Shown here: in pieces, positions 1-64,000 of the stretch | How the letters are laid out: each line of letters starts with the position of its first letter | Numbering within the stretch: the stretch's first letter is position 1 | Assembly (NCBI GenBank): GCA_963532425.1 | Contig: CAUSKK010000013.1 | Span: 3,931 to 67,930, forward strand | Direction of reading: 5' to 3' | Source of the DNA: an uncultured Cardiobacteriaceae bacterium | Lineage (GTDB): Bacteria > Pseudomonadota > Gammaproteobacteria > Cardiobacteriales > Cardiobacteriaceae | DNA length: 64,000 bases | The notes under the pieces: generated by a model | What the model was told of the DNA's origin: nothing | Database searches by the model: none | Seen by the model: only the letters and a program-made list of their open reading frames with translations | Program-made: the position numbers and the translations under genes

Positions 1-345
1 ATGGACGTGGACAGCCACGATGAAATTCTCGGCGCCACCAGCCATCTGCCCCATCTGCTCGCCTATGTGCTGGTGGACATGCTCGCCTCGGACCTGCAGC
101 ACGAGCAGATTTTTTCCTACGCCGCCGGGGGCTTTCGCGATTTCACCCGGGTGGCCTCCAGCCATCCCACCATGTGGCGCGACATCGCCCTGAACAACAG
201 CGACGTCCTTATCCAACTGCTGGAAACCTACCGCCAGCGCCTTGGCGACCTGCAGCAGCTGCTGCGCACGGGCCGGGGCGATGAGCTGGAAGCGCTTTTC
301 CGCCGGGCCAAAACCGCCCGCGACCAACACTATTCACAGGAGTAA
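1..345 (+). CDS. tyrA: prephenate/arogenate dehydrogenase, C-terminal part (5' end outside window)
   Basis: Frame is open from base 1. 'SHLPHLLAY' and 'GGFRDFTRVASSHPTMWRDI' are TyrA-family motifs. Lies directly upstream of aroA. Confidence 0.8.
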   Translation: MDVDSHDEILGATSHLPHLLAYVLVDMLASDLQHEQIFSYAAGGFRDFTRVASSHPTMWRDIALNNSDVLIQLLETYRQRLGDLQQLLRTGRGDELEALFRRAKTARDQHYSQE

Positions 346-347
346 CC

Positions 348-1664
348 ATGCTTAACTGGCAGAGCCACCCGGCGCAGCGCTTCGGCGGCACGCTGACCGT
401 GGCCGGCGATAAATCCATTTCCCACCGGGCCATCATGTTCGGGGCCCTGGCCGACGGCCCCAGCCATATCCGGGGCTTCCTCGAGGGCGAAGACTGTCTC
501 GCCACCCTGCGCGCCTTCCAGGCCCTGGGCGTGCCCATTGAGCGGCTCGGCCCCGGCGAAGTGCGGGTGCAGGGTGTTGGCATCGATGGCCTTAAAGCCC
601 CGGCGGCGCCACTGGATTTGGGCAACAGCGGCACCAGCATGCGCCTGATGATGGGCATTCTCGCCGGCCAGAAATTTGACAGCGTGCTGGTGGGCGATGA
701 ATCGCTGCAAAAACGGCCCATGCGCCGGGTCAGCGAACCGCTGGCCCTGATGGGTGCCGCCATTGACACCACGCCGGCGGGCACGGCGCCGCTGCATATC
801 CACGGCCGGCCGCTGCGGGCTCTTGATTACGTCCTGCCGGTGGCCAGTGCCCAGCTCAAATCGGCGCTGCTGCTGGCGGCGCTGCAGGCCGAGGGCACCA
901 GCACCATCACCGAACCGGCGGTGAGCCGCGACCACAGCGAACGGATGCTGCGCGGCTTCGGCGTCGAACTGCAGCAGGAGGGCCTGACCCTGCGCCTGCG
1001 CGGCGGCCAGCGCCTGCGCGGCCGGGACGTGCTCGTGCCCGGCGACATTTCCTCGGCGGCCTTTTTCATCGTCGCCGGCCTGCTGGCGGCCGAGGGCGAA
1101 ACCCGGCTGCCCAACGTCGGCATCAATCCCAGCCGCGCCGCCATCATCGACCTGCTGCGCGAGATGGGCGGCCACATTGAGCTGGAGAATGTCCGCGAGG
1201 CCGGCGGGGAGCCGGTGGCCGATGTCATCGTCCGGCCGTCCGCGCTGCACGGCATTGAAATTCCGGCCGCCGCCGTGCCCATTGCCATCGACGAATTTCC
1301 CATTCTGTTCATTGCCGCCGCCGCCGCCGCCGGCACCACCGTGGGCCGTCATCTGCACGAGCTGCGCGTCAAGGAAAGCGACCGGCTCCAGGGCATGGCC
1401 CGCAATCTGGAAGCGCTGGGGGTGCGCTGCCGCGTAGAGGGCGATGACATCTATATAGAGGGCCGGCCCGAGGGCAGCGCCTTCCGGGGGGGACGCGTCG
1501 ATAGCCTCGGCGACCACCGGCTGGCCATGAGCTTTGCCGTGGCCGGCCTGCGGGCGGCGGCTCCCATCGAAATTCTCAACTGTGCCAACGTGGCCACCTC
1601 CTTCCCCACCTTCTTCACCCTGGCCCGCAGTGGCGGCCTCGACCTGCGGAGCGTCGATGCGTAG
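348..1664 (+). CDS. aroA: 3-phosphoshikimate 1-carboxyvinyltransferase (EPSP synthase)
   Basis: 438 aa. Carries the EPSPS motifs 'GDKSISHRA', 'LGNSGTSMRL' and 'LGDHRLAMSFAVAG'. ATG at 348. Confidence 0.95.
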   Translation: MLNWQSHPAQRFGGTLTVAGDKSISHRAIMFGALADGPSHIRGFLEGEDCLATLRAFQALGVPIERLGPGEVRVQGVGIDGLKAPAAPLDLGNSGTSMRLMMGILAGQKFDSVLVGDESLQKRPMRRVSEPLALMGAAIDTTPAGTAPLHIHGRPLRALDYVLPVASAQLKSALLLAALQAEGTSTITEPAVSRDHSERMLRGFGVELQQEGLTLRLRGGQRLRGRDVLVPGDISSAAFFIVAGLLAAEGETRLPNVGINPSRAAIIDLLREMGGHIELENVREAGGEPVADVIVRPSALHGIEIPAAAVPIAIDEFPILFIAAAAAAGTTVGRHLHELRVKESDRLQGMARNLEALGVRCRVEGDDIYIEGRPEGSAFRGGRVDSLGDHRLAMSFAVAGLRAAAPIEILNCANVATSFPTFFTLARSGGLDLRSVDA

Positions 1665-2316
1665 GGTGATTAGCGTCGATGGCCCGGCCGGCGTCGGCAA
1701 GGGCACCCTCTGCCAGCGGCTGGCCCGGGAGCTGGGCTGGGCCTATCTGGACAGCGGCGTCTTCTACCGGCTGCTGGGCCGGGAAGCGCTTCGTCTCGGG
1801 GCGGGTGATGGGGATTTGCCGCTGCCGGCATTGCTGGATTTTCTCGCCACGGCGGCCATTGAATTTCGCCTGCACGAGGGGGGCTATGAGCTGCGGGTCA
1901 ATGGGGCGGCCGTGGGCGCCGAAATCCGCACGGAAACGGTGGCGGCACTGAGTTCCCAGCTGGCGGCCCGGGAGGAGATTCGTACGGCCCTGCTGCACAA
2001 ATTCCGGGCCTTTGCCCCCGGCCAAAACCTGGTGGCCGACGGCCGCGACATGGGTACGGTGGTCTTTCCCGAGGCCCGGCCGAAAATCTTTCTCACGGCC
2101 ACGGCGGAAATTCGCGCCCAGCGGCGCTGGCAACAGTTGAAAGCTCAGGGCGAAAACGCTAATATAAACAAACTTGTAGACGAAATTCGTCAGCGCGATG
2201 AACGCGACCAAAATCGGACGGTGGCCCCGCTGAAACCAGCTTCGGACGCGGTGCTTATCGATACCAGCGCGCTCAGCATTGACGCGGTTTTCCAACAAGT
2301 TTTAGGTCTAATTTAA
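1657..2316 (+). CDS. cmk: cytidylate kinase
   Basis: The ORF track starts at 1534, but the conserved N-terminus 'MRRVISVDGPAGVGKGT' (P-loop) begins at ATG 1657. This overlaps the aroA stop by 8 nt. Confidence 0.93.
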   Translation: MRRVISVDGPAGVGKGTLCQRLARELGWAYLDSGVFYRLLGREALRLGAGDGDLPLPALLDFLATAAIEFRLHEGGYELRVNGAAVGAEIRTETVAALSSQLAAREEIRTALLHKFRAFAPGQNLVADGRDMGTVVFPEARPKIFLTATAEIRAQRRWQQLKAQGENANINKLVDEIRQRDERDQNRTVAPLKPASDAVLIDTSALSIDAVFQQVLGLI

Positions 2317-2352
2317 TTTTTTAACCCTCAATTCCTACGAGAAAATTTATTT

Positions 2353-4017
2353 ATGTCAGAATCTTTTGCTGAACTTTTTGAAAAAAGCATTGAACAAACC
2401 GAACTGAAATCTGGCGCGATTATTAGCGCTGAAGTTGTGGCGATTAACAAAGATTTTGTGGTTTTAAACGCCGGTTTAAAATCTGAAGGTTTTGTTCCTG
2501 TCAGCCAGTTCACCGATGCCCAGGGCAATCTGAAAGTTGCCGTCGGCGATACGGTGGAAGTCGCCCTGAAATCCGTTGAAGACGGTTCCGGTAATATCCT
2601 CGTTTCCCATGAAGACGCCCAACGCCAACGCACCTGGGCCGAACTGGAACAAAAACACGCCTCCGGCGAAATCATCAAAGGTCTGGTTTCCGGCCGGGTT
2701 AAAGGCGGTTTCACCGTGGAAGTGGACGGCATCAAAGCCTTCCTGCCCGGCTCGCTGGTGGACATTCGCACCACCAAGGATGCCAGCCACATCGATGGCA
2801 AAGAGGCCGAATTCAAAATTATTAAATTAGACCAAAAACGCAACAACGTCGTGGTTTCCCGCAAAGCCGTTCTGGAAACCGAACACAAAGCCGAACGGGA
2901 TGAGGTGCTGAAAAACCTGCAGGAGGGCGATGTGGTCAAGGCCGTGGTGAAAAACCTGACCGACTACGGCGCGTTCCTGGACATTGGCGGCGTCGATGGC
3001 CTGCTGCACATCACCGACATGGCCTGGAAACGGGTGAAATACCCCTCCGAAGTGGTGGCCATCGGCCAGGAAGTGGAAGTGAAGGTGCTGAAATTCGACC
3101 GCGAGCGCGGCCGCGTTTCCCTAGGCCTGAAGCAGCTGAGCGCCGACCCCTGGGGCGACATTGCCTCCCGCTTCCCCATTGACAGCCAGCGGCGCGGTAA
3201 GGTTACCAATATTGCCGACTACGGTGCCTTCGTGGAAATCGAAGATGGCGTGGAAGGTCTGGTGCACGTTTCCGAAATGGATTGGACGAACAAAAACGTC
3301 AATCCACGCAAATTTGTTTCCATCGGCCAGGAAGTGGACGTCAAAGTGCTGGATTTTGACCCGGAAAAACGCCGCATTTCCCTGGGCATGAAACAGTGCA
3401 TTCCCAACCCCTGGCAGGAATTCGACAAGAACCACAGCAAGGGCGAAAAAATCAAAGGCCAGATTAAATCCATCACCGACTTCGGCATTTTCATCGGCCT
3501 GGAGGGGGGCATTGACGGCCTGATTCACCAGTCCGATCTGTCCTGGGACGAAACCAACGAGGAGGCCGTGCGCCACTACCAACGCGGCCAGGAAGTGGAA
3601 GCGGTTATCATCGGCATCGACCCCGCCCGGGAACGCATCTCCCTGGGCATCAAACAGCTGACCCAGGACCACTTCTCCAACTACGTAACCGCCCACGGCC
3701 GGGGTAGCACCGTGAAGGGTGTGGTGGAAAGCGTCGATGAGCGTCAGGCTACCATCAATCTGGGCGATGGCATCAATGGTTCACTGAAAGCCAGTGAGGC
3801 CGCCATTGAGCGCGTCGATGACCTGAGCAAGGTACTGAAGGTGGGCGATGAGATTGAAGCCAAAGTCATCAACATCGACCGCCGCAGCAAGGTGATTGGC
3901 CTGTCCATTCGGGCCCTGGCGGTGGCAGAGGAGAAATCGGCCATCAAGGAGTACACCCGTCGGGAAAACCAATCGGGCACCTCCCTGGGCGACATCTTCA
4001 AAGAACTGCAAGAATAA
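2353..4017 (+). CDS. rpsA: 30S ribosomal protein S1
   Basis: 554 aa with repeated S1 domains ('G..V.G.V..I.D.GAFV.I..G..GL.H.SE'). Canonical cmk-rpsA-ihfB order. Confidence 0.97.
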   Translation: MSESFAELFEKSIEQTELKSGAIISAEVVAINKDFVVLNAGLKSEGFVPVSQFTDAQGNLKVAVGDTVEVALKSVEDGSGNILVSHEDAQRQRTWAELEQKHASGEIIKGLVSGRVKGGFTVEVDGIKAFLPGSLVDIRTTKDASHIDGKEAEFKIIKLDQKRNNVVVSRKAVLETEHKAERDEVLKNLQEGDVVKAVVKNLTDYGAFLDIGGVDGLLHITDMAWKRVKYPSEVVAIGQEVEVKVLKFDRERGRVSLGLKQLSADPWGDIASRFPIDSQRRGKVTNIADYGAFVEIEDGVEGLVHVSEMDWTNKNVNPRKFVSIGQEVDVKVLDFDPEKRRISLGMKQCIPNPWQEFDKNHSKGEKIKGQIKSITDFGIFIGLEGGIDGLIHQSDLSWDETNEEAVRHYQRGQEVEAVIIGIDPARERISLGIKQLTQDHFSNYVTAHGRGSTVKGVVESVDERQATINLGDGINGSLKASEAAIERVDDLSKVLKVGDEIEAKVINIDRRSKVIGLSIRALAVAEEKSAIKEYTRRENQSGTSLGDIFKELQE

Positions 4018-4082
4018 CAAGAACTTGCACCCACGGAACCGCCACTTCGGTGGCGGTCTTTTCTTTTAAACCGGAGAATCTT

Positions 4083-4361
4083 ATGACCAAATCTGAACTG
4101 ATTGAACGCCTGAGCCTCAAATACGAAAACCTTCGCATTCAGGAGGTGGAAAGCGCGGTAAAACTCATCATCGACAAAATCAGCCAAAGTTTAGAGAAGG
4201 GCGACCGCATCGAAATTCGCGGTTTCGGAAGTTTCTCTTTGCACCAGCGCGACAAACGCAACGGCCGCAATCCCAAAACCGGCGAGGCGGTGAAGGTGGA
4301 GGCCAAATCCATTCCCTATTTCCGGGCCGGCAAGGGGCTGCGCGAAGATGTGGACCGTTAA
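4083..4361 (+). CDS. ihfB: integration host factor beta subunit
   Basis: 'MTKSELIERL' start at ATG 4083. 'GFGSFSLHQRDKRNGRNPKTGE' is the IHF/HU beta-arm motif. Confidence 0.95.
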   Translation: MTKSELIERLSLKYENLRIQEVESAVKLIIDKISQSLEKGDRIEIRGFGSFSLHQRDKRNGRNPKTGEAVKVEAKSIPYFRAGKGLREDVDR

Positions 4362-5076
4362 GTCAGGGCGCGCTCGAGCGCCTTTTTTTGTGGCCGAGGA
4401 TAAGCCCAAAACCCCGCGAAAATCCCCAGCCAAAACGACCGGCAAAACGCCGAGCCAGCGGGCCGCCCAGGAAAAACTCACGACCCAGGCTCTGAAAATT
4501 CTGCAGAAAAAAAATAAAACCCTGGCCGACTGGTTCAAACTGCTGGCCTTGGCCGGGGCCGCCATCGGTGCGACGGTCTTCGGTCTCGGCGGCCGTTCGG
4601 AGGCCCCGGCTGCAACTACGCCGGCGGCGGCGGTGAGCAAGGGCGCCCGGCTGAGCTGCCGGCTGGAACAGGTGCTGGACGGCGACACTGTGCGCGCCCA
4701 GTGCGGCGGCCAGACGGTGAAAATTCGTCTGGACGGCATCGACGCCCCGGAAAGCAAGCAGCTGCCCTGGGGCAGCCGGGCCCGGGAGGCGCTACAAACC
4801 CTGCTGCGGGGGGAGCGCTTCGAGCTGGAGAGCAAGGGCGCCGACTACTACAACCGCACCCTCGGCACCCTCTACGTGGGCAGTAAAAATATCAATCTAA
4901 CCCTGGTGCAGCAGGGCCAGGCCGTGGCCTATGACTTCGCCAAAAGCTGCAGCCGCAAGAAAAAGCCCAGCATCTACTGTGAGGCCCACGAGGAGGCCCA
5001 GCGCCGGGGCATCGGCCTGTGGTCGGAGCCCGGCGACCAGCAGGACCCGAAAAAATGGCGCAAGGCCAATCTCTAG
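4348..5076 (+). CDS. membrane-anchored staphylococcal-nuclease-like (thermonuclease/SNase) protein
   Basis: 'VLDGDTV...VKIRLDGIDAPE', 'YYNRTLGTLY' and 'LVQQGQAVAY' are SNase motifs. A lysine-rich N-terminus is followed by one hydrophobic helix. The start is uncertain: ATG 4348 lies inside ihfB and upstream of its terminator, and in-frame GTG 4390 is an alternative. Confidence 0.75.
   Translation: MWTVKSGRARAPFFVAEDKPKTPRKSPAKTTGKTPSQRAAQEKLTTQALKILQKKNKTLADWFKLLALAGAAIGATVFGLGGRSEAPAATTPAAAVSKGARLSCRLEQVLDGDTVRAQCGGQTVKIRLDGIDAPESKQLPWGSRAREALQTLLRGERFELESKGADYYNRTLGTLYVGSKNINLTLVQQGQAVAYDFAKSCSRKKKPSIYCEAHEEAQRRGIGLWSEPGDQQDPKKWRKANL
4366..4389 (+). terminator. putative intrinsic terminator after ihfB
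   Basis: GGCGC...GCGCC stem followed by a T7 run immediately after the ihfB stop. Confidence 0.6.
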
Positions 5077-5208
5077 GATTCTGGCCGGCCCGAGGGGGAA
5101 GCGCTTCGTTCTGAACCGACGGAACGGAGCGCTTTTTCTTGGGTACGCGGAAAATCCGCCCCGACCCGCCGGTGCTATGCTGTAGAAAAACGTTTCGGAG
5201 AACAGCCT

Positions 5209-6156
5209 ATGAACCTAGACCACCCCAGTATCCGCGCCCTGCTGACGGCAGCGATGGCGGCGCCCTCGGGCCACAACAGCCAGCCCTGGCTATTTCACCT
5301 TGGCCCCGAGACCATTCAACTGCGCCCGGATTTCCGCCGGGCCCTGCCGGTGGTAGACCCGGAACGGCGCGAGCTCTTCATCAGTCTGGGCTGTGCCCTG
5401 GAAAATCTCTGCATTCAGGCCAGCACCCTGCAGCTGGCGCCCCAGGTTAGCCTTAGCCCCGAGGCCATCACGGTGCGTCTGGAACCCTCGGCCCTGGTGG
5501 AACCGGACCCGCTGGCCGAAGCTATCTTTCGGCGCCAGAGCAACCGCAGCCTCTACGATGGCCGCCCCATTCCTCCGGCGCTGCTGGCGCCGCTGCTAAA
5601 ACCCTCGGCCGACACCACCATTCACGCCTATGGCCGGGGCACGGCCGATTTCCAACGGCTGGCCGATGCCGTTCGGCGGGGCAACGAGGCCCAGATGGGC
5701 GACCCGGCCTTCCGCGCCGAGCTCCTGTCCTGGATACGCTTCAACCGGGCCCACAGTCTGGCCACCCGCGACGGTCTCAGCAACGCCGTGCTCGGGGCTC
5801 CGAATCTGCCGCGCTGGCTGTCCCGGCTGATTGTGCGGAGCATGCTCAACGCCCGCACCCAGAACCGGGCCGACGCCCGTCAGCTGGCCCGCTGTTCCCA
5901 TCTGCTGCTGCTCAGCACCGCCGGGGACGACCCCACCAGCTGGATTAGCTGTGGCCGCAGCCTGCAGCGGCTGCTGCTGGGCCTGACCGCCGCCGGCATC
6001 GCCGCCGCCTATCTCAATCAACCCTGTGAGGTGCCAGCCCTGCGCGCCGAACTGGCCGACGTTCTGGGGGCCCGGCCGCAAATCCTGCTGCGCATCGGCT
6101 ACGGCCACAAACAGGCCTATTCGCTGCGCCGGCCGCTGGAAGCGCTGGTGGACTAG
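5209..6156 (+). CDS. nitroreductase-family FMN oxidoreductase
   Basis: 315 aa. 'AAPSGHNSQPW' is the nitroreductase N-terminal motif. GC3-rich codon usage. Confidence 0.7.
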   Translation: MNLDHPSIRALLTAAMAAPSGHNSQPWLFHLGPETIQLRPDFRRALPVVDPERRELFISLGCALENLCIQASTLQLAPQVSLSPEAITVRLEPSALVEPDPLAEAIFRRQSNRSLYDGRPIPPALLAPLLKPSADTTIHAYGRGTADFQRLADAVRRGNEAQMGDPAFRAELLSWIRFNRAHSLATRDGLSNAVLGAPNLPRWLSRLIVRSMLNARTQNRADARQLARCSHLLLLSTAGDDPTSWISCGRSLQRLLLGLTAAGIAAAYLNQPCEVPALRAELADVLGARPQILLRIGYGHKQAYSLRRPLEALVD

Positions 6157-6165
6157 GCCGTCGCC

Positions 6166-6984
6166 ATGGGGAAACGACTGCTGCTCCTGCTACTTCTGCT
6201 GCCGGCGGCCCTGCTGCTGCTCGGCTGCGCCCTGCAGGAAAAATTACTGTTCTACCCCCGGTCGCTGCCGGCCGACCTGACATTCAGCGCCCCGGCCGGC
6301 GCCCCCTTCAGCCTGACGGAAATCCGCCTGCCGGTGGCCGGCGCCGAACTGTCCGGTGCCCACCTGGCCCTGCCCCGGCCCCGGGGTGCCCTGCTCTTCC
6401 TGCACGGCAACGCCGGTGCCCTTGACGGCTGGCTGCCGACGGTGGCGCCGCTGACCGGCCTCGGCTGGGACGTCTACGTCTTCGACTATCGCGGCTTCGG
6501 CAAAAGCAGCGGCCACATCCGCAGCCAGGCCGAACTGCTGGCCGACAGCGAGGCCATGTTCGCCCGGGTGCGCGCCGATTTTCCCGCCGGACCCATCGTG
6601 CCGGTGGGCTATTCCATCGGCAGTGGCCTAGCCGCCCATCTGGCCCAGCGCGAACGGCTGCCGACGGTCATTCTCCTTGCCCCCTACTCCTCCCTGGCCG
6701 AGCTGGTCCGGGAGAAGGCGCCCTGGCTGCCGAGCTTCCTCCTGCGCTATCCCCTGCCCAGCGCCGACTATCTGGCCGCCGCCCCCGGCACGGTTACGCT
6801 TATCCACGGCACCGCCGACAGCCTCATTCCCCCGGCCCACAGCCAGCGCCTGCAAAAACGCCTCGGCGCCCGGGCCCGGCTGGTGCTGCTGCCTGCCGAC
6901 CATCAATCACTGCTCAGCGCCCCCGGCCTGCTGCCGGCCCTGGCCGAAGCGCTTCCCCCGGCCCCATCGTCCCCAACCCCCTAG
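6166..6984 (+). CDS. alpha/beta hydrolase, probable lipoprotein
   Basis: Lipobox-like 'LLLLGCAL'. 'LFLHGNAG' oxyanion region, 'GYSIGSG' nucleophile elbow, and late 'HGTADSLIP' and 'DH'. Confidence 0.8.
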   Translation: MGKRLLLLLLLLPAALLLLGCALQEKLLFYPRSLPADLTFSAPAGAPFSLTEIRLPVAGAELSGAHLALPRPRGALLFLHGNAGALDGWLPTVAPLTGLGWDVYVFDYRGFGKSSGHIRSQAELLADSEAMFARVRADFPAGPIVPVGYSIGSGLAAHLAQRERLPTVILLAPYSSLAELVREKAPWLPSFLLRYPLPSADYLAAAPGTVTLIHGTADSLIPPAHSQRLQKRLGARARLVLLPADHQSLLSAPGLLPALAEALPPAPSSPTP

Positions 6985-6993
6985 CTCCAGGCC

Positions 6994-7755
6994 GAAGCGC
7001 TTCGTTTTCGCCCACATTGTGGAGGGAAGCGCTTCATCAAAATCCGACTCCCCAGCCCGAAGCGCTCCCCTTTTTAGTACCCACCGCCGGACGGCGAAGC
7101 GCTTCCCCCTAGTCTAGGCAGCTGGGCTAGCTGTCCAAAGCGCTTCGGTTCGGCCGGCCTTTTCTTCCGAAGGAAGCGGTGGTTCCACTGCCTTGCCGCT
7201 CGCTGCGCTGAAGCGCTTCCCTCCCCTTAAATCTGGGCCCGCCAGAGGAAGCGCTTCGCTCTCACCGCCTGCTCCCTCTGAAATATTCTCGGCCCGGGCT
7301 TGAAACGACCGTTTGATTATCTTGGCCGATTCAGCGGGCTGGGCCGGGCGAAGCGCTTCGGGTGAAATGGCCTTTTCTTTCGCGATTGCGCCCCGTCGGA
7401 CGTTTTTACGAAGCGCTTCGGCTTGAACCGTCCCTTTGGTAGCTAAAGAAAGCGCTTCGCTCGGTTCTCACTCGTTTGAATTGGCGGTGGGAAACGCTCC
7501 CCTTTCCCAGCCCTAGCAAAGCGAAGCGCTTCGGCGTTTTGGCCCTTTGGGAAACGAAGCGCTCCCCTCGGCCCGGGTTTGGCCGTTCGATTGTCCCGAC
7601 TCATTTAGTGGGATTAGCAGGCTGAAGCGCTTCTGTCTGGACTTTCAGACCGAAGCGCTTCGGTTTCGCGGCCGAGGTTTAGAGGATGGGAAGGGGGCGG
7701 GAACCGGTGAAACGCTCATCCTGCCGATAGCGATTTAGCCAACCGAAGCGCTCCT
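6994..7755. repeat. array A of GAAGCGCTTC palindromes (10 exact plus 5 one-mismatch copies)
   Basis: Manual scan. Copies are spaced ~25-100 bp apart in a non-coding 3'-3' gap. ORF-track peptides here are KRF/EALR/SAS artefacts of the palindrome. Confidence 0.9.
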
Positions 7756-7908
7756 CTCTTTCAAATTAGACTGGAATTTTAAGGAAGCACTCGGCGGGCA
7801 GCGGGACGGCGGCCCGGGAGCAAAAGAGAGTTTTTTCCCATGACGTTTTCCCACATGAAAAAAGATTTTTAGCCATTGCTCCCTATTTCGGGGGGCCAAA
7901 ATGGGGCT

Positions 7909-8103
7909 CTAGTCCGTCGGTTCCTGTTTGTCCCAGCTCAGGTCCAGTTTCTTCTTCCGCCGCTGTTTAAGAGTGATGAGTGCCGGCGGCAGTTCCCGTA
8001 GCCGGTTCATGTCCAAATCCAGGGTTTCCAGATTCTCCAAATTGCCCAGTTCCGGCGGTACTTCCTGCAGCTGGTTACCACTCAGAATCGGATATCCAGA
8101 TAT
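7909..8103 (-). pseudogene. out-of-frame 3' continuation of the LRR gene
   Basis: A minus-strand frame open from 8103 to TAG at 7909-7911 reads 'LSGNQLQEVPPELGNLENLETLDLDMNRLRELPPALITLKQRRKKKLDLSWDKQEPTD*'. This is two more canonical LRRs plus a tail, shifted by -1 relative to 8082..9503. Confidence 0.8.
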
Positions 8104-9503
8104 CTAAGGTCTCGCAAATTCCCCAGTTCCGGCGGCAGCTGGGTCAGAGCATTGCATCTCAGGGTAAGCCACTCAAGCTCCGGTAAATTACCCAATTCCA
8201 ATGGCAGCTCCCGTAGTTCATTGCTTTCCAGATGTAACCATTTCAGTTGCTTCAAGCCCCCCAGCTCCGGCGGCAGCTGGGTCAGAGCGTTATGGCCTAA
8301 ATAGAGATGCTCCAATTGGTCGAGCTGACCCAGCGTTGGCGGTAGCTCCCGTAGTCTGTTCCAATCCAATTTTAGCGTTTTCAGGTTTCGTAAATTCCCC
8401 AGTGCCGGCGGTAATTTCTCTAGGCCAACATTCTCCAAACTCAAAAATTTCAATTTATGTAAATTGACCAGCTCCGGGGGCAGCTGCTTCAGCGCTTTGC
8501 AATAATCCAGACGAAGGGTCTCCAAGCAAGGGAGCTGACCCATGACCGGCGGCAGCTCCTGCAGCGGATTGCTTTGCAAGTACAACTCTGTCAAGTGTTC
8601 CAGTTTGGCCAGACTCTCCGGCAGAAAAACGATAGCGTTGTGGGAAAGGTTAAGGATTTTTAGATTCTGCAGCTCGCTAATTTCCGGCGGTAGATAGGTG
8701 ATAACTCGCTGTTTGTCGGCTTCATCGTCATCCGGGTCGGCTATATATTTTAGGTTGAGCTCCCTGAGCCGCTGCAGGGCGACCCGGTCGCGGGGGAACT
8801 TGTCCCAGCTGATGTTAAATTCATCGGCCCAGTCGTAGAGGGCCTGGAAATTCTCATCGTCTTCTCGAAACAAATCCTTGTCGTCCACCTTAATATCTGG
8901 CAGCCAGTTGCTCATACGGTGAAGCACTTTAATCCCCTCCGGCAGCTGCTCCAGCGGATTGGCACGTAGGTCGAGAGTAAGTCTGGCCCGCTTGGGCAGC
9001 TCGGCAATTCCAGCCGGCAGCCGGGTCAGCCGGTTGTTCGGCAGCAGGATATTTTCCAGCCGGGGCAGCCGGGGGCCAAAAATGGCCGGCAGTTCGACGA
9101 GCTCGTTGTGGCCGAGGTCGAGGGTCTCCAGGCGCAGCAGGCCGACCAGCTCTGGTGGCAGCCGGCCTAGCCGGTTATGGTTCAGGCGGAGAACCTGCAG
9201 CCGGTGCAACTGGCCAATTTCGGCGGGGATTTCCGTCAGCCGGTTATTGCTTACATCCAGCTCGGTCAGGGTTGACAGCTGGCCCAGTTCCGCCGGCAGG
9301 CTTTCCAAACCGCTATGGCTGAGGTTCAGCGTGCGCAGTTTCTTGAGCGCGGCCAGTTCCGGCGGCAGCGACGCCAGGACCAGGCCGGATAAATCCAAGA
9401 CGGCCAGCTTTTCCAGGGCCTCCGGGTCGCGGGGGAAGCGCTCGGCGGGCAAGCCAGCGGCATCGGCCCAGGAGCAGAGACTATCAAACGAAGCTTTTTT
9501 CAT
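8082..9503 (-). CDS. leucine-rich repeat protein, two LRR modules (C-terminally truncated by frameshift)
   Basis: 473 aa with ~23-residue repeats 'L..L..L.L..N.L..LP.E(L/I)G.L'. Each module follows a cap of the form 'W-AD....(W)..FPRD..AL..L..L(D/N)L'. Confidence 0.9.
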   Translation of the reverse strand: MKKASFDSLCSWADAAGLPAERFPRDPEALEKLAVLDLSGLVLASLPPELAALKKLRTLNLSHSGLESLPAELGQLSTLTELDVSNNRLTEIPAEIGQLHRLQVLRLNHNRLGRLPPELVGLLRLETLDLGHNELVELPAIFGPRLPRLENILLPNNRLTRLPAGIAELPKRARLTLDLRANPLEQLPEGIKVLHRMSNWLPDIKVDDKDLFREDDENFQALYDWADEFNISWDKFPRDRVALQRLRELNLKYIADPDDDEADKQRVITYLPPEISELQNLKILNLSHNAIVFLPESLAKLEHLTELYLQSNPLQELPPVMGQLPCLETLRLDYCKALKQLPPELVNLHKLKFLSLENVGLEKLPPALGNLRNLKTLKLDWNRLRELPPTLGQLDQLEHLYLGHNALTQLPPELGGLKQLKWLHLESNELRELPLELGNLPELEWLTLRCNALTQLPPELGNLRDLRYLDIRF

Positions 9504-9572
9504 GGTTTTTCCTTAATGGGAAGGGATTCACTCGATTAATACGGGATAAAACCGACCGAAGCGCTTCCCCCA

Positions 9573-9598
9573 TAAAAAAACCCGCCCGGGGGCGGGGT
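9573..9598 (-). terminator. intrinsic terminator after the AAA+ gene
   Basis: The minus strand reads CCCGCC-CCCG-GGCGGG followed by T7. It sits 8 nt after the TAA at 9606-9608. Confidence 0.75.
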
Positions 9599-9605
9599 TT
9601 GGGAT

Positions 9606-10685
9606 TTAGAGCATGTCCCGGGCGGCGCGGTAGAGGTCCTTCCAGTCGTCGCGGCCCTTGACCACCGTTTCCAGATACTCCTTCCAGACGATGGCGTCCT
9701 GTACCGGGTCCTTGACCACGGCACCGAGCAGACCGGCCATGAGGTCATCGGCCCCAAGGGCACCGTCGCCGAAGTAGGCACTCAGCGCCAGCCCGTTATT
9801 CACCACGGAAATGGCCTCGGCGGTGCTCAGGGTGCCGCTGGGGCTTTTCAGCTTGGTTTTGCGGTCGCTGGTCAGGCCGGCGCGCAGTTCGCGGAAGATG
9901 GTAACGATGCGGCGAATTTCCGCCAGGGCCGGCTTTTCCGCCGGCAGTTTCATGGTTTCCTCGTACTGTTCCACCCGGCTGCGCACAATCTCCACCTCCT
10001 CGTCCAGGGACGCCGGCAGCGGCAGTATCACCGTGTTAAAGCGCCGTTTCAGCGCGCTGGACAGGTCATTGACGCCCTTGTCGCGGTTGTTGGCGGTGGC
10101 GATGAGGTTGAAACCGCGAATGGCCTGCACCTCCTTATTCAGCTCGGGAATGGGCAAGGTTTTTTCCGAAAGAATGGTAATCAGCGTGTCCTGCACATCG
10201 GAGCCGATGCGGGTCAACTCCTCCACCCGGGCAATCTTGCCGTCCTTCATGGCCCGCATCACCGGCGTTTCCACCAGCGCGCTTTCGCTGGGGCCCTTGG
10301 CGAGCAGCTCGGCATAGTTCCAGCCGTAGCGCACGGCCTCCTCGCCGGTGCCGGCGGTGCCCTGGACCACCAGCGTGCTATCGCCGGCGACGGCGGCGCT
10401 GATGTGCTCGCTGACCCAGCTCTTCGCCGTGCCGGGCAGACCGTAGAGCAGCAGGGCCCGGTCGGTGGCCAGGGTGGCGACGGCGATTTCCATCAGCCGG
10501 CGATTGCCGATGTACTTGGGTTTAATTTGGAATTTATTGGCCAGCTTATCGCCCATGAGATAGCTCACCACCGACTGGGGCGACAGCTGCCAATTCTCGG
10601 GGATGGGGTGTTTTTCCTGTTTTTTCAGCTGGGCCAGTTCCTCAGCAAATTGCTGTTCGGCGTGTTGTCTCAGAATGTCAGACAT
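9606..10685 (-). CDS. MoxR/YehL-like AAA+ ATPase
   Basis: Walker A 'LLYGLPGTAKS', Walker B region 'IARVEELTR', 'ATANNRD' and 'LKRRF'. The 'MSDILRQ' ATG at 10685 overlaps the upstream stop (ATGTCTGA). Confidence 0.85.
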   Translation of the reverse strand: MSDILRQHAEQQFAEELAQLKKQEKHPIPENWQLSPQSVVSYLMGDKLANKFQIKPKYIGNRRLMEIAVATLATDRALLLYGLPGTAKSWVSEHISAAVAGDSTLVVQGTAGTGEEAVRYGWNYAELLAKGPSESALVETPVMRAMKDGKIARVEELTRIGSDVQDTLITILSEKTLPIPELNKEVQAIRGFNLIATANNRDKGVNDLSSALKRRFNTVILPLPASLDEEVEIVRSRVEQYEETMKLPAEKPALAEIRRIVTIFRELRAGLTSDRKTKLKSPSGTLSTAEAISVVNNGLALSAYFGDGALGADDLMAGLLGAVVKDPVQDAIVWKEYLETVVKGRDDWKDLYRAARDML

Positions 10686-12102
10686 GGTTTTTTCCTTGGT
10701 TAAAAAAATCGTCAAGCACTTGCAGTGCGTCATATTCGGCCCACAGCGGGGCCAGCGCCGGCCAATCGGCCAGCCGCCGCCGCCACTGGCGAAAAATCGG
10801 GCCCCGGTGCAGCCGGGCCGCCAGTTCCACCGCCGCCCCGGGGGCCGCCCCCAGCCGCAGCCAGCGGTGCACCATCAGCAGGGCGTAGTAGGGCCCCCAG
10901 ACCATTTCCGGCGTCAGCATGGCCGGCAAATCGTCGCGGGCCCGGCGGCCGGCGGCGGGCAGGGCTTCCAGCTGGGCCCGGGTGAACGGCGCCCCGGCGC
11001 CCAGCACCCGCTCCGGCTCGTTTAACAGGGTCAGCAGCCCCGGCACCCGGGCCGTCCAGTGCCGCACCAGGGCGTCCTGGCTGGCCGGCGGCAGCGTGCC
11101 GAAAACCCGGAGCAGGTCGCGGTTGGTGAAGAAATCCGGGGCTGTGGCGAAATAGGGCACGTGCAGGCTCGGCGGCAGCTGGCCGAGCCAGCGGTAGAAA
11201 CGGGCGGGGCTGGGGAAAATTTGGTCGCGCAGGCCCGGGTCGCGCTGCCAGAGCTGAATCAGACTAGGAATGTCCGGGCAGTGGCAGAGGGCCAGCCAGG
11301 TGGCCGGGTCCCTGACCCGGGCGGCCAGAATGCCGATGGCGTTGGGTCGGCCCAGGCCCGGTTCCGAGCGAAGCGCTTCCGGTGGCAGGGCCGCCACACG
11401 GAAGCCCACCTCGGCCCGCCGGCCGAGCCACCGGGCCAGCCCGGCCCAGCGGCGGGGCGGGTCGTAGTGGAGGGCAGCGCGTAGCCAGCGTTGCTGGCGG
11501 GCCGGGTCAAGCAGACCCACTTCGGCCCCCAGGCAGCGTTTCAGCGTCGCCCGTTCGGCCCGGTCGAGCCGGGGCCCGAGCCGCCGCAGCCAGCGCCGGT
11601 CGGCCCGGCTGAAAAAGCGGGCACTGGCAATGAGCCCAATCTGGCGCGGCTGGCCGGCCGACCGCTGCCGTTGCCAGAGGGCGTGCAGGGCCCGGCGCCA
11701 GCGGTCGCCATCGAGCCGGTGCAAAGCCCGGAGCTCGGCGAAACGTTGCGGCCGGGTCAAACCCGCGAGGCCGGCCAACGCCAGCGCCGCCGTCGACCGG
11801 GCCCGTTCCCCCCGCCGCTCGCGCTCCGGCGCCGCTAGCAGCGGCAGAAAAAGGCCGGGCCGCCGGTGAAGCGCTTCGCCGGGGCGGAAATGGAGCGTCT
11901 GCCAGTCGGCGGCGGTCAGCCGGTAGCGGTTACTACGCAGCAGCCGGGCGCCGAGCAGGCCAATGGCCGACCAGCCCCGGACCGCCTGCCAGCGCTGCCA
12001 GGCGACGCGCAGCGGCTCCGGCAGGGGTGGGGGCTCTGCTCGGCACCCGGCCACCGGGGGAAGCGCTTCGGTGCCGACGGCCCGGGGGCGGGAGGCATTC
12101 AT
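10678..12102 (-). CDS. hypothetical 474-aa Arg/Trp/Leu-rich protein (operon member, no recognisable motif)
   Basis: Long ORF that is start/stop-coupled to both neighbours. Contains in-frame copies of the palindrome as E-A-L. I recognise no domain. Confidence 0.6.
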   Translation of the reverse strand: MNASRPRAVGTEALPPVAGCRAEPPPLPEPLRVAWQRWQAVRGWSAIGLLGARLLRSNRYRLTAADWQTLHFRPGEALHRRPGLFLPLLAAPERERRGERARSTAALALAGLAGLTRPQRFAELRALHRLDGDRWRRALHALWQRQRSAGQPRQIGLIASARFFSRADRRWLRRLGPRLDRAERATLKRCLGAEVGLLDPARQQRWLRAALHYDPPRRWAGLARWLGRRAEVGFRVAALPPEALRSEPGLGRPNAIGILAARVRDPATWLALCHCPDIPSLIQLWQRDPGLRDQIFPSPARFYRWLGQLPPSLHVPYFATAPDFFTNRDLLRVFGTLPPASQDALVRHWTARVPGLLTLLNEPERVLGAGAPFTRAQLEALPAAGRRARDDLPAMLTPEMVWGPYYALLMVHRWLRLGAAPGAAVELAARLHRGPIFRQWRRRLADWPALAPLWAEYDALQVLDDFFNQGKNHV

Positions 12103-12110
12103 GGGGGCGG

Positions 12111-13793
12111 CTAGGCCTTCGCGGCCAGGGCGTCATCGAATTGCAGGCGCGATTCGTAGAAGGCCAGCACCCGGCCGAAGCTGTCGAGCAGCTGGCGCTC
12201 CTGCATCATTTGGCGCACCTGGGCGCTGTTACCCCCGCCGACCTCGGCCAGGTCGTCGGCGGGCTGGGGCGCCGGCGGCTGTTCCCGGAAGGCCACCGCC
12301 AGGGCGCGCAGGGTCGGGCTGGCGCTCAGCCGTAGGGCCGCATAACGCTGCTGGCTGTGCTGGTAATAGAAATAACTGTCGCAGTGGCGAACGGTATAGA
12401 GAACCAGCAGCGAATAGCGTTCACCCCAGGGCTCGCCGGTGTCGTCATTGAAATCCGTCAGCAGGCTAAAGTCCATATTTTCCCAGCGCCGGGCCGCCGC
12501 CGAGTGGCCGAGGAAAAACTCCTCGGGCCGCTGGAAGAACAGCTTCAGGTGGGGATTGTGTTCGGCCTGGGCGGCCAGCACCCGTTCACGCTGGGCGCTG
12601 TTGAGCTGCTTCAGGAGCCACAGGTTATTGTCCTTGTAGTGGCCCATCGTCGGCTGCCGGCTGAGATATTCCACCAGAAAGGCCGTGCCCAGTTCGCTGA
12701 GCCAGCCGTGGTAGCTCTGGCTGCTCGTCAGCCAGCCGTGTTCAAAATAGCGCTGGGCCAGCGGCGTGCGAATCAGAGTTTCGGCCAGTTCGGCCACGTC
12801 CGCGCTGTGGGTCATTTCCAGCCAGAATTCCAGCCGGTGGACGCGGTGAATCAGCTGGCGGCGCAGGAAGTTATCGTCGCTCTCATTTTTATCGCTGCTG
12901 ATTTCCTCCAGTCCCAGCGCCTTCATCTCCTTGCTGAAGGCCAGCGGCGTCATGTGCCAACCGGCCTTGTCATGGCTGAGCGTCTGCCGAAGCCAGCCCT
13001 CCAGCGCCCGGGTGCTGGCGCTGTCCGGCAGCCGGGCCAGCAGAAGGCCGGCCGTCTCGCGCACGTTGCTGGAACGGTCCTTCAGGCAGGCTTCGATGAA
13101 GGGAGCGTCGGCCGGACTAAGGTTGTTCCGCAGCAGCTCCAGATAGGCCAGCCGGTGATTGGCCGGGGCCCCCTTCCAAATCTCCTCCACCCGGAGCCGG
13201 GCCGCCTCGGGATTTTCCCGGCGCAGGCTGCTGAGATGGGCGCGGCGACCGCTGAAATCCAGCTCCAGCAGCGGGTCGGCGTCCGGGGCCGGCGTGGTGG
13301 GGGCGCTGCCCAGCTCGGTGCGCAGGTCGTTCGGCAGTTCGGCGCCAAGCTGGGTCAGCAGCCAGCGGCCCCGGTCGTCCAGCAGGTCGAGCCGACCCTT
13401 GAGCCGTTTCACTTCGCCGCGCAGGAGCAGCCGTTGCAGGCTGGCTTCGTCCAGACAATGGCCACTCCGTTTCAGGGTCGCCAGGGCGTAATCGAGATAG
13501 TCGCGCTCGTCCTGTTCGAGCCAGGCGGTCAGCACCCGTCGGGCCGGGGCCGGCAGCACCCGGCCGTCCGGGGCCGGGGCCGGTGGTATCGGCTGCCAAT
13601 CATCCTGATGGGTTTCCAGCCGGGCGCCGCTGCGGTCGGAGCCGTAGGCCAGGGCCAGCAGGTCATAGGCCCGGGGCAGCGCTTCGGCCGGGGGCAGCCG
13701 GGCCACGGCTTCGGCCAGCGGGGGCGGGGGCGGCGGCAGGGGACCGGCGTCGAGGCCCATCAGGGCAGCATTGAATAGTTGGGGATTAAGCAT
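12111..13793 (-). CDS. hypothetical 561-aa helical protein, possibly DUF5691-like
   Basis: ATG 13793 ('MLNPQLFNAALMG') overlaps the SWIM gene stop (ATGCTTAA). 'LKDRSSNVRETAGLLLARLPDS' is HEAT-like. The DUF5691 assignment is from memory of SWIM-adjacent genes only. Confidence 0.6.
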   Translation of the reverse strand: MLNPQLFNAALMGLDAGPLPPPPPPLAEAVARLPPAEALPRAYDLLALAYGSDRSGARLETHQDDWQPIPPAPAPDGRVLPAPARRVLTAWLEQDERDYLDYALATLKRSGHCLDEASLQRLLLRGEVKRLKGRLDLLDDRGRWLLTQLGAELPNDLRTELGSAPTTPAPDADPLLELDFSGRRAHLSSLRRENPEAARLRVEEIWKGAPANHRLAYLELLRNNLSPADAPFIEACLKDRSSNVRETAGLLLARLPDSASTRALEGWLRQTLSHDKAGWHMTPLAFSKEMKALGLEEISSDKNESDDNFLRRQLIHRVHRLEFWLEMTHSADVAELAETLIRTPLAQRYFEHGWLTSSQSYHGWLSELGTAFLVEYLSRQPTMGHYKDNNLWLLKQLNSAQRERVLAAQAEHNPHLKLFFQRPEEFFLGHSAAARRWENMDFSLLTDFNDDTGEPWGERYSLLVLYTVRHCDSYFYYQHSQQRYAALRLSASPTLRALAVAFREQPPAPQPADDLAEVGGGNSAQVRQMMQERQLLDSFGRVLAFYESRLQFDDALAAKA

Positions 13794-15090
13794 GGGCGGC
13801 CTCCGGCAGGAAGGACAGCAGCCGATTGCGGCCGTCGTTGAAGTTGTGCAGCACAAAGGCCGTGCCGGCCCGGCCGCCGCTGCTGGCCAGCAGCTGGATT
13901 TTTTCGTTTGGATTCAGGGCCAGGGGCAGGACCTGCTGGCCGTCGCTGAGGCCGCCGGCCTCGCCGCGCTGCACATAGTGCACGCCGCGCAGCCACAGGG
14001 GCCAATGGTTCAGAAAGGGATTGGCGGCGATGGCCTGCTGGGCCCCGGCCCAGGTTTCTTGCAGCGGCTCGGCCGGGGCGGCCAGGGGAAGCGCTTCCTC
14101 GTTGAAGTTCAGGGTTTTCGGCAGGGCGCGCAGCGGGTTGATGCCGGCATAGAAACACAGTTCGGCGTCATAGTGGGTGCCCACGGCCAGCGGCGGCAGC
14201 GCCGGCGGGACGTTGTTCATGGTGAAATCCAGCAGCAGGGCGAAGCGCTTCGTTTCCAGGCCGAAGAGATAGTAATGAAGGGAGGTGCCGCGCTGCTGTT
14301 CCAGTTCCAGCCGGCCCACCACCCGCCAGCGGTCGGCGACGGCAGCCCCGGCCAATATCTCCTCCTTGGCCTGCGGGAAGCCGAGGCGGGTTTTGATTTC
14401 CGCCTGCCAGGCCGGGCTCAGCTGTTCCTGGTTGGCATAGCTGCGCGCGAGCAGATGGAGCTTGCTCAGGCCGTAGAGCAATTCCTCCTGTTGGCCGGCC
14501 GGCAGCAGGGCCAGCCGTTGCAGCTCCTGGGCCAGCGGCGCCAGCTGGGCATCGACCAGCCGTTTGGCCATGGCCGGGAAGGCTTCGCCGCGCTGGTTGT
14601 CGGTGTGAATGATGCCGTTGCGCAGCAAATCCTGCAGCCACAGCTGCAAATCGGCGAGGCCGGCACTGACCTTCTTGGCCCGGGCGGCGGCGGTTTTCTG
14701 CTGCTGTTTCGGGTCGGCGGCCTTGCTGGCCTTGGCTTCGGCCCGGGCGGCCTTGGCCTCCTGGGCGCTGCTGCGTTTATCCAGCCAGGCCTGCACCCAG
14801 TCGGGGCTTTCCGCAGCCATGATTTTTTCCGGGTTGGCGCTGGCCACCTGGAGCAGGGAAAGGGCGTGTTTACAGGGGAATTTGCGGCTGGGACAGCTGC
14901 ATTTGCTCACCAAATCGCCGGCGGCGATAACGGTTTGATAGGGATTTTTGCCACTGCCTTTGCACAGACCCCAGAGGGCGGCGTCGTTGCCGCCGAGCAG
15001 CTGCCATTTGCCGGCCAGGCCCCGGGCGGCACTGATGGAGGCGCTGTCGGGCGCCAGTTGATTGATTTGTTCCGTACTTAAGCTAATCAT
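13786..15090 (-). CDS. SWIM zinc-finger protein
   Basis: 'CSCPSRKFPCKHALSLL' matches the CxCx(n)CxH SWIM signature. GAGGA RBS upstream of ATG 15090. First gene of the operon. Confidence 0.85.
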   Translation of the reverse strand: MISLSTEQINQLAPDSASISAARGLAGKWQLLGGNDAALWGLCKGSGKNPYQTVIAAGDLVSKCSCPSRKFPCKHALSLLQVASANPEKIMAAESPDWVQAWLDKRSSAQEAKAARAEAKASKAADPKQQQKTAAARAKKVSAGLADLQLWLQDLLRNGIIHTDNQRGEAFPAMAKRLVDAQLAPLAQELQRLALLPAGQQEELLYGLSKLHLLARSYANQEQLSPAWQAEIKTRLGFPQAKEEILAGAAVADRWRVVGRLELEQQRGTSLHYYLFGLETKRFALLLDFTMNNVPPALPPLAVGTHYDAELCFYAGINPLRALPKTLNFNEEALPLAAPAEPLQETWAGAQQAIAANPFLNHWPLWLRGVHYVQRGEAGGLSDGQQVLPLALNPNEKIQLLASSGGRAGTAFVLHNFNDGRNRLLSFLPEAAHA

Positions 15091-15204
15091 TTTTTCCTCG
15101 CTCTAAAAAACGCTTCATCCTTTTTCCTTACACTAAAAAACCCGGTTGAACTCGTTCCGGGGGCCTATTCTGCCATTAAAATCGGGGCTTTTTCGGAGGT
15201 TTTT

Positions 15205-16029
15205 ATGGCCGGAACGCTCTATGTGGTGGCCACGCCCATCGGCAATCTCAATGACATTTCGCCCCGGGCCCTGGAGGTGCTGCGCCGGGTGGACCTCATC
15301 GCCTGCGAGGACACGCGCCACAGCCAACATCTGCTCGGCCACTATGCCATTCGCCAGCCGCTGCTGGCCCTGCACCAGCACAACGAGCGCGCCAACGGCG
15401 AAGCGCTGCTGCGGCGGCTGGAGGCCGGCGAAAGTGTGGCGCTGATTTCCGATGCCGGCACGCCGCTCATCTCCGACCCGGGCCACAGCCTGACCGCCCG
15501 GGCCCTGGAACGGGGCCTCCGGGTGGTGCCGGTGGTGGGGCCGAGCAGCGTCATGGCCGCCCTCAGCGTCGCCGGCCTGCCGGCCGATAGCTTTGTGTTT
15601 GCGGGCTTCATTCCGAGTAAGGCCGGTGAACGGGAGCGCTTCCTCGCTGACTATCGCCGCGAAACCCGCACCAGCGTTTTCTTTGAAACCCCCCACCGCA
15701 TCGCCGCCAGTCTGACCGCCCTGGCCGCCGTCCTCGGTCCGGAACGGCTACTGGTCATCGGCCGCGAGCTGACCAAACAGTTTGAGGAAATCGTGCGCCT
15801 GCCCCTGGGCGAAGCGCTGCCCTGGTTGCAGGCCGACCCGAACCGCAGCCGGGGCGAATTTGTGCTGGTGCTGGCCGGCGCCGTAACGGTGGCCGAACCC
15901 TGGGAGGAGCTGGCCCGGGCGTTGCGGGCCGAGGGGCTGGGGGCGAAAACCATCAGCGCCCTGCTCGCCCAGCATCTCGGCGCCAACAAAAAGGCGGTCT
16001 ATCAATATCTGCTCGACCGGGCCGACTAA
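15205..16029 (+). CDS. rsmI: 16S rRNA (cytidine1402-2'-O)-methyltransferase
   Basis: 'LYVVATPIGNLNDISPRALEVL..VDLIACEDTRHS' is the RsmI/tetrapyrrole-methylase-fold N-terminus. GGAGG RBS. Confidence 0.92.
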   Translation: MAGTLYVVATPIGNLNDISPRALEVLRRVDLIACEDTRHSQHLLGHYAIRQPLLALHQHNERANGEALLRRLEAGESVALISDAGTPLISDPGHSLTARALERGLRVVPVVGPSSVMAALSVAGLPADSFVFAGFIPSKAGERERFLADYRRETRTSVFFETPHRIAASLTALAAVLGPERLLVIGRELTKQFEEIVRLPLGEALPWLQADPNRSRGEFVLVLAGAVTVAEPWEELARALRAEGLGAKTISALLAQHLGANKKAVYQYLLDRAD

Positions 16030-16112
16030 CGTTCCGTTTAAGCCCGGCTAAGCAATGGTCTGTCCATTTGGCGCTACAATCGCCGCCTGTTTTTTAACCA
16101 GGATTATTAATC

Positions 16113-16520
16113 ATGAACTGTCCCCTGAAACGTTTTCTCGCCCCCTACCAGGCCCAAATTCTGTCGCTGCTGCGCCTGGTGGCGGCCTATGCCTTCTTCC
16201 TCCACGGCACCGCCAAGGTCTTCGGCTTCCCCGTCAGCATGGGCAACGCCCCCTTCAACTGGGCCTCGCTGATGGGCGTGGCGGCGGCGCTGGAACTGGT
16301 CGGCGGCGCCCTGCTCTTCGTCGGCCTGTTCACCCGGCCGGTGGCCTTCCTGCTCTCCGGACAGATGGCCGTGGCCTACTTTATGGCCCATTTCTCCCTC
16401 TACCCGCTGGCCAAGGGCGGCGAAGCGGCCCTGCTGTTTAGTCTGGTCTTCCTCTATTTCGCCAGCGCCGGCGGCGGCGCCTGGAGCCTCGACCGGCTCT
16501 GCTGCCGCAGCCACGCCTAA
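16113..16520 (+). CDS. DoxX-family membrane protein
   Basis: 135 aa, four hydrophobic segments, 'LLRLV.A..F..HG..K.FG' DoxX-like N-terminus. Confidence 0.75.
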   Translation: MNCPLKRFLAPYQAQILSLLRLVAAYAFFLHGTAKVFGFPVSMGNAPFNWASLMGVAAALELVGGALLFVGLFTRPVAFLLSGQMAVAYFMAHFSLYPLAKGGEAALLFSLVFLYFASAGGGAWSLDRLCCRSHA

Positions 16521-16524
16521 ATAA

Positions 16525-16960
16525 AGAAGCGGTTGCTGCGCGGCGGTGCCGCTTGCCGCACTTCTTCGCCACTGCGTGGCTTCGAAGCGGTTGCTTCGCG
16601 GCGGTGCCGCTTGCTGCACTTCTTCGCCACTACGTGGCTCCGAAGCGCTTCGTTGGAAGCGCTTCGCTAACGCCCCCATTTTCAGCAACTGGGCCAGGGC
16701 CCGCTCTAGCCATTCCAGAATCGAAGCGCTCCCCCGGGGCCGCTTCCCAACCGAAGCGCTTCGGTCTAACCGGCCGAGCCGGTCGAAGCGGTGGCCGTTG
16801 CTAGGCAGCTACTCGACGAGGCCTCGTTGGCTTGCTGCATTTCCCTCTTCGCTAAATAACGAAGCCCTTCGGTTCGATGTTTAGGAGGCCGAAGCGGTTG
16901 CTGCGCGGCGTTGCCGCTTGCTGCGCTTCCTCGCCACTGCGTGGCTCCGAAGCGCTCCCC
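16525..16960. repeat. array B: 58-bp element (2 tandem copies plus 1 dispersed) mixed with GAAGCGCTTC copies
   Basis: Units at 16525-16582, 16583-16640 and 16891-16948 share 'GAAGCGGTTGCTGCGCGGCGGTGCCGCTTGC.GCACTTCTTCGCCACTGCGTGGCT'. Three exact and five variant palindromes. Confidence 0.85.
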
Positions 16961-16976
16961 TTCCCAGCAACCGGCA

Positions 16977-17000
16977 TAAAAAAACCGCCCGGAGGCGGTT
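16977..17000 (-). terminator. intrinsic terminator after the gldG/DUF4340 pair
   Basis: The minus strand reads AACCGCC-TCCG-GGCGGTT followed by T7, just after the stop at 17007. Confidence 0.75.
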
Positions 17001-17006
17001 CAGGGG

Positions 17007-17519
17007 TTAGGGCAATTTCTCCCGCTGTAGCGGCGACAGCTGATTCTTTTCCACAGGCAAAGGTAGCCAATCTTCCCGCTTTGTGCTCAGCACGCTGTAG
17101 AGCTCCGGCCGGCAGAGGAAGGCGTGCTGGCCGTCGCTGATGAGATAGCGCTGGCTAACCGGATTGTAGGCGCGCACCTCAAAGCGGCGCTCGTCGATGC
17201 TGAAGGCCAGCTTCGGCAGGCTGGCCTCGGGATTTTCCGTAATGGCCGCCAGCGGATAGCGGCCGTCGCAGTAGCTGCGCAGGCGCTCAAACAGGGTGGC
17301 GATGCGCTCGGCGTCCACCGGCGCCCCGTCCAGCTGCCAGCGGCCGTCGACGCGCTGGAAATGCAGGCTTTCGCCATTGTCCAGGGTCAGCGTCTGTACC
17401 AGCGGCGGCAGCTGCACCAGCGCCGTCGGGGCCGGCCAGAAAATCCACAGCCCATTAATCAGGGTCAGCAGCAGCAGCAGCAGGGCCAGCCGGGCCCAGC
17501 GGTTGGCGGGCCGCTTCAC
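17007..17519 (-). CDS. DUF4340-like membrane-anchored protein
   Basis: N-terminal anchor 'RWARLALLLLLLTLINGLW'. The probable GTG start at 17519 overlaps the gldG-like stop (GTGA); the ORF track starts at 17552, also GTG. The family call rests on position after a GldG-like gene. Confidence 0.55.
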   Translation of the reverse strand: MKRPANRWARLALLLLLLTLINGLWIFWPAPTALVQLPPLVQTLTLDNGESLHFQRVDGRWQLDGAPVDAERIATLFERLRSYCDGRYPLAAITENPEASLPKLAFSIDERRFEVRAYNPVSQRYLISDGQHAFLCRPELYSVLSTKREDWLPLPVEKNQLSPLQREKLP

Positions 17520-18844
17520 CGGGCCTCCCGCCACGGTCGGTCGCGCCACCACAGGCCCAGGGCCAGAACCAGCGGCGCCAGGCCGAGGCCGAACAGCACC
17601 AGGGCCAGGGCCAGCAGGGGTTCATCGCCCAGGGTGATGAACTGGTCGGGCCGTTCGCTGACGATGATTTTATTGACCGCCGCCGGCCGCAGCTCGGCAA
17701 TGAGATTGTTGAGCAGCTCGCCATTGCCGCCCAGGGGCAGATAGGCGGCGCTGGCCCAGTCGCTGTCGCCGAGAATGACGATGTGCTGCTGGCGGCCCGG
17801 CTCCCGGGGGTGGGCCCGGCTCAGCAGCCAGCCCAGGGGCAGGGGCCCGCGCCGGTCGCCCGCGTCGAATTTCACCGTGGCCGCGCCGACGTCGCCGCTT
17901 TCGGCCCAGCTTTTGTCGTCTGACCAGAGCAGCACCGTGCGCTGCCAGGCACTGTCGCCGTCCTTGAGCAGGGCCACGGCGCCGGGCAGCAGCGGCGAGC
18001 GGCTCAGACTGCGGGTGATGGCCGTGTCGCCGAGCTCCTCCACCACGAGAAACTGCGGATTGTCGAGGCCGAAGCCGGCGCTTTTGGCGCTGACCAGGGT
18101 GCCGGGCACGATGGTTAGGCCGCTGATTTTCCGGAGAAATTCCGGCAGGTAGCGCTTGCTGCTGTCGGTGCTGTAGAGCAGATTCACGCCCCGGTCGAGG
18201 GCGGCGGCCAGGCGGGCCTGGTCGGCGGCGGGAATGGGGTCGGGGTCGGCGATGACGAGCAGGTCGCTGTTGTCCGGCAGCGGCCCACTGCTGAGCTCAA
18301 AGGGGGCGCTGGCCACATCGCCATCGCGCAGCCGCTGGTAGAGGGCGCGCCAGCCGTCGGCGCTGTCGCTGAGATAGGCCCGTTCGCCGTGGCCCTGCAG
18401 ATGCACCACAAAGCCGGCGGCCGGGGCGGCGCTGTCGAGGAGTACGCGCAGCAGGGCCGGCAGGCTGGGAATTTCGATTTTCTGGCCGCGCTCCCCCACC
18501 TGCACATAGATTTGCCCCTCGGCGGTGATGTTGTGGGCGGCGGCGGCCAGCGGGTTCAGGTCGGGATTGATAAAAACTTCTTCCATATTCGGAAGATAGC
18601 CCTTCAGCGGCCGCAGCAGATTCTGCAGGGCCCGGCGCAGGGGCGGGTGATTGCGGGCGTAGATTTCCACCCGCACCGGTGGCAGAGCCCGAAGCGCTTC
18701 GCGCTGGGCCGGGGTTAGGGTCAGGCGCTCCTGGGCCCGCCATTCCCAGTGCTGGGACTGGCGCAGAATCAGATAGTTACTGCTGAGGCTGAAGAGGGCC
18801 AGAATCCCCAGAAACAGCCATTTTTTCCCTCGGGACATAGGCAT
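17516..18844 (-). CDS. GldG-like ABC-transport auxiliary protein
   Basis: 442 aa with N- and C-terminal TM helices flanking a large domain. 'V.IY......P......L..LL..Y' and 'HLQGHGE' resemble the GldG family. Confidence 0.6.
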   Translation of the reverse strand: MPMSRGKKWLFLGILALFSLSSNYLILRQSQHWEWRAQERLTLTPAQREALRALPPVRVEIYARNHPPLRRALQNLLRPLKGYLPNMEEVFINPDLNPLAAAAHNITAEGQIYVQVGERGQKIEIPSLPALLRVLLDSAAPAAGFVVHLQGHGERAYLSDSADGWRALYQRLRDGDVASAPFELSSGPLPDNSDLLVIADPDPIPAADQARLAAALDRGVNLLYSTDSSKRYLPEFLRKISGLTIVPGTLVSAKSAGFGLDNPQFLVVEELGDTAITRSLSRSPLLPGAVALLKDGDSAWQRTVLLWSDDKSWAESGDVGAATVKFDAGDRRGPLPLGWLLSRAHPREPGRQQHIVILGDSDWASAAYLPLGGNGELLNNLIAELRPAAVNKIIVSERPDQFITLGDEPLLALALVLFGLGLAPLVLALGLWWRDRPWREAR

Positions 18845-18903
18845 TTTCCAAATGGGCGGATTATAAGGGCTAGAATATTTTTTTCCGTTTTCATGAGGTT
18901 ACT

Positions 18904-19722
18904 ATGCCCGAATTACCCGAGGTGGAAACCACCCGTGCCGCCCTGGCGCCCAGCTGTCTGGGCCAGACCATCACCGCCCTGAAACTGCGTACCGACGCCC
19001 TGCGCGCGCCGCTGGCACCGGATTTGTCCCGCCAGTTCGTCGGCCGCACCATCACGGCCCTGGAACGGCGCGGCAAGCATTTGCTGCTGCACAGCGACGA
19101 CCCGCAGCTGAGCCTGCATCTCCACCTCGGCATGAGCGGTTCCCTGCGCATCTGCGCCCCCGGCGACCCGCTCGGGCCCTACGACTTCGTGCTGCTCAGC
19201 CTCGGCAACGGCCGGCAAATCCGCCTGCGCGACCCGCGCAAATTCGGCCACTGTGGCGCCATCGACCCGACTAATCCGCCGCCGGCCCTGAAAAACCTCG
19301 GCCCGGAGCCGCTGGGGGACGAATTCACCGGCGACTTTCTCTTCCGACAGACGCGCAAGCGCACGGCCCCCATCAAAAATCACCTGATGAATCAGGAACA
19401 TGTGGTGGGCATCGGCAATATCTACGCCGCCGAAGCGCTTTTCCTCAGCGGCATTCTGCCCACCCGGCCGGCCGGCAGCCTCGACGCCGGCGACTGTGAA
19501 CGGCTGGTGGCGGAAATCAAAGCCCTGCTGAAACGGGCCATCGCCGCCGGTGGCACCACCCTTAAGGATTTTCACAGCCCTGACGGCCGCGACGGCCATT
19601 TCATCTTCGCCCTCGACGTCTACGGCAAGGCCGGCCAGCCCTGCCCGCGCTGTGGCACAAGGCTGGAAAATGTGGTGCTGGGGGGCCGGGCCAGCGTCTT
19701 CTGTCCCCGCTGCCAACACTAG
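18904..19722 (+). CDS. mutM: formamidopyrimidine-DNA glycosylase
   Basis: 'MPELPEVETTR' N-terminus and C-terminal zinc finger 'CPRCG....V.GGR....CPRCQ'. Confidence 0.96.
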   Translation: MPELPEVETTRAALAPSCLGQTITALKLRTDALRAPLAPDLSRQFVGRTITALERRGKHLLLHSDDPQLSLHLHLGMSGSLRICAPGDPLGPYDFVLLSLGNGRQIRLRDPRKFGHCGAIDPTNPPPALKNLGPEPLGDEFTGDFLFRQTRKRTAPIKNHLMNQEHVVGIGNIYAAEALFLSGILPTRPAGSLDAGDCERLVAEIKALLKRAIAAGGTTLKDFHSPDGRDGHFIFALDVYGKAGQPCPRCGTRLENVVLGGRASVFCPRCQH

Positions 19723-19730
19723 GAGGAATC

Positions 19731-20351
19731 ATGCTCGGACAACTGTGGATAATTGCGGCGCCCTCGGGCGGCGGTAAAACCAGCCTGATTCGCGAGATGT
19801 GCCGGCGCCTGCCCTTTGTGGTGGAATCGGTCTCCCACACCACCCGGGCCCCGCGCAGCGGCGAGCGGGAGGGCCTGGACTATTTCTTCATCGACGAGGA
19901 CGAGTTCCAGCGGCGTATCGCCGCCGGCGATTTCCTCGAATGGGCCTCGGTCTACGGTCGCCACTATGGCACCTCCCGTTCCCAGGTGGAGGCCCGGCTC
20001 CAGGCCGGCCAGGACGTGCTGCTAAACATCGACTGGCAGGGCGCCCAGCAGGTGCGCCAGCTGCTGCCGGCGACGCGGACGGTCTTTCTGCTGCCGCCGT
20101 CGCTGGAAACGCTGCTGGAGCGGCTCCGGAGCCGGGGCGACGACCCGGAACACATCGAACGGCGCATGGCCGAGGCCGTGGCCGACATTTCCCACTACCG
20201 GGAATTTGAATTTGTGCTGGTCAATGAGGACTGGCGGCGGGCCTGCGACCAGCTGGAATTGCTGCTGCGCAGTGCCCAGCTGCTGCGCAGTCGCCAGGAG
20301 GCCGATTTGCAGCCGCTGCTCCAACGGCTGGGCCAGGGACCCCGAAACTAG
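19731..20351 (+). CDS. gmk: guanylate kinase
   Basis: 'APSGGGKTSL' P-loop, 'SHTTRAPR.GE..G.DY.F' and 'W.GA.Q'. Confidence 0.95.
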   Translation: MLGQLWIIAAPSGGGKTSLIREMCRRLPFVVESVSHTTRAPRSGEREGLDYFFIDEDEFQRRIAAGDFLEWASVYGRHYGTSRSQVEARLQAGQDVLLNIDWQGAQQVRQLLPATRTVFLLPPSLETLLERLRSRGDDPEHIERRMAEAVADISHYREFEFVLVNEDWRRACDQLELLLRSAQLLRSRQEADLQPLLQRLGQGPRN

Positions 20352-20357
20352 CCCCAG

Positions 20358-20385
20358 AACCCCCGTCCGGGGGTTTGCTTTTTTC
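20358..20385 (+). terminator. intrinsic terminator after gmk
   Basis: AACCCCC-GTCC-GGGGGTT followed by TGCTTTTTT. Confidence 0.75.
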
Positions 20386-20442
20386 TCGGCCGCTGGCCGC
20401 ACCGAGCACTGCAATTTTCCCGGCCGGTGCTACGGAAAAGGG

Positions 20443-20901
20443 GAAGCGCTTCGCTGGAACGATTAAATCCTGTCGCCGAGAGGGAAGCGCTCCCCCCGCC
20501 GGGCCGGATGGCCACACCAACTCTAAAAAGGGGAAGCGCTTCGTTTCCGGGGGCCAGCGACCGAAGCGCTTCTTCCGTCCCAAGGTTTTCCCACGACCCC
20601 GGCCCGATGGCTTAAACCGAAGCGCTTCGTTGTAAAAGACCCGGCGGGAGCGAAGCGCTCCCTCTCTAAGCCACGAGTTCGTTCCCTAGCTCAGCCATTG
20701 GCCATTCCAAAATCGAAGCGCTTCCCCCGGCTCGAGCTTTAAAACGCCGAAGCGCTTCGTTCTACCGGCCCATTCCCCTTCGCCTGCCGGCGGCCGAGCC
20801 GGAAGCGCTTCCTTCTGGGAAGCCAGTTAAAAGGGTCAGAGCGTGAGGGCATGCTAGTCGAAGCGCTTCAGCCGGGAAGTTTGCCCGGGGGGAAGCGCTT
20901 C
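20443..20901. repeat. array C of GAAGCGCTTC palindromes (9 exact plus 2 variant)
   Basis: Manual scan of the non-coding 3'-3' gap between gmk and the oxidoreductase gene. Confidence 0.9.
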
Positions 20902-20935
20902 ATTAATACAAAAGGGCGGCCGAACGGACGGGCCC

Positions 20936-21490
20936 CTAGGAATTGGGGGCGGCCAGAGCCTTTAGCCGTGCCACTAAGCCGGCGGCGCTGGCCTCCGCCC
21001 GGGCGCGAATGGTGGCCGCGTCGTAGAGGGCCGGCGAGGTGCCGTGGAAATAGAAGGGGTCCTGGTAGCGCATCTGGCAGTAATAGGCGGTCTGCTCCAG
21101 CGGTTTACACAGCTCGACGACACGGAAATGGGCGGCGCCATCGGCCCGGTAATCCTCGGCTGGCGCCCCAATGGTGATGCTGGGGAGAAAATCCTTGCCG
21201 CGCAGGGCGTCGCCGCCGCGGCCGTAGGCAAAGCCCAGGGTGAGCACCGAGTCGAAATACTGCTTCAACAGCGCCGGCGGGCTGTACCAGTAGAGCGGGT
21301 ATTGGAAAACGATGCTTTGGTGGCGCCGCAGCGCCGCCTGCTCGGCGGCCACGGCGATGCGGTAATCCGGGTATAGGGTGGCCAAATCACGGATTTCTAA
21401 ATCAAGACCGCTGGCCGTTAGCACGTCGATGACCGCCCGATTCGCAATGGACTGGGCAAAATTGGGGTGGGCGAGAATGATGAGGGCCAT
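20936..21490 (-). CDS. flavodoxin-like NAD(P)H oxidoreductase (KefF/MdaB/GSP14-like)
   Basis: 'MALIILAHPNF.QS..N' N-terminus and 'FQYPLYWYS.PALLK.Y.D.V' motif. Confidence 0.8.
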   Translation of the reverse strand: MALIILAHPNFAQSIANRAVIDVLTASGLDLEIRDLATLYPDYRIAVAAEQAALRRHQSIVFQYPLYWYSPPALLKQYFDSVLTLGFAYGRGGDALRGKDFLPSITIGAPAEDYRADGAAHFRVVELCKPLEQTAYYCQMRYQDPFYFHGTSPALYDAATIRARAEASAAGLVARLKALAAPNS

Positions 21491-21565
21491 GGTTACTCCT
21501 GTAAGTAAAGGCCGCGACTATAGGCCGGCCCCGCACCCCCCCACAAGAACTATCCCGGAGGATAC

Positions 21566-21943
21566 GTGAAGGAAATTAAGCCGGAATGCGCCAGCGAGCA
21601 CTTTGCCCTTGGCACCAAGACCTACCCCTGCCCCCTAAGCCTGGCGCTGGATTTAATCGGCGGCCGCTGGAAGGCGGTCATCATCTACCACCTGCAGGGG
21701 GAGCCCCAGCGCTTCAACCAGCTGCAGCGGCTGCTGCCGGGGGTAACGGCGGCGGTGCTGAGCCGGCGGCTGCGCCAGCTGGAAGCGGACGGGCTGCTGC
21801 GGCGCACGGTTATGGGTCGCCGGCCACCGCTGCACTGTGAATACGCGCTGACGGCCTTCGGGCGCAGCGTGCTGCCGGCCCTGGCCGGCCTGCTGGCCTG
21901 GGGCAACGAAGTGGTGCGGGAACGGGGCCGCTGCGTGGATTAG
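21566..21943 (+). CDS. HxlR-family transcriptional regulator
   Basis: 'CPLSLALDLIGGRWKAVIIYHL' is the HxlR signature. GTG start with a GGAG RBS. Divergent from an oxidoreductase, the usual pairing. Confidence 0.85.
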   Translation: MKEIKPECASEHFALGTKTYPCPLSLALDLIGGRWKAVIIYHLQGEPQRFNQLQRLLPGVTAAVLSRRLRQLEADGLLRRTVMGRRPPLHCEYALTAFGRSVLPALAGLLAWGNEVVRERGRCVD

Positions 21944-22033
21944 GGTCTAAATACATACAGAAGAAGCGCTTCCTCGTTTGTAAATACCCCCCCTTATCCA
22001 TTACAGTGAAAAGCCCCTAACCAAGGAGTTGTC

Positions 22034-23827
22034 ATGCGTAAATTAACCCTAATGATTCTCTGCGCCCTCGGCACCGCAGTGTTCGCCGGCCCCGGCACCG
22101 CCGTCGCCGAACCGACGGTTACGGCCAGCCCGACGCTGACCGTCAGCCCCACGGCCAGCCCCAGCCCGGCGGCGCAGGAGGCCATCTACTCGGATATGGC
22201 CATTCACCACCCGGTCTTCGCCCGCCACGGCATGGTCGCCAGCCAGGAGGCCCTGGCCACTAAAGTCGGCGTGGAAATCCTCAAGCAGGGCGGCAACGCG
22301 GTGGACGCCGGCGTGGCCGTCGGTTTCGCCCTGGCCGTAACCCTGCCCCGGGCCGGCAACATCGGCGGCGGCGGCTTCATGCTGATTTACGACGCGAAGA
22401 CCGGTAAAACCATCGCCCTGGACTACCGGGAACGGGCGCCAAAGTTGGCTGACCGGGATATGTTTCTGGATAAGGACGGCAACGCGGTGGAAGAACTGTC
22501 CCGCTACCACGGCAAGGCGGTGGGCGTGCCCGGCACCGTCGCCGGCCTGCTGCAGGCTCTGGAGGAACACGGCACCATGAGCCGGGAGCAGGTGCTGGCG
22601 CCGGCCATCAAGCTGGCCGAGGAGGGCTTTCCGGTGATGCCGGGCCTGGCCGCGTCGCTGCAGGCCGGCCGGGAGCGGCTGCTGAAGTGGCCGAGCACCG
22701 CAAAAATCTTCTTCAAACCCGACGGCAGCCCCTACGGCGAGGGGGAAATTCTCAGGCAGCCGGAGCTGGCCGCCAGTCTGAAGCGCATTGCCGCCGAGGG
22801 TAGCAAGGGTTTTTACGAAGGGGAAACGGCGGAAAAAATCGTCAGAGCGGTGAAAGAGGCCGGCGGCGTCATGGAATTGGCCGATTTACAAAATTATCGG
22901 GCGCTGAATCGGGAGCCGGTGCGCGGCAACTATCGCGGCTATGAAATCGTCTCCATGCCGCCGCCCTCCTCCGGTGGCATTCACATCATTCAGATACTGA
23001 ACCTGCTGGAGGGCTTCGACCTGAAGGCCAGCGGCCACAACACGGCCCAGACCATTCACCTGCTCGCCGAAGCCATGAAGCTGGCCTACGCCGACCGGGC
23101 CGAGTACCTGGGCGACCCGGACTTCGTTAAGGTGCCGGCCAAGGGCCTGCTCAGTAAGCCATACGCCGAGCAGCTGCGGGCGCAGATTGACCCGACCCGG
23201 GCGCGGCCGGCCAGCGAAATCAAGCACGGCCAGCCCCAGCCCTACGAGAGCGACCAGACCACCCACTATTCGGTGGTGGACAAGGACGGCAACGCCATTG
23301 CCAACACCTACACCCTGAACTTCAGCTACGGCGCCGGGCTGGTGGCCGAGGGCACCGGCATTCTCCTGAATAACGAGATGGATGATTTTTCCGCCAAGCC
23401 CGGCGTGCCCAACGGCTACGGCCTCATCGGCGGCGACGCCAACGCGGTGCAGCCGGACAAGCGGCCGCTGTCCTCCATGAGTCCGACGCTGGTATTTAAG
23501 GACGGCAAACCGTTTCTGGTTACCGGTTCGCCGGGCGGCAGCCGCATCATCACCACGGTTACGCAGATTATTAGCAACGTCATCGACCACGGCATGAACG
23601 TGGCGGAGGCGACCAACGCGGTGCGCATTCACGAGCAGTGGCTGCCGGAGGAAATCCGCGTGGAAACGGGCCTGAGCGCCGACACGGTGAAGCTGCTGGA
23701 GGCCATGGGCCACAAGGTGGAACGGAAGGCAACCATGGGTTCGACCCAGTCCATTTTGATTCAGCCGGAGGGACTCTACGGCAGCTCGGACCCGAGGATT
23801 GAAGATGCTCTTACCGCCGGTTACTAA
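22034..23827 (+). CDS. ggt: gamma-glutamyltransferase
   Basis: 597 aa. Signal peptide plus T/P/S linker. Autoprocessing site 'SDQTTHYSVVD' and 'GSPGGSRIIT' motif. Confidence 0.95.
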   Translation: MRKLTLMILCALGTAVFAGPGTAVAEPTVTASPTLTVSPTASPSPAAQEAIYSDMAIHHPVFARHGMVASQEALATKVGVEILKQGGNAVDAGVAVGFALAVTLPRAGNIGGGGFMLIYDAKTGKTIALDYRERAPKLADRDMFLDKDGNAVEELSRYHGKAVGVPGTVAGLLQALEEHGTMSREQVLAPAIKLAEEGFPVMPGLAASLQAGRERLLKWPSTAKIFFKPDGSPYGEGEILRQPELAASLKRIAAEGSKGFYEGETAEKIVRAVKEAGGVMELADLQNYRALNREPVRGNYRGYEIVSMPPPSSGGIHIIQILNLLEGFDLKASGHNTAQTIHLLAEAMKLAYADRAEYLGDPDFVKVPAKGLLSKPYAEQLRAQIDPTRARPASEIKHGQPQPYESDQTTHYSVVDKDGNAIANTYTLNFSYGAGLVAEGTGILLNNEMDDFSAKPGVPNGYGLIGGDANAVQPDKRPLSSMSPTLVFKDGKPFLVTGSPGGSRIITTVTQIISNVIDHGMNVAEATNAVRIHEQWLPEEIRVETGLSADTVKLLEAMGHKVERKATMGSTQSILIQPEGLYGSSDPRIEDALTAGY

Positions 23828-23946
23828 AGTAACCAATCGGCGCGAGCATCTCCCCCTGCGGGTGAAGATGCCCTTACGGCGGGTTATTAGCCCGCCGGCG
23901 GTCCTCTTCCCCTTTGGGTGAAGATGCCCTCACCGCCGGCCATTGA
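23798..23946 (+). repeat. three copies of the ggt 3' end including the stop codon
   Basis: 23798-23827 'ATTGAAGATGCTCTTACCGCCGGTTACTAA', 23861-23890 'GGTGAAGATGCCCTTACGGCGGGTTATTAG' and 23917-23946 'GGTGAAGATGCCCTCACCGCCGGCCATTGA'. Confidence 0.85.
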
Positions 23947-24113
23947 ACCCACGCTAAACCTTGCCCGGCCCCCAATTCGGGGGCTTTTTCGTGGCCGCCG
24001 AGTGGTAAGCACTTTCGCACAGCGAAGCAGCAAGCCGACGGCGAACGACCGCTCCCCCTCCCGGCCGGCGCTGAACCGTGTCAAACTGCGCCCTTTTGCA
24101 CCGGAGTATCGCC

Positions 24114-25205
24114 ATGACCTTGCAACTCAGCGCGCGCCACCGTCCCCGCTATGAACTGCTAACCTTCTATAAATTCGTGGATTTGCCCCCCCGGCTCCTG
24201 CCCCTGCTGGCCCAGGAACATCTGGATTTCTGCCGCGACATCGGCCTGCGCGGCCGGGTCTACCTGGGCAGCGAGGGCATCAGCGCCACCGTCAGTGGCA
24301 ATCGCGGCCAAACCCACGCCTACCGCCTCTATCTACAGGCCTCACCCTATTTCCACGACATTGCCGACATCGACAGCAAGGCCAGTCCGGTGGACGGCCA
24401 CCAGTTCCCGCGCATGAGCGTCAAGCTGCGCGAGGAAATCGTCGCCCTCGGCCACCGGGTAACGGCCGCCGAGGTGGAGCGCTTCCGCCGGGAAATCAGC
24501 CCGGGCGAATTCAAGGCAATCCTCGACGGCCCCGAGCGCGAGAACTACCTCATTCTCGATATGCGCAACGACTACGAATACCGCCTCGGCCACTTCAAAC
24601 ACGCCCTGCCGGCGGGGACGGTGAATTTTCGCGAGGTGCCGGCGCTGCTGGAACGCTACCGGCAACAGGCCGCCGGCAAGAAAATCATCTGGTACTGCAC
24701 CGGCGGCATCCGCTGCGAGAAGGCGGCGGTGCTGGCCAACCAGCTCGGCGCCGGCGAGTTCTACGCCCTGCAGGGCGGCGTGGTGAAGTATGTGAACCAG
24801 TTCAACGATGGCAACTGGCTGGGCAATCTCTACACCTTCGACGACCGGGTCTCCACGCCGGTGGGCGACGAGCACACCCACCGCACCATCGGCCGCTGCT
24901 GCTACAGCGACCAGCCCAGCGACCACTGCGAAAACTGCCGCCACGCCCCCTGCAACGCCCATCTCATCGCCCGGCCGCGCGAGTACCGCCGCCACGGGGG
25001 CTTCTGCAGCGCCGAATGCTACGCCGCCGCCCAGAAGGACGGGCTGGTGCGGGTCGTGGCCTGGGACGATTTCGACTATCGCGCCGCCCGCCGGGCCGGC
25101 CGCTGGGACGAGCTGCGCGCCCATCTACAGAGTCTAGTGCCGGCCAATCTGCGCTGGCGCCACGCCCATTCCCAGCGGGAGGAGTGTCGCCATGACGATG
25201 GCTAA
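24114..25205 (+). CDS. trhO: rhodanese-domain tRNA uridine(34) hydroxylase (YceA/UPF0176)
   Basis: 'LLTFYKF', 'GR.Y...EGI.AT..G' and rhodanese loop 'YCTGGIRCEKA'. Cys-rich C-terminus. ATG 24114 chosen over the ORF-track start 24078. Confidence 0.88.
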   Translation: MTLQLSARHRPRYELLTFYKFVDLPPRLLPLLAQEHLDFCRDIGLRGRVYLGSEGISATVSGNRGQTHAYRLYLQASPYFHDIADIDSKASPVDGHQFPRMSVKLREEIVALGHRVTAAEVERFRREISPGEFKAILDGPERENYLILDMRNDYEYRLGHFKHALPAGTVNFREVPALLERYRQQAAGKKIIWYCTGGIRCEKAAVLANQLGAGEFYALQGGVVKYVNQFNDGNWLGNLYTFDDRVSTPVGDEHTHRTIGRCCYSDQPSDHCENCRHAPCNAHLIARPREYRRHGGFCSAECYAAAQKDGLVRVVAWDDFDYRAARRAGRWDELRAHLQSLVPANLRWRHAHSQREECRHDDG

Positions 25206-25995
25206 TCCCGACGCCAGCCAGAAATACGGCCGCAGCCTGCACGCCCCCATCAGCCTGGGCACCACCTCCGACGACCGCTTCATGCCGCCGGGCTATCTGG
25301 CCAGCTTTGCCGATGAAGTGCTTGTCTTAACCGAGAAGTTAGATGGGCAGAACAACTGCCTCAGCCGCCTCGGCCTCTTCGCCCGTTCCCACGCCGCCCC
25401 CAGCGCCCTGCCCTGGGACCGGCCGCTGCGCGCCCGCTGGGAACGTATCCGCGACGACCTGGGCGACTGGGAAATCTTCGGCGAAAACCTCTACGGCGTG
25501 CATTCCATTGCCTACACGCGGCTGGAATCCTTCTTCTACGTCTTCGCTGTGCGCCAGCGGGGCCGCTGGCTCAGCTGGGAGGAGGTGAAATTTATCGCCG
25601 CCCTCTTCGACTTCCCCACGGTGCCGGAAATCCCCATCACCACCCCGCTGGCGTCGGTTCTGCAGGCCGCCCACGGCGAGGACGAGGCGCTGCGCCGCTG
25701 GCTCCATTTAAATCTGGGCCTGGACTGGACCGACTACGTGCAGACCGCCGGCCAGCTGGGCGGCCAGGACCCCCGGAGCGGCGCCCCGGCCTGTGAGGGG
25801 CTGGTGCTGCGGCGGGCGCGCAGTTTCCGGCAGAACGAGGGGCTCATTGCCGTGCAGCCCAACGAGTTCGACAGCCTGTTCAAGCTGGTGCGGGCCAGGC
25901 ACATCAAGACCGATGAACACTGGACGCGCCACTGGCGGCCGGCCAAATTAATCGATTACCAGCGTTACCACTGGGAGGCCCAGCAATATGAATAA
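25192..25995 (+). CDS. ATP-dependent RNA ligase family protein
   Basis: Nucleotidyltransferase motifs in order: I 'EKLDGQN', III 'FGENLY', IIIa 'FYVFAV', IV 'EGLVLR', V 'FKLVRARH'. GGGAGGAG RBS. ATG overlaps the trhO stop by 14 nt. Confidence 0.8.
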   Translation: MTMANPDASQKYGRSLHAPISLGTTSDDRFMPPGYLASFADEVLVLTEKLDGQNNCLSRLGLFARSHAAPSALPWDRPLRARWERIRDDLGDWEIFGENLYGVHSIAYTRLESFFYVFAVRQRGRWLSWEEVKFIAALFDFPTVPEIPITTPLASVLQAAHGEDEALRRWLHLNLGLDWTDYVQTAGQLGGQDPRSGAPACEGLVLRRARSFRQNEGLIAVQPNEFDSLFKLVRARHIKTDEHWTRHWRPAKLIDYQRYHWEAQQYE

Positions 25996-27097
25996 ACCGG
26001 ACTGGGCGGCGCTGACCGCCCGCCATAGCTGGCTGCGGGAACTGGCCACGGTACCGCAAGACCCCCTCTGGCACGGTGAGGGCGACGTGCTCACCCACAC
26101 GAAAATGGTGCTGGAGGCGCTGCTGGCCCTGCCCGGCTACGAAGCGCTGCCGGCGGCTTCCCAAGAGGAATTGCGCTGGGCGGCCCTGCTCCACGACGTG
26201 GAAAAGCGCAGCACGACGAAGGAGGAGAACGGCCGCATCGTCTCGCCGAACCACGCCCGCCGCGGTGAATTCACCGCCCGCCGGCTGCTCTACGTGGACG
26301 AAGCGCTTCCCTTCGCCCGCCGCGAACGCATCTGTGCCCTGGTGCGCTGGCACGGGGCGCCGCTGTGGCTGCTGGACCGGCCCCGGCCCGAACGGCTGCT
26401 GGTGGCCCTGAGTCTGCGCTGCGACCTGAACGCCCTGGCCCTGCTGGCCGAGGCCGACGTGCGCGGGCGCCTTTGTCCCGACCAAAAGGAACTGCTGGAG
26501 CGGGTCGAACTGTTTCGCCTGCTGGCCGCGGAGGCGGGAGTGCTACAGGGCCCGGCCCAGTTCGCGACCCCGGCCGCCCGTTTCCACTATCTGAACCACG
26601 ACGACAGCCCGCGCGACTACGTGCCCTATGACGATGGCCGTTCCTTCCCGGTCTGGCTGCTGAGCGGCCTGCCCGGCGTCGGCAAAGACCACTTTCTGCG
26701 TGAACACTGGGCCGGGCCGGTGCTATCTCTCGATAATCTGCGCCGGGCCGCCGGCATTGAGCCCACCGACAGGAAGGGCAACGGCCTCATCATTCAACGG
26801 GCCAAGGAGGAGGCCAAGCGGCTGCTGCGGGCGCGCCAGCCCTTCGCCTTTAACGCCACCAACATCAGCGCCGAACTGCGCGGTCGCTGGCTGGAACTCT
26901 TTCACGCCTACGGCGCCGCCACGGAAATTCACTATCTGGAGGTGCCCTGGCGCCAGCTGCTGGCCCAGAACCGCAACCGGCCGCACCCGGTGCCTGAGGC
27001 GGTCATTGGCCAGCTGCTGGGGAAACTGGAACTGCCGCTGGCCGCCGAGGCGTGGCAGCTGCACTATCACGTCCGGGACGAGGAGCCATCATGTTAA
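25988..27097 (+). CDS. HD-phosphohydrolase / P-loop polynucleotide-kinase-like fusion protein
   Basis: N-terminal 'WHGEGDVLTHTKMVLE' and 'ALLHDVEK' (HD, CCA-enzyme-like). C-terminal 'LLSGLPGVGKDHF' Walker A. ATGAATAA overlap with the ligase stop. Confidence 0.75.
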   Translation: MNKPDWAALTARHSWLRELATVPQDPLWHGEGDVLTHTKMVLEALLALPGYEALPAASQEELRWAALLHDVEKRSTTKEENGRIVSPNHARRGEFTARRLLYVDEALPFARRERICALVRWHGAPLWLLDRPRPERLLVALSLRCDLNALALLAEADVRGRLCPDQKELLERVELFRLLAAEAGVLQGPAQFATPAARFHYLNHDDSPRDYVPYDDGRSFPVWLLSGLPGVGKDHFLREHWAGPVLSLDNLRRAAGIEPTDRKGNGLIIQRAKEEAKRLLRARQPFAFNATNISAELRGRWLELFHAYGAATEIHYLEVPWRQLLAQNRNRPHPVPEAVIGQLLGKLELPLAAEAWQLHYHVRDEEPSC

Positions 27098-27275
27098 AAA
27101 CTGCTGGAACCTTAGGACCGGCCGGCGCCGGGTGCGGACACCCTGGCCTTCCGGCCGCTGCCGGCGGCCCCGGGGCAACGATTGACCGAGCGCTTCGGCC
27201 CGGAGAAAATCGACGGCCTATTTTTACCCCCGACGGGGGCCTCCCCCGTCCCAACCCTGAGGAGACCCAGACCCC

Positions 27276-27560
27276 ATGAAACCTTCGGAACTGCTGGCCC
27301 GGCACCGGGCCGCCGTGCTTGACCTTATTGGTCGCTACCACTTCATCAACCCCCGGGTTTTCGGCCCGGACGACCCCGACGCCGCCCTGAATCTGAGCGT
27401 GGAGGGCAGCGCCAGCAGCTCGCTGGAGGGCTACGGCGAACTGGCCACCGAGCTGGAAAATCTACTCGGTCGCACCGTCCATGTGGTGGTGGCCAACCAT
27501 TTCACCGAGTTTCTGAGCGACGAGCAGCGCGCCGCCCTCGCCGCCGCCCGCCCTTTCTAA
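27276..27560 (+). CDS. nucleotidyltransferase (MNT)-like small protein with degenerate catalytic motif
   Basis: The layout 'L...R..VL.LI.RY...NPRVFG......LN....LGRTV.VV' mirrors minimal nucleotidyltransferases. However, GS and DxD are replaced (GP, NLS). Confidence 0.5.
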   Translation: MKPSELLARHRAAVLDLIGRYHFINPRVFGPDDPDAALNLSVEGSASSSLEGYGELATELENLLGRTVHVVVANHFTEFLSDEQRAALAAARPF

Positions 27561-27581
27561 CCTTCCATTAAGGAGATTTAT

Positions 27582-29222
27582 ATGTTGAAAAAAGTCCTGA
27601 GCCTGAGCCTGGCCCTGGCCCTCGGCGTCGCCGGTGCCGCCCCCCAGCTGGGCCGCCAGCTGCCGGCGGATACGCTGTTCTACGGCCATCTGCCCTCCCA
27701 GTGGCAGCTGCTGATGCTGCAGAGCGACCGCGACCCGGCGCCGCTGCAGGAGCAGTTCCAACGGCTGCGCCAGCAGCTCCTCAGCCTGGACAGTCTGCCC
27801 AGTCTGGAAAAGCTGCAACTGCCGCCGGCCCTGCTGCCGCTGCTGCGCAATTTCGCCGCCCAGAACAATGGGCCGCTGGAGCTGCTGATTCGCGAGAACC
27901 GGGACGGCCTCTATCTGGGCCTGACCCTGGAACACAAGGACCCGAAGCGCTTCGCCGCCCTGCTCGATGATTTTGCCGCCGTCATCAAGTCCAAGCGCGA
28001 GGGCGACGACCTGAAGGGCGAACTGAAGGTGAACACCGACCGCACCTGCTACCAGTTCAACCCAGACAGCGGCGCCGTCCTGCTGGATTTCAACTGCCAG
28101 GGCGAATGGCAGCCCGCCGCCGAACTGCCCCTGGCCCAGGCGGCCACGAGGGTGGACGACAAAGAATTGCTGCTCTGGTGGAGCAACCGCGACAACCGGC
28201 TGTTCCAGAGCAGAAACGATAGAAATGCCGAGCTGGACAAGTTTATGAGTCGCTTCGGCGCCGCCCAGCTGCACTACAGCCAGGACAAGGAATTGACCCT
28301 GAGCCTGCTCAATGCCAACCCGGACAGCTCGCCGCGCTGGCCCCAGGTCAGCCTGCCGGCGGACTTCCCGGTTACGGAGCAGCTGGAGATGGCGGTGGGC
28401 TTCCGGCTGCCGACGGCCGACCAGTGGCAGCAGCTGGCACCGGAGTTCTACGGCCAGCTGAGCCAGAGTCTGGAGAAATCCGGCATTGCCCCGGCGGACT
28501 GGAGCGCCGCCACCGCCGGCGACTGGGCCCTTATCAGCGACCGCAACGGGGTTTTCCTGCTCCAGCCGGCCGCCAACACCGCCGCCCTGGATAGGCTGCT
28601 GGACCAGCTGGTCGCCAAAAATTACCTGAGCCGGGAAAGTCTGGGCGGCGGCCTCCAGCATCTGCATATCCAGTGGGGTCGCTTCCTGCCCGCCGACCAG
28701 GCCCTGGCCCTGAACCTGATGTTCCCGAGCCACCTCTACTACCGCGACGGCGACGGCCACCGGCTCTGGGCCGATTTGCCCCAGATACTGCAGGAGCGCA
28801 AGCAGCTGAAGTTCACGAAGAAACTCGGCGACTACTTCGGCGGCGAACCGGCCCTGCTGGTGGCCGGCCTGCAGCTGCCCCAGCTGGCCCGGGACAGCTA
28901 CTATCTGCGCCTGAAGTGGCTGCGGCTGTGGTCGGATTTGGGCACCCAGCCGGCGGCCCTGGCCGAACTGCCCACGGCGGCCACGCTGAAACTGCCGGAA
29001 CGGTCGCCGCTGCGGGCCCGGCTCCAGCGCGACGAGAACGGGGGCAGCTACCATCTCAGCCTGAAACTGCCCAACGGCATCACCGACACCCTGGCCCTCT
29101 ACCGCAGCAATGCCTTTATGACGGGCATGGCCGCCGCCATCGTGCTGCCGGCCTATCAGCAGTATGTGGAGAAGAGCAAGGCCAAAGCCGCCGCCCTCCA
29201 GGCCCAGTCGGCCGAAAAATAG
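27582..29222 (+). CDS. secreted 546-aa hypothetical protein with pilin-alpha1-like C-terminal helix
   Basis: AAGGAG RBS and signal peptide 'MLKKVLSLSLALALGVAGA'. The C-terminus 'GMAAAIVLPAYQQYVEKSKAKAA' resembles the type IV pilin N-terminal helix. Confidence 0.7.
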   Translation: MLKKVLSLSLALALGVAGAAPQLGRQLPADTLFYGHLPSQWQLLMLQSDRDPAPLQEQFQRLRQQLLSLDSLPSLEKLQLPPALLPLLRNFAAQNNGPLELLIRENRDGLYLGLTLEHKDPKRFAALLDDFAAVIKSKREGDDLKGELKVNTDRTCYQFNPDSGAVLLDFNCQGEWQPAAELPLAQAATRVDDKELLLWWSNRDNRLFQSRNDRNAELDKFMSRFGAAQLHYSQDKELTLSLLNANPDSSPRWPQVSLPADFPVTEQLEMAVGFRLPTADQWQQLAPEFYGQLSQSLEKSGIAPADWSAATAGDWALISDRNGVFLLQPAANTAALDRLLDQLVAKNYLSRESLGGGLQHLHIQWGRFLPADQALALNLMFPSHLYYRDGDGHRLWADLPQILQERKQLKFTKKLGDYFGGEPALLVAGLQLPQLARDSYYLRLKWLRLWSDLGTQPAALAELPTAATLKLPERSPLRARLQRDENGGSYHLSLKLPNGITDTLALYRSNAFMTGMAAAIVLPAYQQYVEKSKAKAAALQAQSAEK

Positions 29223-29294
29223 GCCCGGCATTGTTTTTGCGAAACCCGGGGAGCGCTGCGGCGCTTCCCTTAATTTTTTTCACGAGGAATGACC

Positions 29295-29555
29295 ATGAAA
29301 GACGACTATGACGACGAGCGCCCCTACGGCGACGATGACTTCGACGACCTGGAAGAGGGCGTGGAGAAGGACTACGGCGATTTGGACGACTACGAGCCCG
29401 AGGACGATGTGCATGAGCTTGGAACGGACGGCCTGAGCTGGGGCGACGGCGACGACGACGACGGCGGCTGGGCCTATGACGACCAGGACGACGGCGACAA
29501 CCCCGACGACTGGGGCTATGACGACGACGATAACGACCGCTACGACGACTACTGA
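29295..29555 (+). CDS. small (86-aa) extremely acidic D/E/Y/W-rich protein
   Basis: GAGGA RBS 6 nt before ATG 29295. GC3-rich GAC/GAG codons. Followed by a strong terminator. More than half of the residues are D or E. Confidence 0.65.
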   Translation: MKDDYDDERPYGDDDFDDLEEGVEKDYGDLDDYEPEDDVHELGTDGLSWGDGDDDDGGWAYDDQDDGDNPDDWGYDDDDNDRYDDY

Positions 29556-29570
29556 CCCCGTGGGGGTTTT

Positions 29571-29597
29571 GGCCGGGTGCAGAACCCGGCCTTTTTT
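29571..29597 (+). terminator. intrinsic terminator after the acidic-protein gene
   Basis: GGCCGGG-TGCAGAA-CCCGGCC followed by T6. Confidence 0.8.
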
Positions 29598-29662
29598 GTG
29601 GGCGCGGTGCCCCTTGGCTTTACTCCCCCGGGGGCGGAAAATGGCCCTTTTTGGAGGTTCCC

Positions 29663-30304
29663 ATGAAGAAAACCCTGCTGCTGCTCCTGCTCGTGGCCAA
29701 CGTCCGGGCCAACGAAGCCACCCCAACCCCGACGGCAACGACCGTGGAAGACCAAAGGTTTGCCGAGGCCCAGGCCGCCGCCGATAAAAAAGATTACGCC
29801 CGGGCTCTGACGCTCTACCGGGAGCTGGCCGCCCGGGGCCACGCCAAGGCCATGAAGGAAATCGGCCTGATGTATGTCTTTGGCCGGGGGGTTCCCCGGG
29901 ACTATGCCAGCGCCCGGCAGTGGCATGAAAAGCAGGCCGCCGCCGGCGACAACGACGGCTATTGGTATATGGGAAAGCTCTATGAGGAGGGCGGCCCGGG
30001 CCTCGAGTCGAACTATGCCACCGCCCTGGGCTGGTATGAAAAGTACGCCGCCAACGGCGACGGCAACACCTATTGGCACATGGGCGAACTTTATAAGAAG
30101 GGCGGTCCGGGCCTGGAAAAGGACTGGGGCGCCGCCAAGCGGAACTATGCCCGGTGGGTCGCCCGCACCGGCAGCGGTGAAGGCCTGATTGGCGAGCTCT
30201 ACGAACAGGGCGGGCCGGGGCTGGAAAAGGATTGGGCCGCCGCCTGCTACTACTACCGAAAAGCCGAATGGAAGGACAAGACCGACCTGGTTTGTCCCCA
30301 CTAG
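29663..30304 (+). CDS. Sel1-repeat (TPR-like) secreted protein
   Basis: GGAGG RBS and signal peptide 'MKKTLLLLLLVANVRA'. Repeated 'A..WY.K.A..G...A...(L/M)G.(L/M)Y..G.G(V/L).(R/K)D...A' units. Confidence 0.85.
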   Translation: MKKTLLLLLLVANVRANEATPTPTATTVEDQRFAEAQAAADKKDYARALTLYRELAARGHAKAMKEIGLMYVFGRGVPRDYASARQWHEKQAAAGDNDGYWYMGKLYEEGGPGLESNYATALGWYEKYAANGDGNTYWHMGELYKKGGPGLEKDWGAAKRNYARWVARTGSGEGLIGELYEQGGPGLEKDWAAACYYYRKAEWKDKTDLVCPH

Positions 30305-30324
30305 TCCCCCTTTAATTTTCACCC

Positions 30325-30353
30325 GCCGGGTTTCAGCACAACCCGGCTTTTTT
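30325..30353 (+). terminator. intrinsic terminator after the Sel1 gene
   Basis: GCCGGGT-(9 nt)-ACCCGGC followed by T6. Confidence 0.75.
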
Positions 30354-30408
30354 GCGCGCCCCGCCGGCCTATTCGCTGAAATCGTTCGCCCCGACCGGCC
30401 CCCTCACT

Positions 30409-31824
30409 GAGCGCTTCTAGCGAAGCGCTTGGTTTTGAATCTCCAGTCGAAGCGCTTCCCCTTGGCAGCCCAAATAAAACCGAAGCGCTTCGGTGTTCGG
30501 TGCAGGGGAAAGCAGGAAAGCCGGGCCGGGGCGAAATGGCCAACGCTGAAAACCGGTCGAAATCAACGAAGCGCTTCGGTTCCAGAATCAGCCCCGGCAC
30601 GATTCGGCGCACCGCTTCGGTGCAGCGCTCCCCCGCGTGGCTGGCCCCATTGACCGAAGCGCTTCGTTAGAACGCCAGCACCCGGCGAATGATTTCCTTC
30701 AATCCCCAAACCCCGATTGGGGCCGTAGCGTTAAACCCCGACTCGGGGGTCTTTGCTTCTACGAACGAAGCGCTTGGCTATAAAGCAAGAGCCTATCGGA
30801 CGAAAAACCCGAGCCCGCCCGTCGAAGCGCTTCTTCGGTGCAGGGGAAAGCCGGGCCGGGGTGAAATGGCCAACGCTGAAAACCGGTCGAAATCAACGAA
30901 GCGCTTCGGTCGCCGACTCGGGCCTGCTTTTTTGCCGCGCCCGGCCAGTTAAATCGAAGCGCTTCACTGGGCCCTCTGTTTCCCCTGGCTTTTCTGGCCG
31001 GCCCGCCCGAAGCGCTTCGGTTTAATCAGCCAACGGCTAGCGCCGCTTTCTCCCGCCGTCTCTTCGGCTGAAGCGCTTGGCTCGAAGAAGCCCCTAGGAC
31101 TCAAGCGCTTCGTTGCTTTCGAAAAAGGGAGCGCTTCCGGTGAAGCCAAATCAAAGAGGAAGCGCTTCCCGGCCTGGCCAACCGACCGCCCTTGGCGGCA
31201 CCAACCGAAGGACGGTGAACCGCAGCGAAGTAGCAAGCCGCTGGTGAAGCGCTTCTCTCATTAGTTCAGTGCGCCAGGCCGGAAGGTTTCCGCCGAATGA
31301 AGCGCTTCGGACGGAAATAAACGGTGGAGCATGCTTCGTTCGGTCGCTTTCCCATCCTGTCCAGCCAGCCGCCGGAAAGGGGGAAGCGCTTCGTTTTTCT
31401 TGGCTTCCGAGACCGAAGCGCTTCGGCTTCGGCGCCCATAGAAGGAAGCGCTTCGGTTTTGGAGGCTGGAAAAGGGGAATGCTTTGAGTAGGACGATTAA
31501 AACGAAGCGCTTCGGTTTGAGGGAGAAAAGGGGGAGCGCTTCGAGGGTCGTTCTAAACGAAGCGCTTCGCTTTGAGAAGGGACGCGGCTTCACCACCGGA
31601 AGCGCTTCGGCTCACGGGAGGAAGCGGGCCGAGGTCGATGTTTTCAAAGCCACCGAAGCGCTTCGTTATTTTTGGAAAAGGGGAGCGCTTCATTCGGGGA
31701 AGACGGGAAAGGAGGAAGCGCTTCGGTCGCGCCGGTGGATTTTTCCCCGGCCCGGCGGCGGCCATTGCCAGCCATCGGAAGGAAGCGCTTCATTCTGGAA
31801 AAGCCGGCAAAAAGGAAGCGCTTC
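30409..31824. repeat. array D of GAAGCGCTTC palindromes (21 exact plus at least 8 variant)
   Basis: Manual scan. Contains a ~90-100 bp internal duplication (30481-30580 vs 30833-30920). Confidence 0.9.
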
Positions 31825-31872
31825 GCTTTGAGGCTAAAAGGGGGCGGTGGATAGGGTGAAGGCGCCCGCCGG

Positions 31873-32160
31873 CTAGATGATGTCGTCCACATCCACCCGC
31901 AGCAGCGCCGCCAGCCGTTTTAGCACGGCGATGGAGCCGTCCTTGTGGCCGTTTTCAATATCCGATAGATAGGCCGGAGAAATACCCGCCGAAATGGCCA
32001 GCTGACGACCACTAAGGCCACGATATTCCCGCCACACCCGCAGGGGGTTTTCTGTGCACAGCCTTTTCACTAGGTCATGGGGCAGGCGCTCTTCGTGAGC
32101 CGGCCGGTAGCCGGGCGCCGGGGCTGGGGGTTTGGGCGGACGATGGGAAGATGAATCCAT
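31873..32160 (-). CDS. XRE-family helix-turn-helix protein
   Basis: 'GLSGRQLAISAGISPAYLSDIENGHK' is the Cro/C1-type HTH. Lies 45 nt downstream of tgpA on the same strand. Confidence 0.8.
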   Translation of the reverse strand: MDSSSHRPPKPPAPAPGYRPAHEERLPHDLVKRLCTENPLRVWREYRGLSGRQLAISAGISPAYLSDIENGHKDGSIAVLKRLAALLRVDVDDII

Positions 32161-32205
32161 GGGATTACTCCGGTTAAAAAGTGGCGGGGGAGCCGGGGGT
32201 GATGC

Positions 32206-34176
32206 CTAGAGTGGCAGCCGGCGCAGGGCGCGCAGCAGGGCGGTTTCTTCGCCCTGTTCGTAGTAGCGGTAGCGTTCGTAGTCCCGGGCCAGGGCCTGCC
32301 AGCGCTGGGCCCGTTCCGGCGGCTGCTGGGCACTGCCCCGGCGCAGCAGCTGGGCCAGGGTTTCACCGGTGGTCGCCCGTAGGCCGCGCCGTTCCAGCCG
32401 GGCCAGCAGCACCCGGGCCGCCCGTTCCACCCGGTCGCCGCCCACCGGCCGGCGCCGTTGCCAGAGCCAGGCCAGCAGCAGCAGAGCGCCCACCCCCAGC
32501 ACCAGCAGCGGCCCCAAAGCCGCCCGGCCGAAGCGCTCCAGGCCGAGCCATTGCAGCAGGCTGTCCTGGTCCTCCTGGCCGTAGTTCACCACATGCTCCT
32601 GCCAGAAGGCATTGCTGGCGTCCCAGGCGGCGCGCAGCCAGGAAACGGTTTCCACGTTTTCGGCCAGCCGCGACACCAGCGAACGGCTGTCGACGCCAGA
32701 CCGCTGCAGAGCGGCGCCGCTGAGCCGGGCGGCCTCGATGCGGTAGGGGGCGACGGCGGCGGTGGGGTCGAAGCGCTGCCAGCGGCCGTCGATGTAGAGT
32801 TCCGTCCAGGCGTGGGCGTTCTCCTCGCGCACGGTCCAATAGCCGTTCAGGGCGTTGCGCTCGCCGCCCTGGTAGCCGGTGATGACCCGGGCCGGAATGC
32901 CGACAGTGCGGGCGGCAATGGCCAGGGCGTTGGCGTAGTGCTCACAGAAGCCGATGTGGCCCTGGGGGGAAAAGAGAAACTGTTCCACGTCGCCCATGCC
33001 CGGCGGCGGTTCCAGCGAATAGTAAAACTCCCGCTGGGCCAGATAGTTGAGGAAACCCTGGGCAAAGCCGGCGTCGCTGTCGCCGTTGGCGGCGCGCAGG
33101 GACTGGGCCAGAGCCCGGGTCTGGGGATAGTCCCGGGGCAGGCGCAGGGCGTCGCGGCGTTCGTCCGGGTCGAGCTGGTTTAGCTCCGGCTGCAGAATGG
33201 ACAGGAGGCCATAGCGGCCCTTGACGTCCCGGCCCTCGGGCAGGCGCAGCTGGAAGGCCTTGCCCTGGAGGGCGACGGCATCGACGCTGACCGGCACGTC
33301 CAGGCCGGTGAGCCATTGAATGTCGCGTTTCACCGGGAACCAGTCATAGCGAATGGCCTGCTCCGGGCGGAAATCCAGCCGTTCCGGGGCGCTGTAGCCG
33401 TCCTGGGGCCGCTGGGTCCAGTTGAGGCCGTCGAAATGCCAGAGCACCGGCCCGCGCCAGTACATTTCGCGCGGTTCCGGGCGCAGGCCCTCGTCAAATT
33501 TCACCCGGAAGACCACCTCATCGGACTGGGCCAGGCTGGCCAGGTCGCCCATGGACATCTGGTCGCTCAGGCCGGTAACGCTGGCATTGCGCGGCTGGGG
33601 CACGGCCCAGAGCGGGGCAATGCGCGGGAAGAGGAAAAACAGCAGCACCGCCAGCGGTAGGGCCTGGAGCAGGGACCGGCTCAAATGGCGGCCGGCCGGC
33701 CAGCTCAGCCGGGCGCTCTGGTTATCGACGAGCAGATAGAGGCTGGCCCCGAAGACCGCAAACAGATAGCACAGCACCAGGGCACTGCGGCTGTACATCA
33801 GCGTCGCCAGCAGCAGCAGCAGCTGGATAAGGAAGAGCACGTTGCGGTCGCGCGGGTTGCGCGATTCCAGCATCTTGGCCACGGCGGTGGCGGTGAGGAA
33901 ATAGATAAAGGCCGTGGTGAAGCCGAGGCGCATCAGGTTGGCGGCGATGTAGAGGAAAGCCGCCAGCAGGGTGAGCCAGGCCAGCAGGGCCTGGAGCCGG
34001 TAGCTGGGGGAAAGGCGCGCCAGCAGCGGCAGCAGCAGCAGGAAGCCGAAGCCATCGGGCAGATTGAAACAGAGGGGCAGATAGACCAGCAGAAAGACCC
34101 CGAGGCTGTGGAGCCACTGGCGGCGGCTGATGCGCTGGTGGTAGTCGGCGGCGCTCAGCCAGAGAATTTTTTTCAT
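32206..34176 (-). CDS. tgpA: transglutaminase-like membrane protein (DUF3488 + TGase core)
   Basis: 656 aa. Multi-TM N-terminus. 'GFCEHYANALAIAARTVGIPARVITGY' is the Cys-protease/TGase core. Confidence 0.88.
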   Translation of the reverse strand: MKKILWLSAADYHQRISRRQWLHSLGVFLLVYLPLCFNLPDGFGFLLLLPLLARLSPSYRLQALLAWLTLLAAFLYIAANLMRLGFTTAFIYFLTATAVAKMLESRNPRDRNVLFLIQLLLLLATLMYSRSALVLCYLFAVFGASLYLLVDNQSARLSWPAGRHLSRSLLQALPLAVLLFFLFPRIAPLWAVPQPRNASVTGLSDQMSMGDLASLAQSDEVVFRVKFDEGLRPEPREMYWRGPVLWHFDGLNWTQRPQDGYSAPERLDFRPEQAIRYDWFPVKRDIQWLTGLDVPVSVDAVALQGKAFQLRLPEGRDVKGRYGLLSILQPELNQLDPDERRDALRLPRDYPQTRALAQSLRAANGDSDAGFAQGFLNYLAQREFYYSLEPPPGMGDVEQFLFSPQGHIGFCEHYANALAIAARTVGIPARVITGYQGGERNALNGYWTVREENAHAWTELYIDGRWQRFDPTAAVAPYRIEAARLSGAALQRSGVDSRSLVSRLAENVETVSWLRAAWDASNAFWQEHVVNYGQEDQDSLLQWLGLERFGRAALGPLLVLGVGALLLLAWLWQRRRPVGGDRVERAARVLLARLERRGLRATTGETLAQLLRRGSAQQPPERAQRWQALARDYERYRYYEQGEETALLRALRRLPL

Positions 34177-34225
34177 GTGGGAAGTCCTGAAAAAGGCGAA
34201 GCGCTTCGGCCGAAGCGCTCCCGGT

Positions 34226-35170
34226 TTAGAGCAGCTGTTCCTCGAAGAGGGCCAGGGCGCGGAGACAGCGTTCCCGGTGGGCCTCGTCGCTGCCGGGGGG
34301 AATTTCCCCGTGGGGCAGGCGCAGGCCGTAGCGCAGGCCCTGGCGCCGGGCCTCCTCTATCCACTGGGCCAGCTGGGACAGGCGCGTTTCCAGCGGGCCG
34401 CTGGTGTGCTCATAGGCCAGCAGCACCTGGGCGGCGCCGCTGCCGCTGAACTGTTTCAACAGCCATTCACCCCGGCCGACGTGTTTCCAGGCGACCCGGG
34501 CCAGGCTGTCGCCGATGACATAGGGGCGCAGCTGGCTGAGTTCCTCCTCGCCGGCGGTGCCGAGGCTCTGGGCGCCGGCCTGGGCCGCCGGGGCCAGCGG
34601 CAGGGGCAGCTGGCCGCGCGGGCTCGGATAGACCAGCACTTCGGCGTCCAGCAGCAGCCATTGCCAGCTGTGGAAGAGGCCGAAGGGGAAGACCGTGCTC
34701 ACCTCCAGCACGTCCAGGGGCAGCCGGCCCCGGCGCCGGGTGGGAATAAAGAGGCTGGCGCTGGCGGCCTGGCCCGGGGCCACTTCGGCAATCAGGGCGC
34801 TGGCGCGGCCGCTGCGCAGCTGGAGCAGGTGGCGCGGCTCCGGGCCGGGGTTGTGGACGTGGATATGAAAGAGCGCTTCCTCGCCGGCGAAGACCCCGGG
34901 GCCGCCGGCGGCGCTCAGTTCCAGGGCGCTGAGCTGGCGGGCGGTGGTGCCGGCCGAGAGGGTCAGCACCACGGCGACGAAGAAGGTCAGGGCGAAGCCG
35001 AGGCCGATTTGGTGGTTGGCCGACCAGACAAACATGGCCACCAGCGTGAGGAAGGTGGCCAGGCCGAAGCGGGTGGGAATGGTGGCCATGTGCAGCGCAC
35101 TGCGCAGGGCCCGCCGGGGCCAGCGCTGGGGATAGCGCCGGCGAAAATAGCGGAGCCAGTATTTTTTCAT
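34226..35170 (-). CDS. DUF58-family protein
   Basis: 314 aa. N-terminal TM hairpin and 'LRPY..GDSL.RV.WK...R'. Sits between moxR and tgpA as in the known moxR-DUF58-tgpA arrangement. Confidence 0.8.
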   Translation of the reverse strand: MKKYWLRYFRRRYPQRWPRRALRSALHMATIPTRFGLATFLTLVAMFVWSANHQIGLGFALTFFVAVVLTLSAGTTARQLSALELSAAGGPGVFAGEEALFHIHVHNPGPEPRHLLQLRSGRASALIAEVAPGQAASASLFIPTRRRGRLPLDVLEVSTVFPFGLFHSWQWLLLDAEVLVYPSPRGQLPLPLAPAAQAGAQSLGTAGEEELSQLRPYVIGDSLARVAWKHVGRGEWLLKQFSGSGAAQVLLAYEHTSGPLETRLSQLAQWIEEARRQGLRYGLRLPHGEIPPGSDEAHRERCLRALALFEEQLL

Positions 35171-36102
35171 TAGACCGGCACCGGCACCGAATCCAGCAGC
35201 CGTTGCAGCCGGTGGGCCTGCTGGCCATCGTCGCCGCCGCCGCCGAGCCGATGCCAGGCCACGGCCGGGAAGAGTGTCTGCACCTGTTCCGGCAGCGCCG
35301 CCCCCTCACCCTGAATCAGCGCCAGCGCCTGGGCCGCCCGCAGCAGGGCCAGGCCGGCCCGGGTGGACAGGCCGTGGGCGAAGTCGGCGCTGTGGCGGCT
35401 GGCCGCCAGCAGCTTCTGCACATACTGGCCGAGGGCGGCGGAAACGTGCACCGAGGCCGCCGCCGCCTGCAGCTGGAGAATGTCCTCGTGCTGGAGCTGG
35501 GCCGTGGCCGCCGCCAGCAGCTCCTCCCGCCGGTGGCCGCGCAGAATTTCCACCTCAACGGCGGCGCTGGGATAGCCCAGGGACAGGCGCAACATGAAGC
35601 GGTCGAGCTGGGATTCGGGCAGGGCGAAGGTGCCGGTTTGTTCCAGCGGGTTTTGGGTGGCGATGACGAAGAACGGCGTCGGCAGCGGCAGCGTCTCCCG
35701 TTCCACCGTTACCTGCCGTTCCTCCATGGCCTCCAGCAGGGCGCTCTGGCTCTTCGGCGAGGCCCGGTTGATTTCGTCGGCCAGCAGCAGCTGGGTGAAA
35801 ACGGCGCCCGGGTGGAATTTCAGGCCGCCATTTTCCAGCAGCGAATAGCCGACCACATCGGCCGGCAGCAGGTCGGAGGTGAATTGGATACGGCGGTAGT
35901 CGAGGCCGAGGGTGGCGGCGAAGGCCTTGGCCAGCGTGGTTTTGCCGGCGCCGGGCAGGTCTTCGAGCAGGAGATGGCCCCGGGCCAGCAGGCAGCCCAT
36001 GGCCTGTTGAATCAGCGTCTCCTTGCCCAAAACGATATGGTTGAGCTGTTCCAGGGCCCGGTTGAGTTTGGCACGCAGCGGTGCCGGCAGAAGGTCGTTC
36101 AT
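35170..36102 (-). CDS. moxR: MoxR-family AAA+ ATPase
   Basis: 'HLLLEDLPGAGKT' Walker A, 'LLADEINRASPK.QSALLEAMEE' Walker B/MoxR signature, 'ATQNP.E..G...LPE.QLDRF'. Confidence 0.93.
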   Translation of the reverse strand: MNDLLPAPLRAKLNRALEQLNHIVLGKETLIQQAMGCLLARGHLLLEDLPGAGKTTLAKAFAATLGLDYRRIQFTSDLLPADVVGYSLLENGGLKFHPGAVFTQLLLADEINRASPKSQSALLEAMEERQVTVERETLPLPTPFFVIATQNPLEQTGTFALPESQLDRFMLRLSLGYPSAAVEVEILRGHRREELLAAATAQLQHEDILQLQAAAASVHVSAALGQYVQKLLAASRHSADFAHGLSTRAGLALLRAAQALALIQGEGAALPEQVQTLFPAVAWHRLGGGGDDGQQAHRLQRLLDSVPVPV

Positions 36103-36117
36103 GAATATTCCTTGTGA

Positions 36118-37101
36118 TTAGGGGGCCGGCGGCGGCGCCAGCAGGGCTTTCACCTGCTCCACCAGTTCGCGCGGCAGCTGCAGGCTGTAGGACACCACCA
36201 CCAGATTGGGTCGATAGGGCAGTTTCACCGCGTCCTTGCTGGTAACCAGCAGGGTGCCGGCGCTGGCAAAGTCCAGGTCGGCCAGGCGGAAATGGCTGTG
36301 GTCGGGCCGGGTCTGCCAGCCGCTCAGCGGACAATCCAGCTGCTGTTCGAGCAGCCGGCGGAAGCGCTCCGGCCGGGCAATGGCGGTCAAACCATAGAAC
36401 GGCGGCGCCAGTTCGGCCCAGTCCACCGCCGTGCCATCGGCCCGGTGCAGCTGGATGAAGCGCTTCGTGCTGTAGAGCGGCCACACTTCGCTGAGCTGGC
36501 GCGCCTCGTCCTGGGGGCCGGCGGCGGTCATCACCAGGGCATCGGCCCGGCGGCTCGGCAGTTCGCGCAGCGGCCCGGCCGGCAGCAGAAAACCATTGCC
36601 CAGGCCAAAATCCGGCGCCAGGGCGATGATTTCCACGTCCCGCTGCAGCCGGTAGTGCTGCAAACCGTCGTCGCTGAGCAGCACCTGAATCTGCGGCTGC
36701 TGGCGCAGCAGCAGTTCGATGGCGGCCCGGCGCGAACGGCCCACGGCCACCGGCAGGCCGGTTTCCAGGGCCAGCAGCAGCGGCTCATCGCCAACCTGGT
36801 GGGGGTCGCTGTCGCGAAAAACCAGCCGGGGCGAACGGGTATGGCCGCCGGTGCCCCGGCTGATGATGCCGACCTGAAAGCCCTCGCTTTGCAAAGCCCG
36901 GGCCAGGGCACTGACCAGCGGGGTTTTACCGTTGCCGCCGACGCTGAGGTTGCCGACGATAATCAGCGGCCGGGGTGGCCGCCAGGCGAAGCGCTTCTGC
37001 CAGTGGCGGCGCAGGGTGCTGATTAAAAAAAAGAGCCCGGCGCCGGGCAGCAGCAGCCAGGACAGCAGGGTGCGCCGGCGCCAGCAGTTGGGAATGTCCA
37101 T
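36118..37101 (-). CDS. lpxK: tetraacyldisaccharide 4'-kinase
   Basis: 'IIVGNLSVGGNGKTP' P-loop of LpxK. 327 aa. ATG overlaps the plsY stop (TAATG). Confidence 0.9.
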   Translation of the reverse strand: MDIPNCWRRRTLLSWLLLPGAGLFFLISTLRRHWQKRFAWRPPRPLIIVGNLSVGGNGKTPLVSALARALQSEGFQVGIISRGTGGHTRSPRLVFRDSDPHQVGDEPLLLALETGLPVAVGRSRRAAIELLLRQQPQIQVLLSDDGLQHYRLQRDVEIIALAPDFGLGNGFLLPAGPLRELPSRRADALVMTAAGPQDEARQLSEVWPLYSTKRFIQLHRADGTAVDWAELAPPFYGLTAIARPERFRRLLEQQLDCPLSGWQTRPDHSHFRLADLDFASAGTLLVTSKDAVKLPYRPNLVVVSYSLQLPRELVEQVKALLAPPPAP

Positions 37102-37697
37102 TACTTCCGCCCGAAGGCCTGCTCTTTGCCCTCCCGCAGGCGTTTGATGTTGTCCCGGTGTTTGACCACCAGCACCCCCACCAGCAGCAGCAGCAGCAGC
37201 AGTTCCTGGCGGCTGGCCCCGAGCAGCACCGCCAGCGGCAGGGCGGCGAACATGGCCCCCAGGGCCGACAGCGAGGAAATGCGGGTTTTGTAGAAGATGG
37301 CGGCCCAGACGGCCACCAGCAGCAGGGCCAGCAGCGGTTGCAGGGCCAGCAGCACGCCACAGGCCGTGGCCACGCCCTTGCCGCCCTTGAAGTGGTAGAA
37401 GCAGGGGTAGAGATGGCCAAGGAAAGCGCCCAGGGCGGTGAGCACCTGGGCGGTGAGATTGTGGCTGAGGGCGCCGATGAGCAGCACCGGCAGCAGACCC
37501 TTGAGGGCGTCGCCGAGCAGGGTCAGGGCGCCGGCCTTTTTGCCGCCGAGGCGCAGCACGTTGGTGGCGCCGGGATTGCCGGAGCCGTGGGCCCGGGGGT
37601 CGGGCAGACCCAGCGCCGAAGAAACCAGGGTTGCCGAAGACAATGAACCGGCCAGATAGCCCAGCGCCAGGCCCAGAACAGACCAGAAATAAGACAT
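37101..37697 (-). CDS. plsY: glycerol-3-phosphate acyltransferase
   Basis: 'GSGNPGATNVLR..G' PlsY motif. ATG 37697 has a GGAG RBS; the ORF-track start 37727 has none. Confidence 0.92.
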   Translation of the reverse strand: MSYFWSVLGLALGYLAGSLSSATLVSSALGLPDPRAHGSGNPGATNVLRLGGKKAGALTLLGDALKGLLPVLLIGALSHNLTAQVLTALGAFLGHLYPCFYHFKGGKGVATACGVLLALQPLLALLLVAVWAAIFYKTRISSLSALGAMFAALPLAVLLGASRQELLLLLLLVGVLVVKHRDNIKRLREGKEQAFGRK

Positions 37698-37748
37698 AAA
37701 AACTCCAAAGAAACTATAATTGCCCATTCAATTTTTGAGTTCAAATCG

Positions 37749-38108
37749 ATGCAAGACACTATTTATATCAAGGGTTTAAAAGTTAAAACCACCATTGGTA
37801 TTTTGCCCTACGAGCGCCTGGCACGGCAAACGCTGCTGGTGGGGCTGGAGCTGGCCATCGACCTGCACCTTCCCGGTCAAACCGACACCCTCAGCGACGG
37901 CCTCGACTACCGTCAGGTGGTCCAGTGGGTGGAAGATTTTGCCGCCCGCAGCGAATTCCAACTGCTCGAAGCCTTCGCCGAAGCGCTCTGTGCCGGCCTG
38001 CTGCGGCAATTCCCCCACTGTCAGGGCATTACCCTCGATTTGCAGAAACCCGGCGCCCTGCGCCAGACCCAGCAGCTGGGCCTGCGTATCCACCGCGCCC
38101 GCGACTAA
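37749..38108 (+). CDS. folB: dihydroneopterin aldolase
   Basis: 119 aa. 'I.I.GL.....IG....ER...Q.L.V.L.L', 'D.L.D.LDY' and FolB layout. Confidence 0.85.
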   Translation: MQDTIYIKGLKVKTTIGILPYERLARQTLLVGLELAIDLHLPGQTDTLSDGLDYRQVVQWVEDFAARSEFQLLEAFAEALCAGLLRQFPHCQGITLDLQKPGALRQTQQLGLRIHRARD

Positions 38109-38132
38109 ACCCCATTTTTCAAGGAATTATCC

Positions 38133-39938
38133 ATGACGACATTTCGTAGCCACTACTGCGCCCAGGTCAATGAGAGCCTGATTGGCGAAACCCTGCAGAT
38201 TGCCGGCTGGGCCCGGCGCCGCCGCGACCACGGCGGGGTGATTTTCATCGACCTGCGCGACCGTTCCGGCCTGGTGCAGGTGGTCATCGACCCGGACACC
38301 GCCGAGGCCTTCGCCCGGGCCGAGCAGGTGCGCAATGAATACTGTCTCAGCATTCGCGGCCGGGTGCGCGCCCGGCCGGCCGGCACCGAGAATGCCGAAC
38401 TGACCAGCGGCAAGGTGGAGCTGCTGGCGCTGGAACTGGAGATTCTCTCCAAGTCCGAAGCGCTTCCCTTCCAGCTCGACGAGGACAATGTTTCCGAGGA
38501 AATCCGCCTGAAATACCGCACCATCGACCTGCGCCGCGAATCCATGCAGGCCAATTTGCTGCTGCGCGCCCGGGTGGCCTCGGCCCTGCGCCGCTATCTG
38601 GACGAGCACGGCTTCCTGGACATCGAAACGCCGATGCTGACCCGGGCCACCCCCGAGGGCGCCCGCGACTATCTGGTGCCGTCGCGCACCCACCCGGGCA
38701 AATTCTTCGCCCTGCCCCAGTCGCCCCAGCTGTTCAAGCAGCTGCTGATGATGAGCGGCTTCGACCGCTACTATCAAATCGTGCGCTGCTTCCGCGACGA
38801 GGATTTGCGCGCCGACCGCCAGCCGGAATTCACCCAGCTGGATATTGAGACCTCCTTCCTCGACGAGGAGGAAATCATGGCCCTGATGGAAACCATGATT
38901 CGCGGCGTCTTCAAGGAACAGCTCGGCGTTGAGCTCGGGCCCTTCCCGCGTCTGCCCTACAGCGAGGCCATGCAGCGCTTCGGTTCGGACAAGCCCGATT
39001 TGCGCATTCCGCTGGAAATGGTGGACGTGGCCGATTTGGTGCGCGACAGCAATTTCAAAGTCTTTGCCAGCGTTGCCAGCGCGCCCAACCACCGGGTGGT
39101 GGCCCTGAGGGTGCCCAACGGCGGCCAGCTGACCCGCAAGGAAATCGACGATTACACCGCCTACGTCGGCCGCTACGGCGCCAAGGGCCTGGCCTATATC
39201 AAGGTCAATGACGCCGGCAGCGTGGCCGGTCTGCAGTCGCCCATCGTCAAAAACCTGACCCGGGCCGGCGGCGAGGAGGGCGCGGTGGCCCTGGAAATCG
39301 TCCAGCGGCTCGGTGCCCAGAACGGCGATTTAATCTTCTTCGGCGCCGACCGGGCCAAAATCGTCAATGACGCCATCGGTGCCCTGCGCATCAAGCTGGG
39401 CCTGGATTTGAACCTGCTCACCGGCCCCTGGGCGCCGCTGTGGGTGGTGGATTTCCCCATGTTTGAATATGACGAGCAGGACGGCCGCTATTACTCCACC
39501 CACCACCCCTTCACCCAGCCGAAGGTGGACAACCTCGACGACCTGGACAGCAAGCCCGGCGAGGTGCTGTCCCGGGCCTATGACATGGTGCTGAACGGCA
39601 CGGAAATTGGCGGCGGCTCCATCCGGATTCACCGGGAGGACATGCAGGAGCGCATCTTCAAGTCCCTGGGCATCGGCCCCGAGGAGGCCCAGGAGAAATT
39701 CGGCTTCCTGCTGACGGCGCTGAAATTCGGCTGCCCGCCCCATGGCGGCATGGCCTTCGGCCTCGACCGGCTAATCATGCTGATGGCCGGCGCCAAGTCC
39801 ATTCGCGACGTGATGGCCTTCCCGAAAACCCAGACGGCCCAGGACCCGCTTACCGACGCCCCGGCCGAGGTCAGCGATGCGCAGCTGAAGGAGTTGCACA
39901 TTCGTCGCGCTCCTTCTCCCCTGAAAGGCGAGAAGTAG
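38133..39938 (+). CDS. aspS: aspartate--tRNA ligase (last ~11 codons lie in the first unit of a tandem repeat)
   Basis: 601 aa. 'GW...RRDHGG.IFIDLRD', class II motifs '[18 protein letters not shown]' and 'GGGSIRIH', 'GLDRL'. Confidence 0.96.
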
Positions 39939-40092
39939 CTTGACGGGGGGCGTCGCGCTCCTTCTCCCCTGAAAGGCGAGAAGTAGCTTGACGGGGGGGC
40001 GTCGCGCTCCTTCTCCCCTGAAAGGCGAGAAGTAGCTTGACGGGGGGCGCCGCGCTCCTTCTTCCCTCAAGGGCGAGAAGTTGCCCAACGGG
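39903..40092 (+). repeat. four tandem ~48-bp units, each containing a hairpin and a copy of the aspS stop codon
   Basis: The unit 'CGTCGCGCTCCTTCTCCCCTGAAAGGCGAGAAGTAGCTTGACGGGGGG' occurs at 39903-39950, 39951-39999 and 40000-40047, with a degenerate unit at 40048-40092. Inner inverted repeat CTTCTC..GAGAAG. Confidence 0.9.
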
Positions 40093-40105
40093 CTAAACCC
40101 CATTG

Positions 40106-40134
40106 AAACCGCTTCCCAGGGGAGCGGTTTTTTT
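40106..40134 (+). terminator. intrinsic terminator after the aspS repeat block
   Basis: ACCGCTTCC-CAGG-GGAGCGGT followed by T7. Confidence 0.7.
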
Positions 40135-40148
40135 ATGGGCGGCTGCCG

Positions 40149-41806
40149 GAAGCGCTTCCCCCTAAACCCTGGGCTCGAAGCGCTTCGCTCTGAACAACCT
40201 TAAAAGAAGCGCTTCGGTTTCTCCGGCCGCCGGGAACGAAGCGCTTCGTTGAAAGTCCTATTTTCCCAGTCAGAAGCGCTTTGCTCTAACCCCCGAGGCC
40301 GAAGCGCTCCCTTCTTCTAAGACAGCAGAAACACTTCCCCGGGCATCAAACCGAAGCACTTCGGTTGCTAGCGGCAAGAGGCGGAAAAAAGCATCGGGGA
40401 AGCGCTTTACTCTGGAAACCCACAAAAGCCGGAAGCACTTCACCGCTGAAAGTCCAAAATAAAGCCACTGGGCCGGCGGGCCGAAGCGCTCCCCTTTTCC
40501 CAAAGAATGAATAAAGGTTCCGGCTTAAAGCGCTTCGTTGAGAAATGTCCTTCAGAAAAGAAGCGCTTCCTGGGGAACCCCCGGCCCGGGCCATTACTTC
40601 CACAGACGACGAAGGCGAAGCGCTTCGGTTTCTCTGGCCGCCGGGAACGAAGCGCTTCCTTCTTTAACCGAGGCCAGCACAGCAATAGAACGTTTTGCAC
40701 TGGCTGCCTCACCCTTGGCAGTGATAAAAGCCCCGGCCCGGTTTTGGTTGGAAGGGAAAGAAGCGCTTCGCCTCTGGGCTTTAAAACGCTTCCTCGGCCC
40801 GAAGCGCTTCGATTTAATCGCCGACGCTGGCCGGGTCGGCAATTTATCCCCCGCCAGAAACTGAAAAAAACCCGGGCCGTCGGGGCGCCGCTATTTCCCA
40901 GCCGTCCGGGCGAAGCGCTTCGCTAAAAACGACTCGGGCCGGATAGCTAAAAACAACCGACGCCGGGTCGGGAAAACCACTGGCCCCGGCCGCAGCGCTT
41001 CGGCTGCCAGCGGCCGGAAGCCGAAAAAACCACCGGGGAAGCGCTTTACTCTGGAAACCCACAAAAGCCGGAAGCGCTTCGCCGTTGAAAGCCTCAGAAG
41101 GCCACTGGGCCGGGGGAACGAAGCGCTTTGAGTTCGGCCCGAAGAGAGGCTCTCTAGCTGAAAGCCGGTGAAAAACGAAGCGCTTCGGTGGAGCTTACTG
41201 CGAAAGTAAAGCCACGACCGCCCGCGCCCGGCCGGGGCCAATCGTGTTTTTGTGAACAGGGGAAGCGCTTCCAACGGGAAAGCCAGCCAGGGGACGAAGC
41301 GCTTCCCCTTCTGGCCGCAACTGATGAATAGGACTAGCCGGGCCAAGGGCCGCCGCCGAGCAATGCCGAAGCGCTTCCCTCGGGAAAGCCGCATTCAAAG
41401 TGAGCCGGCGGGCCGGGGCGTCATCGTTCCGGCGGCGAAGCGCTTCCTTCTCTAAATCTAGGGTCGGCCCGGCAATAAACCCTTTTGCGCCCGCTGTTTC
41501 GGTCAAAACGACTCGGGCCGTAGGAGCACTTCTCCCGGCTCGCAAACCGAAGCGCTTCATTAATTGGCCGGCGCCGGCTAAAGACGAGAAGAAGCGCTTC
41601 CCCCGGCGAAAAGGAAAGCCGGCCCCGGTCGCAGCGCTTCGGTTACAGCGTCGGTTCGGACGTTTTCCCGGGGCCCCGGGGCCGCGCTTTTTATCTGGCC
41701 AGCGGGACGAACGGCCGTCGCGCTTCCCCTTTTCCCAAAAGACAAATCAAGAGGCCCCGGCCCGAAGCGCTTCGGTTTTAGCTCGTGCGATGGTCCGAAG
41801 CGCTTC
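40149..41806. repeat. array E of GAAGCGCTTC palindromes (20 exact plus more than 10 variant)
   Basis: Manual scan. Contains a ~140-bp internal duplication (40351-40492 vs 40991-41130) and a ~50-bp one (40206-40250 vs 40617-40660). Confidence 0.9.
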
Positions 41807-41836
41807 GGTTTCAGCGCCCCGGCGGCGGCGCGGGCA

Positions 41837-41862
41837 CAAAAAAGCCGCCCTTACGGACGGCT
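41837..41862 (-). terminator. intrinsic terminator after the 237-aa secreted-protein gene
   Basis: The minus strand reads GCCGTCC-GTAA-GGGCGGC followed by T6. Confidence 0.75.
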
Positions 41863-41881
41863 TCGCCGGGTGGCGAGTGGA

Positions 41882-42595
41882 CTAATCGTCGATGCTCAGG
41901 CCGTTTTCGGTCAGATGGATTTTGTCCACCGGTACCTTGGTCATGTCCTCCAGGGCGTTTTTGGCGGCGGCCTGGGCGGCCGGGAAATTATCGTCGGGAA
42001 CATTGGGAATGATGCCCTGATGACCACCGAGCACCACCAGCATCTGGGTGCCAATCATGACGGCCTGCAAATAGGCCTCCTTCTTGGTGGCCGCGGCCAC
42101 CTGCTCATAGGCGCCGGGGTTGGCCAGCAGGGCCGCCGCAAACTGCTTTTCCACCTGCTCGGTGATTTTGTCGAGGGCGTCGGCCTGGCTCTGCGGGGTG
42201 AGCGCTGTGTTGTGGTAGGTGTGATAGTTGGCGATGAGGAAATGGGCGAAGGCCGCCGCCAGCGTCCGGTCGGAGGGCTTCTCCACATCGCTGTCATAGT
42301 AGTTGTAGAGCTGAATGTAGAGCTGCTGGGCCTGTTCCCGGTGGTCGGCGGGGAAATGCTGGGCCAGGGTCTTGGCCATGCTTTCCACCTCGGCGCTGCT
42401 GACCTTGATTTCCGGCAGCGTTTGCAGCCGTTCCGCTGCCTGGGGCGTGGCCGGTTCGGCGGCGGCACTCTGGGCCAACGGCTTGGCGTCGCCGCCGTAG
42501 GCGAAGGAACTGGTCATCATTGCGCCCAAATCCGGGGAGAACTGGGCGGAAACGGTGGTGGCGGCCAGGAAGGCCATGAGTAGCAGTTTTTTCAT
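41882..42595 (-). CDS. secreted hypothetical protein (237 aa)
   Basis: Signal peptide 'MKKLLLMAFLAATTVSAQ'. Helical, with GC3-rich codons. No motif recognised. Confidence 0.65.
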   Translation of the reverse strand: MKKLLLMAFLAATTVSAQFSPDLGAMMTSSFAYGGDAKPLAQSAAAEPATPQAAERLQTLPEIKVSSAEVESMAKTLAQHFPADHREQAQQLYIQLYNYYDSDVEKPSDRTLAAAFAHFLIANYHTYHNTALTPQSQADALDKITEQVEKQFAAALLANPGAYEQVAAATKKEAYLQAVMIGTQMLVVLGGHQGIIPNVPDDNFPAAQAAAKNALEDMTKVPVDKIHLTENGLSIDD

Positions 42596-42679
42596 CGTTT
42601 TTCCTTGATTTAGGGAAGGGGCGACCGGCGAACGCGGCCGGCCGCTGGGCCATTATGGCCCCATTACCGCAGAAAAGAT

Positions 42680-43939
42680 TTAGCCCCGCACCTGGCCGCT
42701 GCCGCGCACGTAGAACTTGCTGCTGGTCAGGGCCTCCAGCCCCATGGGCCCCCGGGCGTGCATCTTCTGGGTGGAAATGCCGATTTCGGCGCCGAGGCCG
42801 AAGACAAAGCCATCGGTGAAGCGGGTGGAGGCATTGACATAGACCACCGCCGCGTCCACCTCCTCCTGAAAGCGCCGGGCCCGGTCGAGGTCGCGGGTGA
42901 GAATGGCCTCGGAATGGCCGCTGCCGTGGCGGTTAATCCAGCTGATGGCGTCGTCCAGCTCGTCCACCACCGCCACCGCCAGCACGTAATCGAGAAACTC
43001 GGTGTCATAGTCGGCGGCCGTGGCCGGAATGGCCGTGGGCAGCCAGGCCCGGGCGCGGTCGTCGGCGCGCAGCTGCACCGGGTGCACCGCGTCCAGGGCC
43101 GCCGCCAGGCCGGGAAGGAAGCGCTCGGCCTCGGCCCGGTGCACCAGCAGCGTTTCCACCGCGTTGCAGACGCTGGGCCGCTGGGTTTTGGCATTGACCA
43201 CCACGCGCGTCGCCAGAGCCAAATCGGCGCCGGCGTCCACATAGATATGCACGTTGCCGACGCCGGTTTCGATGACCGGCACCCGGGCCTCATTTTTCAC
43301 CGTGGCGATGAGCTGGGCGCCGCCGCGCGGAATCAGCACATCCACCCAGTCCCGGGCCCGCATCAGCGCCGCCGCCGTGGCCCGGTCGCCGTCGGCCAGC
43401 AGCTGCACCGCATCGGCGGGCAGACCGGCCGCCGTCAGCGTCGCCCGGATAACCGCCACCAGCGCCCGGTTGCTGGCCTGGGCATCGCTGCCGCCGCGCA
43501 GAATGATGGTGTTGCCGGTTTTGAAGGCGAGGGCGAAGGCATCGACGGCCACGTTCGGCCGGCTCTCAAATATCATCGCCACCACCCCCAGCGGCACGCG
43601 TTTTTGCAGGATTTCCAGGCCGTCGGCGCTGGTGTGGCCGCCGAGAACGGTGCCGATGGGGTCGGCCAGGGCCGCCACCGCCTCCACGCCGGCGGCGAGG
43701 GCGTCGATGCGGCCGGCGTCGAGACGCAGCCGGTCGAGCATCACCGTTTCCCGGCCGTTGGCCGTGGCCCGGGCCAGGTCCTCTTGGTTGGCGGCCAGCA
43801 GGGCCGGGGTGGCGGCGCGCAGGGCCGGAGCCAGGGCGCGCAGCAGGCTATTTTTCGTGGCCGTGTCGAGCCGGGCCAGCTGGGGGGCCACCGTCCGGGC
43901 CCGTTGGCCGTACTGGGCAATCCATTTTTCCGGGGTCAT
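42680..43939 (-). CDS. proA: gamma-glutamyl phosphate reductase
   Basis: 419 aa. 'ESRPNV..DA.AL..K.GN..ILRGG', 'CNA.ETLLVH' and 'HGS.HSEAI'. Confidence 0.95.
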
Positions 43940-43940
43940 G

Positions 43941-44747
43941 TCAGTTCTCCTTGTTATTCACAAACCAGGTGCCGAGCGCTTCGCCGTCGAGGACGCGCAG
44001 CAGGTCGCGGGGCTGGGCGCCGTTGAGCAGCACCATCTGCCGATTCTCGGCCAGCAGCATTCGGGCACAGCGCACCTTGCTGGCCATGCCGCCGGTGCCG
44101 TGGCGACTGCCGCTGCCGCCGGCGGCCGCTTCGATGGCCGCGTCAATCACGCTCACCCGCTCCAGCCGCCGGGCGCCGGGCTCCTGGGGCGGCCGGTCAT
44201 AGAGGCCGTCGATGTCGGACAGCATCAGCAGCAGGTCGGCGTCGATGATGTGGGCCACCAGCGCCGAGAGCTGGTCGTTGTCGCCGAATTTGGTGCGATG
44301 GTCCATTTCCTCCACGCTGACGGCGTCGTTCTCATTGACGATGGGCAGAACGTCGAGGGCGCGCAGGCTGGCGAGGGCATTGCGGACGTTGGCCAGGCTG
44401 GTGGGAAATTCCACCACGTCCCGGGTCAGCAGCAGCTGGGAAACGCGCTGCTGGTAGTGGCCGAAGAGCTGGCTGTAGAGATTCATCAGCGCCACCTGGC
44501 CGACGCTGGAAATGGCCTGCTGCCGGGCAATGTCCGCCGGCCGCCGGTCGAGGCCGAGCAGATTGAGGCCAAAGCCCATGGCGCCGGAGGAGACCAGCAC
44601 CACTTCGAGGCCGCGCCGGCGCAGGGCGCTGAGGGCGAAGGCGAGGGCGTCCATTCGTTCCAGACGGATACTCTGGTCGGCCGCCACCAGGGTGCTGGTG
44701 CCCACCTTGACCACCAGCCGCCGCACCGAGGCAAAATCACGTTGCAT
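43941..44747 (-). CDS. proB: glutamate 5-kinase (short form without PUA domain)
   Basis: 'VVKVGTSTL', 'VLVSSGA' and 'FGDND.LSALVA'. The stop is 1 nt before the proA ATG. Confidence 0.92.
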
Positions 44748-44981
44748 GGGAATTCTCCTGAAGATTCGGCTCTTCAGCCTAGCACAGGCCGGGAAGCGCT
44801 TCCCCCTAATAAATAAGGACTTTCTCTCCGCCCCCGACGGCCGGCGGTTGGATGATTTTTCCGTAAATTGTGCTGGCCCGGCGCCACCGCTAAAATCCCT
44901 TCGGACAGGGCCCGCCCGGGCTAAAGGCGGCTGCCCCTGTCGCCCTTGCTTCTATAGCTTCGACAACTAAAGGATTTGGAA

Positions 44982-46019
44982 ATGACAATAGCGGTTGTGA
45001 TTACTACCCACGGTCAGGCGGCGCCGGCCCTGCTGGCGACCACCGAGATGATTATTGGCACCCAGGACAATGTGGCCTGCGTGGATTTTGTGCCGGGCGA
45101 GAATGGCGAGGTGCTGGCCGGCAAAATTCGCCAGCGCCTGGCCGACCTGGACCTTTCCCAGGGTCTGCTGCTGATGGTGGACCTGTGGGGCGGCACCCCC
45201 TTCAATACCGCCAACGGCCTGGCCCGGGAAAATGAGAATTTTGAAGTGGTTACCGGCGTCAGCGTGCCCATGCTGATTTCCGTGCTCTCCGGCCGGGACG
45301 AGGTCAGCGGCCTGGCCCAGCTGGCGGAAATGGCCGTCTGCGATGGCCGCGACGGCGTCCGCGCCCTGAAAACCCAAGTGAACAGCGAAACCAGTAGCCC
45401 GGCGGCCCCGGCCCCGGCGCCCACCCCGGCTCCGGCCGCCCCCGCTAGCGAAGGGCCAATCGACGAGGAGACCCAGCGGCTGCGCGCCGAGGCCTCGGCC
45501 CGGGTCAAGGACGGCCCGCACATGCAGTTCGGCCTCTGGCGCATCGACGACCGGCTCATTCACGGCCAGGTGGCCACGCGCTGGACCAAGGAAACCGGCG
45601 TCAATCGCATCATTGTGGTTAGCGACACGGTGGCCGCCGATAAAACCCGCAGCACCATGCTGAAGCAGGCGGTGCCGCCGGGGGTTACAGCCCACGTGGT
45701 CAGCGTGGACAAGATGATGCGCGTCTACAACAACCCAAGCTACGCCCACGACCGGGTCATGCTGCTCTTCACCAACCCCAGCGACGCCCTGGAACTGGTG
45801 CGCCGGGGCGTGCCCATTAAGTCCATCAACATCGGCGGCATGGCCTACAAGGAGGGCCGCACCATGCTGGACACCTCCGTGTCCGTCGATGAGAAGGACG
45901 TGGCCGCCTTCCGCGAGCTGGACAGCAAGGGCATTGAACTGGAGGTGCGCAAGGTGGCCTCCGACCGCAAGGTGCCGGTGCTGCAGCTCATCGCCGAAAA
46001 ATACCAACCCAAACCCTAA
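44982..46019 (+). CDS. manX: PTS mannose-family EIIAB component
   Basis: 'IAVVITTHG' (IIA His), Ala/Pro linker and 'RIDDRLIHGQVAT.W' (IIB His). ATG 44982 with an AAAGGA RBS; the ORF track uses TTG 44976. Confidence 0.92.
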   Translation: MTIAVVITTHGQAAPALLATTEMIIGTQDNVACVDFVPGENGEVLAGKIRQRLADLDLSQGLLLMVDLWGGTPFNTANGLARENENFEVVTGVSVPMLISVLSGRDEVSGLAQLAEMAVCDGRDGVRALKTQVNSETSSPAAPAPAPTPAPAAPASEGPIDEETQRLRAEASARVKDGPHMQFGLWRIDDRLIHGQVATRWTKETGVNRIIVVSDTVAADKTRSTMLKQAVPPGVTAHVVSVDKMMRVYNNPSYAHDRVMLLFTNPSDALELVRRGVPIKSINIGGMAYKEGRTMLDTSVSVDEKDVAAFRELDSKGIELEVRKVASDRKVPVLQLIAEKYQPKP

Positions 46020-46031
46020 CGGAGCTTTCCC

Positions 46032-46838
46032 ATGGAATTTTCAACGCTACAACTGCTGCTGGTCTTTCTCACCAGCTGTCTCATTGGCATGGGCGCGGTG
46101 CTCGATGAATTTCAGACCCACCGCCCGCTGATTGCCTGCACCCTCACCGGCCTGGCCCTGGGCGATATGACCAGCGGCATCATGGTCGGTGGCTCCCTGG
46201 AGGTCATCGCCCTGGGCTGGATGAACATCGGCGCCTCCATCGCCCCGGACGCGGCCCTGACCTCGGTGATTTCCACCATTCTCGTAATTGGTGCCAAGCA
46301 GGACATTAACGCCGCCATCGGCTATGCCACTCCACTGGCCGCCGCCGGCCAGGTGCTGACCGTCATCGTGCGGACGCTGGCCGTGGGGGTGCAACACGCC
46401 GCCGACCGGGCCATTAACCGCGGCAGCCTGCGCACCATTAGCTATCTGCACCTGGGCGCTCTACTGATGCAGGCCATGCGCGTGGCCATTCCGGCGCTGG
46501 TGCTGGCCCTAACCATCGGTTCCAACACCATTCAGCAGATGCTCAACAGCATTCCCGATGTGGTAACCAGCGGCCTGAGCGTCGGCGGCGGCATGGTGGT
46601 AGCGGTCGGTTACGCCATGGTCATCAATATGATGTGGGCGTCGCACCTGAAGATGTTCTTCTTCCTCGGCTTCGTGGTGGCCGGCTACTCCCAGTACAAC
46701 CTGGTGGCCCTGGGCATCATCGGCCTAGCCCTGGCCTATTTCTACATTCACATTCATCCCAAATACAACAGGGCCGCCGGCGGCGCCGCCGTGGCCCCCA
46801 GTCCAGCCGCCAACCGTCTGGACGACCAACTGGACTAG
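46032..46838 (+). CDS. manY: PTS mannose-family EIIC component
   Basis: 268 aa polytopic protein in manX-Y-Z order. Confidence 0.88.
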   Translation: MEFSTLQLLLVFLTSCLIGMGAVLDEFQTHRPLIACTLTGLALGDMTSGIMVGGSLEVIALGWMNIGASIAPDAALTSVISTILVIGAKQDINAAIGYATPLAAAGQVLTVIVRTLAVGVQHAADRAINRGSLRTISYLHLGALLMQAMRVAIPALVLALTIGSNTIQQMLNSIPDVVTSGLSVGGGMVVAVGYAMVINMMWASHLKMFFFLGFVVAGYSQYNLVALGIIGLALAYFYIHIHPKYNRAAGGAAVAPSPAANRLDDQLD

Positions 46839-46847
46839 GAGCGCCCC

Positions 46848-47696
46848 ATGGAAAATAAACAAGTAAAACTGACCAAAGCCGACATTAACGCCTGTTTTGT
46901 GCGTTCCAACCTGCTGCAGGGCTCCTGGAACTTTGAACGGATGCAGGCCCTGGGCTACGCCTTCGGCATGGTGCCGGCCATTCGCCGCCTCTATCCGGAA
47001 GGTAGCCAGGAACGCAAGGACGCCATTAAGCGCCACCTGGAGTTCTATAACACCCAGCCCTTCATGACCGCGCCCATTCTCGGCGTAAACCTGGCCATGG
47101 AGGAGCAGCGCGCCAACGGGGCCCCCATTGACGATGCGGCCATCAACGGCATGAAGGTGGGCCTGATGGGGCCGCTGGCCGGCGTCGGCGACCCGATTTT
47201 CTGGGGCACGCTGCGGCCGATTCTGGCCCTTCTTGGCGCGAACCTGGCGCTGGTGAAAGATGAGGCCGGCCGCGTCATCAGCGGCAATATCCTCGGCCCC
47301 ATCTTCTTCTTCCTCGCCTTTAACCTGGTGCGCCTCGGCTTCCGCTACTGGGGTATCCACTACGGCTACCGCAAGGGCATGGAAATCGTTTCGGACATGG
47401 GCAGCGGCATTCTGCAGAAACTGACCGAAGCCGCTTCCATTCTCGGCCTCTTCATCATGGGGGCGCTGGTGGTGCGCTGGACGACCATTAACATTGCCCT
47501 CAGCTTTTCCACCGCCGAGGGCCAGCCGCCCATCAAGCTGCAGGGGATGCTGGACAACCTGTTGCACGGTCTGCCGGCCCTGGGTCTAACCTTCCTCTGC
47601 ATGTACCTGCTGAAGAAGGGGGTGAACGCGCTCTTGCTCATCTTCGCCCTCTTCGGCCTCGGCATTCTTGGCTACTGGCTGAAAATCCTGGCCTGA
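46848..47696 (+). CDS. manZ: PTS mannose-family EIID component
   Basis: 'W.FERMQ.LG', 'H.EF(Y/F)NT.P' and 'GPLAG.GD' are EIID motifs. Confidence 0.9.
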   Translation: MENKQVKLTKADINACFVRSNLLQGSWNFERMQALGYAFGMVPAIRRLYPEGSQERKDAIKRHLEFYNTQPFMTAPILGVNLAMEEQRANGAPIDDAAINGMKVGLMGPLAGVGDPIFWGTLRPILALLGANLALVKDEAGRVISGNILGPIFFFLAFNLVRLGFRYWGIHYGYRKGMEIVSDMGSGILQKLTEAASILGLFIMGALVVRWTTINIALSFSTAEGQPPIKLQGMLDNLLHGLPALGLTFLCMYLLKKGVNALLLIFALFGLGILGYWLKILA

Positions 47697-47763
47697 TGCA
47701 CGGCAAACTTTTTAACGCCACGCCTTCCCCCTCGGGGAGGGCGTTTTTTTCATTGGAGTTACC

Positions 47764-48228
47764 ATGACTACCGTTCTCCTCTGGCTGCTGGTGGGCGGCC
47801 ATTTGCTTTTCTGGCTAGCCTATGACCGGCTGCTGACGAAGCGCTTCGGCCCGACCCTCCTGCGGGTGCGCCTGCGGCGGCGCTGGGTCGATGGCCTGTT
47901 CTTCGCCCTTATCCTCGGCGCGGCTCTGGCCAGCTGTGTCCAGTCCGGCCGCTGGGATTGGGCCCTGCCGCTGGCCCTGCTGCTGTTGCTGCTGCCGAGC
48001 TGGCGCCCGGCTTATTGGCAGCTGAAGGCCGACGGCTTCATCCTGGCCGGCCGCTACTGGCCCTACAGCACCCTGCAGCAAATACAGCTGGCCGATGACG
48101 GCGTTTTACATTTGACCTTGAATAATGGCGTGCAGCTGCCGCTGGCGGCGGTTAATTTGGACGAACTGGAGGCGGCGGCCTATTTCCTCGGCAGCGGTGA
48201 GCTGCCACCGACGGAGCAAAAACCATGA
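47764..48228 (+). CDS. yobD: YobD-like (DUF986) membrane protein
   Basis: 154 aa. 'YD......(F/N)GPTLL' and 'DDGVLHLTL' parallel E. coli YobD, which also follows manZ. Confidence 0.65.
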   Translation: MTTVLLWLLVGGHLLFWLAYDRLLTKRFGPTLLRVRLRRRWVDGLFFALILGAALASCVQSGRWDWALPLALLLLLLPSWRPAYWQLKADGFILAGRYWPYSTLQQIQLADDGVLHLTLNNGVQLPLAAVNLDELEAAAYFLGSGELPPTEQKP

Positions 48229-49430
48229 TTTACAAACTACACGGCACCCTTCAGCCCTATGACTGGGGCGGCTATGAATTCATTCCTAAACTGCTGGGCC
48301 AGAAACCGGGCGCGAAGCCGGCGGCGGAACTGTGGTTCGGCGACCACCCGGCGGCGCCGTCACTAATTGAAGTGGACGGCCAGCAATTACCTTTAAATGA
48401 ATGGCTGCCGGCCCATGCGGAAGAGGTGCTCAGCCCGGCCGCCCGGGAGCGCTTCGGCGACCGCTTGCCCTTCCTGCTGAAAATCCTCGACGTGCGTAAA
48501 CCCCTGTCCATTCAAGTGCACCCGGACAAGGCCCAGGCGGAAGCGGGCTTTGCCCGGGAGGAGGCGGCCCAAATTCCGCAAAATCTGCGCAACTATGTAG
48601 ACGACAATCACAAGCCCGAGAGCATGATTGCCCTCAGCGATTTCTGGCTGCTGCACGGCTTCGCGCTGCTGGCCACCATTGAAGAACGGCTGCAAGTGCG
48701 CCCCAGCCTGGCGCCGCTGCTGGCAATGCTGCAAAAGAATGGGCTGGAAGAGGCCTACCGCTGGGCCCTGCACGCGGCGCCGGAAGCATTGCGGCAGATG
48801 CTGGCACCGCTTCTAAAGGAAGACCCGAATCCCTGCGGCCCGGTGGACGCAGCCCGTGCCGCCGACCCGGACTACTGGCTGAATCGCACCGTCGGCGCCC
48901 TCAATCTACGGCTGGAAGCTCTCGACCCGGGCCTGCTCTGTTTCTATCTCTTTAACATCGTGACGCTCAAGCCGGGCGAGGGCATCTTCCAGGCGGCACG
49001 GCTGCCCCATGCCTATCTGTATGGCCAGAATGTGGAGCTGATGGCTGCGTCCAACAATGTGCTGCGCGCCGGCCTAACTAGTAAACACGTGGATAAGGAG
49101 GAACTGCTGCGGGTGGTGGATTGCACGCCGCTAACGCCGGCAATTATCCCCGCGCCACCGGACGGTAACCTTTACACCTACCCAGCGCCAGTGGCCGATT
49201 ACCGGCTGGAAAGTCTAACTTTGGCCGCTAACGCCAGTTCCACCTGGTCAAATCCGGAAGTAACGGTACTGCTGAGTCTAAGCGGCCGGCTGGAACTTGG
49301 CGCCGGCGCCACCCACCTAATCCTTAATCCCGGCGAAGCAGTCCTAATTTCCGCCGGCACTCCGGTTCAGCTCCGTGCTGACAGCGGGGCCGTTCGATTG
49401 GCACTGGCGAGCCTGCCGCCGCTAGTTTGA
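48225..49430 (+). CDS. manA: mannose-6-phosphate isomerase, class I
   Basis: 'YDWG', 'ELW.G.HP..PS', 'LPFL.K.L....PLSIQVHP', 'N.....HKPE' and 'H.Y..G...E.MA.SDNVLRAGLT.K' are type I PMI motifs. Confidence 0.92.
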   Translation: MIYKLHGTLQPYDWGGYEFIPKLLGQKPGAKPAAELWFGDHPAAPSLIEVDGQQLPLNEWLPAHAEEVLSPAARERFGDRLPFLLKILDVRKPLSIQVHPDKAQAEAGFAREEAAQIPQNLRNYVDDNHKPESMIALSDFWLLHGFALLATIEERLQVRPSLAPLLAMLQKNGLEEAYRWALHAAPEALRQMLAPLLKEDPNPCGPVDAARAADPDYWLNRTVGALNLRLEALDPGLLCFYLFNIVTLKPGEGIFQAARLPHAYLYGQNVELMAASNNVLRAGLTSKHVDKEELLRVVDCTPLTPAIIPAPPDGNLYTYPAPVADYRLESLTLAANASSTWSNPEVTVLLSLSGRLELGAGATHLILNPGEAVLISAGTPVQLRADSGAVRLALASLPPLV

Positions 49431-49452
49431 ACCGTTAGATTTTTTCTAAAAC

Positions 49453-49478
49453 AAAGCCCTTTATTAAGGGCTTTTTAA
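49453..49478 (+). terminator. AT-rich intrinsic terminator at the left edge of the low-GC islet
   Basis: AAAGCCCTT-TATT-AAGGGCTTT followed by TTAAT. Confidence 0.65.
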
Positions 49479-49568
49479 TACTTTTACGAATTATTTAAAA
49501 GATTTTTACTCCTGGCATAAAAAATGCTCCTGCTTAAAATTAATAAATTTATTAAGGAAATAAAAAAA

Positions 49569-49979
49569 ATGACAGAAACAAACAATAGTAAGTCAGATAA
49601 GGAAAAATTAGATGAAATTCTAAGCACAATAGAGGAGGAAAATTATCTACTAACTAAAGATTATTTTGAACTAGAAACAGAACTAGAAAAATATTTCCAA
49701 ATTTGCACTTCTATTGTTGATAAAAATTTAAATTTAAAAAATGAAGCAGAATATGTTGCTGGCTTAATAAATGAGTTATTAGGTAAAACTGAAGACGCAA
49801 TAAATTTATTTCAGTCTGTTGTTGACGATAAAAATACTTCTAGCTATCCATACAAAAATAGTCTAGTTCGTCTCTTTCTTCAATTAACTCGCTCTTGGGA
49901 AGAAAACTTCTCTATAAGAGTAAAAGAAAAAAAGAAAGAAGACAAATATCTGCCACTAACTAAAGAAGAGCTTTTTTAA
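49569..49979 (+). CDS. islet ORF1: helical/TPR-like hypothetical protein (possibly the N-terminal part of one larger gene)
   Basis: ATG 49569 has an AAGGAA RBS; the ORF-track start 49524 has none. K/E/N/L-rich helical sequence. Ends at TAA directly after a T6 run. Confidence 0.6.
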   Translation: MTETNNSKSDKEKLDEILSTIEEENYLLTKDYFELETELEKYFQICTSIVDKNLNLKNEAEYVAGLINELLGKTEDAINLFQSVVDDKNTSSYPYKNSLVRLFLQLTRSWEENFSIRVKEKKKEDKYLPLTKEELF

Positions 49980-50074
49980 TAAATCAAATTAAAAAACTAT
50001 TTCTTGAAATAAAAAATATATTTATTAGCCAAGAATTAGATATAAGTATTTCTTTTTCAGAAATTTTATTACGG

Positions 50075-51379
50075 ATGTCCAGCGTGGTAGCAATAGAAGA
50101 TTTATTAGATAATAAGAAAGTTACCAATGAAAGAAAGAAATATCTTGAAAAAATATTAGAAATTAACAACGACGATGATAAATATAAAACTATAGCTAGA
50201 CATCATTTGGCAATGAACTTGACCGAAGACATTATTGCAAATAATGAATATATGGATAGTAATAAACTTGAAGAAAGGATTAGACATATTAAAGAAAACC
50301 TTAAATCCATATCACACGACAATATCGTCCTAGAAAAAATTCTAGATGCTATTGGTATAAGTAATAAAATATTTTATTTTTTATTAAAGGCCTATTTTTT
50401 TGTTAATAAAATTAAAAATAATTTAAAAATTCCAAAACCCAAAAATATAATGGACTATCTAATACATGAAACAAAAGTAGCTCACTATACCTCACCGTTA
50501 ATTGCTTACGAATTAATACATCAAGATTGTTCAAGAGTAAGATTAAATACAATAAATTACGTAAATGATCCTACTGAAGGTGTAGTTATAAGAAAATATT
50601 TAGGATTAAATCCTAGCAAAGATCCTTCTTATAATATGGGAGTCTTTATTTGTTGCTTTACTTTTAATTATGACAGTTTAAATCAATTTAGATTATATGG
50701 AAAAAATAATGGAATCGAAGCATCTGGTGTAAGTATCATTTTTAATAATGACTTCTTCAATAATAGCCATTATGAAGATAATTCTTTGATATATTCTAAT
50801 GACAAAGAAAATAATAATCAAAAGATAAGACTATATAGATGCATTTATATTGAGCCTAATAGTAATTATTTTCGCCTATCTAGACGCGACGAAATTACCT
50901 TCTATAAACAGTATAGAGATGAATTAAAACAAAATGAAATTGATAAGTTATGGATAGATTATAATGATCAAATCAACGAAATAGAAAGTGATATAAAAAA
51001 CCATCTTTATAGTATAAATAAATGTATTGAAAATATAAAAAATATCATGGATAAGGAAAAATATAAATCTGATATAAAAGATAATATTTTTAATATTATT
51101 AACGCAATAATATTGCCTTTACAATATTTAGTAAAACACGCTGCTTTTCAAGAGGAGCAGGAATGTAGAGTTATATATCTAATAGATAAGACAAATGATA
51201 AAATAAAAAAGAATATAGATAAAAAACTGATCTATGTTGAATATGTATCAGATACAAAAAAATATATAGATAAAATTTATTTTTCTCCTGGTGCGAAAGA
51301 TTATAAAGATTTTTTTGTATCTAAAGACTTTCCTGAATCTAAATTAAAAGATTCTTTAAATCCCTTTCGGAATAAATAA
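50075..51379 (+). CDS. islet ORF2: DUF2971-like protein (434 aa)
   Basis: Motif order 'YVNDPTEG', 'FICCFTFNYDSLNQFRLYG', 'SGVSIIFNNDFF', 'KHAAFQEEQECRVIY', 'IDKIYFSPG' matches my memory of DUF2971. No SD before ATG 50075, and the frame is open back to 49964. Confidence 0.75.
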   Translation: MSSVVAIEDLLDNKKVTNERKKYLEKILEINNDDDKYKTIARHHLAMNLTEDIIANNEYMDSNKLEERIRHIKENLKSISHDNIVLEKILDAIGISNKIFYFLLKAYFFVNKIKNNLKIPKPKNIMDYLIHETKVAHYTSPLIAYELIHQDCSRVRLNTINYVNDPTEGVVIRKYLGLNPSKDPSYNMGVFICCFTFNYDSLNQFRLYGKNNGIEASGVSIIFNNDFFNNSHYEDNSLIYSNDKENNNQKIRLYRCIYIEPNSNYFRLSRRDEITFYKQYRDELKQNEIDKLWIDYNDQINEIESDIKNHLYSINKCIENIKNIMDKEKYKSDIKDNIFNIINAIILPLQYLVKHAAFQEEQECRVIYLIDKTNDKIKKNIDKKLIYVEYVSDTKKYIDKIYFSPGAKDYKDFFVSKDFPESKLKDSLNPFRNK

Positions 51380-51466
51380 TCTAAATTATAGCAATTAATT
51401 TCAAATTTTAATTCTGTTTTATGAGCTAGCCAGCGAGAAATAAGTTGGCGTCATTCTGCCAGGCTA

Positions 51467-51838
51467 ATGGGAGGCATCTGGCTTTTCGCTCTGGCCCTAT
51501 TTCTTCTCCAATTAATCCTACCGGATCGGGCCGGTCGCGGGCCGGTGCAGACGGTCTTCTTTCTTGTACTAATCCTGCTGACCCTGCCCAGCACGCTGCT
51601 GCTCCTGGCCGACTGGCTGCGCGGGCAGCTCCGGGGCCGGGCCGGCATTCTGGCCGCCTATCTGCTATTTGTCGCTGCCGTCGCTGGCATCGGTGCCCTC
51701 ATTGGTTCTTTGCTGCTCCAGCCGGTGCCACTGCTGCCGCTGAAACCGGTCATCTTTGTTCATCTGCTGCTGGCGTTGGGACTGCTGGTCTGCACGCTGG
51801 GCGCACCGCCGGCCAAATTGCCTTGGCCTTCCCGTTAA
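51467..51838 (+). CDS. truncated paralogue of the 53291..53942 membrane-protein gene
   Basis: 123 aa, ~85% nt identity by eye to 53414-53790. Homology starts exactly at the islet edge. Lacks the N- and C-terminal parts of the longer copy. Confidence 0.55.
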   Translation: MGGIWLFALALFLLQLILPDRAGRGPVQTVFFLVLILLTLPSTLLLLADWLRGQLRGRAGILAAYLLFVAAVAGIGALIGSLLLQPVPLLPLKPVIFVHLLLALGLLVCTLGAPPAKLPWPSR

Positions 51839-51877
51839 ATACAAACGCTAGAAGCGTTTTTAGCGTCGGTAAATGCC

Positions 51878-52615
51878 CTAGGGCTTACGGAAGGTGATGC
51901 AATAGAAGCGCCTGTCCCAGAGCAGTTCGGTTCGCCGCTCCTGCACGGTCGCGGGAATGCAGGCCTCAATGGCCGCCAAATCGACGGTGGCGTCGGTGAA
52001 ATAGCGCTTCGATAGCGCGCTCTTCTTGTACTGCTCCTCCACATAGTCGGCCGTCTCGTCGGCAATCAGCAGCTTCGTGCCAGGCTTGGCCACCCGCAGC
52101 ATCTCGCGCACCGCCCGGGCCTTGTCGCTGAAGAAATTAATGCCGCCCACGTGGAAGACCCCGTCGAAGCTATTATCGGCGAAGGGCAAATCCTCGGCGG
52201 CGCAGTTCACCAGGGTCAGCTGCGCCCGCTTGGCCCAGCGGGCCGCGCAGCGCTTGAGCATGCCCAGGGAAATGTCCACGCCCGTCAGCGCGATGGTTTG
52301 CAAATCCACCCCGGCGGGCAGGTAGGCCAGGTCGGCGCCGGTGCCGATGGACACATAGAGCATGGCGCTGCCCGGTACCCAGGGCAGCTGGCTCATCAGC
52401 TGCCGGCGCATCTCGGCAATGGAGTTGCCGTACTTAAGGCGGCCCAGCCAGCGCTCGGCGAAATCGTAGCCCAGCGCCATCCAGTTATACATCTTCATGT
52501 ACTTTCTATTGTCGCCCTGGAGATAGGCCGGATTCTCATAGATATAAATGCCCTGCTCCCGCCGCAGGCGGGCCCCGTCAATGTCCGCCCGCAATTTCTC
52601 CAGCCCGTTAGCCAT
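51878..52615 (-). CDS. class I SAM-dependent methyltransferase
   Basis: 'LYVSIGTGAD' motif I, 'GVDIS..ML', 'DLPF.D.SFD.V' and 'R.AKPG..L'. ATG 52615 overlaps the upstream stop (ATGGCTAA). Confidence 0.8.
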   Translation of the reverse strand: MANGLEKLRADIDGARLRREQGIYIYENPAYLQGDNRKYMKMYNWMALGYDFAERWLGRLKYGNSIAEMRRQLMSQLPWVPGSAMLYVSIGTGADLAYLPAGVDLQTIALTGVDISLGMLKRCAARWAKRAQLTLVNCAAEDLPFADNSFDGVFHVGGINFFSDKARAVREMLRVAKPGTKLLIADETADYVEEQYKKSALSKRYFTDATVDLAAIEACIPATVQERRTELLWDRRFYCITFRKP

Positions 52616-53150
52616 CACTTTTCTCTTTAACCTCCTTGTACTCGCCGTCCGCGTCGGGGCAGAAGGTCTGCGTGGCTTCCTCCCGGAATTGCTGGCCGTC
52701 CCAGACGTACTGGGTTTCGCTGGCGCAGCCCAGGCCGCCGGCCCGGCCGCCGCCCTCGATGACGCCGCGACCGTCCCTGTTGCTGTAGTCGTAGCCGTCG
52801 TCGATGGGCACCCGCTCCTTCAGCTGACGCTTTTCGTCCAGCAACGCGAATAAATCGGCGCCGTTGTAGCTGCTCGACCAGCAGGGCATCTGCGCCAGCC
52901 AGATTTTGTCGTTCAGTGGGTAGAGGGAAATGGGCGCTTCGGCGGCGGGGCGATTACATTTATAGTCCTCCTCCAGCGGCGCCTCTAGCCGCGTGCGCAG
53001 CTCCTGGTAATCATCGGCCGTGGGTTTAATGACCTCCGGGCTGGTACGGGGCACCGGCGCCGCTCTGACCGGCTTCTCCTGAGCCGTTGGCGTTGGTGTG
53101 GCAGCGCTGGCCACGGCGCTGATCAGGCATAGGGTGATTAGTTTTTTCAT
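52608..53150 (-). CDS. secreted Cys-containing hypothetical protein (possibly DUF1176-like)
   Basis: Signal peptide 'MKKLITLCLISAVASA', five Cys, 'CWSSSYNG'. The family guess is weak. Confidence 0.6.
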   Translation of the reverse strand: MKKLITLCLISAVASAATPTPTAQEKPVRAAPVPRTSPEVIKPTADDYQELRTRLEAPLEEDYKCNRPAAEAPISLYPLNDKIWLAQMPCWSSSYNGADLFALLDEKRQLKERVPIDDGYDYSNRDGRGVIEGGGRAGGLGCASETQYVWDGQQFREEATQTFCPDADGEYKEVKEKSDG

Positions 53151-53290
53151 CGAGTTACTCCTTAGAAAATCTACATTTTAGGAACTTTAGGCGCCGGCGG
53201 TCCCGGTGCTGCGCTTTTTTAACTCCCAATTCCTACGGGGAAGCGCTTCGTTGTTGATAAAGCCCCGGGAATTTTTGCTTAAATGGGGCC

Positions 53291-53942
53291 ATGAACACTA
53301 GAAACACTGCCCTAACATTGGCCACCCTCGGCTTCAGCGCCGCCCTCGCCGCCAACGACGACCCCAACCGCCGGACCCGGGCCCGCCGCCGCAAAGCAGC
53401 CCGCCGGCACCGTTCCGCCCGGCTAATCGGGGGCATCTGGCTGTTCACCCTCGCCCTGTTTCTTCTCCAATTAATCCTGCCGGCCGACGCCGGCCGCGCG
53501 CCGGTGCAGAATGTCTTCTTTCTCGTCCTAATTCTGCTGGCGCTGCCCAGCACGCTGCTGCTCCTGGCCGACGAGCTACGCGGGCGGCTTCGGGGCCGGG
53601 CCGGCATTCTGGCCACCTACCTGCTCTTCGTTGCCGCCCGCCGGCATCGGTGCCCTCATCGGTTCTCTACTGCTTCGGCCGGTGCCCCTGCTGCCACTGA
53701 AGCTGGTCATCTTTGTTCATCTGCTGCTGATACTGGGCCTGCTGGCCAGCACGCTGGTTGCCGGCCTGACCGCCCTGCTAGGGTGGCTTTACCTGAAGGT
53801 TTACGGCCGGGCGCCGGGGCCGCTGCTGGGGCTGTTATTGAACCTGCTCAGTCTGGCCGGCGTCTACACGCTGGCCCAGCTGCTGAACCACCGGCTGCCA
53901 CTGGATAGCTGGCTGAATTTCCTCTGGCTTTTTCGTCTCTAG
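53291..53942 (+). pseudogene. polytopic membrane-protein gene split by a frameshift near 53634-53645
   Basis: Frame 1 (53291-~53640) and frame 2 (53631-53942) together align to the paralogue 51467..51838. The copy here reads GTTGCCGCCCGCCGGCATCGG where the paralogue has GTCGCTGCCGTCGCTGGCATCGG, a 2-nt difference. Confidence 0.7.
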
Positions 53943-53953
53943 CCATTAGCGAG

Positions 53954-54413
53954 GAAGCGCTTCAACCGGAGCAGATTTAGAAAGGGGGAGCGCTTCGTTC
54001 TGGAACGCGGCTCCCGGCCGAGAAAACCAACTGGAGCAAATCCAGCCGAAGCGCTTCGGTTTTAGCCGGCTCGGGCCGGGGGGAAACGGCTTCAGAGGGG
54101 AAGCGCTTCGTTCTAGAGAGCCCAGCTTCGGCCCCGGCGCCCAGAAAAGCCATTGCCAACGAAGCGCTTCGGTTTAGCGCTGTAGATTGCTTAGGAGGGA
54201 GCGCTTCGACTGGTGGGGCCAATGGAGTGAAGCGCTTCGTTTGGGGAGACGGGAAACCCCGGCCCGATGGGGAACGGGGAGCGCTTCGGCAACCCCATTG
54301 GAGAGGAAGCGCTTCCCCAGAACGAAGCGCTTCGGTTTGAACCCAAAGAAGGAAGCGCTTCCGGCCGGCCCCGGGCAACGAAGGCTTCCGGCCGGCCCAG
54401 GGGGAAGCGCTTC
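53954..54413. repeat. array F of GAAGCGCTTC palindromes (9 exact plus 4 variant)
   Basis: Manual scan of the 3'-3' gap before ahpF. Confidence 0.9.
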
Positions 54414-54420
54414 TCTGCCT

Positions 54421-54446
54421 AAAAAAAACGCCGCCCGGCGGCGGCG
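54421..54446 (-). terminator. intrinsic terminator after ahpF
   Basis: The minus strand reads CGCCGCC-GCCG-GGCGGCG followed by T8. Confidence 0.8.
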
Positions 54447-54452
54447 CGGGGG

Positions 54453-56009
54453 TTAGCCCTGGCGTTGCAAATAGTCAAAGGCGCTGAGGGCGGCCTTGGC
54501 GCCCTCGCCCATGGCGATGATGATTTGCTTATAGGGAACGGTGCTCACGTCGCCGGCGGCAAAGAGGCCGGGAATGTTGGTTTCACACTTGGCGTTGATG
54601 ACCACCTCTCCGGCCGGCGTCCGTTCCACCTCGGCGCCGAGGAAATCGCCGTTCGGCACCAGGCCAATCTGGACGAAGACCCCGGCCAGGGGCAGCGACC
54701 GTAGCTGCTGGCTGGCCCGGTCGAGGTAGTCGATGCGGCTGACGGTGCCGTTTTCACTGTGAATGGCCTGCACCGCCGCCTCGGTGATAACGCGGATATT
54801 GGCGCGCCGGCCCAGCTGTTCCACCAGCACTTTGTCGGCCTTCAGCGTCGGCTGGAATTCCAGCAGGGTTACGCTGCCCACCATATTGGCCAGGTCCAGC
54901 GCCGCCTCCACGCCGGAGTTGCCGCCGCCGACCACGGCAATGTCCTTGCCCTTGAAGAAGGGGCCGTCGCAGTGGGGGCAGAAGGCCACGCCGCTGCCGA
55001 TGTTTTCCCGTTCGCCGGGCACGCCCAGTTCCCGCCATTTGGCGCCGCTGGCGACGATGACCGTGCGGCTTTCCAGCACCTCGCCGCTGTTCAGGGTGAG
55101 GCGGAAGCCCGGCCCTAGCGTTTCCAGCTTGGCCACGCGCAGGTTCTCGCGGCGGTTGATGTTATAGGCCTCGAGGTGGCGCTGGAGGTTCTGGGCCAGC
55201 TCGGTGCCGGTGGTTTTGACCGTGGCGATGAGGTTTTCAATGTCCACCGTGTCCTTGACCTGGCCGCCGATGCGGTCGGCCACTAGCGCCACCTTCAGGC
55301 CCTTGCGCGCCGCATAGATGGCCGCCGAGGCTCCGGCCGGGCCGCCGCCAATGACCACCACGTCCTGCAGGGGAAGCGCTTCGTCCGGAGCGCCGGCCGC
55401 CAGCTCCGGCTGCCGTTCCAGCAGCTTGGCCACCAGCGTGGCCGGGTCAATCTTGCCGTTGGCGAAGGATTCGCCGTTGAGGAAGACCGCCGGCACGCCC
55501 TGGATATTGCGGCGCTCGATTTCCTCGGGATAGAGGCCGCCGTCAATCATTTCGCTGCTAATCAGAGGGTTAAGCAGGGCGAACTGGTTCAGGGTCTGCA
55601 CCACGTCCGGGCAGTTGTGGCAGGAGAGGGAGACGAAAGTCTCAAAGCGCAGCGGCGTCCGGACGGCCCTGATGAGCTTCTGAATGCCCGCGTCCAGCTT
55701 GGGCGGGTGGCCGCCGGCCTGGAGCAGGGCCAGTATCAGCGAGGAAAACTCGTGGCCGCCGGGAATGCCGCTGAAGACGATGCCGGTGGGCTCGCCGTCG
55801 ACGATGAGGGCAAAGCTCAGCGGCGAGCGCAGGGGCAGGGCCGCCGCCGTAACGAAGAGGTGTTCCGAGGTGCTGGCCAGCTGCTGGAGAAACTGTTCCA
55901 AGGCCGGCCGCTGGGGGTGTTCGCCCGGAGCCAGAGCCAGGCTGACATCTTTCTGGAGCTTGGCCAGATGGCCGCGCACCGCCGCTAGCATTTCATTATC
56001 TAAAAGCAT
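54453..56009 (-). CDS. ahpF: alkyl hydroperoxide reductase subunit F
   Basis: 518 aa. 'CHNCPDVV' and 'CPHCDGPFF' redox centres. 'VIGGGPAG' and 'VVGGGNSG' Rossmann motifs. Confidence 0.96.
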
Positions 56010-56104
56010 TTTTCTATTTCCTTTGATTATTTAAATGGTAAAGGGGAAAAAAGAAGCGCCGAAGCGCTTCAAGGGTTTATCACAGAGGTATTTATTGAGG
56101 AAAT

Positions 56105-56674
56105 TTAAATTTTGCCGATGAGGTCGAGGCTGGGTTTCAGGGTTTCCTGGCCGGCCTCCCAGGCGGCCGGGCAGACTTCGCCGTCGTGGCTGGCCACATA
56201 CTGGGCGGCCTTGACCTTGCGCAGCATGTCCTTGGCACTGCGGCCGATGCCGTTGTCGTGGATTTCGGCCACCTTAATTTGACCCTCGGGATTGACCAGG
56301 AAGGTGCCCCGCAGGGCCACGCCCTCCTCCTCAATCATGACGTCGAAGAAGCGCGCCAGCTGGCCGGTGGGGTCGCCGAGCATGGGGTATTTAATTTTAC
56401 CGATGGCGTCGCTGTGGTCGTGCCAGGCCTTGTGGGTGAAATGGGTGTCGCAGGAGACGGCGTAGACTTCCACGCCTAGGCTTTTCAGCTCGTCATAGTG
56501 CTTCTGCATGTCCTCCAGCTCGGTGGGGCAGACGAAGGTAAAGTCGGCCGGATAGAAGAGGAAAATCGACCAGTGGCCGAGCACGTCGGCGGTGCTGACG
56601 GTGCCGAGCTCGTCCTTGCCGGCCAGGTAGGCCTGGGCGGTGAACTGGGGAAGGGTTCTATTGATGATTGGCAT
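56105..56674 (-). CDS. ahpC: peroxiredoxin AhpC
   Basis: 'FFYPADFTFVCPTE' peroxidatic Cys motif and C-terminal 'GEVCPA'. Confidence 0.96.
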   Translation of the reverse strand: MPIINRTLPQFTAQAYLAGKDELGTVSTADVLGHWSIFLFYPADFTFVCPTELEDMQKHYDELKSLGVEVYAVSCDTHFTHKAWHDHSDAIGKIKYPMLGDPTGQLARFFDVMIEEEGVALRGTFLVNPEGQIKVAEIHDNGIGRSAKDMLRKVKAAQYVASHDGEVCPAAWEAGQETLKPSLDLIGKI

Positions 56675-56815
56675 AACTGCTCCTAAAATGAGTTTCCGAT
56701 AAATTTTTCCGAATTATACCGCCGTCCGTGGCGGCTGCAAGCGGAAATTTTCGATTTTGTCATTCTGTTTTCTTTATATAGAATGGTTTGATGATTAATT
56801 TCTATAAATAGGAAA
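56675..56815. promoter_or_regulatory. divergent ahpC / oxyR control region
   Basis: AT-rich 140-bp spacer between divergent ahpC and oxyR. No OxyR site could be defined by eye. Confidence 0.4.
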
Positions 56816-57775
56816 ATGCCTATGATTACTCTCCGTCAGATTCAATTCGCCCTGGCCGTGGCCCGGCATAAACATTTCAAGCGCGCCGCCGACGAATGCA
56901 GCATTTCCCAAAGTGCCTTGTCCCTGGGCATCGCCGAAATGGAAAAGAACCTGGGCGTGATTATTTTCGAGCGCAACAACAAGCAGGTGGTGATTACGCC
57001 CATCGGCGAGGAGCTGCTGGCCCGGGCCCAGCAAATCTATCTGGACGCCCAGCAGCTGGTGGAACGGGCCCATGCCGGCCAGGGTGAGCTCTGTTTCGGC
57101 ATGCACATGGGCTTCATTCCCACCATCGCCCCCTATCTGCTGCCCAGCGCCCTGCCTCTACTGCGCGCCGAGTACCCGAAATTCCAGCTCAATATCCACG
57201 AGGACACCACCCAACGCCTGCTGGATTTGGTGCACAGCGGCAAAATCGACGGCGCCGTCATCGCCCTGCCCTTTGATACCAGCGGCCTGCACGTCTTCAC
57301 CTTCGGCGAGGAGCGCTTCTATGTGCTGCTGCGCGACGACCACCCGCTGAGCCAGAAGAGCAAAATCACCGTCAATGAGCTGCAGGATTTGCCGCTGCTG
57401 ATGTTGAGCGAAGGCCACTGCCTGAAGGACCACATCATGGCCATCTGCCAGTTCCACCGGGAGCTCGGCCGCGACACCTTCCGCCAGGCCTCGCTGAACA
57501 CGCTGGTGCAGATGACCATCAACGACATGGGCGTAACCCTGGTGCCGGAAATCGCCCTGCCCTCGCTGCGCGCCCAGCAGGGGGTCAAGGCCCTGCCGCT
57601 GGACAAGGGCGGCGTCCACCGCCAGCTGGCCCTGGTAACCCGGCCCAACTATCCGCGTCTGGACGAACTCAGCCTGCTGATGGAACTGTTCCAGCGCGCC
57701 ACCCTGCGCCTGAAGGAACAGGCCCAGGACGCCCCGGCGGAAACCCGCCCGGCCGAGGTCAGCAATGCCCGCTAG
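56816..57775 (+). CDS. oxyR: LysR-family peroxide regulator
   Basis: 'LRQ(I/L)QF..A.A...HF..AA....(I/V)SQ.(A/T)LS..I..(L/M)E..LG' HTH. Redox Cys context 'SEGHCLKDH'. Divergent from ahpCF. Confidence 0.88.
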   Translation: MPMITLRQIQFALAVARHKHFKRAADECSISQSALSLGIAEMEKNLGVIIFERNNKQVVITPIGEELLARAQQIYLDAQQLVERAHAGQGELCFGMHMGFIPTIAPYLLPSALPLLRAEYPKFQLNIHEDTTQRLLDLVHSGKIDGAVIALPFDTSGLHVFTFGEERFYVLLRDDHPLSQKSKITVNELQDLPLLMLSEGHCLKDHIMAICQFHRELGRDTFRQASLNTLVQMTINDMGVTLVPEIALPSLRAQQGVKALPLDKGGVHRQLALVTRPNYPRLDELSLLMELFQRATLRLKEQAQDAPAETRPAEVSNAR

Positions 57776-58652
57776 GGCCGCCTACCGGGCGCTGGAGGCC
57801 ATTCGTCCCCGGCTGCCCGCCGTCCGCAATCAACCCGACCACTACGAGCGGGTGCCGAATCTGCTCGCCCTGGCCGAGCGCTTCGACGTCTTCTGCTTCG
57901 ATGCCTTCGGCGTCCTCAACGTCGGCCAGACGGCCATTCCCAACGCCATCGCCACCGTGGCCGAGCTGCGCCGCCGGGGCAAACGGCTGTTTGTGGTCTC
58001 CAACGCCAGCGCCGTGGCCCGGCCCGGACTGGTCGAGCGCTACCGCCGGCTCGGCTACGATTTCACAGCGGAAGAAATCGTCTCCAGCCGCGATGCCCTG
58101 CTGGCCAATTTCAGCCCCGACCCGGCCAAAACCTACGGCCTCATCGGCCTACGCGAGGGCCAGGAGGATTTGGCCGGCCTGCGGCTGGTCTACCAGGACG
58201 AGGCCGATTTCTACGCCCGGGCCGATGAAATCCTGTTCCTGTCCAGCCTGAACTGGGACGACCACCGGCAGGAGCGCTTCCTCGCCGAAATGGCCGCCCG
58301 GCCCCGGCCCGTCTATCTAGGCAATCCCGACCTCATCGCCCCCCAGGGCGCCGCCACCAGCATCGAGGCCGGCACCTATGTGCTGCTACCCGAAGCGCTC
58401 CAGCCCCTGGTGCGCGTCTACGGCAAACCCTGGCCGGCCATCTTCGCAGAAATGGCCCGGCGGCTGGACCGCTTCAATCCGGCCCGCACGCTGATGCTCG
58501 GCGACACGTTGCACACGGACATTCTCGGCGCCAACCACTTCGGCATTGGCAGTGCCCTGGTCAGCGACTGGGGCTTCTTCAAAGGGCTGGACTGGGCCGC
58601 CGCCATCGCCGATTCCGGCATCGTGCCGCACTATGTGCTGCCGGCTCTTTAG
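57765..58652 (+). CDS. HAD-superfamily hydrolase (class IIA-like)
   Basis: 'FCFDAFGVLN' (DxxG variant of motif I), 'VSNAS' and 'LGDTLHTDI.GA'. Confidence 0.7.
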   Translation: MPARAAYRALEAIRPRLPAVRNQPDHYERVPNLLALAERFDVFCFDAFGVLNVGQTAIPNAIATVAELRRRGKRLFVVSNASAVARPGLVERYRRLGYDFTAEEIVSSRDALLANFSPDPAKTYGLIGLREGQEDLAGLRLVYQDEADFYARADEILFLSSLNWDDHRQERFLAEMAARPRPVYLGNPDLIAPQGAATSIEAGTYVLLPEALQPLVRVYGKPWPAIFAEMARRLDRFNPARTLMLGDTLHTDILGANHFGIGSALVSDWGFFKGLDWAAAIADSGIVPHYVLPAL

Positions 58653-59325
58653 GCGGCTACGGCCGGGCCTGCGCTTCTGGCACTGGTTTCTGTCCGGCCT
58701 CAGCCTGCTGCTGCTGGCGCCGCTGCTGCTCTACGGCTGGATTAGCTGGCGGGCGGCCCCCTACCAGTACGACGATTTGGAGGCGCTGCCGGCGCGCTCG
58801 GTGGGGCTGGTGCTGGGGACGAGCAAATATCTGGGCCACGGCCAAATCAACCTCTACTACCGGGGGCGCATCGAGGCCGCCCTGGCCCTCTACCGGGCCG
58901 GCAAGGTGCGCTATTTCATCGTCAGCGGCGATAACCGCAGCGTCTCCTACAACGAGCCCCGGCAGATGCGCCTGGATTTAATCGCCGGCGGCGTACCGGC
59001 CCATCGTATCCAGCCGGACTTTGCCGGCCTGCGCACCCTGGATAGCGTGTTGCGCGCCGCCGCCATCTTCGGCCAGGACGACTACATCATCATCAGCCAG
59101 CCCTTCCACAATGCCCGCGCCCTCTGGCTCGCCCGCGCCCGGGGCCAGCATCCCATCGCCTTCAACGCCCCCAACCCCCGGCGCTGGCGCCACCGGCTGA
59201 AAACCGAACTGCGCGAGGTCGGCGCCCGGCTCAAGGCCCTCTGGGATTTGCTCAGCCAGAAGCAGGCCCGCCACTACGGCCCGCCCATCGACTTCCCCCC
59301 GCCGCCGGAGCCCGACGCCCCATGA
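58633..59325 (+). CDS. sanA: SanA/YdcF-like (DUF218) membrane protein
   Basis: N-terminal TM then 'VLGTSKY.....N.YY..RI.AA..LY.AGKV...IVSGDN....YNEP..M...L...GVP...I..D.AG.RT.DS'. ATG 58633 chosen to minimise overlap with the HAD gene. Confidence 0.8.
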   Translation: MCCRLFRRLRPGLRFWHWFLSGLSLLLLAPLLLYGWISWRAAPYQYDDLEALPARSVGLVLGTSKYLGHGQINLYYRGRIEAALALYRAGKVRYFIVSGDNRSVSYNEPRQMRLDLIAGGVPAHRIQPDFAGLRTLDSVLRAAAIFGQDDYIIISQPFHNARALWLARARGQHPIAFNAPNPRRWRHRLKTELREVGARLKALWDLLSQKQARHYGPPIDFPPPPEPDAP

Positions 59326-60095
59326 ACCGCCGCGACTGGGGCCAGGCCCTGACCCTGGGCGCCCTGCTGGCCCTGGTGCTGGGCTACGGGTTGGCGCTGC
59401 TGCAGCCGGCCGGCGACCGTTTCGGGCCCTGGCTGCGGGCGATGATGACGCTGGTGCCGCTGCTGCTGCTGCTGCCCTTTGTCTGGCGCCGGGTGCCGAA
59501 GGCCTATCAGATTCTGGCCCTGCTGGCGCCCTGGCATTTCTTCGTCGGCGGGGTGATTTGGCTCTGGGGGGAGCCGGCCGCCGGCGCTTATTTCTGCCTG
59601 GGGGCGCTGCTGCTCCAGACCGGCACCATTCTGCACAACTACCGGCCGCGCCCACCCCGGCTACGCCTGCCGGCGCTGGTGCCGCTGGGCGCCGACGACC
59701 TGGCCCTGCTGGTGAGCCGCGACGATGCCCGCTACCGCGCCTGGGCCGAGGTCTGGGCCGGGGCCAGCTATGAGGGCCCGGGGCCGGGCCTGGGCGAACT
59801 GCTGGCCGACGATGTCTGGGCCACGGCGCCGGCCGGAGTGCTGCGCCTGGAGGACCGGGCCGGCCGCAACTGGTTTCGCCTGCCCCTGACGCCCAGCCAA
59901 CGGCAGATTTTGACCCGCCAGGGCCGGCTGCTGCTGCTGCCCCTGCCGAAGGAGGCCGCCACCCCAGCCCGGGCCGAGGCCCTGGCCACCCTCCCCCCCG
60001 ACGATGATGTCGCGCTGGCCCACTGGCTCAGCGCCGAAGGCCTGGAGGGGCTGGGCCTGACCTTCCGACCGACGGAAAGCGCTGCCGAACGCTAG
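59322..60095 (+). CDS. hypothetical membrane protein (257 aa)
   Basis: ATGA overlap with the sanA stop. Four hydrophobic segments followed by a soluble C-terminal half. No motif recognised. Confidence 0.6.
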   Translation: MNRRDWGQALTLGALLALVLGYGLALLQPAGDRFGPWLRAMMTLVPLLLLLPFVWRRVPKAYQILALLAPWHFFVGGVIWLWGEPAAGAYFCLGALLLQTGTILHNYRPRPPRLRLPALVPLGADDLALLVSRDDARYRAWAEVWAGASYEGPGPGLGELLADDVWATAPAGVLRLEDRAGRNWFRLPLTPSQRQILTRQGRLLLLPLPKEAATPARAEALATLPPDDDVALAHWLSAEGLEGLGLTFRPTESAAER

Positions 60096-60106
60096 TCCGC
60101 CGACCC

Positions 60107-61855
60107 GAAGCGCTTCGGACTCCGTAGAAGTCTGAAACGCAGCGAGCGACAGGCAAGCCACCGCTTCAAGCTCTACGGAAGCGCAGCGGCGGGCGAGCCA
60201 ACGGCGAGCACCCCAGCAACTGCTTCGCCCGCCGGCCCAATTAAGGAAGCGCTTCGTTCGTCCGCTGCCCCGCTGGCCGACCGAAAAGAGTGCCACCCCG
60301 AAGCGCTTCATTGGGAACGCCTTTCCCAGTCCGAAGCGCTTCCCCTTTTCCCGTTTTTCCTGAGCGAAGCGCTTCCCTTGGGTGCCGCTATCCCCAATGG
60401 CCCGAAGCCGGCATTGCTATTCCCTGTCGGACTTCAGAACGAAGCGCTCCCCCTGGTTAGAACCTAGGAAGCGCTTCGTTCGTTCACGGCCCCGAGGTTC
60501 AACCAAAAGGAGAGCCGCCCCGAAGCGCTTCAGTTTAGTCCCCCGAGGCCGAATTTATTTTTCCCGGCCTCTGAGGTCGAAGCGCTTCCCTATTTGAGCC
60601 GGTAATGATTGAACCGGGGCCAACCGGCCGAAGCGCTTCGCCCGCCTAACCCATAAGGAAACGCTTCCCTTGGGTGCCGCTATCCCCAATGACCCGAAAC
60701 CGGCATTGCTATTCCTTGCCAGACTTCAGAACGAAGCGCTCCCTCTGGCTAGAACCCAGGAAGCGCTTCATTCCGACTAGCGAAGCGCTTCCCTTTTGCC
60801 GGGCCGGTGATTATTTATGTCAGACCGAAGCGCTTCGTTGAGATTAGCCTTCGAGGGAGAAGCGCTTCCGGCTGGAGATTCAGAACGAAGCGCTTCCTCC
60901 TCCGGCTGTTAAAACCGAAACGCTTCGGCCCGGGCCGGGGCTAATACGACCGTTGAACGGTAGCGCTTCCTTCCCAACTTGGCCAATGGCGAAGCGCTTC
61001 GGCCCGGCCAGTTGCTCTAAACCGAAGCGCTCCCCGTTTTCCCAGCCGGAAGCGCTTCAGTTTTTTTTGAGCCGGCGGGGCGAAGCGCTTCCTGCCAATG
61101 GCTAGAGCTGCCACTGGGCCGGGGAAAAATCTACAGGCTAAGGCCGAAGCGCTTCATTCCTAGGATTTGGCGAAGCGCTCCCCTCTGTTGTCCTAGCCAG
61201 TCGAAGCGCTTCGCTGGGAAAAAACCTTGGGAAGGAAGCGCTTCCGTTGGATACGGCAGAAGGGAGCGCTTCGATTTAGAGCGGGGTCGAAGTAGAACGA
61301 AGCGCTTCGTTCTAACGGCCTGGCCAGAAGGACTTTAGACCAGCGGGCCGATTTATCTGGCTGCGCCGGGGGAAGCGCTTCGGTTCTGGCGTCCCAGTCC
61401 AGAGGGGGCGTTGCTCGTCCGGCAAACGCGCGGCGCTGAAGCGCTTCAGTTTTAAACGGCAGATTTTCGGGAAGCGCTTGGGCTTCCGGAAATCGCTCAA
61501 GGGGGGAGCGCTTCGTTTCCGGAGGCCAGATAAACCGAAGCGCTTCGTTTCGGCGGTTCGCAGAGATTAAGGAATCGCTTTAAGGGAGAACGCGCTTCAT
61601 TTTCCAACGGCTTTTAATCATCACGAGCCCCGGCCCGTCAGAACCAAAGCCCTTCGGCCGCTGGCCAGGTGTTGGCCGGGCCGATGATTTAAAGAGGGAG
61701 CGCTTCGCTTCGGCCTCTTAGGTTTGCTTTCTAGGCTGAAGCGCTTCGTTCGGCGGTAGAAGAAAACGGCTGGACATTGGCTTGGCACTGGGAGCGAAGC
61801 GCTTCGGCTCCAGGGGGATTGAACAATCCGCAAACGGCCGGCGGGGAAGCGCTTC
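60107..61855. repeat. array G of GAAGCGCTTC palindromes (27 exact plus more than 12 variant)
   Basis: Manual scan. Contains a ~118-bp internal duplication (60362-60480 vs 60657-60775). Confidence 0.9.
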
Positions 61856-61936
61856 GTTCCCGGAAGCCAGCTGGGAAAAGCATCTCCGGCCGCGCCAGCA
61901 GAGCAAAGCACCGAACCCCCGGCAAGCCCGCTGGGC

Positions 61937-62896
61937 TTAGGCCAGTGCCGTTAGCCGTTCCAGCAGGGCCAGAGCGTCCGGCGGTGGCGGGACGGCCAGC
62001 CCCAGCAGCTGGCCGGCATCACGCTGAAAGCACAGGCGCTGGGCGTGCAGCCACATGCCGTCATAGCCGTGCCGTTTCAGGGTTTTATTGAATTCGCGGT
62101 CGCCATATTTATCGTCGCCGGCCAGCGGGTGGCCGCAGTGGGCCACGGACAGGCGAATCTGGTGGGTGCGGCCGGTGGCGATGCGCACGGACAGCAGCGT
62201 GGCCTCCTCGTAGCGCGCCGCCACGGTGAAATAGCTCAGCGCCTCCTTGCCCTCCGGGTGCACCACCATGCGGTCGCCGTCCTCGCTCTGAATCTTCGCC
62301 AGCTTCAAACGCACCTCCTGGCGGGCCGCCGGCCAGTGGCCGCGCACCAGACAGAGATAGTGCTTTTCCACGGTGCCGGCCTTGAGCTGCTCCTGAAAAT
62401 CGAGCAGGGCCGCCCGGGTTTTGGCCAGCACCAGCAGGCCGGAGGTGTCCCGGTCGATGCGATGGCCGAGCAGCACCGCATCGGGGCCGCGCAGGGTCTG
62501 CAGCGCTTCCATCAGGCCATAGTCATTGCCGCTGCCGCCGTGCACGGCCAGGCCGGCCGGCTTATTGACGAGCAGGAAGCGCTCGTCCTCGTAGACCACC
62601 GCCCGCCGTACCCGTTCCAGCCAGTAGGGCGGCACCGCCGGCGGTCGCACGGTTTTTTGATAGAGCGGCGGCAGGCGCAGCTGGTCGTCGAGCTGGAGGC
62701 GGTGGCTGGCCGCCACCCGCTTTTTGTTGCAGCGCACTTCGCCCTTGCGCAGCATCTGGTAGAGGCGGCTTTTCGGAATGTGGGGATAGCGACGAAAGAG
62801 GAAATTATCGAGCCGCTGGCCGTCCTCGCGGGCGGTGATGGTCAGAAAATGGACGCCCCGGCGTTCCAGCTCGGGGGGCAGGTCGGATTCGCTCAT
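61937..62896 (-). CDS. rluC: RluA-family 23S rRNA pseudouridine synthase (RluC-like)
   Basis: S4 domain 'RLDNFL......PKS....(M/I)RKGEVR.N', catalytic 'HRIDRDTSGLL(V/L)LAK' and 'THQIR'. ATG 62896 with an AAGGAA RBS; the ORF track uses TTG 62923. Confidence 0.88.
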   Translation of the reverse strand: MSESDLPPELERRGVHFLTITAREDGQRLDNFLFRRYPHIPKSRLYQMLRKGEVRCNKKRVAASHRLQLDDQLRLPPLYQKTVRPPAVPPYWLERVRRAVVYEDERFLLVNKPAGLAVHGGSGNDYGLMEALQTLRGPDAVLLGHRIDRDTSGLLVLAKTRAALLDFQEQLKAGTVEKHYLCLVRGHWPAARQEVRLKLAKIQSEDGDRMVVHPEGKEALSYFTVAARYEEATLLSVRIATGRTHQIRLSVAHCGHPLAGDDKYGDREFNKTLKRHGYDGMWLHAQRLCFQRDAGQLLGLAVPPPPDALALLERLTALA

Positions 62897-62954
62897 GGCA
62901 GTTCCTTGTGGCGTTGTTCTCAAAGGGGAAAGCGCTTATAATGCCTGCCCTTTC

Positions 62955-63028
62955 GGGCCTATAGCTCAGTTGGTCAGAGCAGGCGACTCATAATCGCTTG
63001 GTCGGGGGTTCAAGTCCCTCTGGGCCTA
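62955..63028 (+). tRNA. ileX: tRNA with CAU anticodon, tRNA-Ile2 (lysidine-type) by similarity
   Basis: Cloverleaf folded by hand: acceptor GGGCCTA/TGGGCCT (two G-U pairs), D arm GCTC/GAGC, anticodon arm GGCGA-CTCATAA-TCGCT, T arm GGGGG-TTCAAGT-CCCTC. The anticodon arm and variable loop are identical to E. coli ileX as I remember it. Confidence 0.85.
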
Positions 63029-63030
63029 TA

Positions 63031-63600
63031 TCAGGAAGCGCTTCTCGCGGGAAGCGCTTCTTTTTTTATGCCCAGCAGCCGGCCATAGAAGGGCCAGCAG
63101 AAGGAAGCGCTCGGGTCGGTTTTGCGCCCCGGGGCGATGTGCTCGTGGCCGGTGATGGCGGCCAGGCCGGGATAGCGCCGCTGTAGGGCTTGGGTCAGGG
63201 CGGCCAGCCGTTGGTACTGGCGCAGCGTGTAGGGAAGATTATCGGCGCCGTTCAGTTCGATGCCGATGCTGAAGTCGTTGCAGTTGGCGCGGCCGTTGAA
63301 CTGGGAAACGCCGGCGTGCCAGGCCCGGGCCTCGGTGGGGACGAACTGGATAATGTCCCCGGCCCGGCCAATATAGAAATGGGCCGACACCCGGAGGCCG
63401 GCGAGGCCAGCGAAATAGGGGTGGGCGGAAAGATTTAAAGCGCCCGTGAAGAGCGCTTTAACGGCGTCGGCGCCCCAGACGGCCGGGGGCAGACTGATGC
63501 TGTGGATGACCAGCAGTTCCACCGGTGCCGGCCGTTCGTTATGGAACGGGCTCGGCCAGCGCTCGGCTTCGTCCAGCCAGCCGGCGGCGTCAATGTGCAT
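63031..63600 (-). CDS. ampD: 1,6-anhydro-N-acetylmuramyl-L-alanine amidase
   Basis: 'LLVIHSISLPP', 'VSAHF.I.R.G...QFV....RAWHAG.S', 'N..SIGIEL.G' and 'I.GH..IAPGRK.DP'. Confidence 0.92.
   Translation of the reverse strand: MHIDAAGWLDEAERWPSPFHNERPAPVELLVIHSISLPPAVWGADAVKALFTGALNLSAHPYFAGLAGLRVSAHFYIGRAGDIIQFVPTEARAWHAGVSQFNGRANCNDFSIGIELNGADNLPYTLRQYQRLAALTQALQRRYPGLAAITGHEHIAPGRKTDPSASFCWPFYGRLLGIKKEALPARSAS
63035..63067 (+). terminator. tRNA terminator built from two GAAGCGCTTC copies
   Basis: GAAGCGCTTC (63035-63044), TCGCGG loop, GAAGCGCTTC (63051-63060), then T7. The two palindrome copies can pair as a 10-bp stem. Confidence 0.7.
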
Positions 63601-64000
63601 TTTTGCGCGGCACCAGCAGCACGGTCAGCAGCAGCAGGCCCACAAAGAGAATCATCGACCAGAGGGGAATGCTCAGGCCCCAGAACAAATCCTTGGTGGC
63701 ACAGTCGCCGTCGCCCTGCATGGCCTGCCAGAGGCCGGAGAAGAGCTCGTTGCGTTTCATCAGGGCGTAGAAATCCAAACCACAGGCCGGCACCTGGTCG
63801 GGGGGCAGACTCTGGATATAGAGATGGCGGGCGGCCAGGCCCATGCCGAAGAAAATACTCAGCAGTTTGAAGAGGCGTATCAGCCAGCGGCCCACCGTGC
63901 CGCGCGGCGCCAGCAGGGCATCGAGCAGGAAAGCCAGCCCGGCGAGACCGAAGGCCAGCCGCTGCATCATGCACAGCGGGCAGGGATTCAGAAACAGGGT
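63590..64000 (-). CDS. dsbB: disulfide bond formation protein B (5' end outside window)
   Basis: The frame is open to the window edge and reads 'TLFLNPCPLCMMQR' (CxxC), then TM helices and a second Cys pair region 'C.....C'. Overlaps the ampD start by 11 nt. Confidence 0.85.
   Translation of the reverse strand, partial: TLFLNPCPLCMMQRLAFGLAGLAFLLDALLAPRGTVGRWLIRLFKLLSIFFGMGLAARHLYIQSLPPDQVPACGLDFYALMKRNELFSGLWQAMQGDGDCATKDLFWGLSIPLWSMILFVGLLLLTVLLVPRKNAH

Follow-up and report, generated by a model that had tools for sequence, protein, structure and literature searches.

We have identified a 10-bp palindrome, GAAGCGCTTC, that occurs as 123 exact copies in the window (the whole 64-kb stretch of DNA that we analysed), whereas dinucleotide-preserving shuffles of the window contain a mean of 0.18 copies and a maximum of 2. 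We tentatively favour the view that GAAGCGCTTC, with its core AAGCGCTT and AGCGCT at the very centre, belongs to the HIP1 class as a hyper-abundant word specific to its lineage, and is subject to a sequence-level force. The original prediction had put the over-representation at roughly 1000-fold; the enrichment itself holds, but the figure becomes ~700-fold when measured against shuffles and ~1,700-fold by the base-composition estimate that accompanied the prediction. In another assembly of the same organism we counted 1,302 copies in 541 kb (1 per 416 bp), such that the frequency outside the window is equally high, and not near expectation. The core AAGCGCTT is 188-263-fold above expectation. 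Within the window, GAAGCGCTTC is absent from an island of 34% GC. We found no published description of GAAGCGCTTC in the literature.

Clustering of the exact copies reproduced the predicted arrangement of seven arrays (100 copies, split 11, 3, 9, 21, 20, 9 and 27) plus scattered copies, with 11 rather than 10 copies in array 1 and 23 rather than ~25 scattered copies. The word had been described as starting at position 6994, but further copies lie upstream, at 1783 (in cmk), 5098 and 6946. The arrays, to which no strand is assigned, are as follows:

6946-7754, no strand: array 1, 11 exact words (6946-7661) plus variants; non-coding gap 6985-8081, between convergent genes for a hydrolase (6166-6984, plus strand) and an LRR protein (8082-9503, minus strand); the first copy, at 6946, lies inside the gene end.
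16642-16762, no strand: array 2, a small array of 3 exact words and 2 variants; gap 16521-17006, between convergent DoxX (plus strand) and 17007-17552 (minus strand) genes; a 58-bp repeat is also present in this gap.
20443-20901, no strand: array 3, 9 exact words and 2 variants; gap 20352-20935, between convergent gmk (plus strand) and a flavodoxin-like gene (minus strand).
30449-31824, no strand: array 4, 21 exact words (30 if variants are included); gap 30305-31872, between a convergent Sel1-repeat gene (plus strand) and an HTH gene (31873-32160, minus strand).
40149-41806, no strand: array 5, 20 exact words (29 if variants are included); gap 39939-41881, between convergent aspS (plus strand) and a DUF6683 gene (minus strand); an ordinary terminator hairpin lies at either end of the array.
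53954-54413, no strand: array 6, 9 exact words (13 if variants are included); gap 53943-54452, between a convergent plus-strand gene and ahpF (minus strand).
60107-61855, no strand: array 7, 27 exact words (36 if variants are included); gap 60096-61936, between convergent genes 59322-60095 (plus strand) and 61937-62923 (minus strand).

Thus, all seven arrays are located at junctions of convergent genes, and of the eight such junctions in the window, seven hold an array; together the arrays make up ~12% of the window. In a larger set of loci, selected for containing arrays and annotated with a crude GC3-based gene caller, we identified arrays at 19 of 41 convergent junctions but only 17 of 278 others (odds ratio 13, p=3e-10). 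The non-genic share of GAAGCGCTTC in this larger set is 85%, in arrays with one copy per 127 bp. The same arrays recur in short-read assemblies built independently from other samples (L001, L008, L079 and L093); hence, they are not an artefact. We observed no enrichment of terminator-like sites in the arrays, and Tandem Repeats Finder and Rfam detected nothing within them.

The distance from word to word is sharply peaked at 33 bp (161 cases) and 32 bp (108 cases), with minor peaks at 16, 18 and 28 bp and an overall range of 14 to >300 bp. The spacers are mostly 18-50 bp long and unique. Identity between spacers of different loci was 0.325, compared with 0.252 after shuffling, and such similarities reflect local duplications only; we detected neither spacer families common to different loci nor spacer matches to phage or plasmid. 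A ~33-bp unit whose spacer consensus is weakly palindromic is nonetheless present. The upstream flank of GAAGCGCTTC is purine-rich and the downstream flank T-rich, giving a mirrored consensus of approximately CAGAnC on the left and GAAGC on the right, and the palindrome is extended symmetrically, as had been proposed, by C/G before the word and G/C after it. Agreement with the flank consensus is only 30-55% per position. Left and right flanks show statistical independence at each of positions 1-18 (n=1,082), without the covariation expected of a hairpin, and pairing between mirror positions across the spacer of a doublet is below expectation (z=-4.1). Symmetric flanks that do not covary argue against a hairpin, whether of the REP or terminator type, and for recognition of duplex DNA by a symmetric protein.

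Departures from the exact word are concentrated at its edges. The window contains 62 one-mismatch sites, in line with the dozens predicted, the commonest being GGAGCGCTTC/GAAGCGCTCC (32 sites). The mismatch falls at one of the two outer positions of GAAGCGCTTC at 57 of these 62 sites, and at 546 of 627 in the larger set; inner-position variants are few and mainly transitions. The central positions of GAAGCGCTTC are thus the most protected. Between strains, substitutions affect 1.9% of positions in words and 4.4% in spacers (p=0.023, a modest test). Array length varies among strains, the breakpoints of cassette indels coincide with words, and array positions are kept while contents turn over, showing that arrays change by gain and loss of whole word-plus-spacer cassettes.

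Words also occur inside genes. In the larger set, called genes hold 254 of 1,678 copies, and confident genes hold 151. Words in genes occur about once per 2-3 kb and are evenly distributed along them. The copies in the window include the following:

1783-1792, plus strand: cmk copy, in the peptide GREALRL, upstream of the range originally described.
36457-36997, minus strand: two copies in lpxK (36457 and 36988), each encoding Lys-Arg-Phe.
38457-38466, plus strand: aspS copy, encoding Glu-Ala-Leu as GAA GCG CTT.
55373-55382, minus strand: ahpF copy, in the peptide DEALPL.
63035-63060, minus strand: two words 16 bp apart, in the last residues (…EALPARSAS, then stop) of gene 63031-63600, which adjoins tRNA-Met.

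Although CTT accounts for only 4% of Leu codons in the window, GAAGCGCTT encodes 12 of the 35 Glu-Ala-Leu (EAL) tripeptides there (0.11 expected). In the larger set, it encodes 109 of 318 EAL tripeptides (0.79 expected), and 45 of 47 Lys-Arg-Phe (KRF) tripeptides are written as the word (10.7 expected). The claim that the third reading frame is never used did not survive: one copy at 63035 is read in that frame (RSAS, then stop), as are 17 of the 151 copies in confident genes of the larger set. In a codon alignment of aspS, word-less relatives have GAG GCG CTG where the window has GAA GCG CTT, and the alignment also contains an Arg-to-Lys replacement by which the word is created. These patterns indicate that genic words arise by point substitution that overrides codon bias and sometimes changes amino acids.

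Comparison with relatives indicates that related lineages carry variants of one core, with a patchy distribution. The closest relatives (88% and 81% identity in aspS) lack GAAGCGCTTC, as does D. nodosus, and close relatives have no arrays. One relative (L007) instead has CAAAGCGCTTTG dispersed through genes at ~1 per 360 bp, and a distant relative (L010) has T/A-flanked doublets of AAGCGCTT that are 31-33 bp apart. The closest word-less relative contains 52-bp hairpins of the form GGCGCTT…AAGCGCC, which have the half-site AAGCGC in common with GAAGCGCTTC; one of them lies directly 3' of aspS, the site occupied by array 5 in the window.

The nearest precedent is HIP1 (GCGATCGC), the highly iterated palindrome of cyanobacteria, which shows palindromic extensions, a protected centre, derivative words and patchy absences, and whose function is unsettled (PMC4390886, PMC5861425). 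Like HIP1, GAAGCGCTTC is a perfect palindrome, at least 100-fold over-represented where membership of the class calls for a minimum of 15-300-fold, that occurs about once per 0.4-3 kb in coding and non-coding DNA regardless of codon usage. It originates by substitution in ORFs, is extended palindromically past a core whose centre tolerates change least, and has lineage-specific derivative words alongside close relatives that lack it. Both words also enclose typical type II methyltransferase targets (AGCGCT, RGCGCY and GCGC in GAAGCGCTTC). The analogy to HIP1 and uptake sequences drawn in the original prediction is therefore upheld by a genome-wide word, genic point substitutions, a protected centre and variant words in relatives. 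HIP1 itself is rejected, since the sequence is different and the host is not a cyanobacterium but belongs to another phylum (Gammaproteobacteria, Cardiobacteriaceae-like). Moreover, the conserved word is 10 bp rather than 8 bp, and most copies are in dense, 33-bp-spaced arrays between convergent genes; such dense arrays of fixed spacing are not known for HIP1, so the arrays are without precedent in this class.

If GAAGCGCTTC is a HIP-class word, it would be recognised by a putative twofold-symmetric protein that reads double-stranded DNA, candidates being a DNA-modifying enzyme (e.g. an orphan methyltransferase) or a DNA-binding protein. The force would act on the sequence itself, through selection for sites or through a biased conversion/repair drive, either of which fits the present data; it would fix point substitutions that create words and slow the decay of words, opposing codon preference and occasionally the amino-acid sequence in genes. 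Between convergent genes, where promoters and coding constraints are absent, words would accumulate until closely packed. The preferred centre-to-centre distance of 32-33 bp may correspond to a single extended site or to the footprint of a protein. Strain comparison shows that arrays lengthen and shorten as unequal recombination or slippage from word to word adds or deletes word-plus-spacer cassettes, and that spacers drift neutrally. Given the 33-bp spacing and the near-complete occupancy of convergent junctions, however, the arrays could be selected structures rather than passive sinks. A tblastn probe for C5-methyltransferase homologues found none in ~660 kb, part of the genome, and a Pfam scan of 30 window genes found no DNA methyltransferase domain.

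It is also conceivable, though unlikely, that GAAGCGCTTC is the preferred ligand of competence (type IV pilus) uptake machinery and has spread by molecular drive. Word-bearing fragments would then be preferentially taken up and recombined, as with the DUS of Neisseriaceae and the USS of Pasteurellaceae, and the arrays would represent extreme hot spots of uptake in tolerant DNA. Like DUS and USS, GAAGCGCTTC is a hyper-abundant word in the 9-12-mer range, created in genes by point substitution in few reading frames and with extra copies downstream of genes; its genome-wide density (~1 per 0.4-2 kb) is consistent with uptake. Dichelobacter nodosus, of the same family, is naturally transformable and type-IV-piliated, and the window contains a gene for a secreted SNase-type nuclease (4348-5076) as well as the island devoid of copies. 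However, DUS and USS are both asymmetric, and all dialects known to us are non-palindromic, whereas GAAGCGCTTC is a perfect palindrome with symmetric flanks. It has only AAGCG in common with the Apl-type USS ACAAGCGGT and, as was originally stated, fits no known dialect. DUS have family-level dialects (PMC3630211), and HIP1 itself has recently been tied to transformation efficiency (bioRxiv 10.1101/2024.09.10.611283). The variant cores in related lineages resemble dialects of this kind, but GAAGCGCTTC is patchy among relatives rather than family-wide, being absent even from D. nodosus and the closest relatives. Drive models, like real USS and DUS, give roughly even spacing and not arrays of 20-36 copies at 33 bp: with 85% of copies non-genic and in arrays, only the genic density of 1 per 1.9 kb resembles the dispersed, even distribution of DUS/USS. 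Nor are the arrays enriched in terminator-like sites, unlike inverted DUS/USS pairs.

Somewhat less probable still is that the arrays are selected nucleoprotein structures, in which a dimeric protein coats sites spaced by ~33 bp where convergent transcription units meet. Such structures would be insulators or roadblocks, or boundaries of supercoils or domains, and the scattered genic copies would be secondary sites. The sharp spacing peak, the occupancy of convergent junctions in the window and the larger set, the retention of array positions between strains despite turnover of content, and the better conservation of words than spacers are all consistent with this, as is the recurrence of 31-33 bp in the same-core doublets of the distant relative. 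Nevertheless, ~12% of the window would be a very costly investment that close relatives manage without, array size ranges from 3 to 36 words, and 17 non-convergent junctions also hold arrays. Phasing is imperfect, because 33 bp corresponds to 3.1 helical turns, and no single phase accommodates the minor peaks at 16, 18 and 28 bp. The strong codon-level pressure in genes would also be left unexplained.

We consider it very improbable that GAAGCGCTTC is the core of a REP/BIME-like miniature element, multiplied by a transposase, of RAYT type or another, and accumulating extragenically downstream of genes. As with REPs, BIMEs and REPINs, short palindromes are clustered extragenically past gene 3' ends, often at convergent junctions and with a sharp neighbour distance, and the ~33-bp unit has its weakly palindromic spacer consensus. 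REPs do occur in the family: the catalogued Cardiobacterium hominis REP Chom-22, GTAGGGTGGGGCTTGCCCCACC (PMC4690160), was found in two relatives (L012 and L136) and GTAG-type REPs in a third (L010), and the half-site in the 52-bp hairpins, one of them at the position of array 5, points the same way. The window, however, contains neither Chom-22 nor a GTRG-hairpin family, and the Pfam scan of 30 window genes detected no transposase or RAYT domain. GAAGCGCTTC has no GTAG head and no stem-loop beyond the 10-bp core, ~15% of copies are genic and arose by point substitution, and spacer covariation is negative. Since the spacers are not replicated units, the flanks are too variable and Tandem Repeats Finder and Rfam were blank, we rejected assignment to REP/BIME/REPIN, and the possibility raised at the outset that the word is the core of a catalogued REP or MITE is not borne out, given the absence of Chom-22, of hairpin covariation and of spacer families.

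The intergenic mosaic elements of Neisseria consist of variable RS cassettes flanked by arrayed 20-bp dRS3 inverted repeats. Here too, a short inverted-repeat word separates variable intergenic cassettes, which recombination at the word adds or removes; RS cassettes, however, are 50-150 bp long and form repeated families, unlike the mostly shorter, unique spacers described above, and dRS3 is not written into genes. CRISPR arrays were rejected on the basis of a 10-bp conserved repeat (23-47 bp in CRISPR), the spacing of 14 to >300 bp, the presence of seven arrays in 64 kb, the lack of spacer matches to phage or plasmid and the lack of cas domains in the genes scanned. Tandem repeats or satellites were rejected because none of the arrays was picked up by Tandem Repeats Finder; matches to the word in unrelated metagenomes and genomes are true tandem repeats and differ in appearance.

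Hyper-abundant genomic words are rare, and GAAGCGCTTC adds a clean and independent gammaproteobacterial example. What HIP1 does is still under debate after 30 years, the proposals being methyl-directed repair, nucleoid structure and transformation. Because sister species lack GAAGCGCTTC, the responsible gene could be identified by simple genome subtraction; close relatives without the word, together with two distant ones with a variant core, suit both a presence/absence gene search and tests of selection versus drive. Palindromic sites spaced by 33 bp, with neutrally drifting spacers, on ~12% of the window and at most convergent junctions are new, and bear on the evolution of bacterial non-coding DNA, transcription-unit boundaries and chromosome structure. 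Several short-read contigs of the organism terminate within or beside arrays, suggesting that short-read assemblies may break up at arrays and that MAG recovery of the lineage may be biased as a result. Quite possibly, this Cardiobacterium-like lineage has a sequence-specific DNA system not described before, built on a putative dimeric protein that is linked to a methyltransferase, to uptake or to the nucleoid. The 10-bp palindrome that serves as the site of this protein would have been driven into about half of the genes and into 33-bp arrays filling most convergent intergenic regions. If so, a HIP-like phenomenon would have arisen a second time, independently and outside the cyanobacteria.

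The 64-kb window contains 123 copies of the 10-bp perfect palindrome GAAGCGCTTC (the word; innermost AGCGCT, 8-bp core AAGCGCTT). In 100 dinucleotide-preserving shuffles the mean was 0.18 and the maximum 2, which rules out chance or composition as the origin of this count. Clustering of the exact words recovered the seven arrays of the original prediction, with 11, 3, 9, 21, 20, 9 and 27 copies; of 23 further, scattered copies, three (at 1783, 5098 and 6946) lie ahead of the point where the word had been said to begin. The window also holds 62 one-mismatch sites, and the word's flanks there are symmetric (C/G 5', G/C 3'), purine-rich upstream and T-rich downstream. The possibility that the word has a near-expectation frequency outside the window fails, since 72 loci of ERZ773090, another assembly of the same organism (the larger set), contain 1,302 exact words in 541 kb, or 1 per 416 bp. 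A metagenome scan for the word returned at least 120 loci; among the matches listed, most belong to a few ENA assemblies of the same organism, and the remaining ones are tandem repeats of the ordinary kind, built of conserved units. When 185,579 representative genomes were scanned for the pattern, only four matches came up, all unrelated strict tandem repeats, and a scan of viral contigs gave none. An assembly or adapter artefact is ruled out by independent short-read assemblies from other samples (L001, L008, L079 and L093), which show the same arrays in identical places, and is also contradicted by the in-frame copies within genes.

We mapped the genes of the window using GC3-supported ORFs and Pfam hits. 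The features referred to below, with others of the same region, are as follows.

4348-5076, plus strand: staphylococcal-nuclease-like (SNase) protein
8082-9503, minus strand: 473-aa leucine-rich-repeat protein; third-position GC 0.68, below that of its neighbours, so it may be acquired DNA
9606-15090, minus strand: cluster of four genes (AAA_5 (MoxR-like) ATPase, 474-aa protein without Pfam match, DUF5691, SWIM zinc-finger protein) with five genic word copies
16526-16647: 2.1 tandem copies of a 58-bp unit (GAAGCGGTTGCTGCGCGGCGG…) with a near-word at its start
16890-16948: third copy of the 58-bp unit, 250 bp off, inside small array 2
30449-31824: array 4
39903-40081: 48-bp tandem repeat, 3.7 copies, 95% matches, from the final aspS codons to the aspS terminator
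40149-41806: array 5, after aspS
49500-51900: island of 34% GC in surroundings of 63% GC; zero word copies; three ORFs (151, 434 and 150 aa), none with a Pfam match
60107-61855: array 7
62955-63028: tRNA-Met
63031-63600, minus strand: gene whose end adjoins the tRNA-Met

Each of the seven window arrays occupies a long non-coding gap flanked by convergent genes, and these gaps sum to 8.0 kb (12.5% of the window). The eighth convergent junction of the window is taken up by the 34%-GC island and has no array, and arrays were found at none of the seven divergent and none of the ~40 co-directional junctions. When junctions of the larger set were counted with a crude gene caller, taking four or more words as an array, arrays were present at 19 of 41 convergent, 14 of 232 co-directional and 3 of 46 divergent junctions (odds ratio for convergent junctions 13, p=3e-10). 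We conclude that the preference of arrays for convergent junctions is strong, but not absolute. Terminator-like and promoter-like sites in the arrays showed no excess over shuffles, which rules out arrays of terminators or promoters.

Within arrays, centre-to-centre distances between neighbouring copies of NNAGCGCTNN peak sharply at 33 bp (161 cases) and 32 bp (108 cases), with minor peaks at 28, 18 and 16 bp, a broad hump at ~57 bp and few distances below 26 bp. Spacers from different loci are 32.5% identical, compared with 25.2% for shuffled spacers, an excess that follows from a weak palindromic consensus due to flank preferences; the only clear similarities between spacers are local direct duplications inside one array. 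The arrays go unreported by Tandem Repeats Finder, which argues against a tandem repeat or satellite. CRISPR-like spacers are ruled out by the irregular lengths and by the lack of any match of spacers or arrays to phage and plasmid sequences. A known RNA family is likewise ruled out: an Rfam scan at gathering thresholds found only the tRNA-Met and no family in the arrays, and an E-value scan of array 7 gave only sub-threshold microRNA-hairpin noise.

The word is also frequent inside genes. GAAGCGCTT encodes 12 of the 35 Glu-Ala-Leu (EAL) tripeptides in window genes, where codon usage predicts 0.11 and CTT makes up only 4% of Leu codons. Across 107,000 codons of confident genes in the larger set, GAAGCGCTT encodes 109 of 318 EAL tripeptides (0.79 expected) and AAGCGCTTC encodes 45 of 47 Lys-Arg-Phe tripeptides (10.7 expected). 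The word had been thought to occupy two reading frames only; however, confident genes of the larger set contain 93 copies read as EAL, 41 as KRF and 17 as (R/G)SAS, so the third frame exists. In a codon alignment of aspS from eight genomes, word-bearing genomes carry GAA GCG CTT where word-less relatives have GAG GCG CTG or GAA GCG CTG, and Arg-to-Lys and Asn/Thr-to-Ser replacements create the core. Thus, genic words arise through point substitution, against codon bias. Genic copies are evenly distributed along gene length, without a bias towards 3' ends. Their density is ~1 per 1.9 kb by the crude gene caller, and the figure for window genes is 1 per 3.1 kb. Insertion of a mobile element fails to explain their substitution origin, even spread and density. 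In the gene at 63031-63600, two words lying 16 bp apart (63031-63060) encode the last nine residues (EALPARSAS, then the stop), and this gene end has apparently been shaped by words.

We compared the two sides of 1,082 non-genic words, and found a mirrored flank consensus, about CAGAnC|GAAGC·GCTTC|GnTCTG. At mirrored flank positions 1-18, Watson-Crick complementarity equals the expectation for independence (all |z| ≤ 2.4), and across doublet spacers in ERZ773090 mirror pairing is below expectation (z=-4.1, -2.9 and -2.6 at 33, 32 and 28 bp), so longer hairpins are apparently avoided. The consensus 22-mer can fold (-7.6 kcal/mol as DNA); actual copies lack that stem. Like half-sites without covariation would be the expected product of a twofold-symmetric reader of double-stranded DNA, and the pattern is not that of a REP/RAYT hairpin or a terminator. 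In the ERZ773090 loci GGAGCGCTTC, a single variant, has 262 copies, whereas its symmetric double form GGAGCGCTCC occurs once against ~13 expected with independent halves, suggesting that a word requires one or both half-sites to be perfect. Other symmetric double variants have no comparable deficit.

Among one-mismatch variants, 57 of 62 from the window and 546 of 627 from the larger set are altered at one of the two outer positions; inner-position variants are few and mostly transitions, as expected of recent decay. In aligned array segments of the window and L008, whose genes are 98% identical, differences affect 1.9% of word positions and 4.4% of spacer positions (Fisher p=0.023). Where the two differ by an indel, the piece gained or lost is typically a word plus its spacer, and the breaks fall at words; strain comparison thus shows turnover of cassettes. 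Array places are constant between strains and lengths vary, with 1,566 versus 1,829 bp for array 4, 1,943 versus 2,307 bp for array 5 and 1,841 versus 1,725 bp for array 7. L008 also holds about one copy of the 48-bp repeat at the aspS end, and its array 4 has an insertion, GCGAAGCGGTTGCT…, similar to the 58-bp unit.

The organism has a G+C content of ~63-65%, and its aspS is 78-81% identical to Cardiobacteriaceae MAG-labelled proteins and ~75% identical to those of Suttonella and Dichelobacter, which identifies it as a Cardiobacterium-like, uncultured gammaproteobacterium.

The word in loci of relatives, by aspS identity to the window
L008, ERZ773090: same species; word and arrays shared
L006: 88%; no word, no arrays; has, instead, 52-bp hairpins GGCGCTT…AAGCGCC, one of which immediately follows aspS
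L012, L136: 81%; no word; exact Cardiobacterium hominis REP Chom-22 present, which suggests a C. hominis-like source
L007 (GCA_030525785.1): 81%, 44% GC; AAGCGCTT 61 times in 21.8 kb, chiefly extended to the 12-bp palindrome CAAAGCGCTTTG; spread over genes and intergenic DNA, no arrays
L010 (GCA_030529365.1): 78%; AAGCGCTT doublets 31-33 bp apart within a repeated intergenic element
L009 (isolate TAE3-ERU3), L011 (Suttonella ornithocola), L134 (Dichelobacter nodosus), L135: 74-78%; no enrichment

Hence, the 8-bp core is shared, its flanks are lineage-specific and its distribution is patchy. L010 also contains, at 9050-9950, a ~400-bp repeated block with GTAG-type REPs of canonical form (GTAGGTCGGGCACTTGTGCCCGAC, GTAGGGACGTTGCCTGCAACGTCC). 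In L006, the closest word-less relative, the hairpins are intergenic (3942-3993, 8580-8631, 8858-8909, 11868-11919 and 13629-13680) and have the half-site AAGCGC in common with the word; one stands directly after aspS, in the place of a 1.9-kb array in the window. In L006, AAGCGCCC occurs 18 times against 1.6 expected.

Words of the HIP1 class (the cyanobacterial highly iterated palindrome) are perfect palindromes with a protected centre and palindromic extension, spread through genes independently of codons, with derivative words in relatives and word-less close relatives (Elhai 2015 PMC4390886; Xu et al. 2018 PMC5861425). GAAGCGCTTC matches all six features and shares molecular-drive-like features with uptake sequences, which together favour, tentatively, a HIP-class word that a symmetric protein, whose existence and nature we infer, would read as duplex DNA. 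That the word is itself an uptake sequence seems unlikely. It is somewhat less likely still that the arrays are selected nucleoprotein boundaries. A REP-like mobile origin, sustained mainly by the AAGCGC-ended hairpins of L006, is improbable, and a REP or MITE with a conserved body is ruled out by the lack of inter-locus spacer families and hairpin covariation and by the absence from the window of the C. hominis REP, so that the word is not the core of that catalogued element, as had been considered.

A tblastn search with a relative's C5-methyltransferase found no match in ~660 kb, part of the genome. Full-text literature searches turned up no paper in which GAAGCGCTTC, AAAGCGCTTT or AAGCGCTT is described as a genomic word of bacteria; matches to word or core were primers and operators of the cre/LacI family. 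The perfect form of these operators, TGAAAGCGCTTTCA, resembles the word core, a likeness we regard as a lead only. For Cardiobacteriaceae, the searches found nothing about palindromic words or uptake sequences apart from the unrelated REP Chom-22. If GAAGCGCTTC is a HIP-class word, the arrays would be accumulations in unconstrained DNA between convergent genes, packed at a single footprint of presumably ~33 bp and reshaped as words recombine unequally with one another, with either selection or biased conversion as the putative driving force. Arrays spaced at 33 bp at convergent junctions are new, being undescribed for words of the HIP or USS class.

Follow-up and report, generated by a model that had tools for sequence, protein, structure and literature searches.

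The window analysed here, a 64,000-nucleotide stretch from an uncultured Cardiobacteriaceae-like bacterium, is punctuated by a 10-base palindrome, GAAGCGCTTC, which is spread throughout the host genome, genes included. Exact copies number 123 in the window, where shuffled sequences predict 0.18, and 99 of them are concentrated in seven spacers between genes whose 3' ends face each other, just as the original prediction had described. These spacers (7.9 kb, or 12% of the window) additionally hold 42 one-mismatch copies, reach 12.5 exact copies per kb and contain arrays of up to 1.7 kb (Table 1). Thirteen of the 14 array-flanking genes matched Pfam; the weak assignments are those of 17007-17552 (no match), 53631-53942 (codon score alone) and 59322-60095 (sub-threshold matches only). 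The ORFs lying within the arrays (40891-41394 and 16546-16884) had negative codon scores, and the former also gave no Pfam match. An Rfam search left the arrays without a match and returned a tRNA only. Array 2 is flanked by a separate 58-bp repeat family.

Table 1. Arrays of GAAGCGCTTC, terminators and related features of the window (>< marks 3' ends that face each other).
Feature	Position	Strand	Copies	Context
Array 1	6994..7661		10 exact + 5 one-mismatch	convergent spacer 6984><7909; hydrolase gene and LRR gene remnant; flanks from Pfam
Array 2 (small)	16642..16762		3 exact + 3 one-mismatch	spacer 16521-17006; DoxX gene and 17007-17552(-)
Array 3	20443..20901		9 exact	20351><20936; gmk(+) and flavodoxin-like gene(-)
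Array 4	30449..31824		21 exact + 7 one-mismatch	30304><31873; Sel1 gene(+) and HTH gene(-)
Array 5	40149..41806		20 exact + 11 one-mismatch	39938><41882; aspS(+) and DUF6683 gene(-)
Array 6	53954..54413		9 exact	small ORF 53631-53942(+) and ahpF-like 54453-56009(-)
Array 7	60107..61855		27 exact + 11 one-mismatch	60095><61937; membrane-protein gene(+) and rluD-like gene(-)
In-frame copy within aspS	38457..38466	+		GAA GCG CTT C; peptide EALP
Canonical intrinsic terminator of Sel1 gene	30325..30347	+		ahead of array 4; by tool
Terminator before array	20357-20376	+		by tool
Terminator before array	16982-17001	-		by tool
Terminator before array	54428-54447	-		by tool
Terminator before array	40106-40134	+		by eye
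Terminator before array	41837-41862	-		by eye
Two-copy hairpin, then T-run	63033..63062	+	63035, 63051	directly after tRNA 62955-63028, facing amidase 3' end
Hairpin, then T-run	34198..34221	-	one exact + one one-mismatch	co-directional junction
Similar terminator-like hairpin	56053-56070	-

The flanks of the copies are symmetric and purine/pyrimidine-rich and do not co-vary, so the unit is the bare perfect palindrome. Neither around single copies nor between neighbours was any palindromic extension or co-variation beyond composition detected, flank complementarity equalling the shuffled expectation; neighbouring copies are slightly less complementary than expected. Some units do have longer, decayed palindromic flanks (e.g., AGAAC-word-GTTCT). 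The changes in one-mismatch variants sit at the outer positions, and 61% of AGCGCT hexamers (the word contains AGCGCT and GCGC) lie inside the full 10-mer.

Copy-to-copy distances show sharp peaks at 33 and then at 32, 28 and 18 bp, which gives a preferred register of 32-33 bp; array 7 is quasi-periodic, its copies being separated by about 25-36 bp. The spacings carry no 10.5-bp signal of helical periodicity, and the peaks at 18, 28 and 33 bp share no common helical phase. The sequences between copies are almost all unique. The added DNA of the arrays must have come from somewhere, yet a recognizable relative was found for only about 6-9 of the 108 spacer units of the window, so duplication is documented for a minority only. 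A few units are common to different arrays, once in inverted orientation. An assignment to CRISPR was rejected: CRISPR repeats are 23-55 bp long, alternate with unique spacers at regular intervals and are accompanied by a leader and cas genes, whereas the repeat here is 10 bp long, its spacing is irregular (18-200 bp) and its loci number dozens.

It had been proposed that the arrays occupy every convergent junction of the window and no promoter region. The seven junctions named do carry them, but two others lack an array: 51838><51878, a 39-bp junction bordering an AT-rich island, with zero copies, and the junction between tRNA 62955-63028(+) and the amidase gene 63031-63600(-), with a two-copy hairpin only. 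A candidate convergent junction at 1664 was rejected because 1534-2316(+) encodes cytidylate kinase. Divergent spacers of the window indeed hold no copy or one, and six co-directional spacers contain single or paired copies. Seventeen exact copies fall inside gene coordinates, among them both members of the terminator pair 63035/63051, which overlaps the amidase 3' end, and a copy at 6946, within the final 40 bases of 6166-6984.

Independent contigs of this species (ERZ773090/ERZ1033833), about 520 kb in all, were used to compare array position with gene orientation, with our own codon-score gene caller and an array defined as at least four copies. Arrays were found at 20 of 36 convergent (56%), 18 of 247 co-directional (7%) and 4 of 43 divergent junctions (9%), absolute occupancy figures that are rough because the contigs were chosen for containing arrays and the caller was home-made. 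Arrays are therefore not equally frequent across junction types, and the enrichment at convergent over co-directional junctions is strong (Fisher p=4e-11). The rule is not exclusive, however: with a convergent/co-directional/divergent split of 48/43/9%, 22 of the 42 arrays lie elsewhere than at convergent junctions, and 16 of the 36 convergent junctions (44%) have no array. Both flanks were Pfam-confirmed for four co-directional arrays and for a divergent, promoter-bearing spacer with 6 copies (L176 3003-3286). Of the original prediction, the convergent preference thus stands, whereas the convergent-only placement outside promoter regions holds in the window but not across the genome.

Co-directional arrays lie nearer to the upstream stop codon than to the downstream start codon (32 vs 75 bp), a tendency only (p=0.07). 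The junction statistics match the distribution of REPs in E. coli, of which about 60% are convergent, 40% tandem and 1% divergent; they occupy about 30% of the convergent spacers there (bioRxiv 10.64898/2026.03.23.713779). Taken by itself, the placement is therefore ordinary for REP-type repeats, and the convergent location is best read as permissive rather than functional or instructive. Many metagenome contigs end within arrays, which break assemblies.

A canonical terminator of its own separates the stop codon from the array at 6 of the 14 flanking gene ends (4 recognized by the tool and 2 by eye). Any two copies can pair in RNA, as had been claimed, the computed 10-bp stem reaching about -19 kcal/mol, and the RNA of array 20352-20935 folds more stably than shuffled sequence (z = -4.5). 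No self-complementarity of the spacers beyond expectation was found, and T-runs and a C-rich strand bias are absent from the array spacers. A C-rich, Rho-loading-like pyrimidine bias of the array halves, read on the coding strand of the neighbouring gene, was suggestive in three window arrays but was discarded, since neither the 27 convergent arrays (p=0.07) nor the 18 co-directional ones (p=0.43) showed it significantly.

Trimmed coding sequence (262 kb) contained 123 copies. Shuffling of synonymous codons left 4.2 and shuffling of the codon order 0.85, an enrichment of about 30-fold and 145-fold, respectively. The coding copies (about 0.47 per kb) use all three frames and arise through synonymous change to rare codons, against codon preference: the copy in aspS is spelled with the rare codons GAA and CTT, where L091, a relative, has GAG GCG CTG for an identical peptide. 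A homologue search with ORF 10678-12102, run to polarise coding copies, found no relatives.

Between strains, the palindromes of the arrays differ at 10 of 940 sites (1.06%) and the adjacent spacers at 265 of 6466 (4.1%; Fisher p=2.5e-7), with a gene divergence of about 2%. The word thus changes about four times more slowly than the spacers, although gene conversion or drive, instead of function, could also lower substitution in the copies. A comparison of array lengths across close strains, suggested by the original prediction, revealed differences: the array 4 spacer measures 1831 bp in the sister strain L092 and 1568 bp here, with indels bounded by copies, and the array 5 spacer 2307 and 1943 bp, respectively. 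Strains about 98% identical in gene DNA thus differ in their arrays through copy-bounded indels and segmental duplications. Array 3 is identical in an independent assembly (L001).

Related lineages carry variants of a common core, AAGCGCTT, e.g., CAAAGCGCTTTG. In L093 the core occurs 61 times in 21.8 kb, with 42 occurrences in coding sequence against 2.5 expected; these copies are mostly CAAAGCGCTTTG and form no arrays. The core is present 12 times in 17.5 kb of L218 and only 0-2 times in L091 and L214-L217. It is abundant, as in this species, in GCA_030525785.1 and GCA_030529365.1, and stays close to background in L091, L217, GCA_019218315.1, Suttonella and Dichelobacter. The closest relative, L091, has zero copies of GAAGCGCTTC, and its convergent junctions carry a single classical 66-bp hairpin element. 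Arrays of either variant (GAAGCGCTTC or CAAAGCGCTTTG) were not found in viral contigs, and a literature search for these words returned no description of a bacterial repeat. The matches listed by a two-copy-pattern scan of a genome collection were chance pairs from numerous GC-rich taxa, with no arrays among them, and JGI matches to a three-copy, exactly periodic pattern (L094, L098, L142, L175, L186, L199 and others) proved to be ordinary tandem repeats of unrelated organisms. The placement is usual for bacterial intergenic repeats; the element itself looks new.

The word shares several properties with HIP1 (GCGATCGC) of cyanobacteria, which is over-represented 15-300-fold (PMC5861425). Both are (i) short perfect palindromes in excess by orders of magnitude (at least one to two, genome-wide, for GAAGCGCTTC), (ii) present in coding and non-coding DNA, GAAGCGCTTC being created by substitution, (iii) conserved above neighbouring neutral sites, (iv) lineage-dependent in abundance, with variant words, and (v) presumably recognized as DNA. 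The palindrome is not HIP1 proper, from which GAAGCGCTTC (core AAGCGCTT) differs in sequence and phylum (Gammaproteobacteria); CGATCG occurs only 3 times in the 683 kb sampled. A further mark of the HIP1 class is a word that includes the site of an orphan DNA methyltransferase. A tblastn search with one Dcm-like protein in roughly 680 kb, a part of the genome, gave no match. We know of no kilobase arrays in 3'-3' spacers and no 32-33 bp register in HIP1. Operators of the LacI family are likewise palindromes of even length centred on CG. The L093 variant lies within one of them, the AglR motif tcAAAGCGCTTTga (PMC4052901), and GAAGCGCTTC conforms to AAnCGnTT. Such operators are few per genome and lie 30-140 bp upstream of start codons, whereas here thousands of copies lie mostly behind genes, and the resemblance is only a lead to the type of reader protein.

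A REP is an imperfect hairpin, about 35 bp long, that bears a conserved tetranucleotide, is strictly extragenic and is tied to RAYT transposases. If the arrays were mobile elements of the REP/BIME type, a RAYT-like (Y1/HUH) transposase would have copied palindromic units into 3' intergenic DNA, where they would serve as 3'-UTR terminators or mRNA stabilizers. REPs and BIMEs of E. coli and Pseudomonas also form extragenic clusters (mainly convergent, then co-directional, rarely divergent), can fold into hairpins, lie at terminators, vary between strains and are recombination hot spots. The 20, 18 and 4 arrays of our survey reproduce their 3'-end location (convergent > tandem >> divergent), nearly identically to E. 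coli REPs; the grouping of copies, the recurrent spacer units, the decayed flanks and the hairpin element of L091 also recall them. The unit, however, is a perfect, loop-less 10-mer with non-co-varying flanks instead of an imperfect 20-40 bp stem-loop with a 5' tetranucleotide (none of the GTAG type is present), the inter-copy spacers are nearly all unique, and no transposase stood out in the annotation of the window. The 123 copies in trimmed coding sequence break the strictly extragenic habit, and in-frame copies made by substitution are impossible for transposition, which leaves a REP/BIME origin unlikely. We are slightly more sceptical of a DNA uptake or self-recognition word under molecular drive, with arrays as its run-away accumulation in neutral DNA. 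Dichelobacter nodosus, a member of Cardiobacteriaceae, is naturally transformable, which supports such a word. The DUS of Neisseriaceae and the USS of Pasteurellaceae are words of 10-12 bp that occur about once per kb or more, in tolerated frames, with inverted pairs as terminators and clade-specific variants. The density of GAAGCGCTTC across the core genome, its in-gene copies in few tolerated frames and its pairs in terminator hairpins are comparable, its lineage-specific variants with one core resemble those of Neisseriaceae DUS (PMC3630211), and HIP1 has recently been tied to transformation (bioRxiv 10.1101/2024.09.10.611283). Known uptake sequences, however, are asymmetric rather than palindromic and form no arrays, the closest relative has no copy at all, drive leaves the 32-33 bp register unexplained, and tblastn in the same 680 kb, part of the genome and searched with no positive control, detected no pilin, PilB/C/D or ComEA homologue.

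The original prediction first offered strand-symmetric termination or insulation zones, in which array RNA hairpins formed from either strand would stop or buffer converging RNA polymerases. The convergent enrichment, the folding of array RNA and the terminator-like two-copy hairpins with T-runs make this feasible in principle, but the arrays are neither required for termination nor specific to convergent genes: six flanking genes terminate at a hairpin of their own ahead of the array, half of the arrays and 44% of the convergent junctions depart from the rule, and the spacers lack T-runs and C-rich bias. In-gene copies cannot be terminators, and L091, free of the word, manages with a single hairpin. 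We consider this function highly improbable. The alternative offered alongside it, transcriptionally silent DNA serving as a protein-binding platform or tolerating expansion, fits better with the DNA-level constraint, the preferred spacing and the REP-like permissive positions.

We therefore give about even odds (roughly 0.5) to the reading that GAAGCGCTTC is a HIP1-like highly iterated palindrome, a DNA-level word of a putative two-fold symmetric DNA-binding or -modifying protein, whose convergent location is permissive. Point substitution creates copies genome-wide, even against codon preference, and existing copies are retained, through either purifying selection or biased transmission. Outside transcription units nothing would oppose copy gain, which would make the convergent location permissive, not instructive; such DNA would be found mainly between the terminators of convergent genes, less often in the gap from terminator to promoter and rarely in divergent spacers. 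Duplication and unequal recombination between copies would then inflate these spacers to arrays of 0.3-2.2 kb in the 32-33 bp register, which may also act as multi-site protein platforms.

A highly iterated palindrome outside cyanobacteria, with the signs of DNA-level constraint that have made HIP1 a long-standing puzzle, offers two features beyond HIP1, namely variants in related lineages and dense fixed-register arrays. The former make phylogenetic profiling for a reader gene possible, and the latter are ideal baits for protein-binding and methylome work. As the arrays change between strains about 98% identical in genes, they could also serve as strain markers. More tentatively, and at clearly lower odds than the HIP1-like reading itself, family-level palindromic tags (core AAGCGCTT, variants GAAGCGCTTC and CAAAGCGCTTTG) with a putative dimeric reader may have run away into arrays that act as chromosomal platforms for protein loading or self-recognition. 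Were this so, the quasi-periodic arrays (register 32-33 bp) on about a tenth of the window DNA would have a role in transformation or recombination bias or in nucleoid organisation, and Gammaproteobacteria would have their own counterpart of HIP1, in a novel arrayed form.

The 64-kb window contains 123 copies of the perfect palindrome GAAGCGCTTC, versus 0.18 expected from dinucleotide-preserving shuffles, and clustering of the copy positions recovered the seven arrays of the original prediction at the same coordinates. According to a gene map based on GC3 and codon scores, in which the junction genes were checked with Pfam, all seven lie in convergent spacers, as had been claimed. In these spacers (7.9 kb), 99 copies are exact (12.5 per kb) and 42 have one mismatch; 5 copies were found in 1.9 kb of co-directional spacers, 2 in 0.8 kb of divergent spacers, and 17 within gene coordinates (53.8 kb). 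The gene 1534-2316(+) encodes cytidylate kinase (Pfam), which makes the supposed overlap junction at 1664 a co-directional one. Convergent junctions carrying no array include (i) the 39-bp junction between gene ends 51838 and 51878, which has zero copies, and (ii) that between a tRNA (62955-63028, +) and an amidase gene (63031-63600, -), which contains only a two-copy hairpin followed by a T-run. The former borders an AT-rich island and is the only convergent junction of the window without any copy. The island itself (49500-51900; GC 25-44%; no palindrome copy) was probably acquired recently; of its ORFs 49524-49979 and 50075-51379, the second matches DUF2971 weakly. Elsewhere, ORF 10678-12102 (474 aa; region GC 74%) includes three exact copies; its one detectable homologue is a 94% copy in the same species, for which the precomputed record lists no Pfam domain.

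Scanning metagenome contigs for a three-copy pattern yielded approximately 617 kb of the same species (ERZ773090, ERZ1033833), of which 520 kb were left after window overlaps and duplicates had been dropped. Genes were called with a window-trained codon log-odds model, and four or more copies were counted as an array. Arrays occupy 20 of 36 convergent (56%), 18 of 247 co-directional (7%) and 4 of 43 divergent junctions (9%). The enrichment at convergent junctions is therefore real (Fisher p=4e-11 versus co-directional, also at stricter gene-score thresholds) but not exclusive, and the predicted rule that arrays fill every convergent junction and avoid every promoter region was an artefact of the small window. 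Pfam matches identified both flanking genes for four large arrays in co-directional spacers (EPSP synthase->DAO, malic enzyme->PepN, TonB receptor->DUF4395 and Slam->LeuRS) and for a divergent spacer with six copies between Na/H exchanger and PpiD genes (metagenome locus L176, 3003-3286). In co-directional spacers, the median distance is 32 bp from the upstream stop codon to the array and 75 bp from the array to the following start codon (p=0.07). This positional pattern is already known for intergenic repeats: the distribution over junction types is that reported for E. coli REPs (~60% convergent, 40% tandem and 1% divergent; REPs occupy ~30% of the convergent spacers; bioRxiv 10.64898/2026.03.23.713779), for which a permissive argument has been made (PMC1525189). 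Many contigs of the species start or end inside arrays (L133, L134, L136, L156, L163, L179, L202, L204 and others), so the arrays break short-read assemblies and MAG-based array counts are too low.

The word is also strongly over-represented inside genes, with 123 copies in 262 kb of interior coding sequence versus 4.2 when synonymous codons were shuffled and 0.85 when codon order was shuffled. All three frames are used, encoding EAL[PR] (56%), [GR]SAS (24%) and xKRF (20%). The conserved AspS peptide EALP is encoded by GAA GCG CTT in the window species versus GAG GCG CTG in its closest relative (locus L091), GC3 of the window aspS being 0.86; copies thus arise by substitution, contrary to codon preference. 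A second aspS site differs between the two strains. Among strains of the species, 10 of 940 palindrome positions in arrays differ, versus 265 of 6466 positions in the spacers of the same arrays (p=2.5e-7), so the word is maintained; the spacers behave as neutral DNA, and gene differences amount to approximately 2%. The same signatures were used in arguing for selection on HIP1 (PMC5861425).

By AspS, the window host, recorded from metagenomes only, is a Cardiobacteriaceae-like gammaproteobacterium (75-81% identity to Cardiobacteriaceae MAGs, Suttonella and Dichelobacter). An independent assembly (L001) contains an array identical to one in the window. In a sister strain (L092; AspS 98%), the two homologous junctions both carry arrays, which differ in length from those of the window (spacers of 1831 and 2307 bp in L092 versus 1568 and 1943 bp), and the indels and segmental duplications end at copies. 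The closest relative, L091 (AspS 88%), has zero copies in 21.8 kb; each of the four convergent junctions of the locus has a perfect hairpin of ~66 bp instead (Table), which resembles a bidirectional terminator or a REP-like element and whose arms contain GGGGAAGCGC / GCGCTTCCCC, similar to flanked halves of GAAGCGCTTC. The more distant L093 (AspS 81%; 44% GC) contains 61 copies of the core AAGCGCTT in 21.8 kb, mostly as CAAAGCGCTTTG. These are dispersed, mainly within genes (42 coding versus 2.5 after synonymous shuffling), with no arrays in the 21.8 kb and one pair at a convergent junction. In L218 (AspS 78%; MAG GCA_030529365.1), 12 copies of AAGCGCTT in 17.5 kb form mainly intergenic pairs 31-33 bp apart; the pairs are embedded in a larger AT-rich repeat with TGAGAAAATTT and GGTAAAAAATCAC, and one core is central in a 46-bp inverted repeat. 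Loci L214 and L217, Suttonella and Dichelobacter have 0-2 copies each. The core AAGCGCTT is thus a feature at the level of the family, patchy in distribution, whose variants are lineage-specific.

The species is also nearly devoid of GATC (44 observed versus ~2113 expected in 617 kb; GGATCC 0, CGATCG 3 and TGATCA 4 in 683 kb). L091 has 1 GATC and the relatives L214-L216 have 43-76 per 21.8 kb, and L093 shares the scarcity, which suggests GATC-directed restriction pressure in the sub-lineage.

Other repeats are present in the window. A family with a 58-bp unit (GAAGCGGTTGCTGCGC...) flanks array 2, in the spacer 16521-17006 (16526-16647 and 16890-16956), and recurs inside the L092 version of array 4, between the Sel1 and HTH genes (about 2040-2140). 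A 48-bp unit repeated 3.7 times (39903-40081; 95% identical; unrelated to the palindrome) begins in the last aspS codons and stops just before the terminator at 40106-40134. A 311-bp direct repeat (51462-51772 and 53421-53729; 85% identical) overlaps small ORFs 51467-51838 and 53291-53942; these small genes may be paralogs, or a duplication may bracket 51.8-53.4 kb. In the leucine-rich-repeat gene 8082-9503(-), GC content is low (52%) and the last repeats go on in another frame (7909-8040), so the gene (7909-9503) is probably foreign and broken by a frameshift or stop.

Terminators, hairpins and paired copies in the window and in related loci
Feature	Locus	Position	Strand	Remark
Hairpin + T-run, between stop codon and array	window	16982-17001	-	canonical
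Hairpin + T-run, between stop codon and array	window	20357-20376	+	canonical
Hairpin + T-run, between stop codon and array	window	30325-30347	+	canonical
Hairpin + T-run, between stop codon and array	window	54428-54447	-	canonical
Terminator before array	window	40106-40134	+	by eye
Terminator before array	window	41837-41862	-	by eye
Two close copies then T-run, terminator-like	window	34198-34221		
Two close copies then T-run, terminator-like	window	56053-56070		
Two close copies then T-run, terminator-like	window	63033-63062		
Hairpin element	L091	3935-4045		ACGGACGGGCGCTTCCCCTGTATGTA...TACATACAGGGGAAGCGCCCGTCCGT
Hairpin element	L091	11825-11965		ACGGACGGGCGCTTCCCCTGTATGTA...TACATACAGGGGAAGCGCCCGTCCGT
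Hairpin element	L091	13672-13810		ACGGACGGGCGCTTCCCCTGTATGTA...TACATACAGGGGAAGCGCCCGTCCGT
Hairpin element	L091	20029-20170		ACGGACGGGCGCTTCCCCTGTATGTA...TACATACAGGGGAAGCGCCCGTCCGT
AAGCGCTT pair	L218	5277/5308		
AAGCGCTT pair	L218	9134/9165		
AAGCGCTT pair	L218	12673/12704		
AAGCGCTT pair	L218	16099/16132		

The conserved unit is the bare 10-mer, preferentially preceded by C and followed by G, with flanks that are weakly purine-rich 5' and pyrimidine-rich 3'. Complementarity of the flanks, around a single copy or between neighbouring copies, was not above that of shuffled pairings, and spacers folded no better than shuffled ones. One-mismatch variants carry changes at positions 1, 2, 9 and 10, and 1729 of the 2848 AGCGCT hexamers in 683 kb lie inside the full word. 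Start-to-start distances peak sharply at 33, then 32, 28 and 18 bp; a second mode, at ~56-62 bp, is broad. Spacer sequences are nearly all unique (106 of 110 with a 23-nt gap), and a few segments recur as duplicates, in the same array or in another. The 32-33 bp register despite unrelated spacers, echoed by the pair distance in L218, is what a purely permissive model accounts for least, and is the main reason why a protein-platform reading is kept open. As a lead only, the word fits the operator pattern of the LacI family, which is an even palindrome with CG at its centre; the motif tcAAAGCGCTTTga of the LacI-family protein AglR (PMC4052901) is the L093 variant.

Strand-symmetric termination zones had been proposed, and RNA of the arrays would be highly structured (z = -4.5 for the array in 20352-20935). 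All six terminators predicted just outside the arrays were recovered, four as canonical hairpins with a T-run and two by eye, and the arrays sit beyond these; they are neither needed for nor specific to convergent junctions. Dedicated termination zones are the least supported explanation. The copies inside genes, the unique spacers and the absence of a hairpin unit contradict a pure REP/RAYT model; REP/RAYT may be the origin of some units. Drive by DNA uptake sequences accounts for the density, frames, terminator pairs and variants, but leaves the palindromic symmetry, the register and the word's absence from the nearest relative (L091) unexplained. Competence genes gave no match in the sampled DNA (~680 kb, a part of the genome, searched with no positive control), an uninformative negative.

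These findings are consistent with a highly iterated palindrome that a putative symmetric, presumably dimeric, protein reads at the DNA level. The analysis demonstrated the excess of the word, its origin by substitution in genes, its slower change relative to the spacers, strain indels that end at copies, the enrichment by position and the variants of relatives. Copies are gained by substitution everywhere and then retained; outside transcription units, spacers would be inflated into arrays as copies are gained, duplicate and recombine unequally with one another. Because only ~6-9 of the 108 window units have recognisable relatives, this mode of growth is one that we infer for most units. The driving force might be selection, methylation/repair bias, or uptake/recombination drive. 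The original prediction thus holds as an observation in the window and not as a genome-wide rule, and its interpretation is partly supported. The element is HIP-like in behaviour and REP-like in placement, whereas its array form and register have not been described for either, and the searched literature does not mention these words as bacterial repeats. Together, the variants and arrays make the putative reader protein tractable by experiment and computation.

Follow-up and report, generated by a model that had tools for sequence, protein, structure and literature searches.

We analysed a four-gene minus-strand operon in a 64-kb stretch of DNA from an uncultured Cardiobacteriaceae bacterium (the whole stretch is called the window here). 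The genes are chained by an 8-nt overlap, an 8-nt gap and a second 8-nt overlap, and the chain runs into a strong terminator. The features of the locus are:

15205-16029, plus strand: rsmI-like gene, divergent from the operon
15091..15204, no strand: intergenic region between the SWIM gene and the rsmI-like gene, presumed promoter
13786..15090, minus strand: SWIM zinc-finger protein, 434 aa, operon gene 1 (PF04434)
12111..13793, minus strand: DUF5691 protein, 560/561 aa, HEAT/ARM-like alpha-solenoid (PF18944)
10678..12102, minus strand: X474, 474 aa, divergent DUF5691 paralogue as judged by hhalign and BLASTP
9606..10685, minus strand: AAA_5 (MoxR/NorQ/midasin-like) ATPase, 359 aa (PF07728)
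9574..9596, minus strand: intrinsic terminator at the operon end, CCCGCCCCCGGGCGGG then TTTTTTT
8082..9503, minus strand: neighbouring LRR protein, 473 aa, with two LRR modules (LRR_8, LRR_14)
7909..8081, minus strand: out-of-frame continuation of the LRR gene (frame translations, tblastn)

As read from the sequence, the SWIM stop and the DUF5691 ATG overlap in ATGCTTAA, the DUF5691 to X474 junction consists of TAG, 8 nt and ATG, and the X474 stop and ATPase start overlap in ATGTCTGA. The coordinates, overlaps and gap of the four coupled frames were as an earlier sequence-only reading had described them. The clean terminator it reported was also there, with a stem of 6 GC pairs (9596-9581) followed by T7. 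The intergenic region 15091..15204 carries the SWIM ribosome-binding site GAGGAAAAAATG. A simple scan of this region returned no match to the sigma-70 consensus, so the operon promoter can only be presumed. The GC content of the operon genes was 0.62-0.74.

Both end members were recognisable, as had been proposed. The SWIM protein matched PF04434 (E 4.7e-6, residues 61-82, motif CSCPSRKFPCKH) and our SWIM family HMM (E 1e-164). Its identity was 58% to the counterpart in L014, the sister locus, and 37-41% to homologues from Bacteroidota. The ATPase, which has its own ribosome-binding site (AAGGAAAAAACC), is an AAA_5 protein (PF07728, E 2.4e-35). Its closest solved structures were Midasin AAA domains (1e-10) and NorQ (1.7e-5). 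Homologues from Bacteroidota were 78-80% identical to it, and one from a Cardiobacteriaceae MAG was 91% identical. Compared to strain contig L001, the SWIM gene had a dN/dS of 0.13 and the ATPase gene had 0 nonsynonymous and 9 synonymous differences. Across all strain contigs, the ATPase gene showed 1 nonsynonymous and 19 synonymous differences. SWIM, and above all the ATPase, is under strong purifying selection.

The two middle proteins, thought to be unnameable, could both be placed. The first is a DUF5691 protein (PF18944, E 1.8e-43 over residues 5-531). Its AF2 model was all-alpha (pLDDT 73), and Foldseek returned generic HEAT/ARM/alphaRep matches only, none at E < 0.02. This protein was only 38% identical to its L014 counterpart, and its gene had a dN/dS of 0.38.

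The second, X474, is rich in Arg, Ala, Leu, Pro and Trp (R 15%, A 15%, L 15%, P 9.5%; GC3 0.85). We did not observe a match in Pfam, NCBIfam or PADLOC, and a single homologue (94% identical) was found among 5.8 billion proteins and 1.84 billion representatives. Using compositional adjustment, BLASTP aligned residues 206-412 collinearly with residues 267-466 of the neighbouring DUF5691 protein (23% identity, E 6e-5; Smith-Waterman shuffle test, p ~0.005). The hhalign score against the DUF5691 profile was 44.9, compared to 16.6 ± 2.5 for composition-preserving shuffles (maximum 22.9, n = 200), a z of about 11. This held with three DUF5691 profiles, since the score was 45.1 when X474's own lineage was removed from the profile and, when the profile was made from the clade alone, 47.5 over 270 columns. 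Thirteen unrelated slot proteins, run as negative controls, scored 14-27.5. Three motifs (WLRxxLxxD, WLxLxH and WGxxY) were collinear in the two proteins. The BLASTP alignment, the shuffle-controlled hhalign scores, the collinear motifs and the negative controls together place X474 in the DUF5691 family as a very divergent paralogue, present as an extra gene in the DUF5691-AAA junction of the window species. About 170 N-terminal residues of the family have no counterpart in it. We also compared X474 to the components of related clusters. The proposal that it is a shortened DUF5682/YehM was rejected (hhalign probability 0.2%), as was a vWA identity (1.8%).

X474 is eroded. Of 12 residues that are invariant in DUF5691, about 3 remain, scored by inspection of the aligned central HEAT-like signature (R183...D229...D239, V244, A248, L251/252; window DUF5691 numbering), and a 4-residue deletion removes R245-A248. 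In hmmsearch, X474 scored -4.8 against our DUF5691 family HMM, the same as shuffles. It has drifted to a GC-rich composition of Arg, Ala, Pro, Gly, Leu and Trp, and its dN/dS was nearly neutral at 0.73 (SWIM, 0.13; ATPase, 0), a value from about 50 substitutions in three sequence variants that is statistically inseparable from 1 or from about 0.4. The reading frame was intact in every strain contig seen (three sequence variants), including L003, which carries an in-frame 37-aa deletion. With its tight coupling on both sides, X474 could still be in use. The intact frame and the two-sided coupling count against explaining the locus as a reduced derivative.

Because the 561-aa protein is a DUF5691, the operon appears to derive from the widespread SWIM–DUF5691–AAA_5–DUF5682–VWA_CoxE module. 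We observed the canonical five-gene neighbourhood in ~65 of 80 genome loci, and the five genes were contiguous in all ~65. The range of the module includes Bacteroidota, Proteobacteria, Actinobacteria-type high-GC contigs and E. coli, and DUF4132 joins it in Chitinophagaceae. In E. coli it is a rare accessory island, annotated by RefSeq in 34 of 5426 genomes (as SWIM zinc finger domain-containing, DUF5691 domain-containing, AAA family ATPase, DUF5682 family and VWA domain-containing proteins). In strain 18KM2445, for example, it lies between gltD and the nan operon. Neither the name DUF5691 nor the name DUF5682 occurs in the literature searched.

The window shares the first three module genes in the same order and with tight coupling: SWIM first, DUF5691 directly after it (8-nt overlap), and the highly conserved 358-360-aa AAA_5 ATPase. 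Identity to module homologues was 78-91% for the ATPase, 37-58% for SWIM and 25-38% for DUF5691. The kinship with this cluster type, suspected from the sequence, is borne out by Pfam and the canonical neighbourhoods. The gene order, said to differ, is canonical with one gene inserted. The window differs from the module in three ways: DUF5682 and vWA are lacking, the eroded paralogue lies between DUF5691 and the ATPase, and the operon stops at the terminator right after the ATPase.

The vWA partner was correctly reported as missing. With tblastn, we did not observe DUF5682 (YehM-like), a MIDAS-bearing VWA_CoxE protein or DUF4132 in any frame of the 64-kb window, and hmmsearch --max over all its stop-to-stop ORFs gave a best E > 2 for these three. 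Three further Cardiobacteriaceae loci of 21 kb (L014, L036 and L048) also lacked these genes, and in the ATPase tree the three loci and the window make up a single clade. Hence, a Cardiobacteriaceae sub-clade lacks the DUF5682-vWA half beside its ATPase. This state spans three or four species, in which the ATPase is still highly conserved.

We also assessed the LRR gene, which had been taken to occupy the place of the vWA gene. The protein matched LRR_8 and LRR_14 (E ~1e-44), and we did not observe a second LRR gene in the 64-kb window. The gene lies 3' of the operon terminator with its own ribosome-binding site, and has an overall GC of 0.56, below that of the operon genes. It has a 3' frameshift, beyond which 7909..8081 holds further LRR repeats and a natural-looking C-terminus; strain contig L011 carries the same frameshift. 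No LRR homologue was found near the ATPase in L014 or in the Bacteroidota loci examined. Based on the terminator, the GC, the conserved frameshift and the absence from L014, the LRR gene is probably a separate transcription unit, and probably a horizontally acquired, partly damaged neighbour. Given these features, the LRR protein is probably not a vWA substitute. Elsewhere, LRR homologues near the ATPase were seen only in the Cardiobacterium loci L048 and L018. In L018, a caspase domain lies immediately upstream of the ATPase, with the LRR fused to that domain or next to it. Three of ~9 Cardiobacteriaceae loci (the window, L048 and L018) thus have an LRR near the ATPase, which hints at a real link and counts against the reading that we favour below.

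We compared the operon to known systems. It is a distant cousin of the E. coli K-12 yehI-yehK-yehLMPQ genes, whose likeness had been pointed out. The domain repertoire is shared: the AAA protein YehL shares 39% identity with the ATPase of the window, YehM fits the DUF5682 profile, YehP that of vWA and YehI that of DUF4132. However, the yeh cluster is a much more distant branch with the order AAA-DUF5682-vWA-SWIM, it has the vWA half that is absent from the window, and YehQ did not match our SWIM or DUF5691 profiles at E < 1e-3. The ATPase also resembles those of NorQ-NorD, CbbQ-CbbO, CoxD-CoxE and Midasin/Rea1, being an AAA_5 protein with Midasin AAA and NorQ as its nearest solved kin. In such systems, NorD/CbbO or the MIDAS domain of midasin is the metal-dependent grip partner of the MoxR-type ATPase. 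What defines them is an ATPase that cooperates with a vWA/MIDAS protein, whereas the window has none, and its neighbourhood implies no NOR, Rubisco or pre-60S substrate. At the NorQ/CbbQ/GvpN equivalog level, the ATPase fell far below the cut-offs (MadB, 35 bits vs 475; GvpN, 32 vs 267).

The MoxR-vWA ternary conflict systems (Kaur, Burroughs, Iyer, Aravind 2020, eLife, PMC7159879) likewise combine an AAA+ ATPase with repeat-protein components, and loci related to the window carry TIR, caspase, PLD and ADP-ribose-related genes as these systems do. The window differs from them in having neither vWA nor effector-associated domains, and lacks the MoxR, vWA and VMAP-type third component set that defines them. 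The bpMoxR Pfam match of its ATPase was below threshold (22.4 vs 27 bits). The word SWIM occurs 0 times in PMC7159879.

On balance, we consider it probable that the locus arose from the SWIM–DUF5691–AAA_5–DUF5682–VWA_CoxE module by lineage-specific reduction, which is a more economical reading than a variant conflict system. By analogy, the ATPase would form a MoxR/NorQ/midasin-type hexameric ring for ATP-driven remodelling or extraction of a protein target, and SWIM and the fast-evolving HEAT-like DUF5691 may be its scaffold or the adaptors that recognise the target. A second, metal-dependent grip would come from DUF5682 and the MIDAS-bearing vWA in the complete module, as in NorD/CbbO and the midasin MIDAS. 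Since the locus encodes no such grip, the genes that are left may encode a stripped-down, vWA-independent remodeller or one with partners encoded elsewhere. X474 would contribute little, or at most new specificity, and the LRR gene would be an independently transcribed neighbour.

A functional new NTPase-driven conflict or sensing variant is an unlikely alternative, in which DUF5691 and X474 and/or the LRR would be sensors or adaptors replacing DUF5682-vWA and the ATPase would work without a MIDAS partner. In the same Cardiobacteriaceae/Neisseriaceae clade, core-gene slots hold domains typical of conflict effectors: TIR and ART-like DUF4291 (L008; PMC12522546), PARG (L017) and PLD (L024), in addition to the caspase–LRR of L018. 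An LRR+WGR+DUF4132 fusion is known in Leptospira (PMC11674859). The slot genes fit a conflict role and do not prove one. The LRR homologues near three ATPases, the persistence of the vWA-less state with a highly conserved ATPase and the accessory-island status in E. coli point the same way. Against this, a terminator separates the ATPase from an LRR gene that is frameshifted, differs in GC, and is missing from L014 and all Bacteroidota loci, and X474 is near-neutral with most invariant residues gone. Additionally, Pfam, NCBIfam and PADLOC showed no effector domain in the four operon proteins, and these did not fit any PADLOC-DB 2.0 model, with marginal partial matches only (DpdE SWIM region, 1e-3; IetA P-loop, 3e-4). 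We are more doubtful still of a bolder form, in which a MIDAS/vWA-independent MoxR/midasin-like ATPase in a minimal SWIM-DUF5691-AAA core has been re-armed with a diversifying X474 'sensor' and the LRR as a new NTPase-driven sensing or conflict module.

Equally doubtful is a complete but split system, with DUF5682 and vWA elsewhere in the genome and acting in trans. The very strong purifying selection on the ATPase in the vWA-less clade is consistent with it, as is an identity to Bacteroidota only 1-3 percentage points below that of vWA-linked relatives. The clade is also often rearranged: AAA and DUF5682 gene fragments were seen, and in L017 one DUF5682 is encoded in the reverse orientation, several kb upstream. 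However, neither gene occurs in the 64 kb of the window or in the three 21-kb loci, and the canonical genes are always contiguous. Least probable is an X474 that has no relation to DUF5691, whether as an orphan, a de novo gene or a high-GC non-coding ORF that stays open by chance or only for translational coupling into the ATPase: its missing Pfam match, shuffle-level hmmsearch score, composition like translated GC-rich DNA, tblastx matches that were compositional noise only, dN/dS inseparable from 1, AF2 model (pLDDT 44, all helical) and weak Shine-Dalgarno would allow this, but the hhalign and BLASTP results stand above every control, and a 474-codon frame would open by chance with p of about 1e-3 even at 74% GC (base-composition estimate).

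Overall, the initial observation of a coupled operon without a vWA partner held, and its interpretation as a variant system was borne out in part only. The 474-aa 'orphan' now has an explanation, and the locus is less exotic than at first sight. Conservation of the parent module's ATPase resembles that of a housekeeping protein (78-80% identity between phyla), and natural 'deletion mutants' such as this one reveal which module parts are dispensable. In this clade, purifying selection maintains SWIM, DUF5691 and the ATPase with no DUF5682-vWA nearby, which suggests that the module can be divided into two halves. DUF5691 evolves fast and has been duplicated, and sister lineages carry TIR, ART-like, PARG, PLD and caspase-LRR insertions between core genes; taken together, these observations hint that DUF5691 may be the specificity component of a conflict-related machine.

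The four minus-strand ORFs described in the sequence-only reading were all present, and the region had the following arrangement:

13786-15090, minus strand, SWIM gene
12111-13793, minus strand, DUF5691 gene (561 aa)
10678-12102, minus strand, X474, encoding a 474-aa Arg/Trp-rich protein
9606-10685, minus strand, AAA_5 ATPase gene
9596-9574, terminator
8082-9503, minus strand, LRR gene

Reading the junctions in the sequence, we observed that the SWIM stop and the DUF5691 start overlap in ATGCTTAA, that the DUF5691 stop (TAG) is followed after 8 nt by the X474 ATG, and that X474 ends in ATGTCTGA, overlapping the ATPase start. The true start of the ATPase was at 10685, giving 359 aa, the same length as in all its homologues. 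The terminator claimed after the ATPase gene was indeed strong and intrinsic (six G-C pairs, then T7). GC3 was 0.82-0.85 in all four frames, and codon-position GC was as expected for coding sequence.

Pfam placed the SWIM protein in PF04434 and the ATPase in AAA_5 (PF07728). Both middle proteins had been thought unnameable; Pfam named the 561-aa member as DUF5691 over nearly its full length (PF18944, E 1.8e-43). NCBIfam and PADLOC searches of the operon proteins returned nothing specific beyond Pfam. The closest solved structures to the ATPase were Midasin AAA domains and NorQ. The AF2 model of DUF5691 (pLDDT 73) was an alpha-solenoid, and a Foldseek search of the PDB with this model matched nothing more specific than generic HEAT/ARM-type alpha-solenoids (E ≥ 0.026).

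The neighbourhoods of DUF5691 and ATPase homologues revealed a very regular operon, SWIM - DUF5691 - AAA_5 - DUF5682 - VWA_CoxE, with DUF4132 added in Chitinophagaceae. Querying with the ATPase, we retrieved 80 genome loci, which we annotated with family HMMs built for this analysis; among these, nearly all Bacteroidota loci were canonical, with tightly packed genes. The five-gene module, under identical RefSeq names, was a rare accessory island in E. coli (34 of 5426 complete genomes), located between gltD and the nan operon. In strain 18KM2445 (NZ_CP151004.1, 554766-562206; locus L094) it adjoins a transposase and a DUF1016 remnant. The likeness to E. coli K-12 yehLMPQ suggested earlier was borne out as distant kinship. 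The window ATPase shares 39% identity with YehL, and YehM, YehP and YehI fit the DUF5682, vWA and DUF4132 profiles; the gene order is not that of the window. No functional study of DUF5691, DUF5682 or yehLMPQ came up in a literature search, and the two DUF terms appeared in no paper of the literature searched. The MoxR-vWA sensing system of Actinomycetales in a 2026 preprint differs, being of the beta-propeller/kinase/FHA type.

The DUF5682-vWA half of this module was missing from the window. Using four references per family, tblastn found no DUF5682, vWA or DUF4132 gene in any frame of the whole 64 kb, and hmmsearch --max on all stop-to-stop ORFs of the window gave a best E > 2 for these families, which confirms within the window the earlier claim of no vWA partner. 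Remnants of DUF5682 or vWA were likewise absent from other frames and from the 1-kb gap that follows the LRR gene and is occupied by GAAGCGCTTC repeats. A Cardiobacteriaceae MAG (L014) and two Cardiobacterium spp. loci (L036, L048) also had neither gene within 10 kb. Because the ATPases of the window and these three loci formed one clade in a neighbour-joining tree, a single ancestral loss of DUF5682 and vWA is plausible. The similarity of the clade's ATPases to Bacteroidota was only 1-3 percentage points below that of vWA-linked relatives.

The LRR gene follows the terminator, with its own ribosome-binding site and an overall GC of 0.56. A 3' frameshift (window 7909-8085) cuts off ~57 residues of further LRR sequence: after the TGA, the next frame encodes more LRR repeats and then a C-terminal tail (…LSGNQLQEVPPELGNLENLETLDLDMNRLRELPPALITLKQRRKKKLDLSWDKQEPTD and stop). 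Contig L011, from a related strain, shares this frameshift. LRR homologues are also encoded 4 kb downstream of the L048 ATPase and directly upstream of that of L018, there beside or fused to a caspase domain, and a Leptospira protein carries LRR, WGR and DUF4132 domains together (PMC11674859). These occurrences argue against pure coincidence of the LRR neighbour; a link between LRR gene and ATPase is unproven. At L018 (5275-6544), a Peptidase_C14 (caspase) ORF and an overlapping LRR ORF in different frames lie directly 5' of the conserved ATPase and may be a frameshifted caspase-LRR fusion; this locus is without SWIM, DUF5691, DUF5682 and vWA.

The LRR gene had no counterpart in the sister locus L014 or in any Bacteroidota locus. 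We regard it as unlikely that the operon is a functional, vWA-independent variant in which X474, the LRR protein or both take part. A split system would place the partner genes elsewhere in the genome, beyond the 64 kb searched here; we consider this improbable.

Database searches with X474 were largely negative. It had no match in Pfam, NCBIfam or PADLOC, and none by tblastn against plasmids. A word-indexed search of 5.8 billion clustered proteins returned one relative, a 94%-identical strain copy; scanning 1.84 billion representatives in full with HMMER gave nothing else convincing, with one weak repeat-like match (protein P0141). The AF2 model was unusable (pLDDT 44). Comparing its DNA with all related loci by blastn and tblastx gave matches only to the 73%-GC locus L007, which we rejected as GC-composition noise.

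The relationship of X474 to DUF5691 was detectable only by profile-profile and pairwise comparison; hmmsearch with our in-house DUF5691 HMM was not significant. BLASTP with compositional adjustment aligned X474 residues 206-412 to residues 267-466 of the neighbouring DUF5691 protein (E 6e-5), and a Smith-Waterman shuffle test gave p ~0.005, compared to 0.5-0.7 for SWIM and ATPase controls. Against an 88-sequence DUF5691 profile, hhalign scored X474 at 44.9, compared to 16.6 ± 2.5 (maximum 22.9) for 200 composition-preserving shuffles. The score was 45.1 once the window's own lineage was taken out of the profile, and 47.5 over 270 columns (X474 residues 116-437) against ten proteobacterial relatives only. 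Thirteen unrelated proteins from insertion slots of other loci scored 14-27.5 against all family profiles. The alignment was collinear and kept the family motifs R..L..LR, W, SxAD, WLRxxLxxD, WLxLxH, LP and WGxxY. Because BLASTP, shuffle-controlled hhalign and lineage-removed hhalign agree, we infer that X474 is a DUF5691-family paralogue without the N-terminal ~170 residues. The 474-aa ORF might instead have held a standard vWA or DUF5682 fold; hhalign found no resemblance to SWIM, AAA, DUF5682, vWA or DUF4132 profiles, and X474 as a truncated DUF5682 or hidden vWA was rejected. An X474 that is non-coding or unrelated to DUF5691 is very improbable.

By its sequence, X474 is eroded. By inspection, of the 12 columns that are invariant in the central DUF5691 signature it keeps ~3, and a 4-residue deletion falls within this signature; it fails both the Pfam model and the in-house HMM, and amino acids with GC-rich codons are enriched. 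Its frame is nevertheless intact in the strain contigs, among which three sequence variants were read. In the same-species contig L003 (~5146-5164), X474 lacks 37 aa (111 nt, in frame; codons ~193-229) between two AEVG-encoding direct repeats; this may be either a genuine haplotype or a collapse in the assembly.

The ATPase is conserved to a remarkable degree, whereas its partner proteins are not. Its identity was 91% to L014 and 78-80% to Bacteroidota, compared to 58% and 37-41% for SWIM and 38% and 25-30% for DUF5691; counted over Bacteroides, Chitinophaga and Alistipes, the ATPase range was 76-81%. For a module that is accessory and sporadic in its distribution, this level of conservation is unusual. 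Between the window and metagenomic contigs ~97.7% identical to it (strain level), dN/dS was 0 for the ATPase (9 differences, all synonymous; 19 synonymous and 1 nonsynonymous across the full set of contigs), 0.13 for SWIM, 0.38 for DUF5691 and 0.73 for X474.

Core-gene junctions in the Cardiobacteriaceae/Neisseriaceae clade were insertion hot spots. They held TIR and DUF4291 genes (L008), the latter a predicted ADP-ribosyltransferase-like family (PMC12522546), a microbial PARG (L017), a PLD-domain protein (L024), caspase and LRR (L018), an S49 peptidase (L014) and a glyoxalase (L023). Several insertions had ATPase or DUF5682 gene fragments on their flanks. These insertions fit a conflict-related module whose cargo slot is driven by recombination, and do not prove it; the window's own operon had no effector of this kind. 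An unassigned 310-aa gene, 94-96% identical in L008 (7862-9891), L019 (11091-12549) and L048 (11091-12399), precedes the ATPase in L008 and follows it in the other two. Fragments of the ATPase gene flank it in all three loci, together with a 277-aa DUF5682 fragment in L008. Its position on either side of the ATPase, flanked by fragments, suggests a cassette shifted by recombination inside the module.

The 10-bp palindrome GAAGCGCTTC occurred 123 times in the 64 kb (0.18 expected), mostly in intergenic arrays that comprise 9-29 copies each at intervals of about 20-170 bp (6946-7661, 20443-20901, 30449-31824, 40149-41806, 53954-54413 and 60107-61855), plus scattered single copies. X474 contains three copies, each coding Glu-Ala-Leu, SWIM contains two, and the spacer between the ATPase and LRR genes has one. 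Density was equal in same-species contigs; the sister species (L014) had 1 copy and other loci essentially none. The palindrome resembles uptake-sequence or REP elements and seems specific to the species. GC fell sharply across 48001-52000 (0.51, then 0.34) compared to ~0.65 on average elsewhere in the window, and this stretch is probably a foreign island.

Overall, we favour, with some reserve, reading the operon as derived from the five-gene module by reduction. A Cardiobacteriaceae sub-clade would have lost the DUF5682-vWA half and the window species gained an eroded second DUF5691 copy, X474, leaving a SWIM-DUF5691-ATPase core that would still be constrained. By analogy with MoxR, NorQ and midasin machines, the SWIM and HEAT-like proteins may act as adaptors that present a target for the ATPase ring to remodel.
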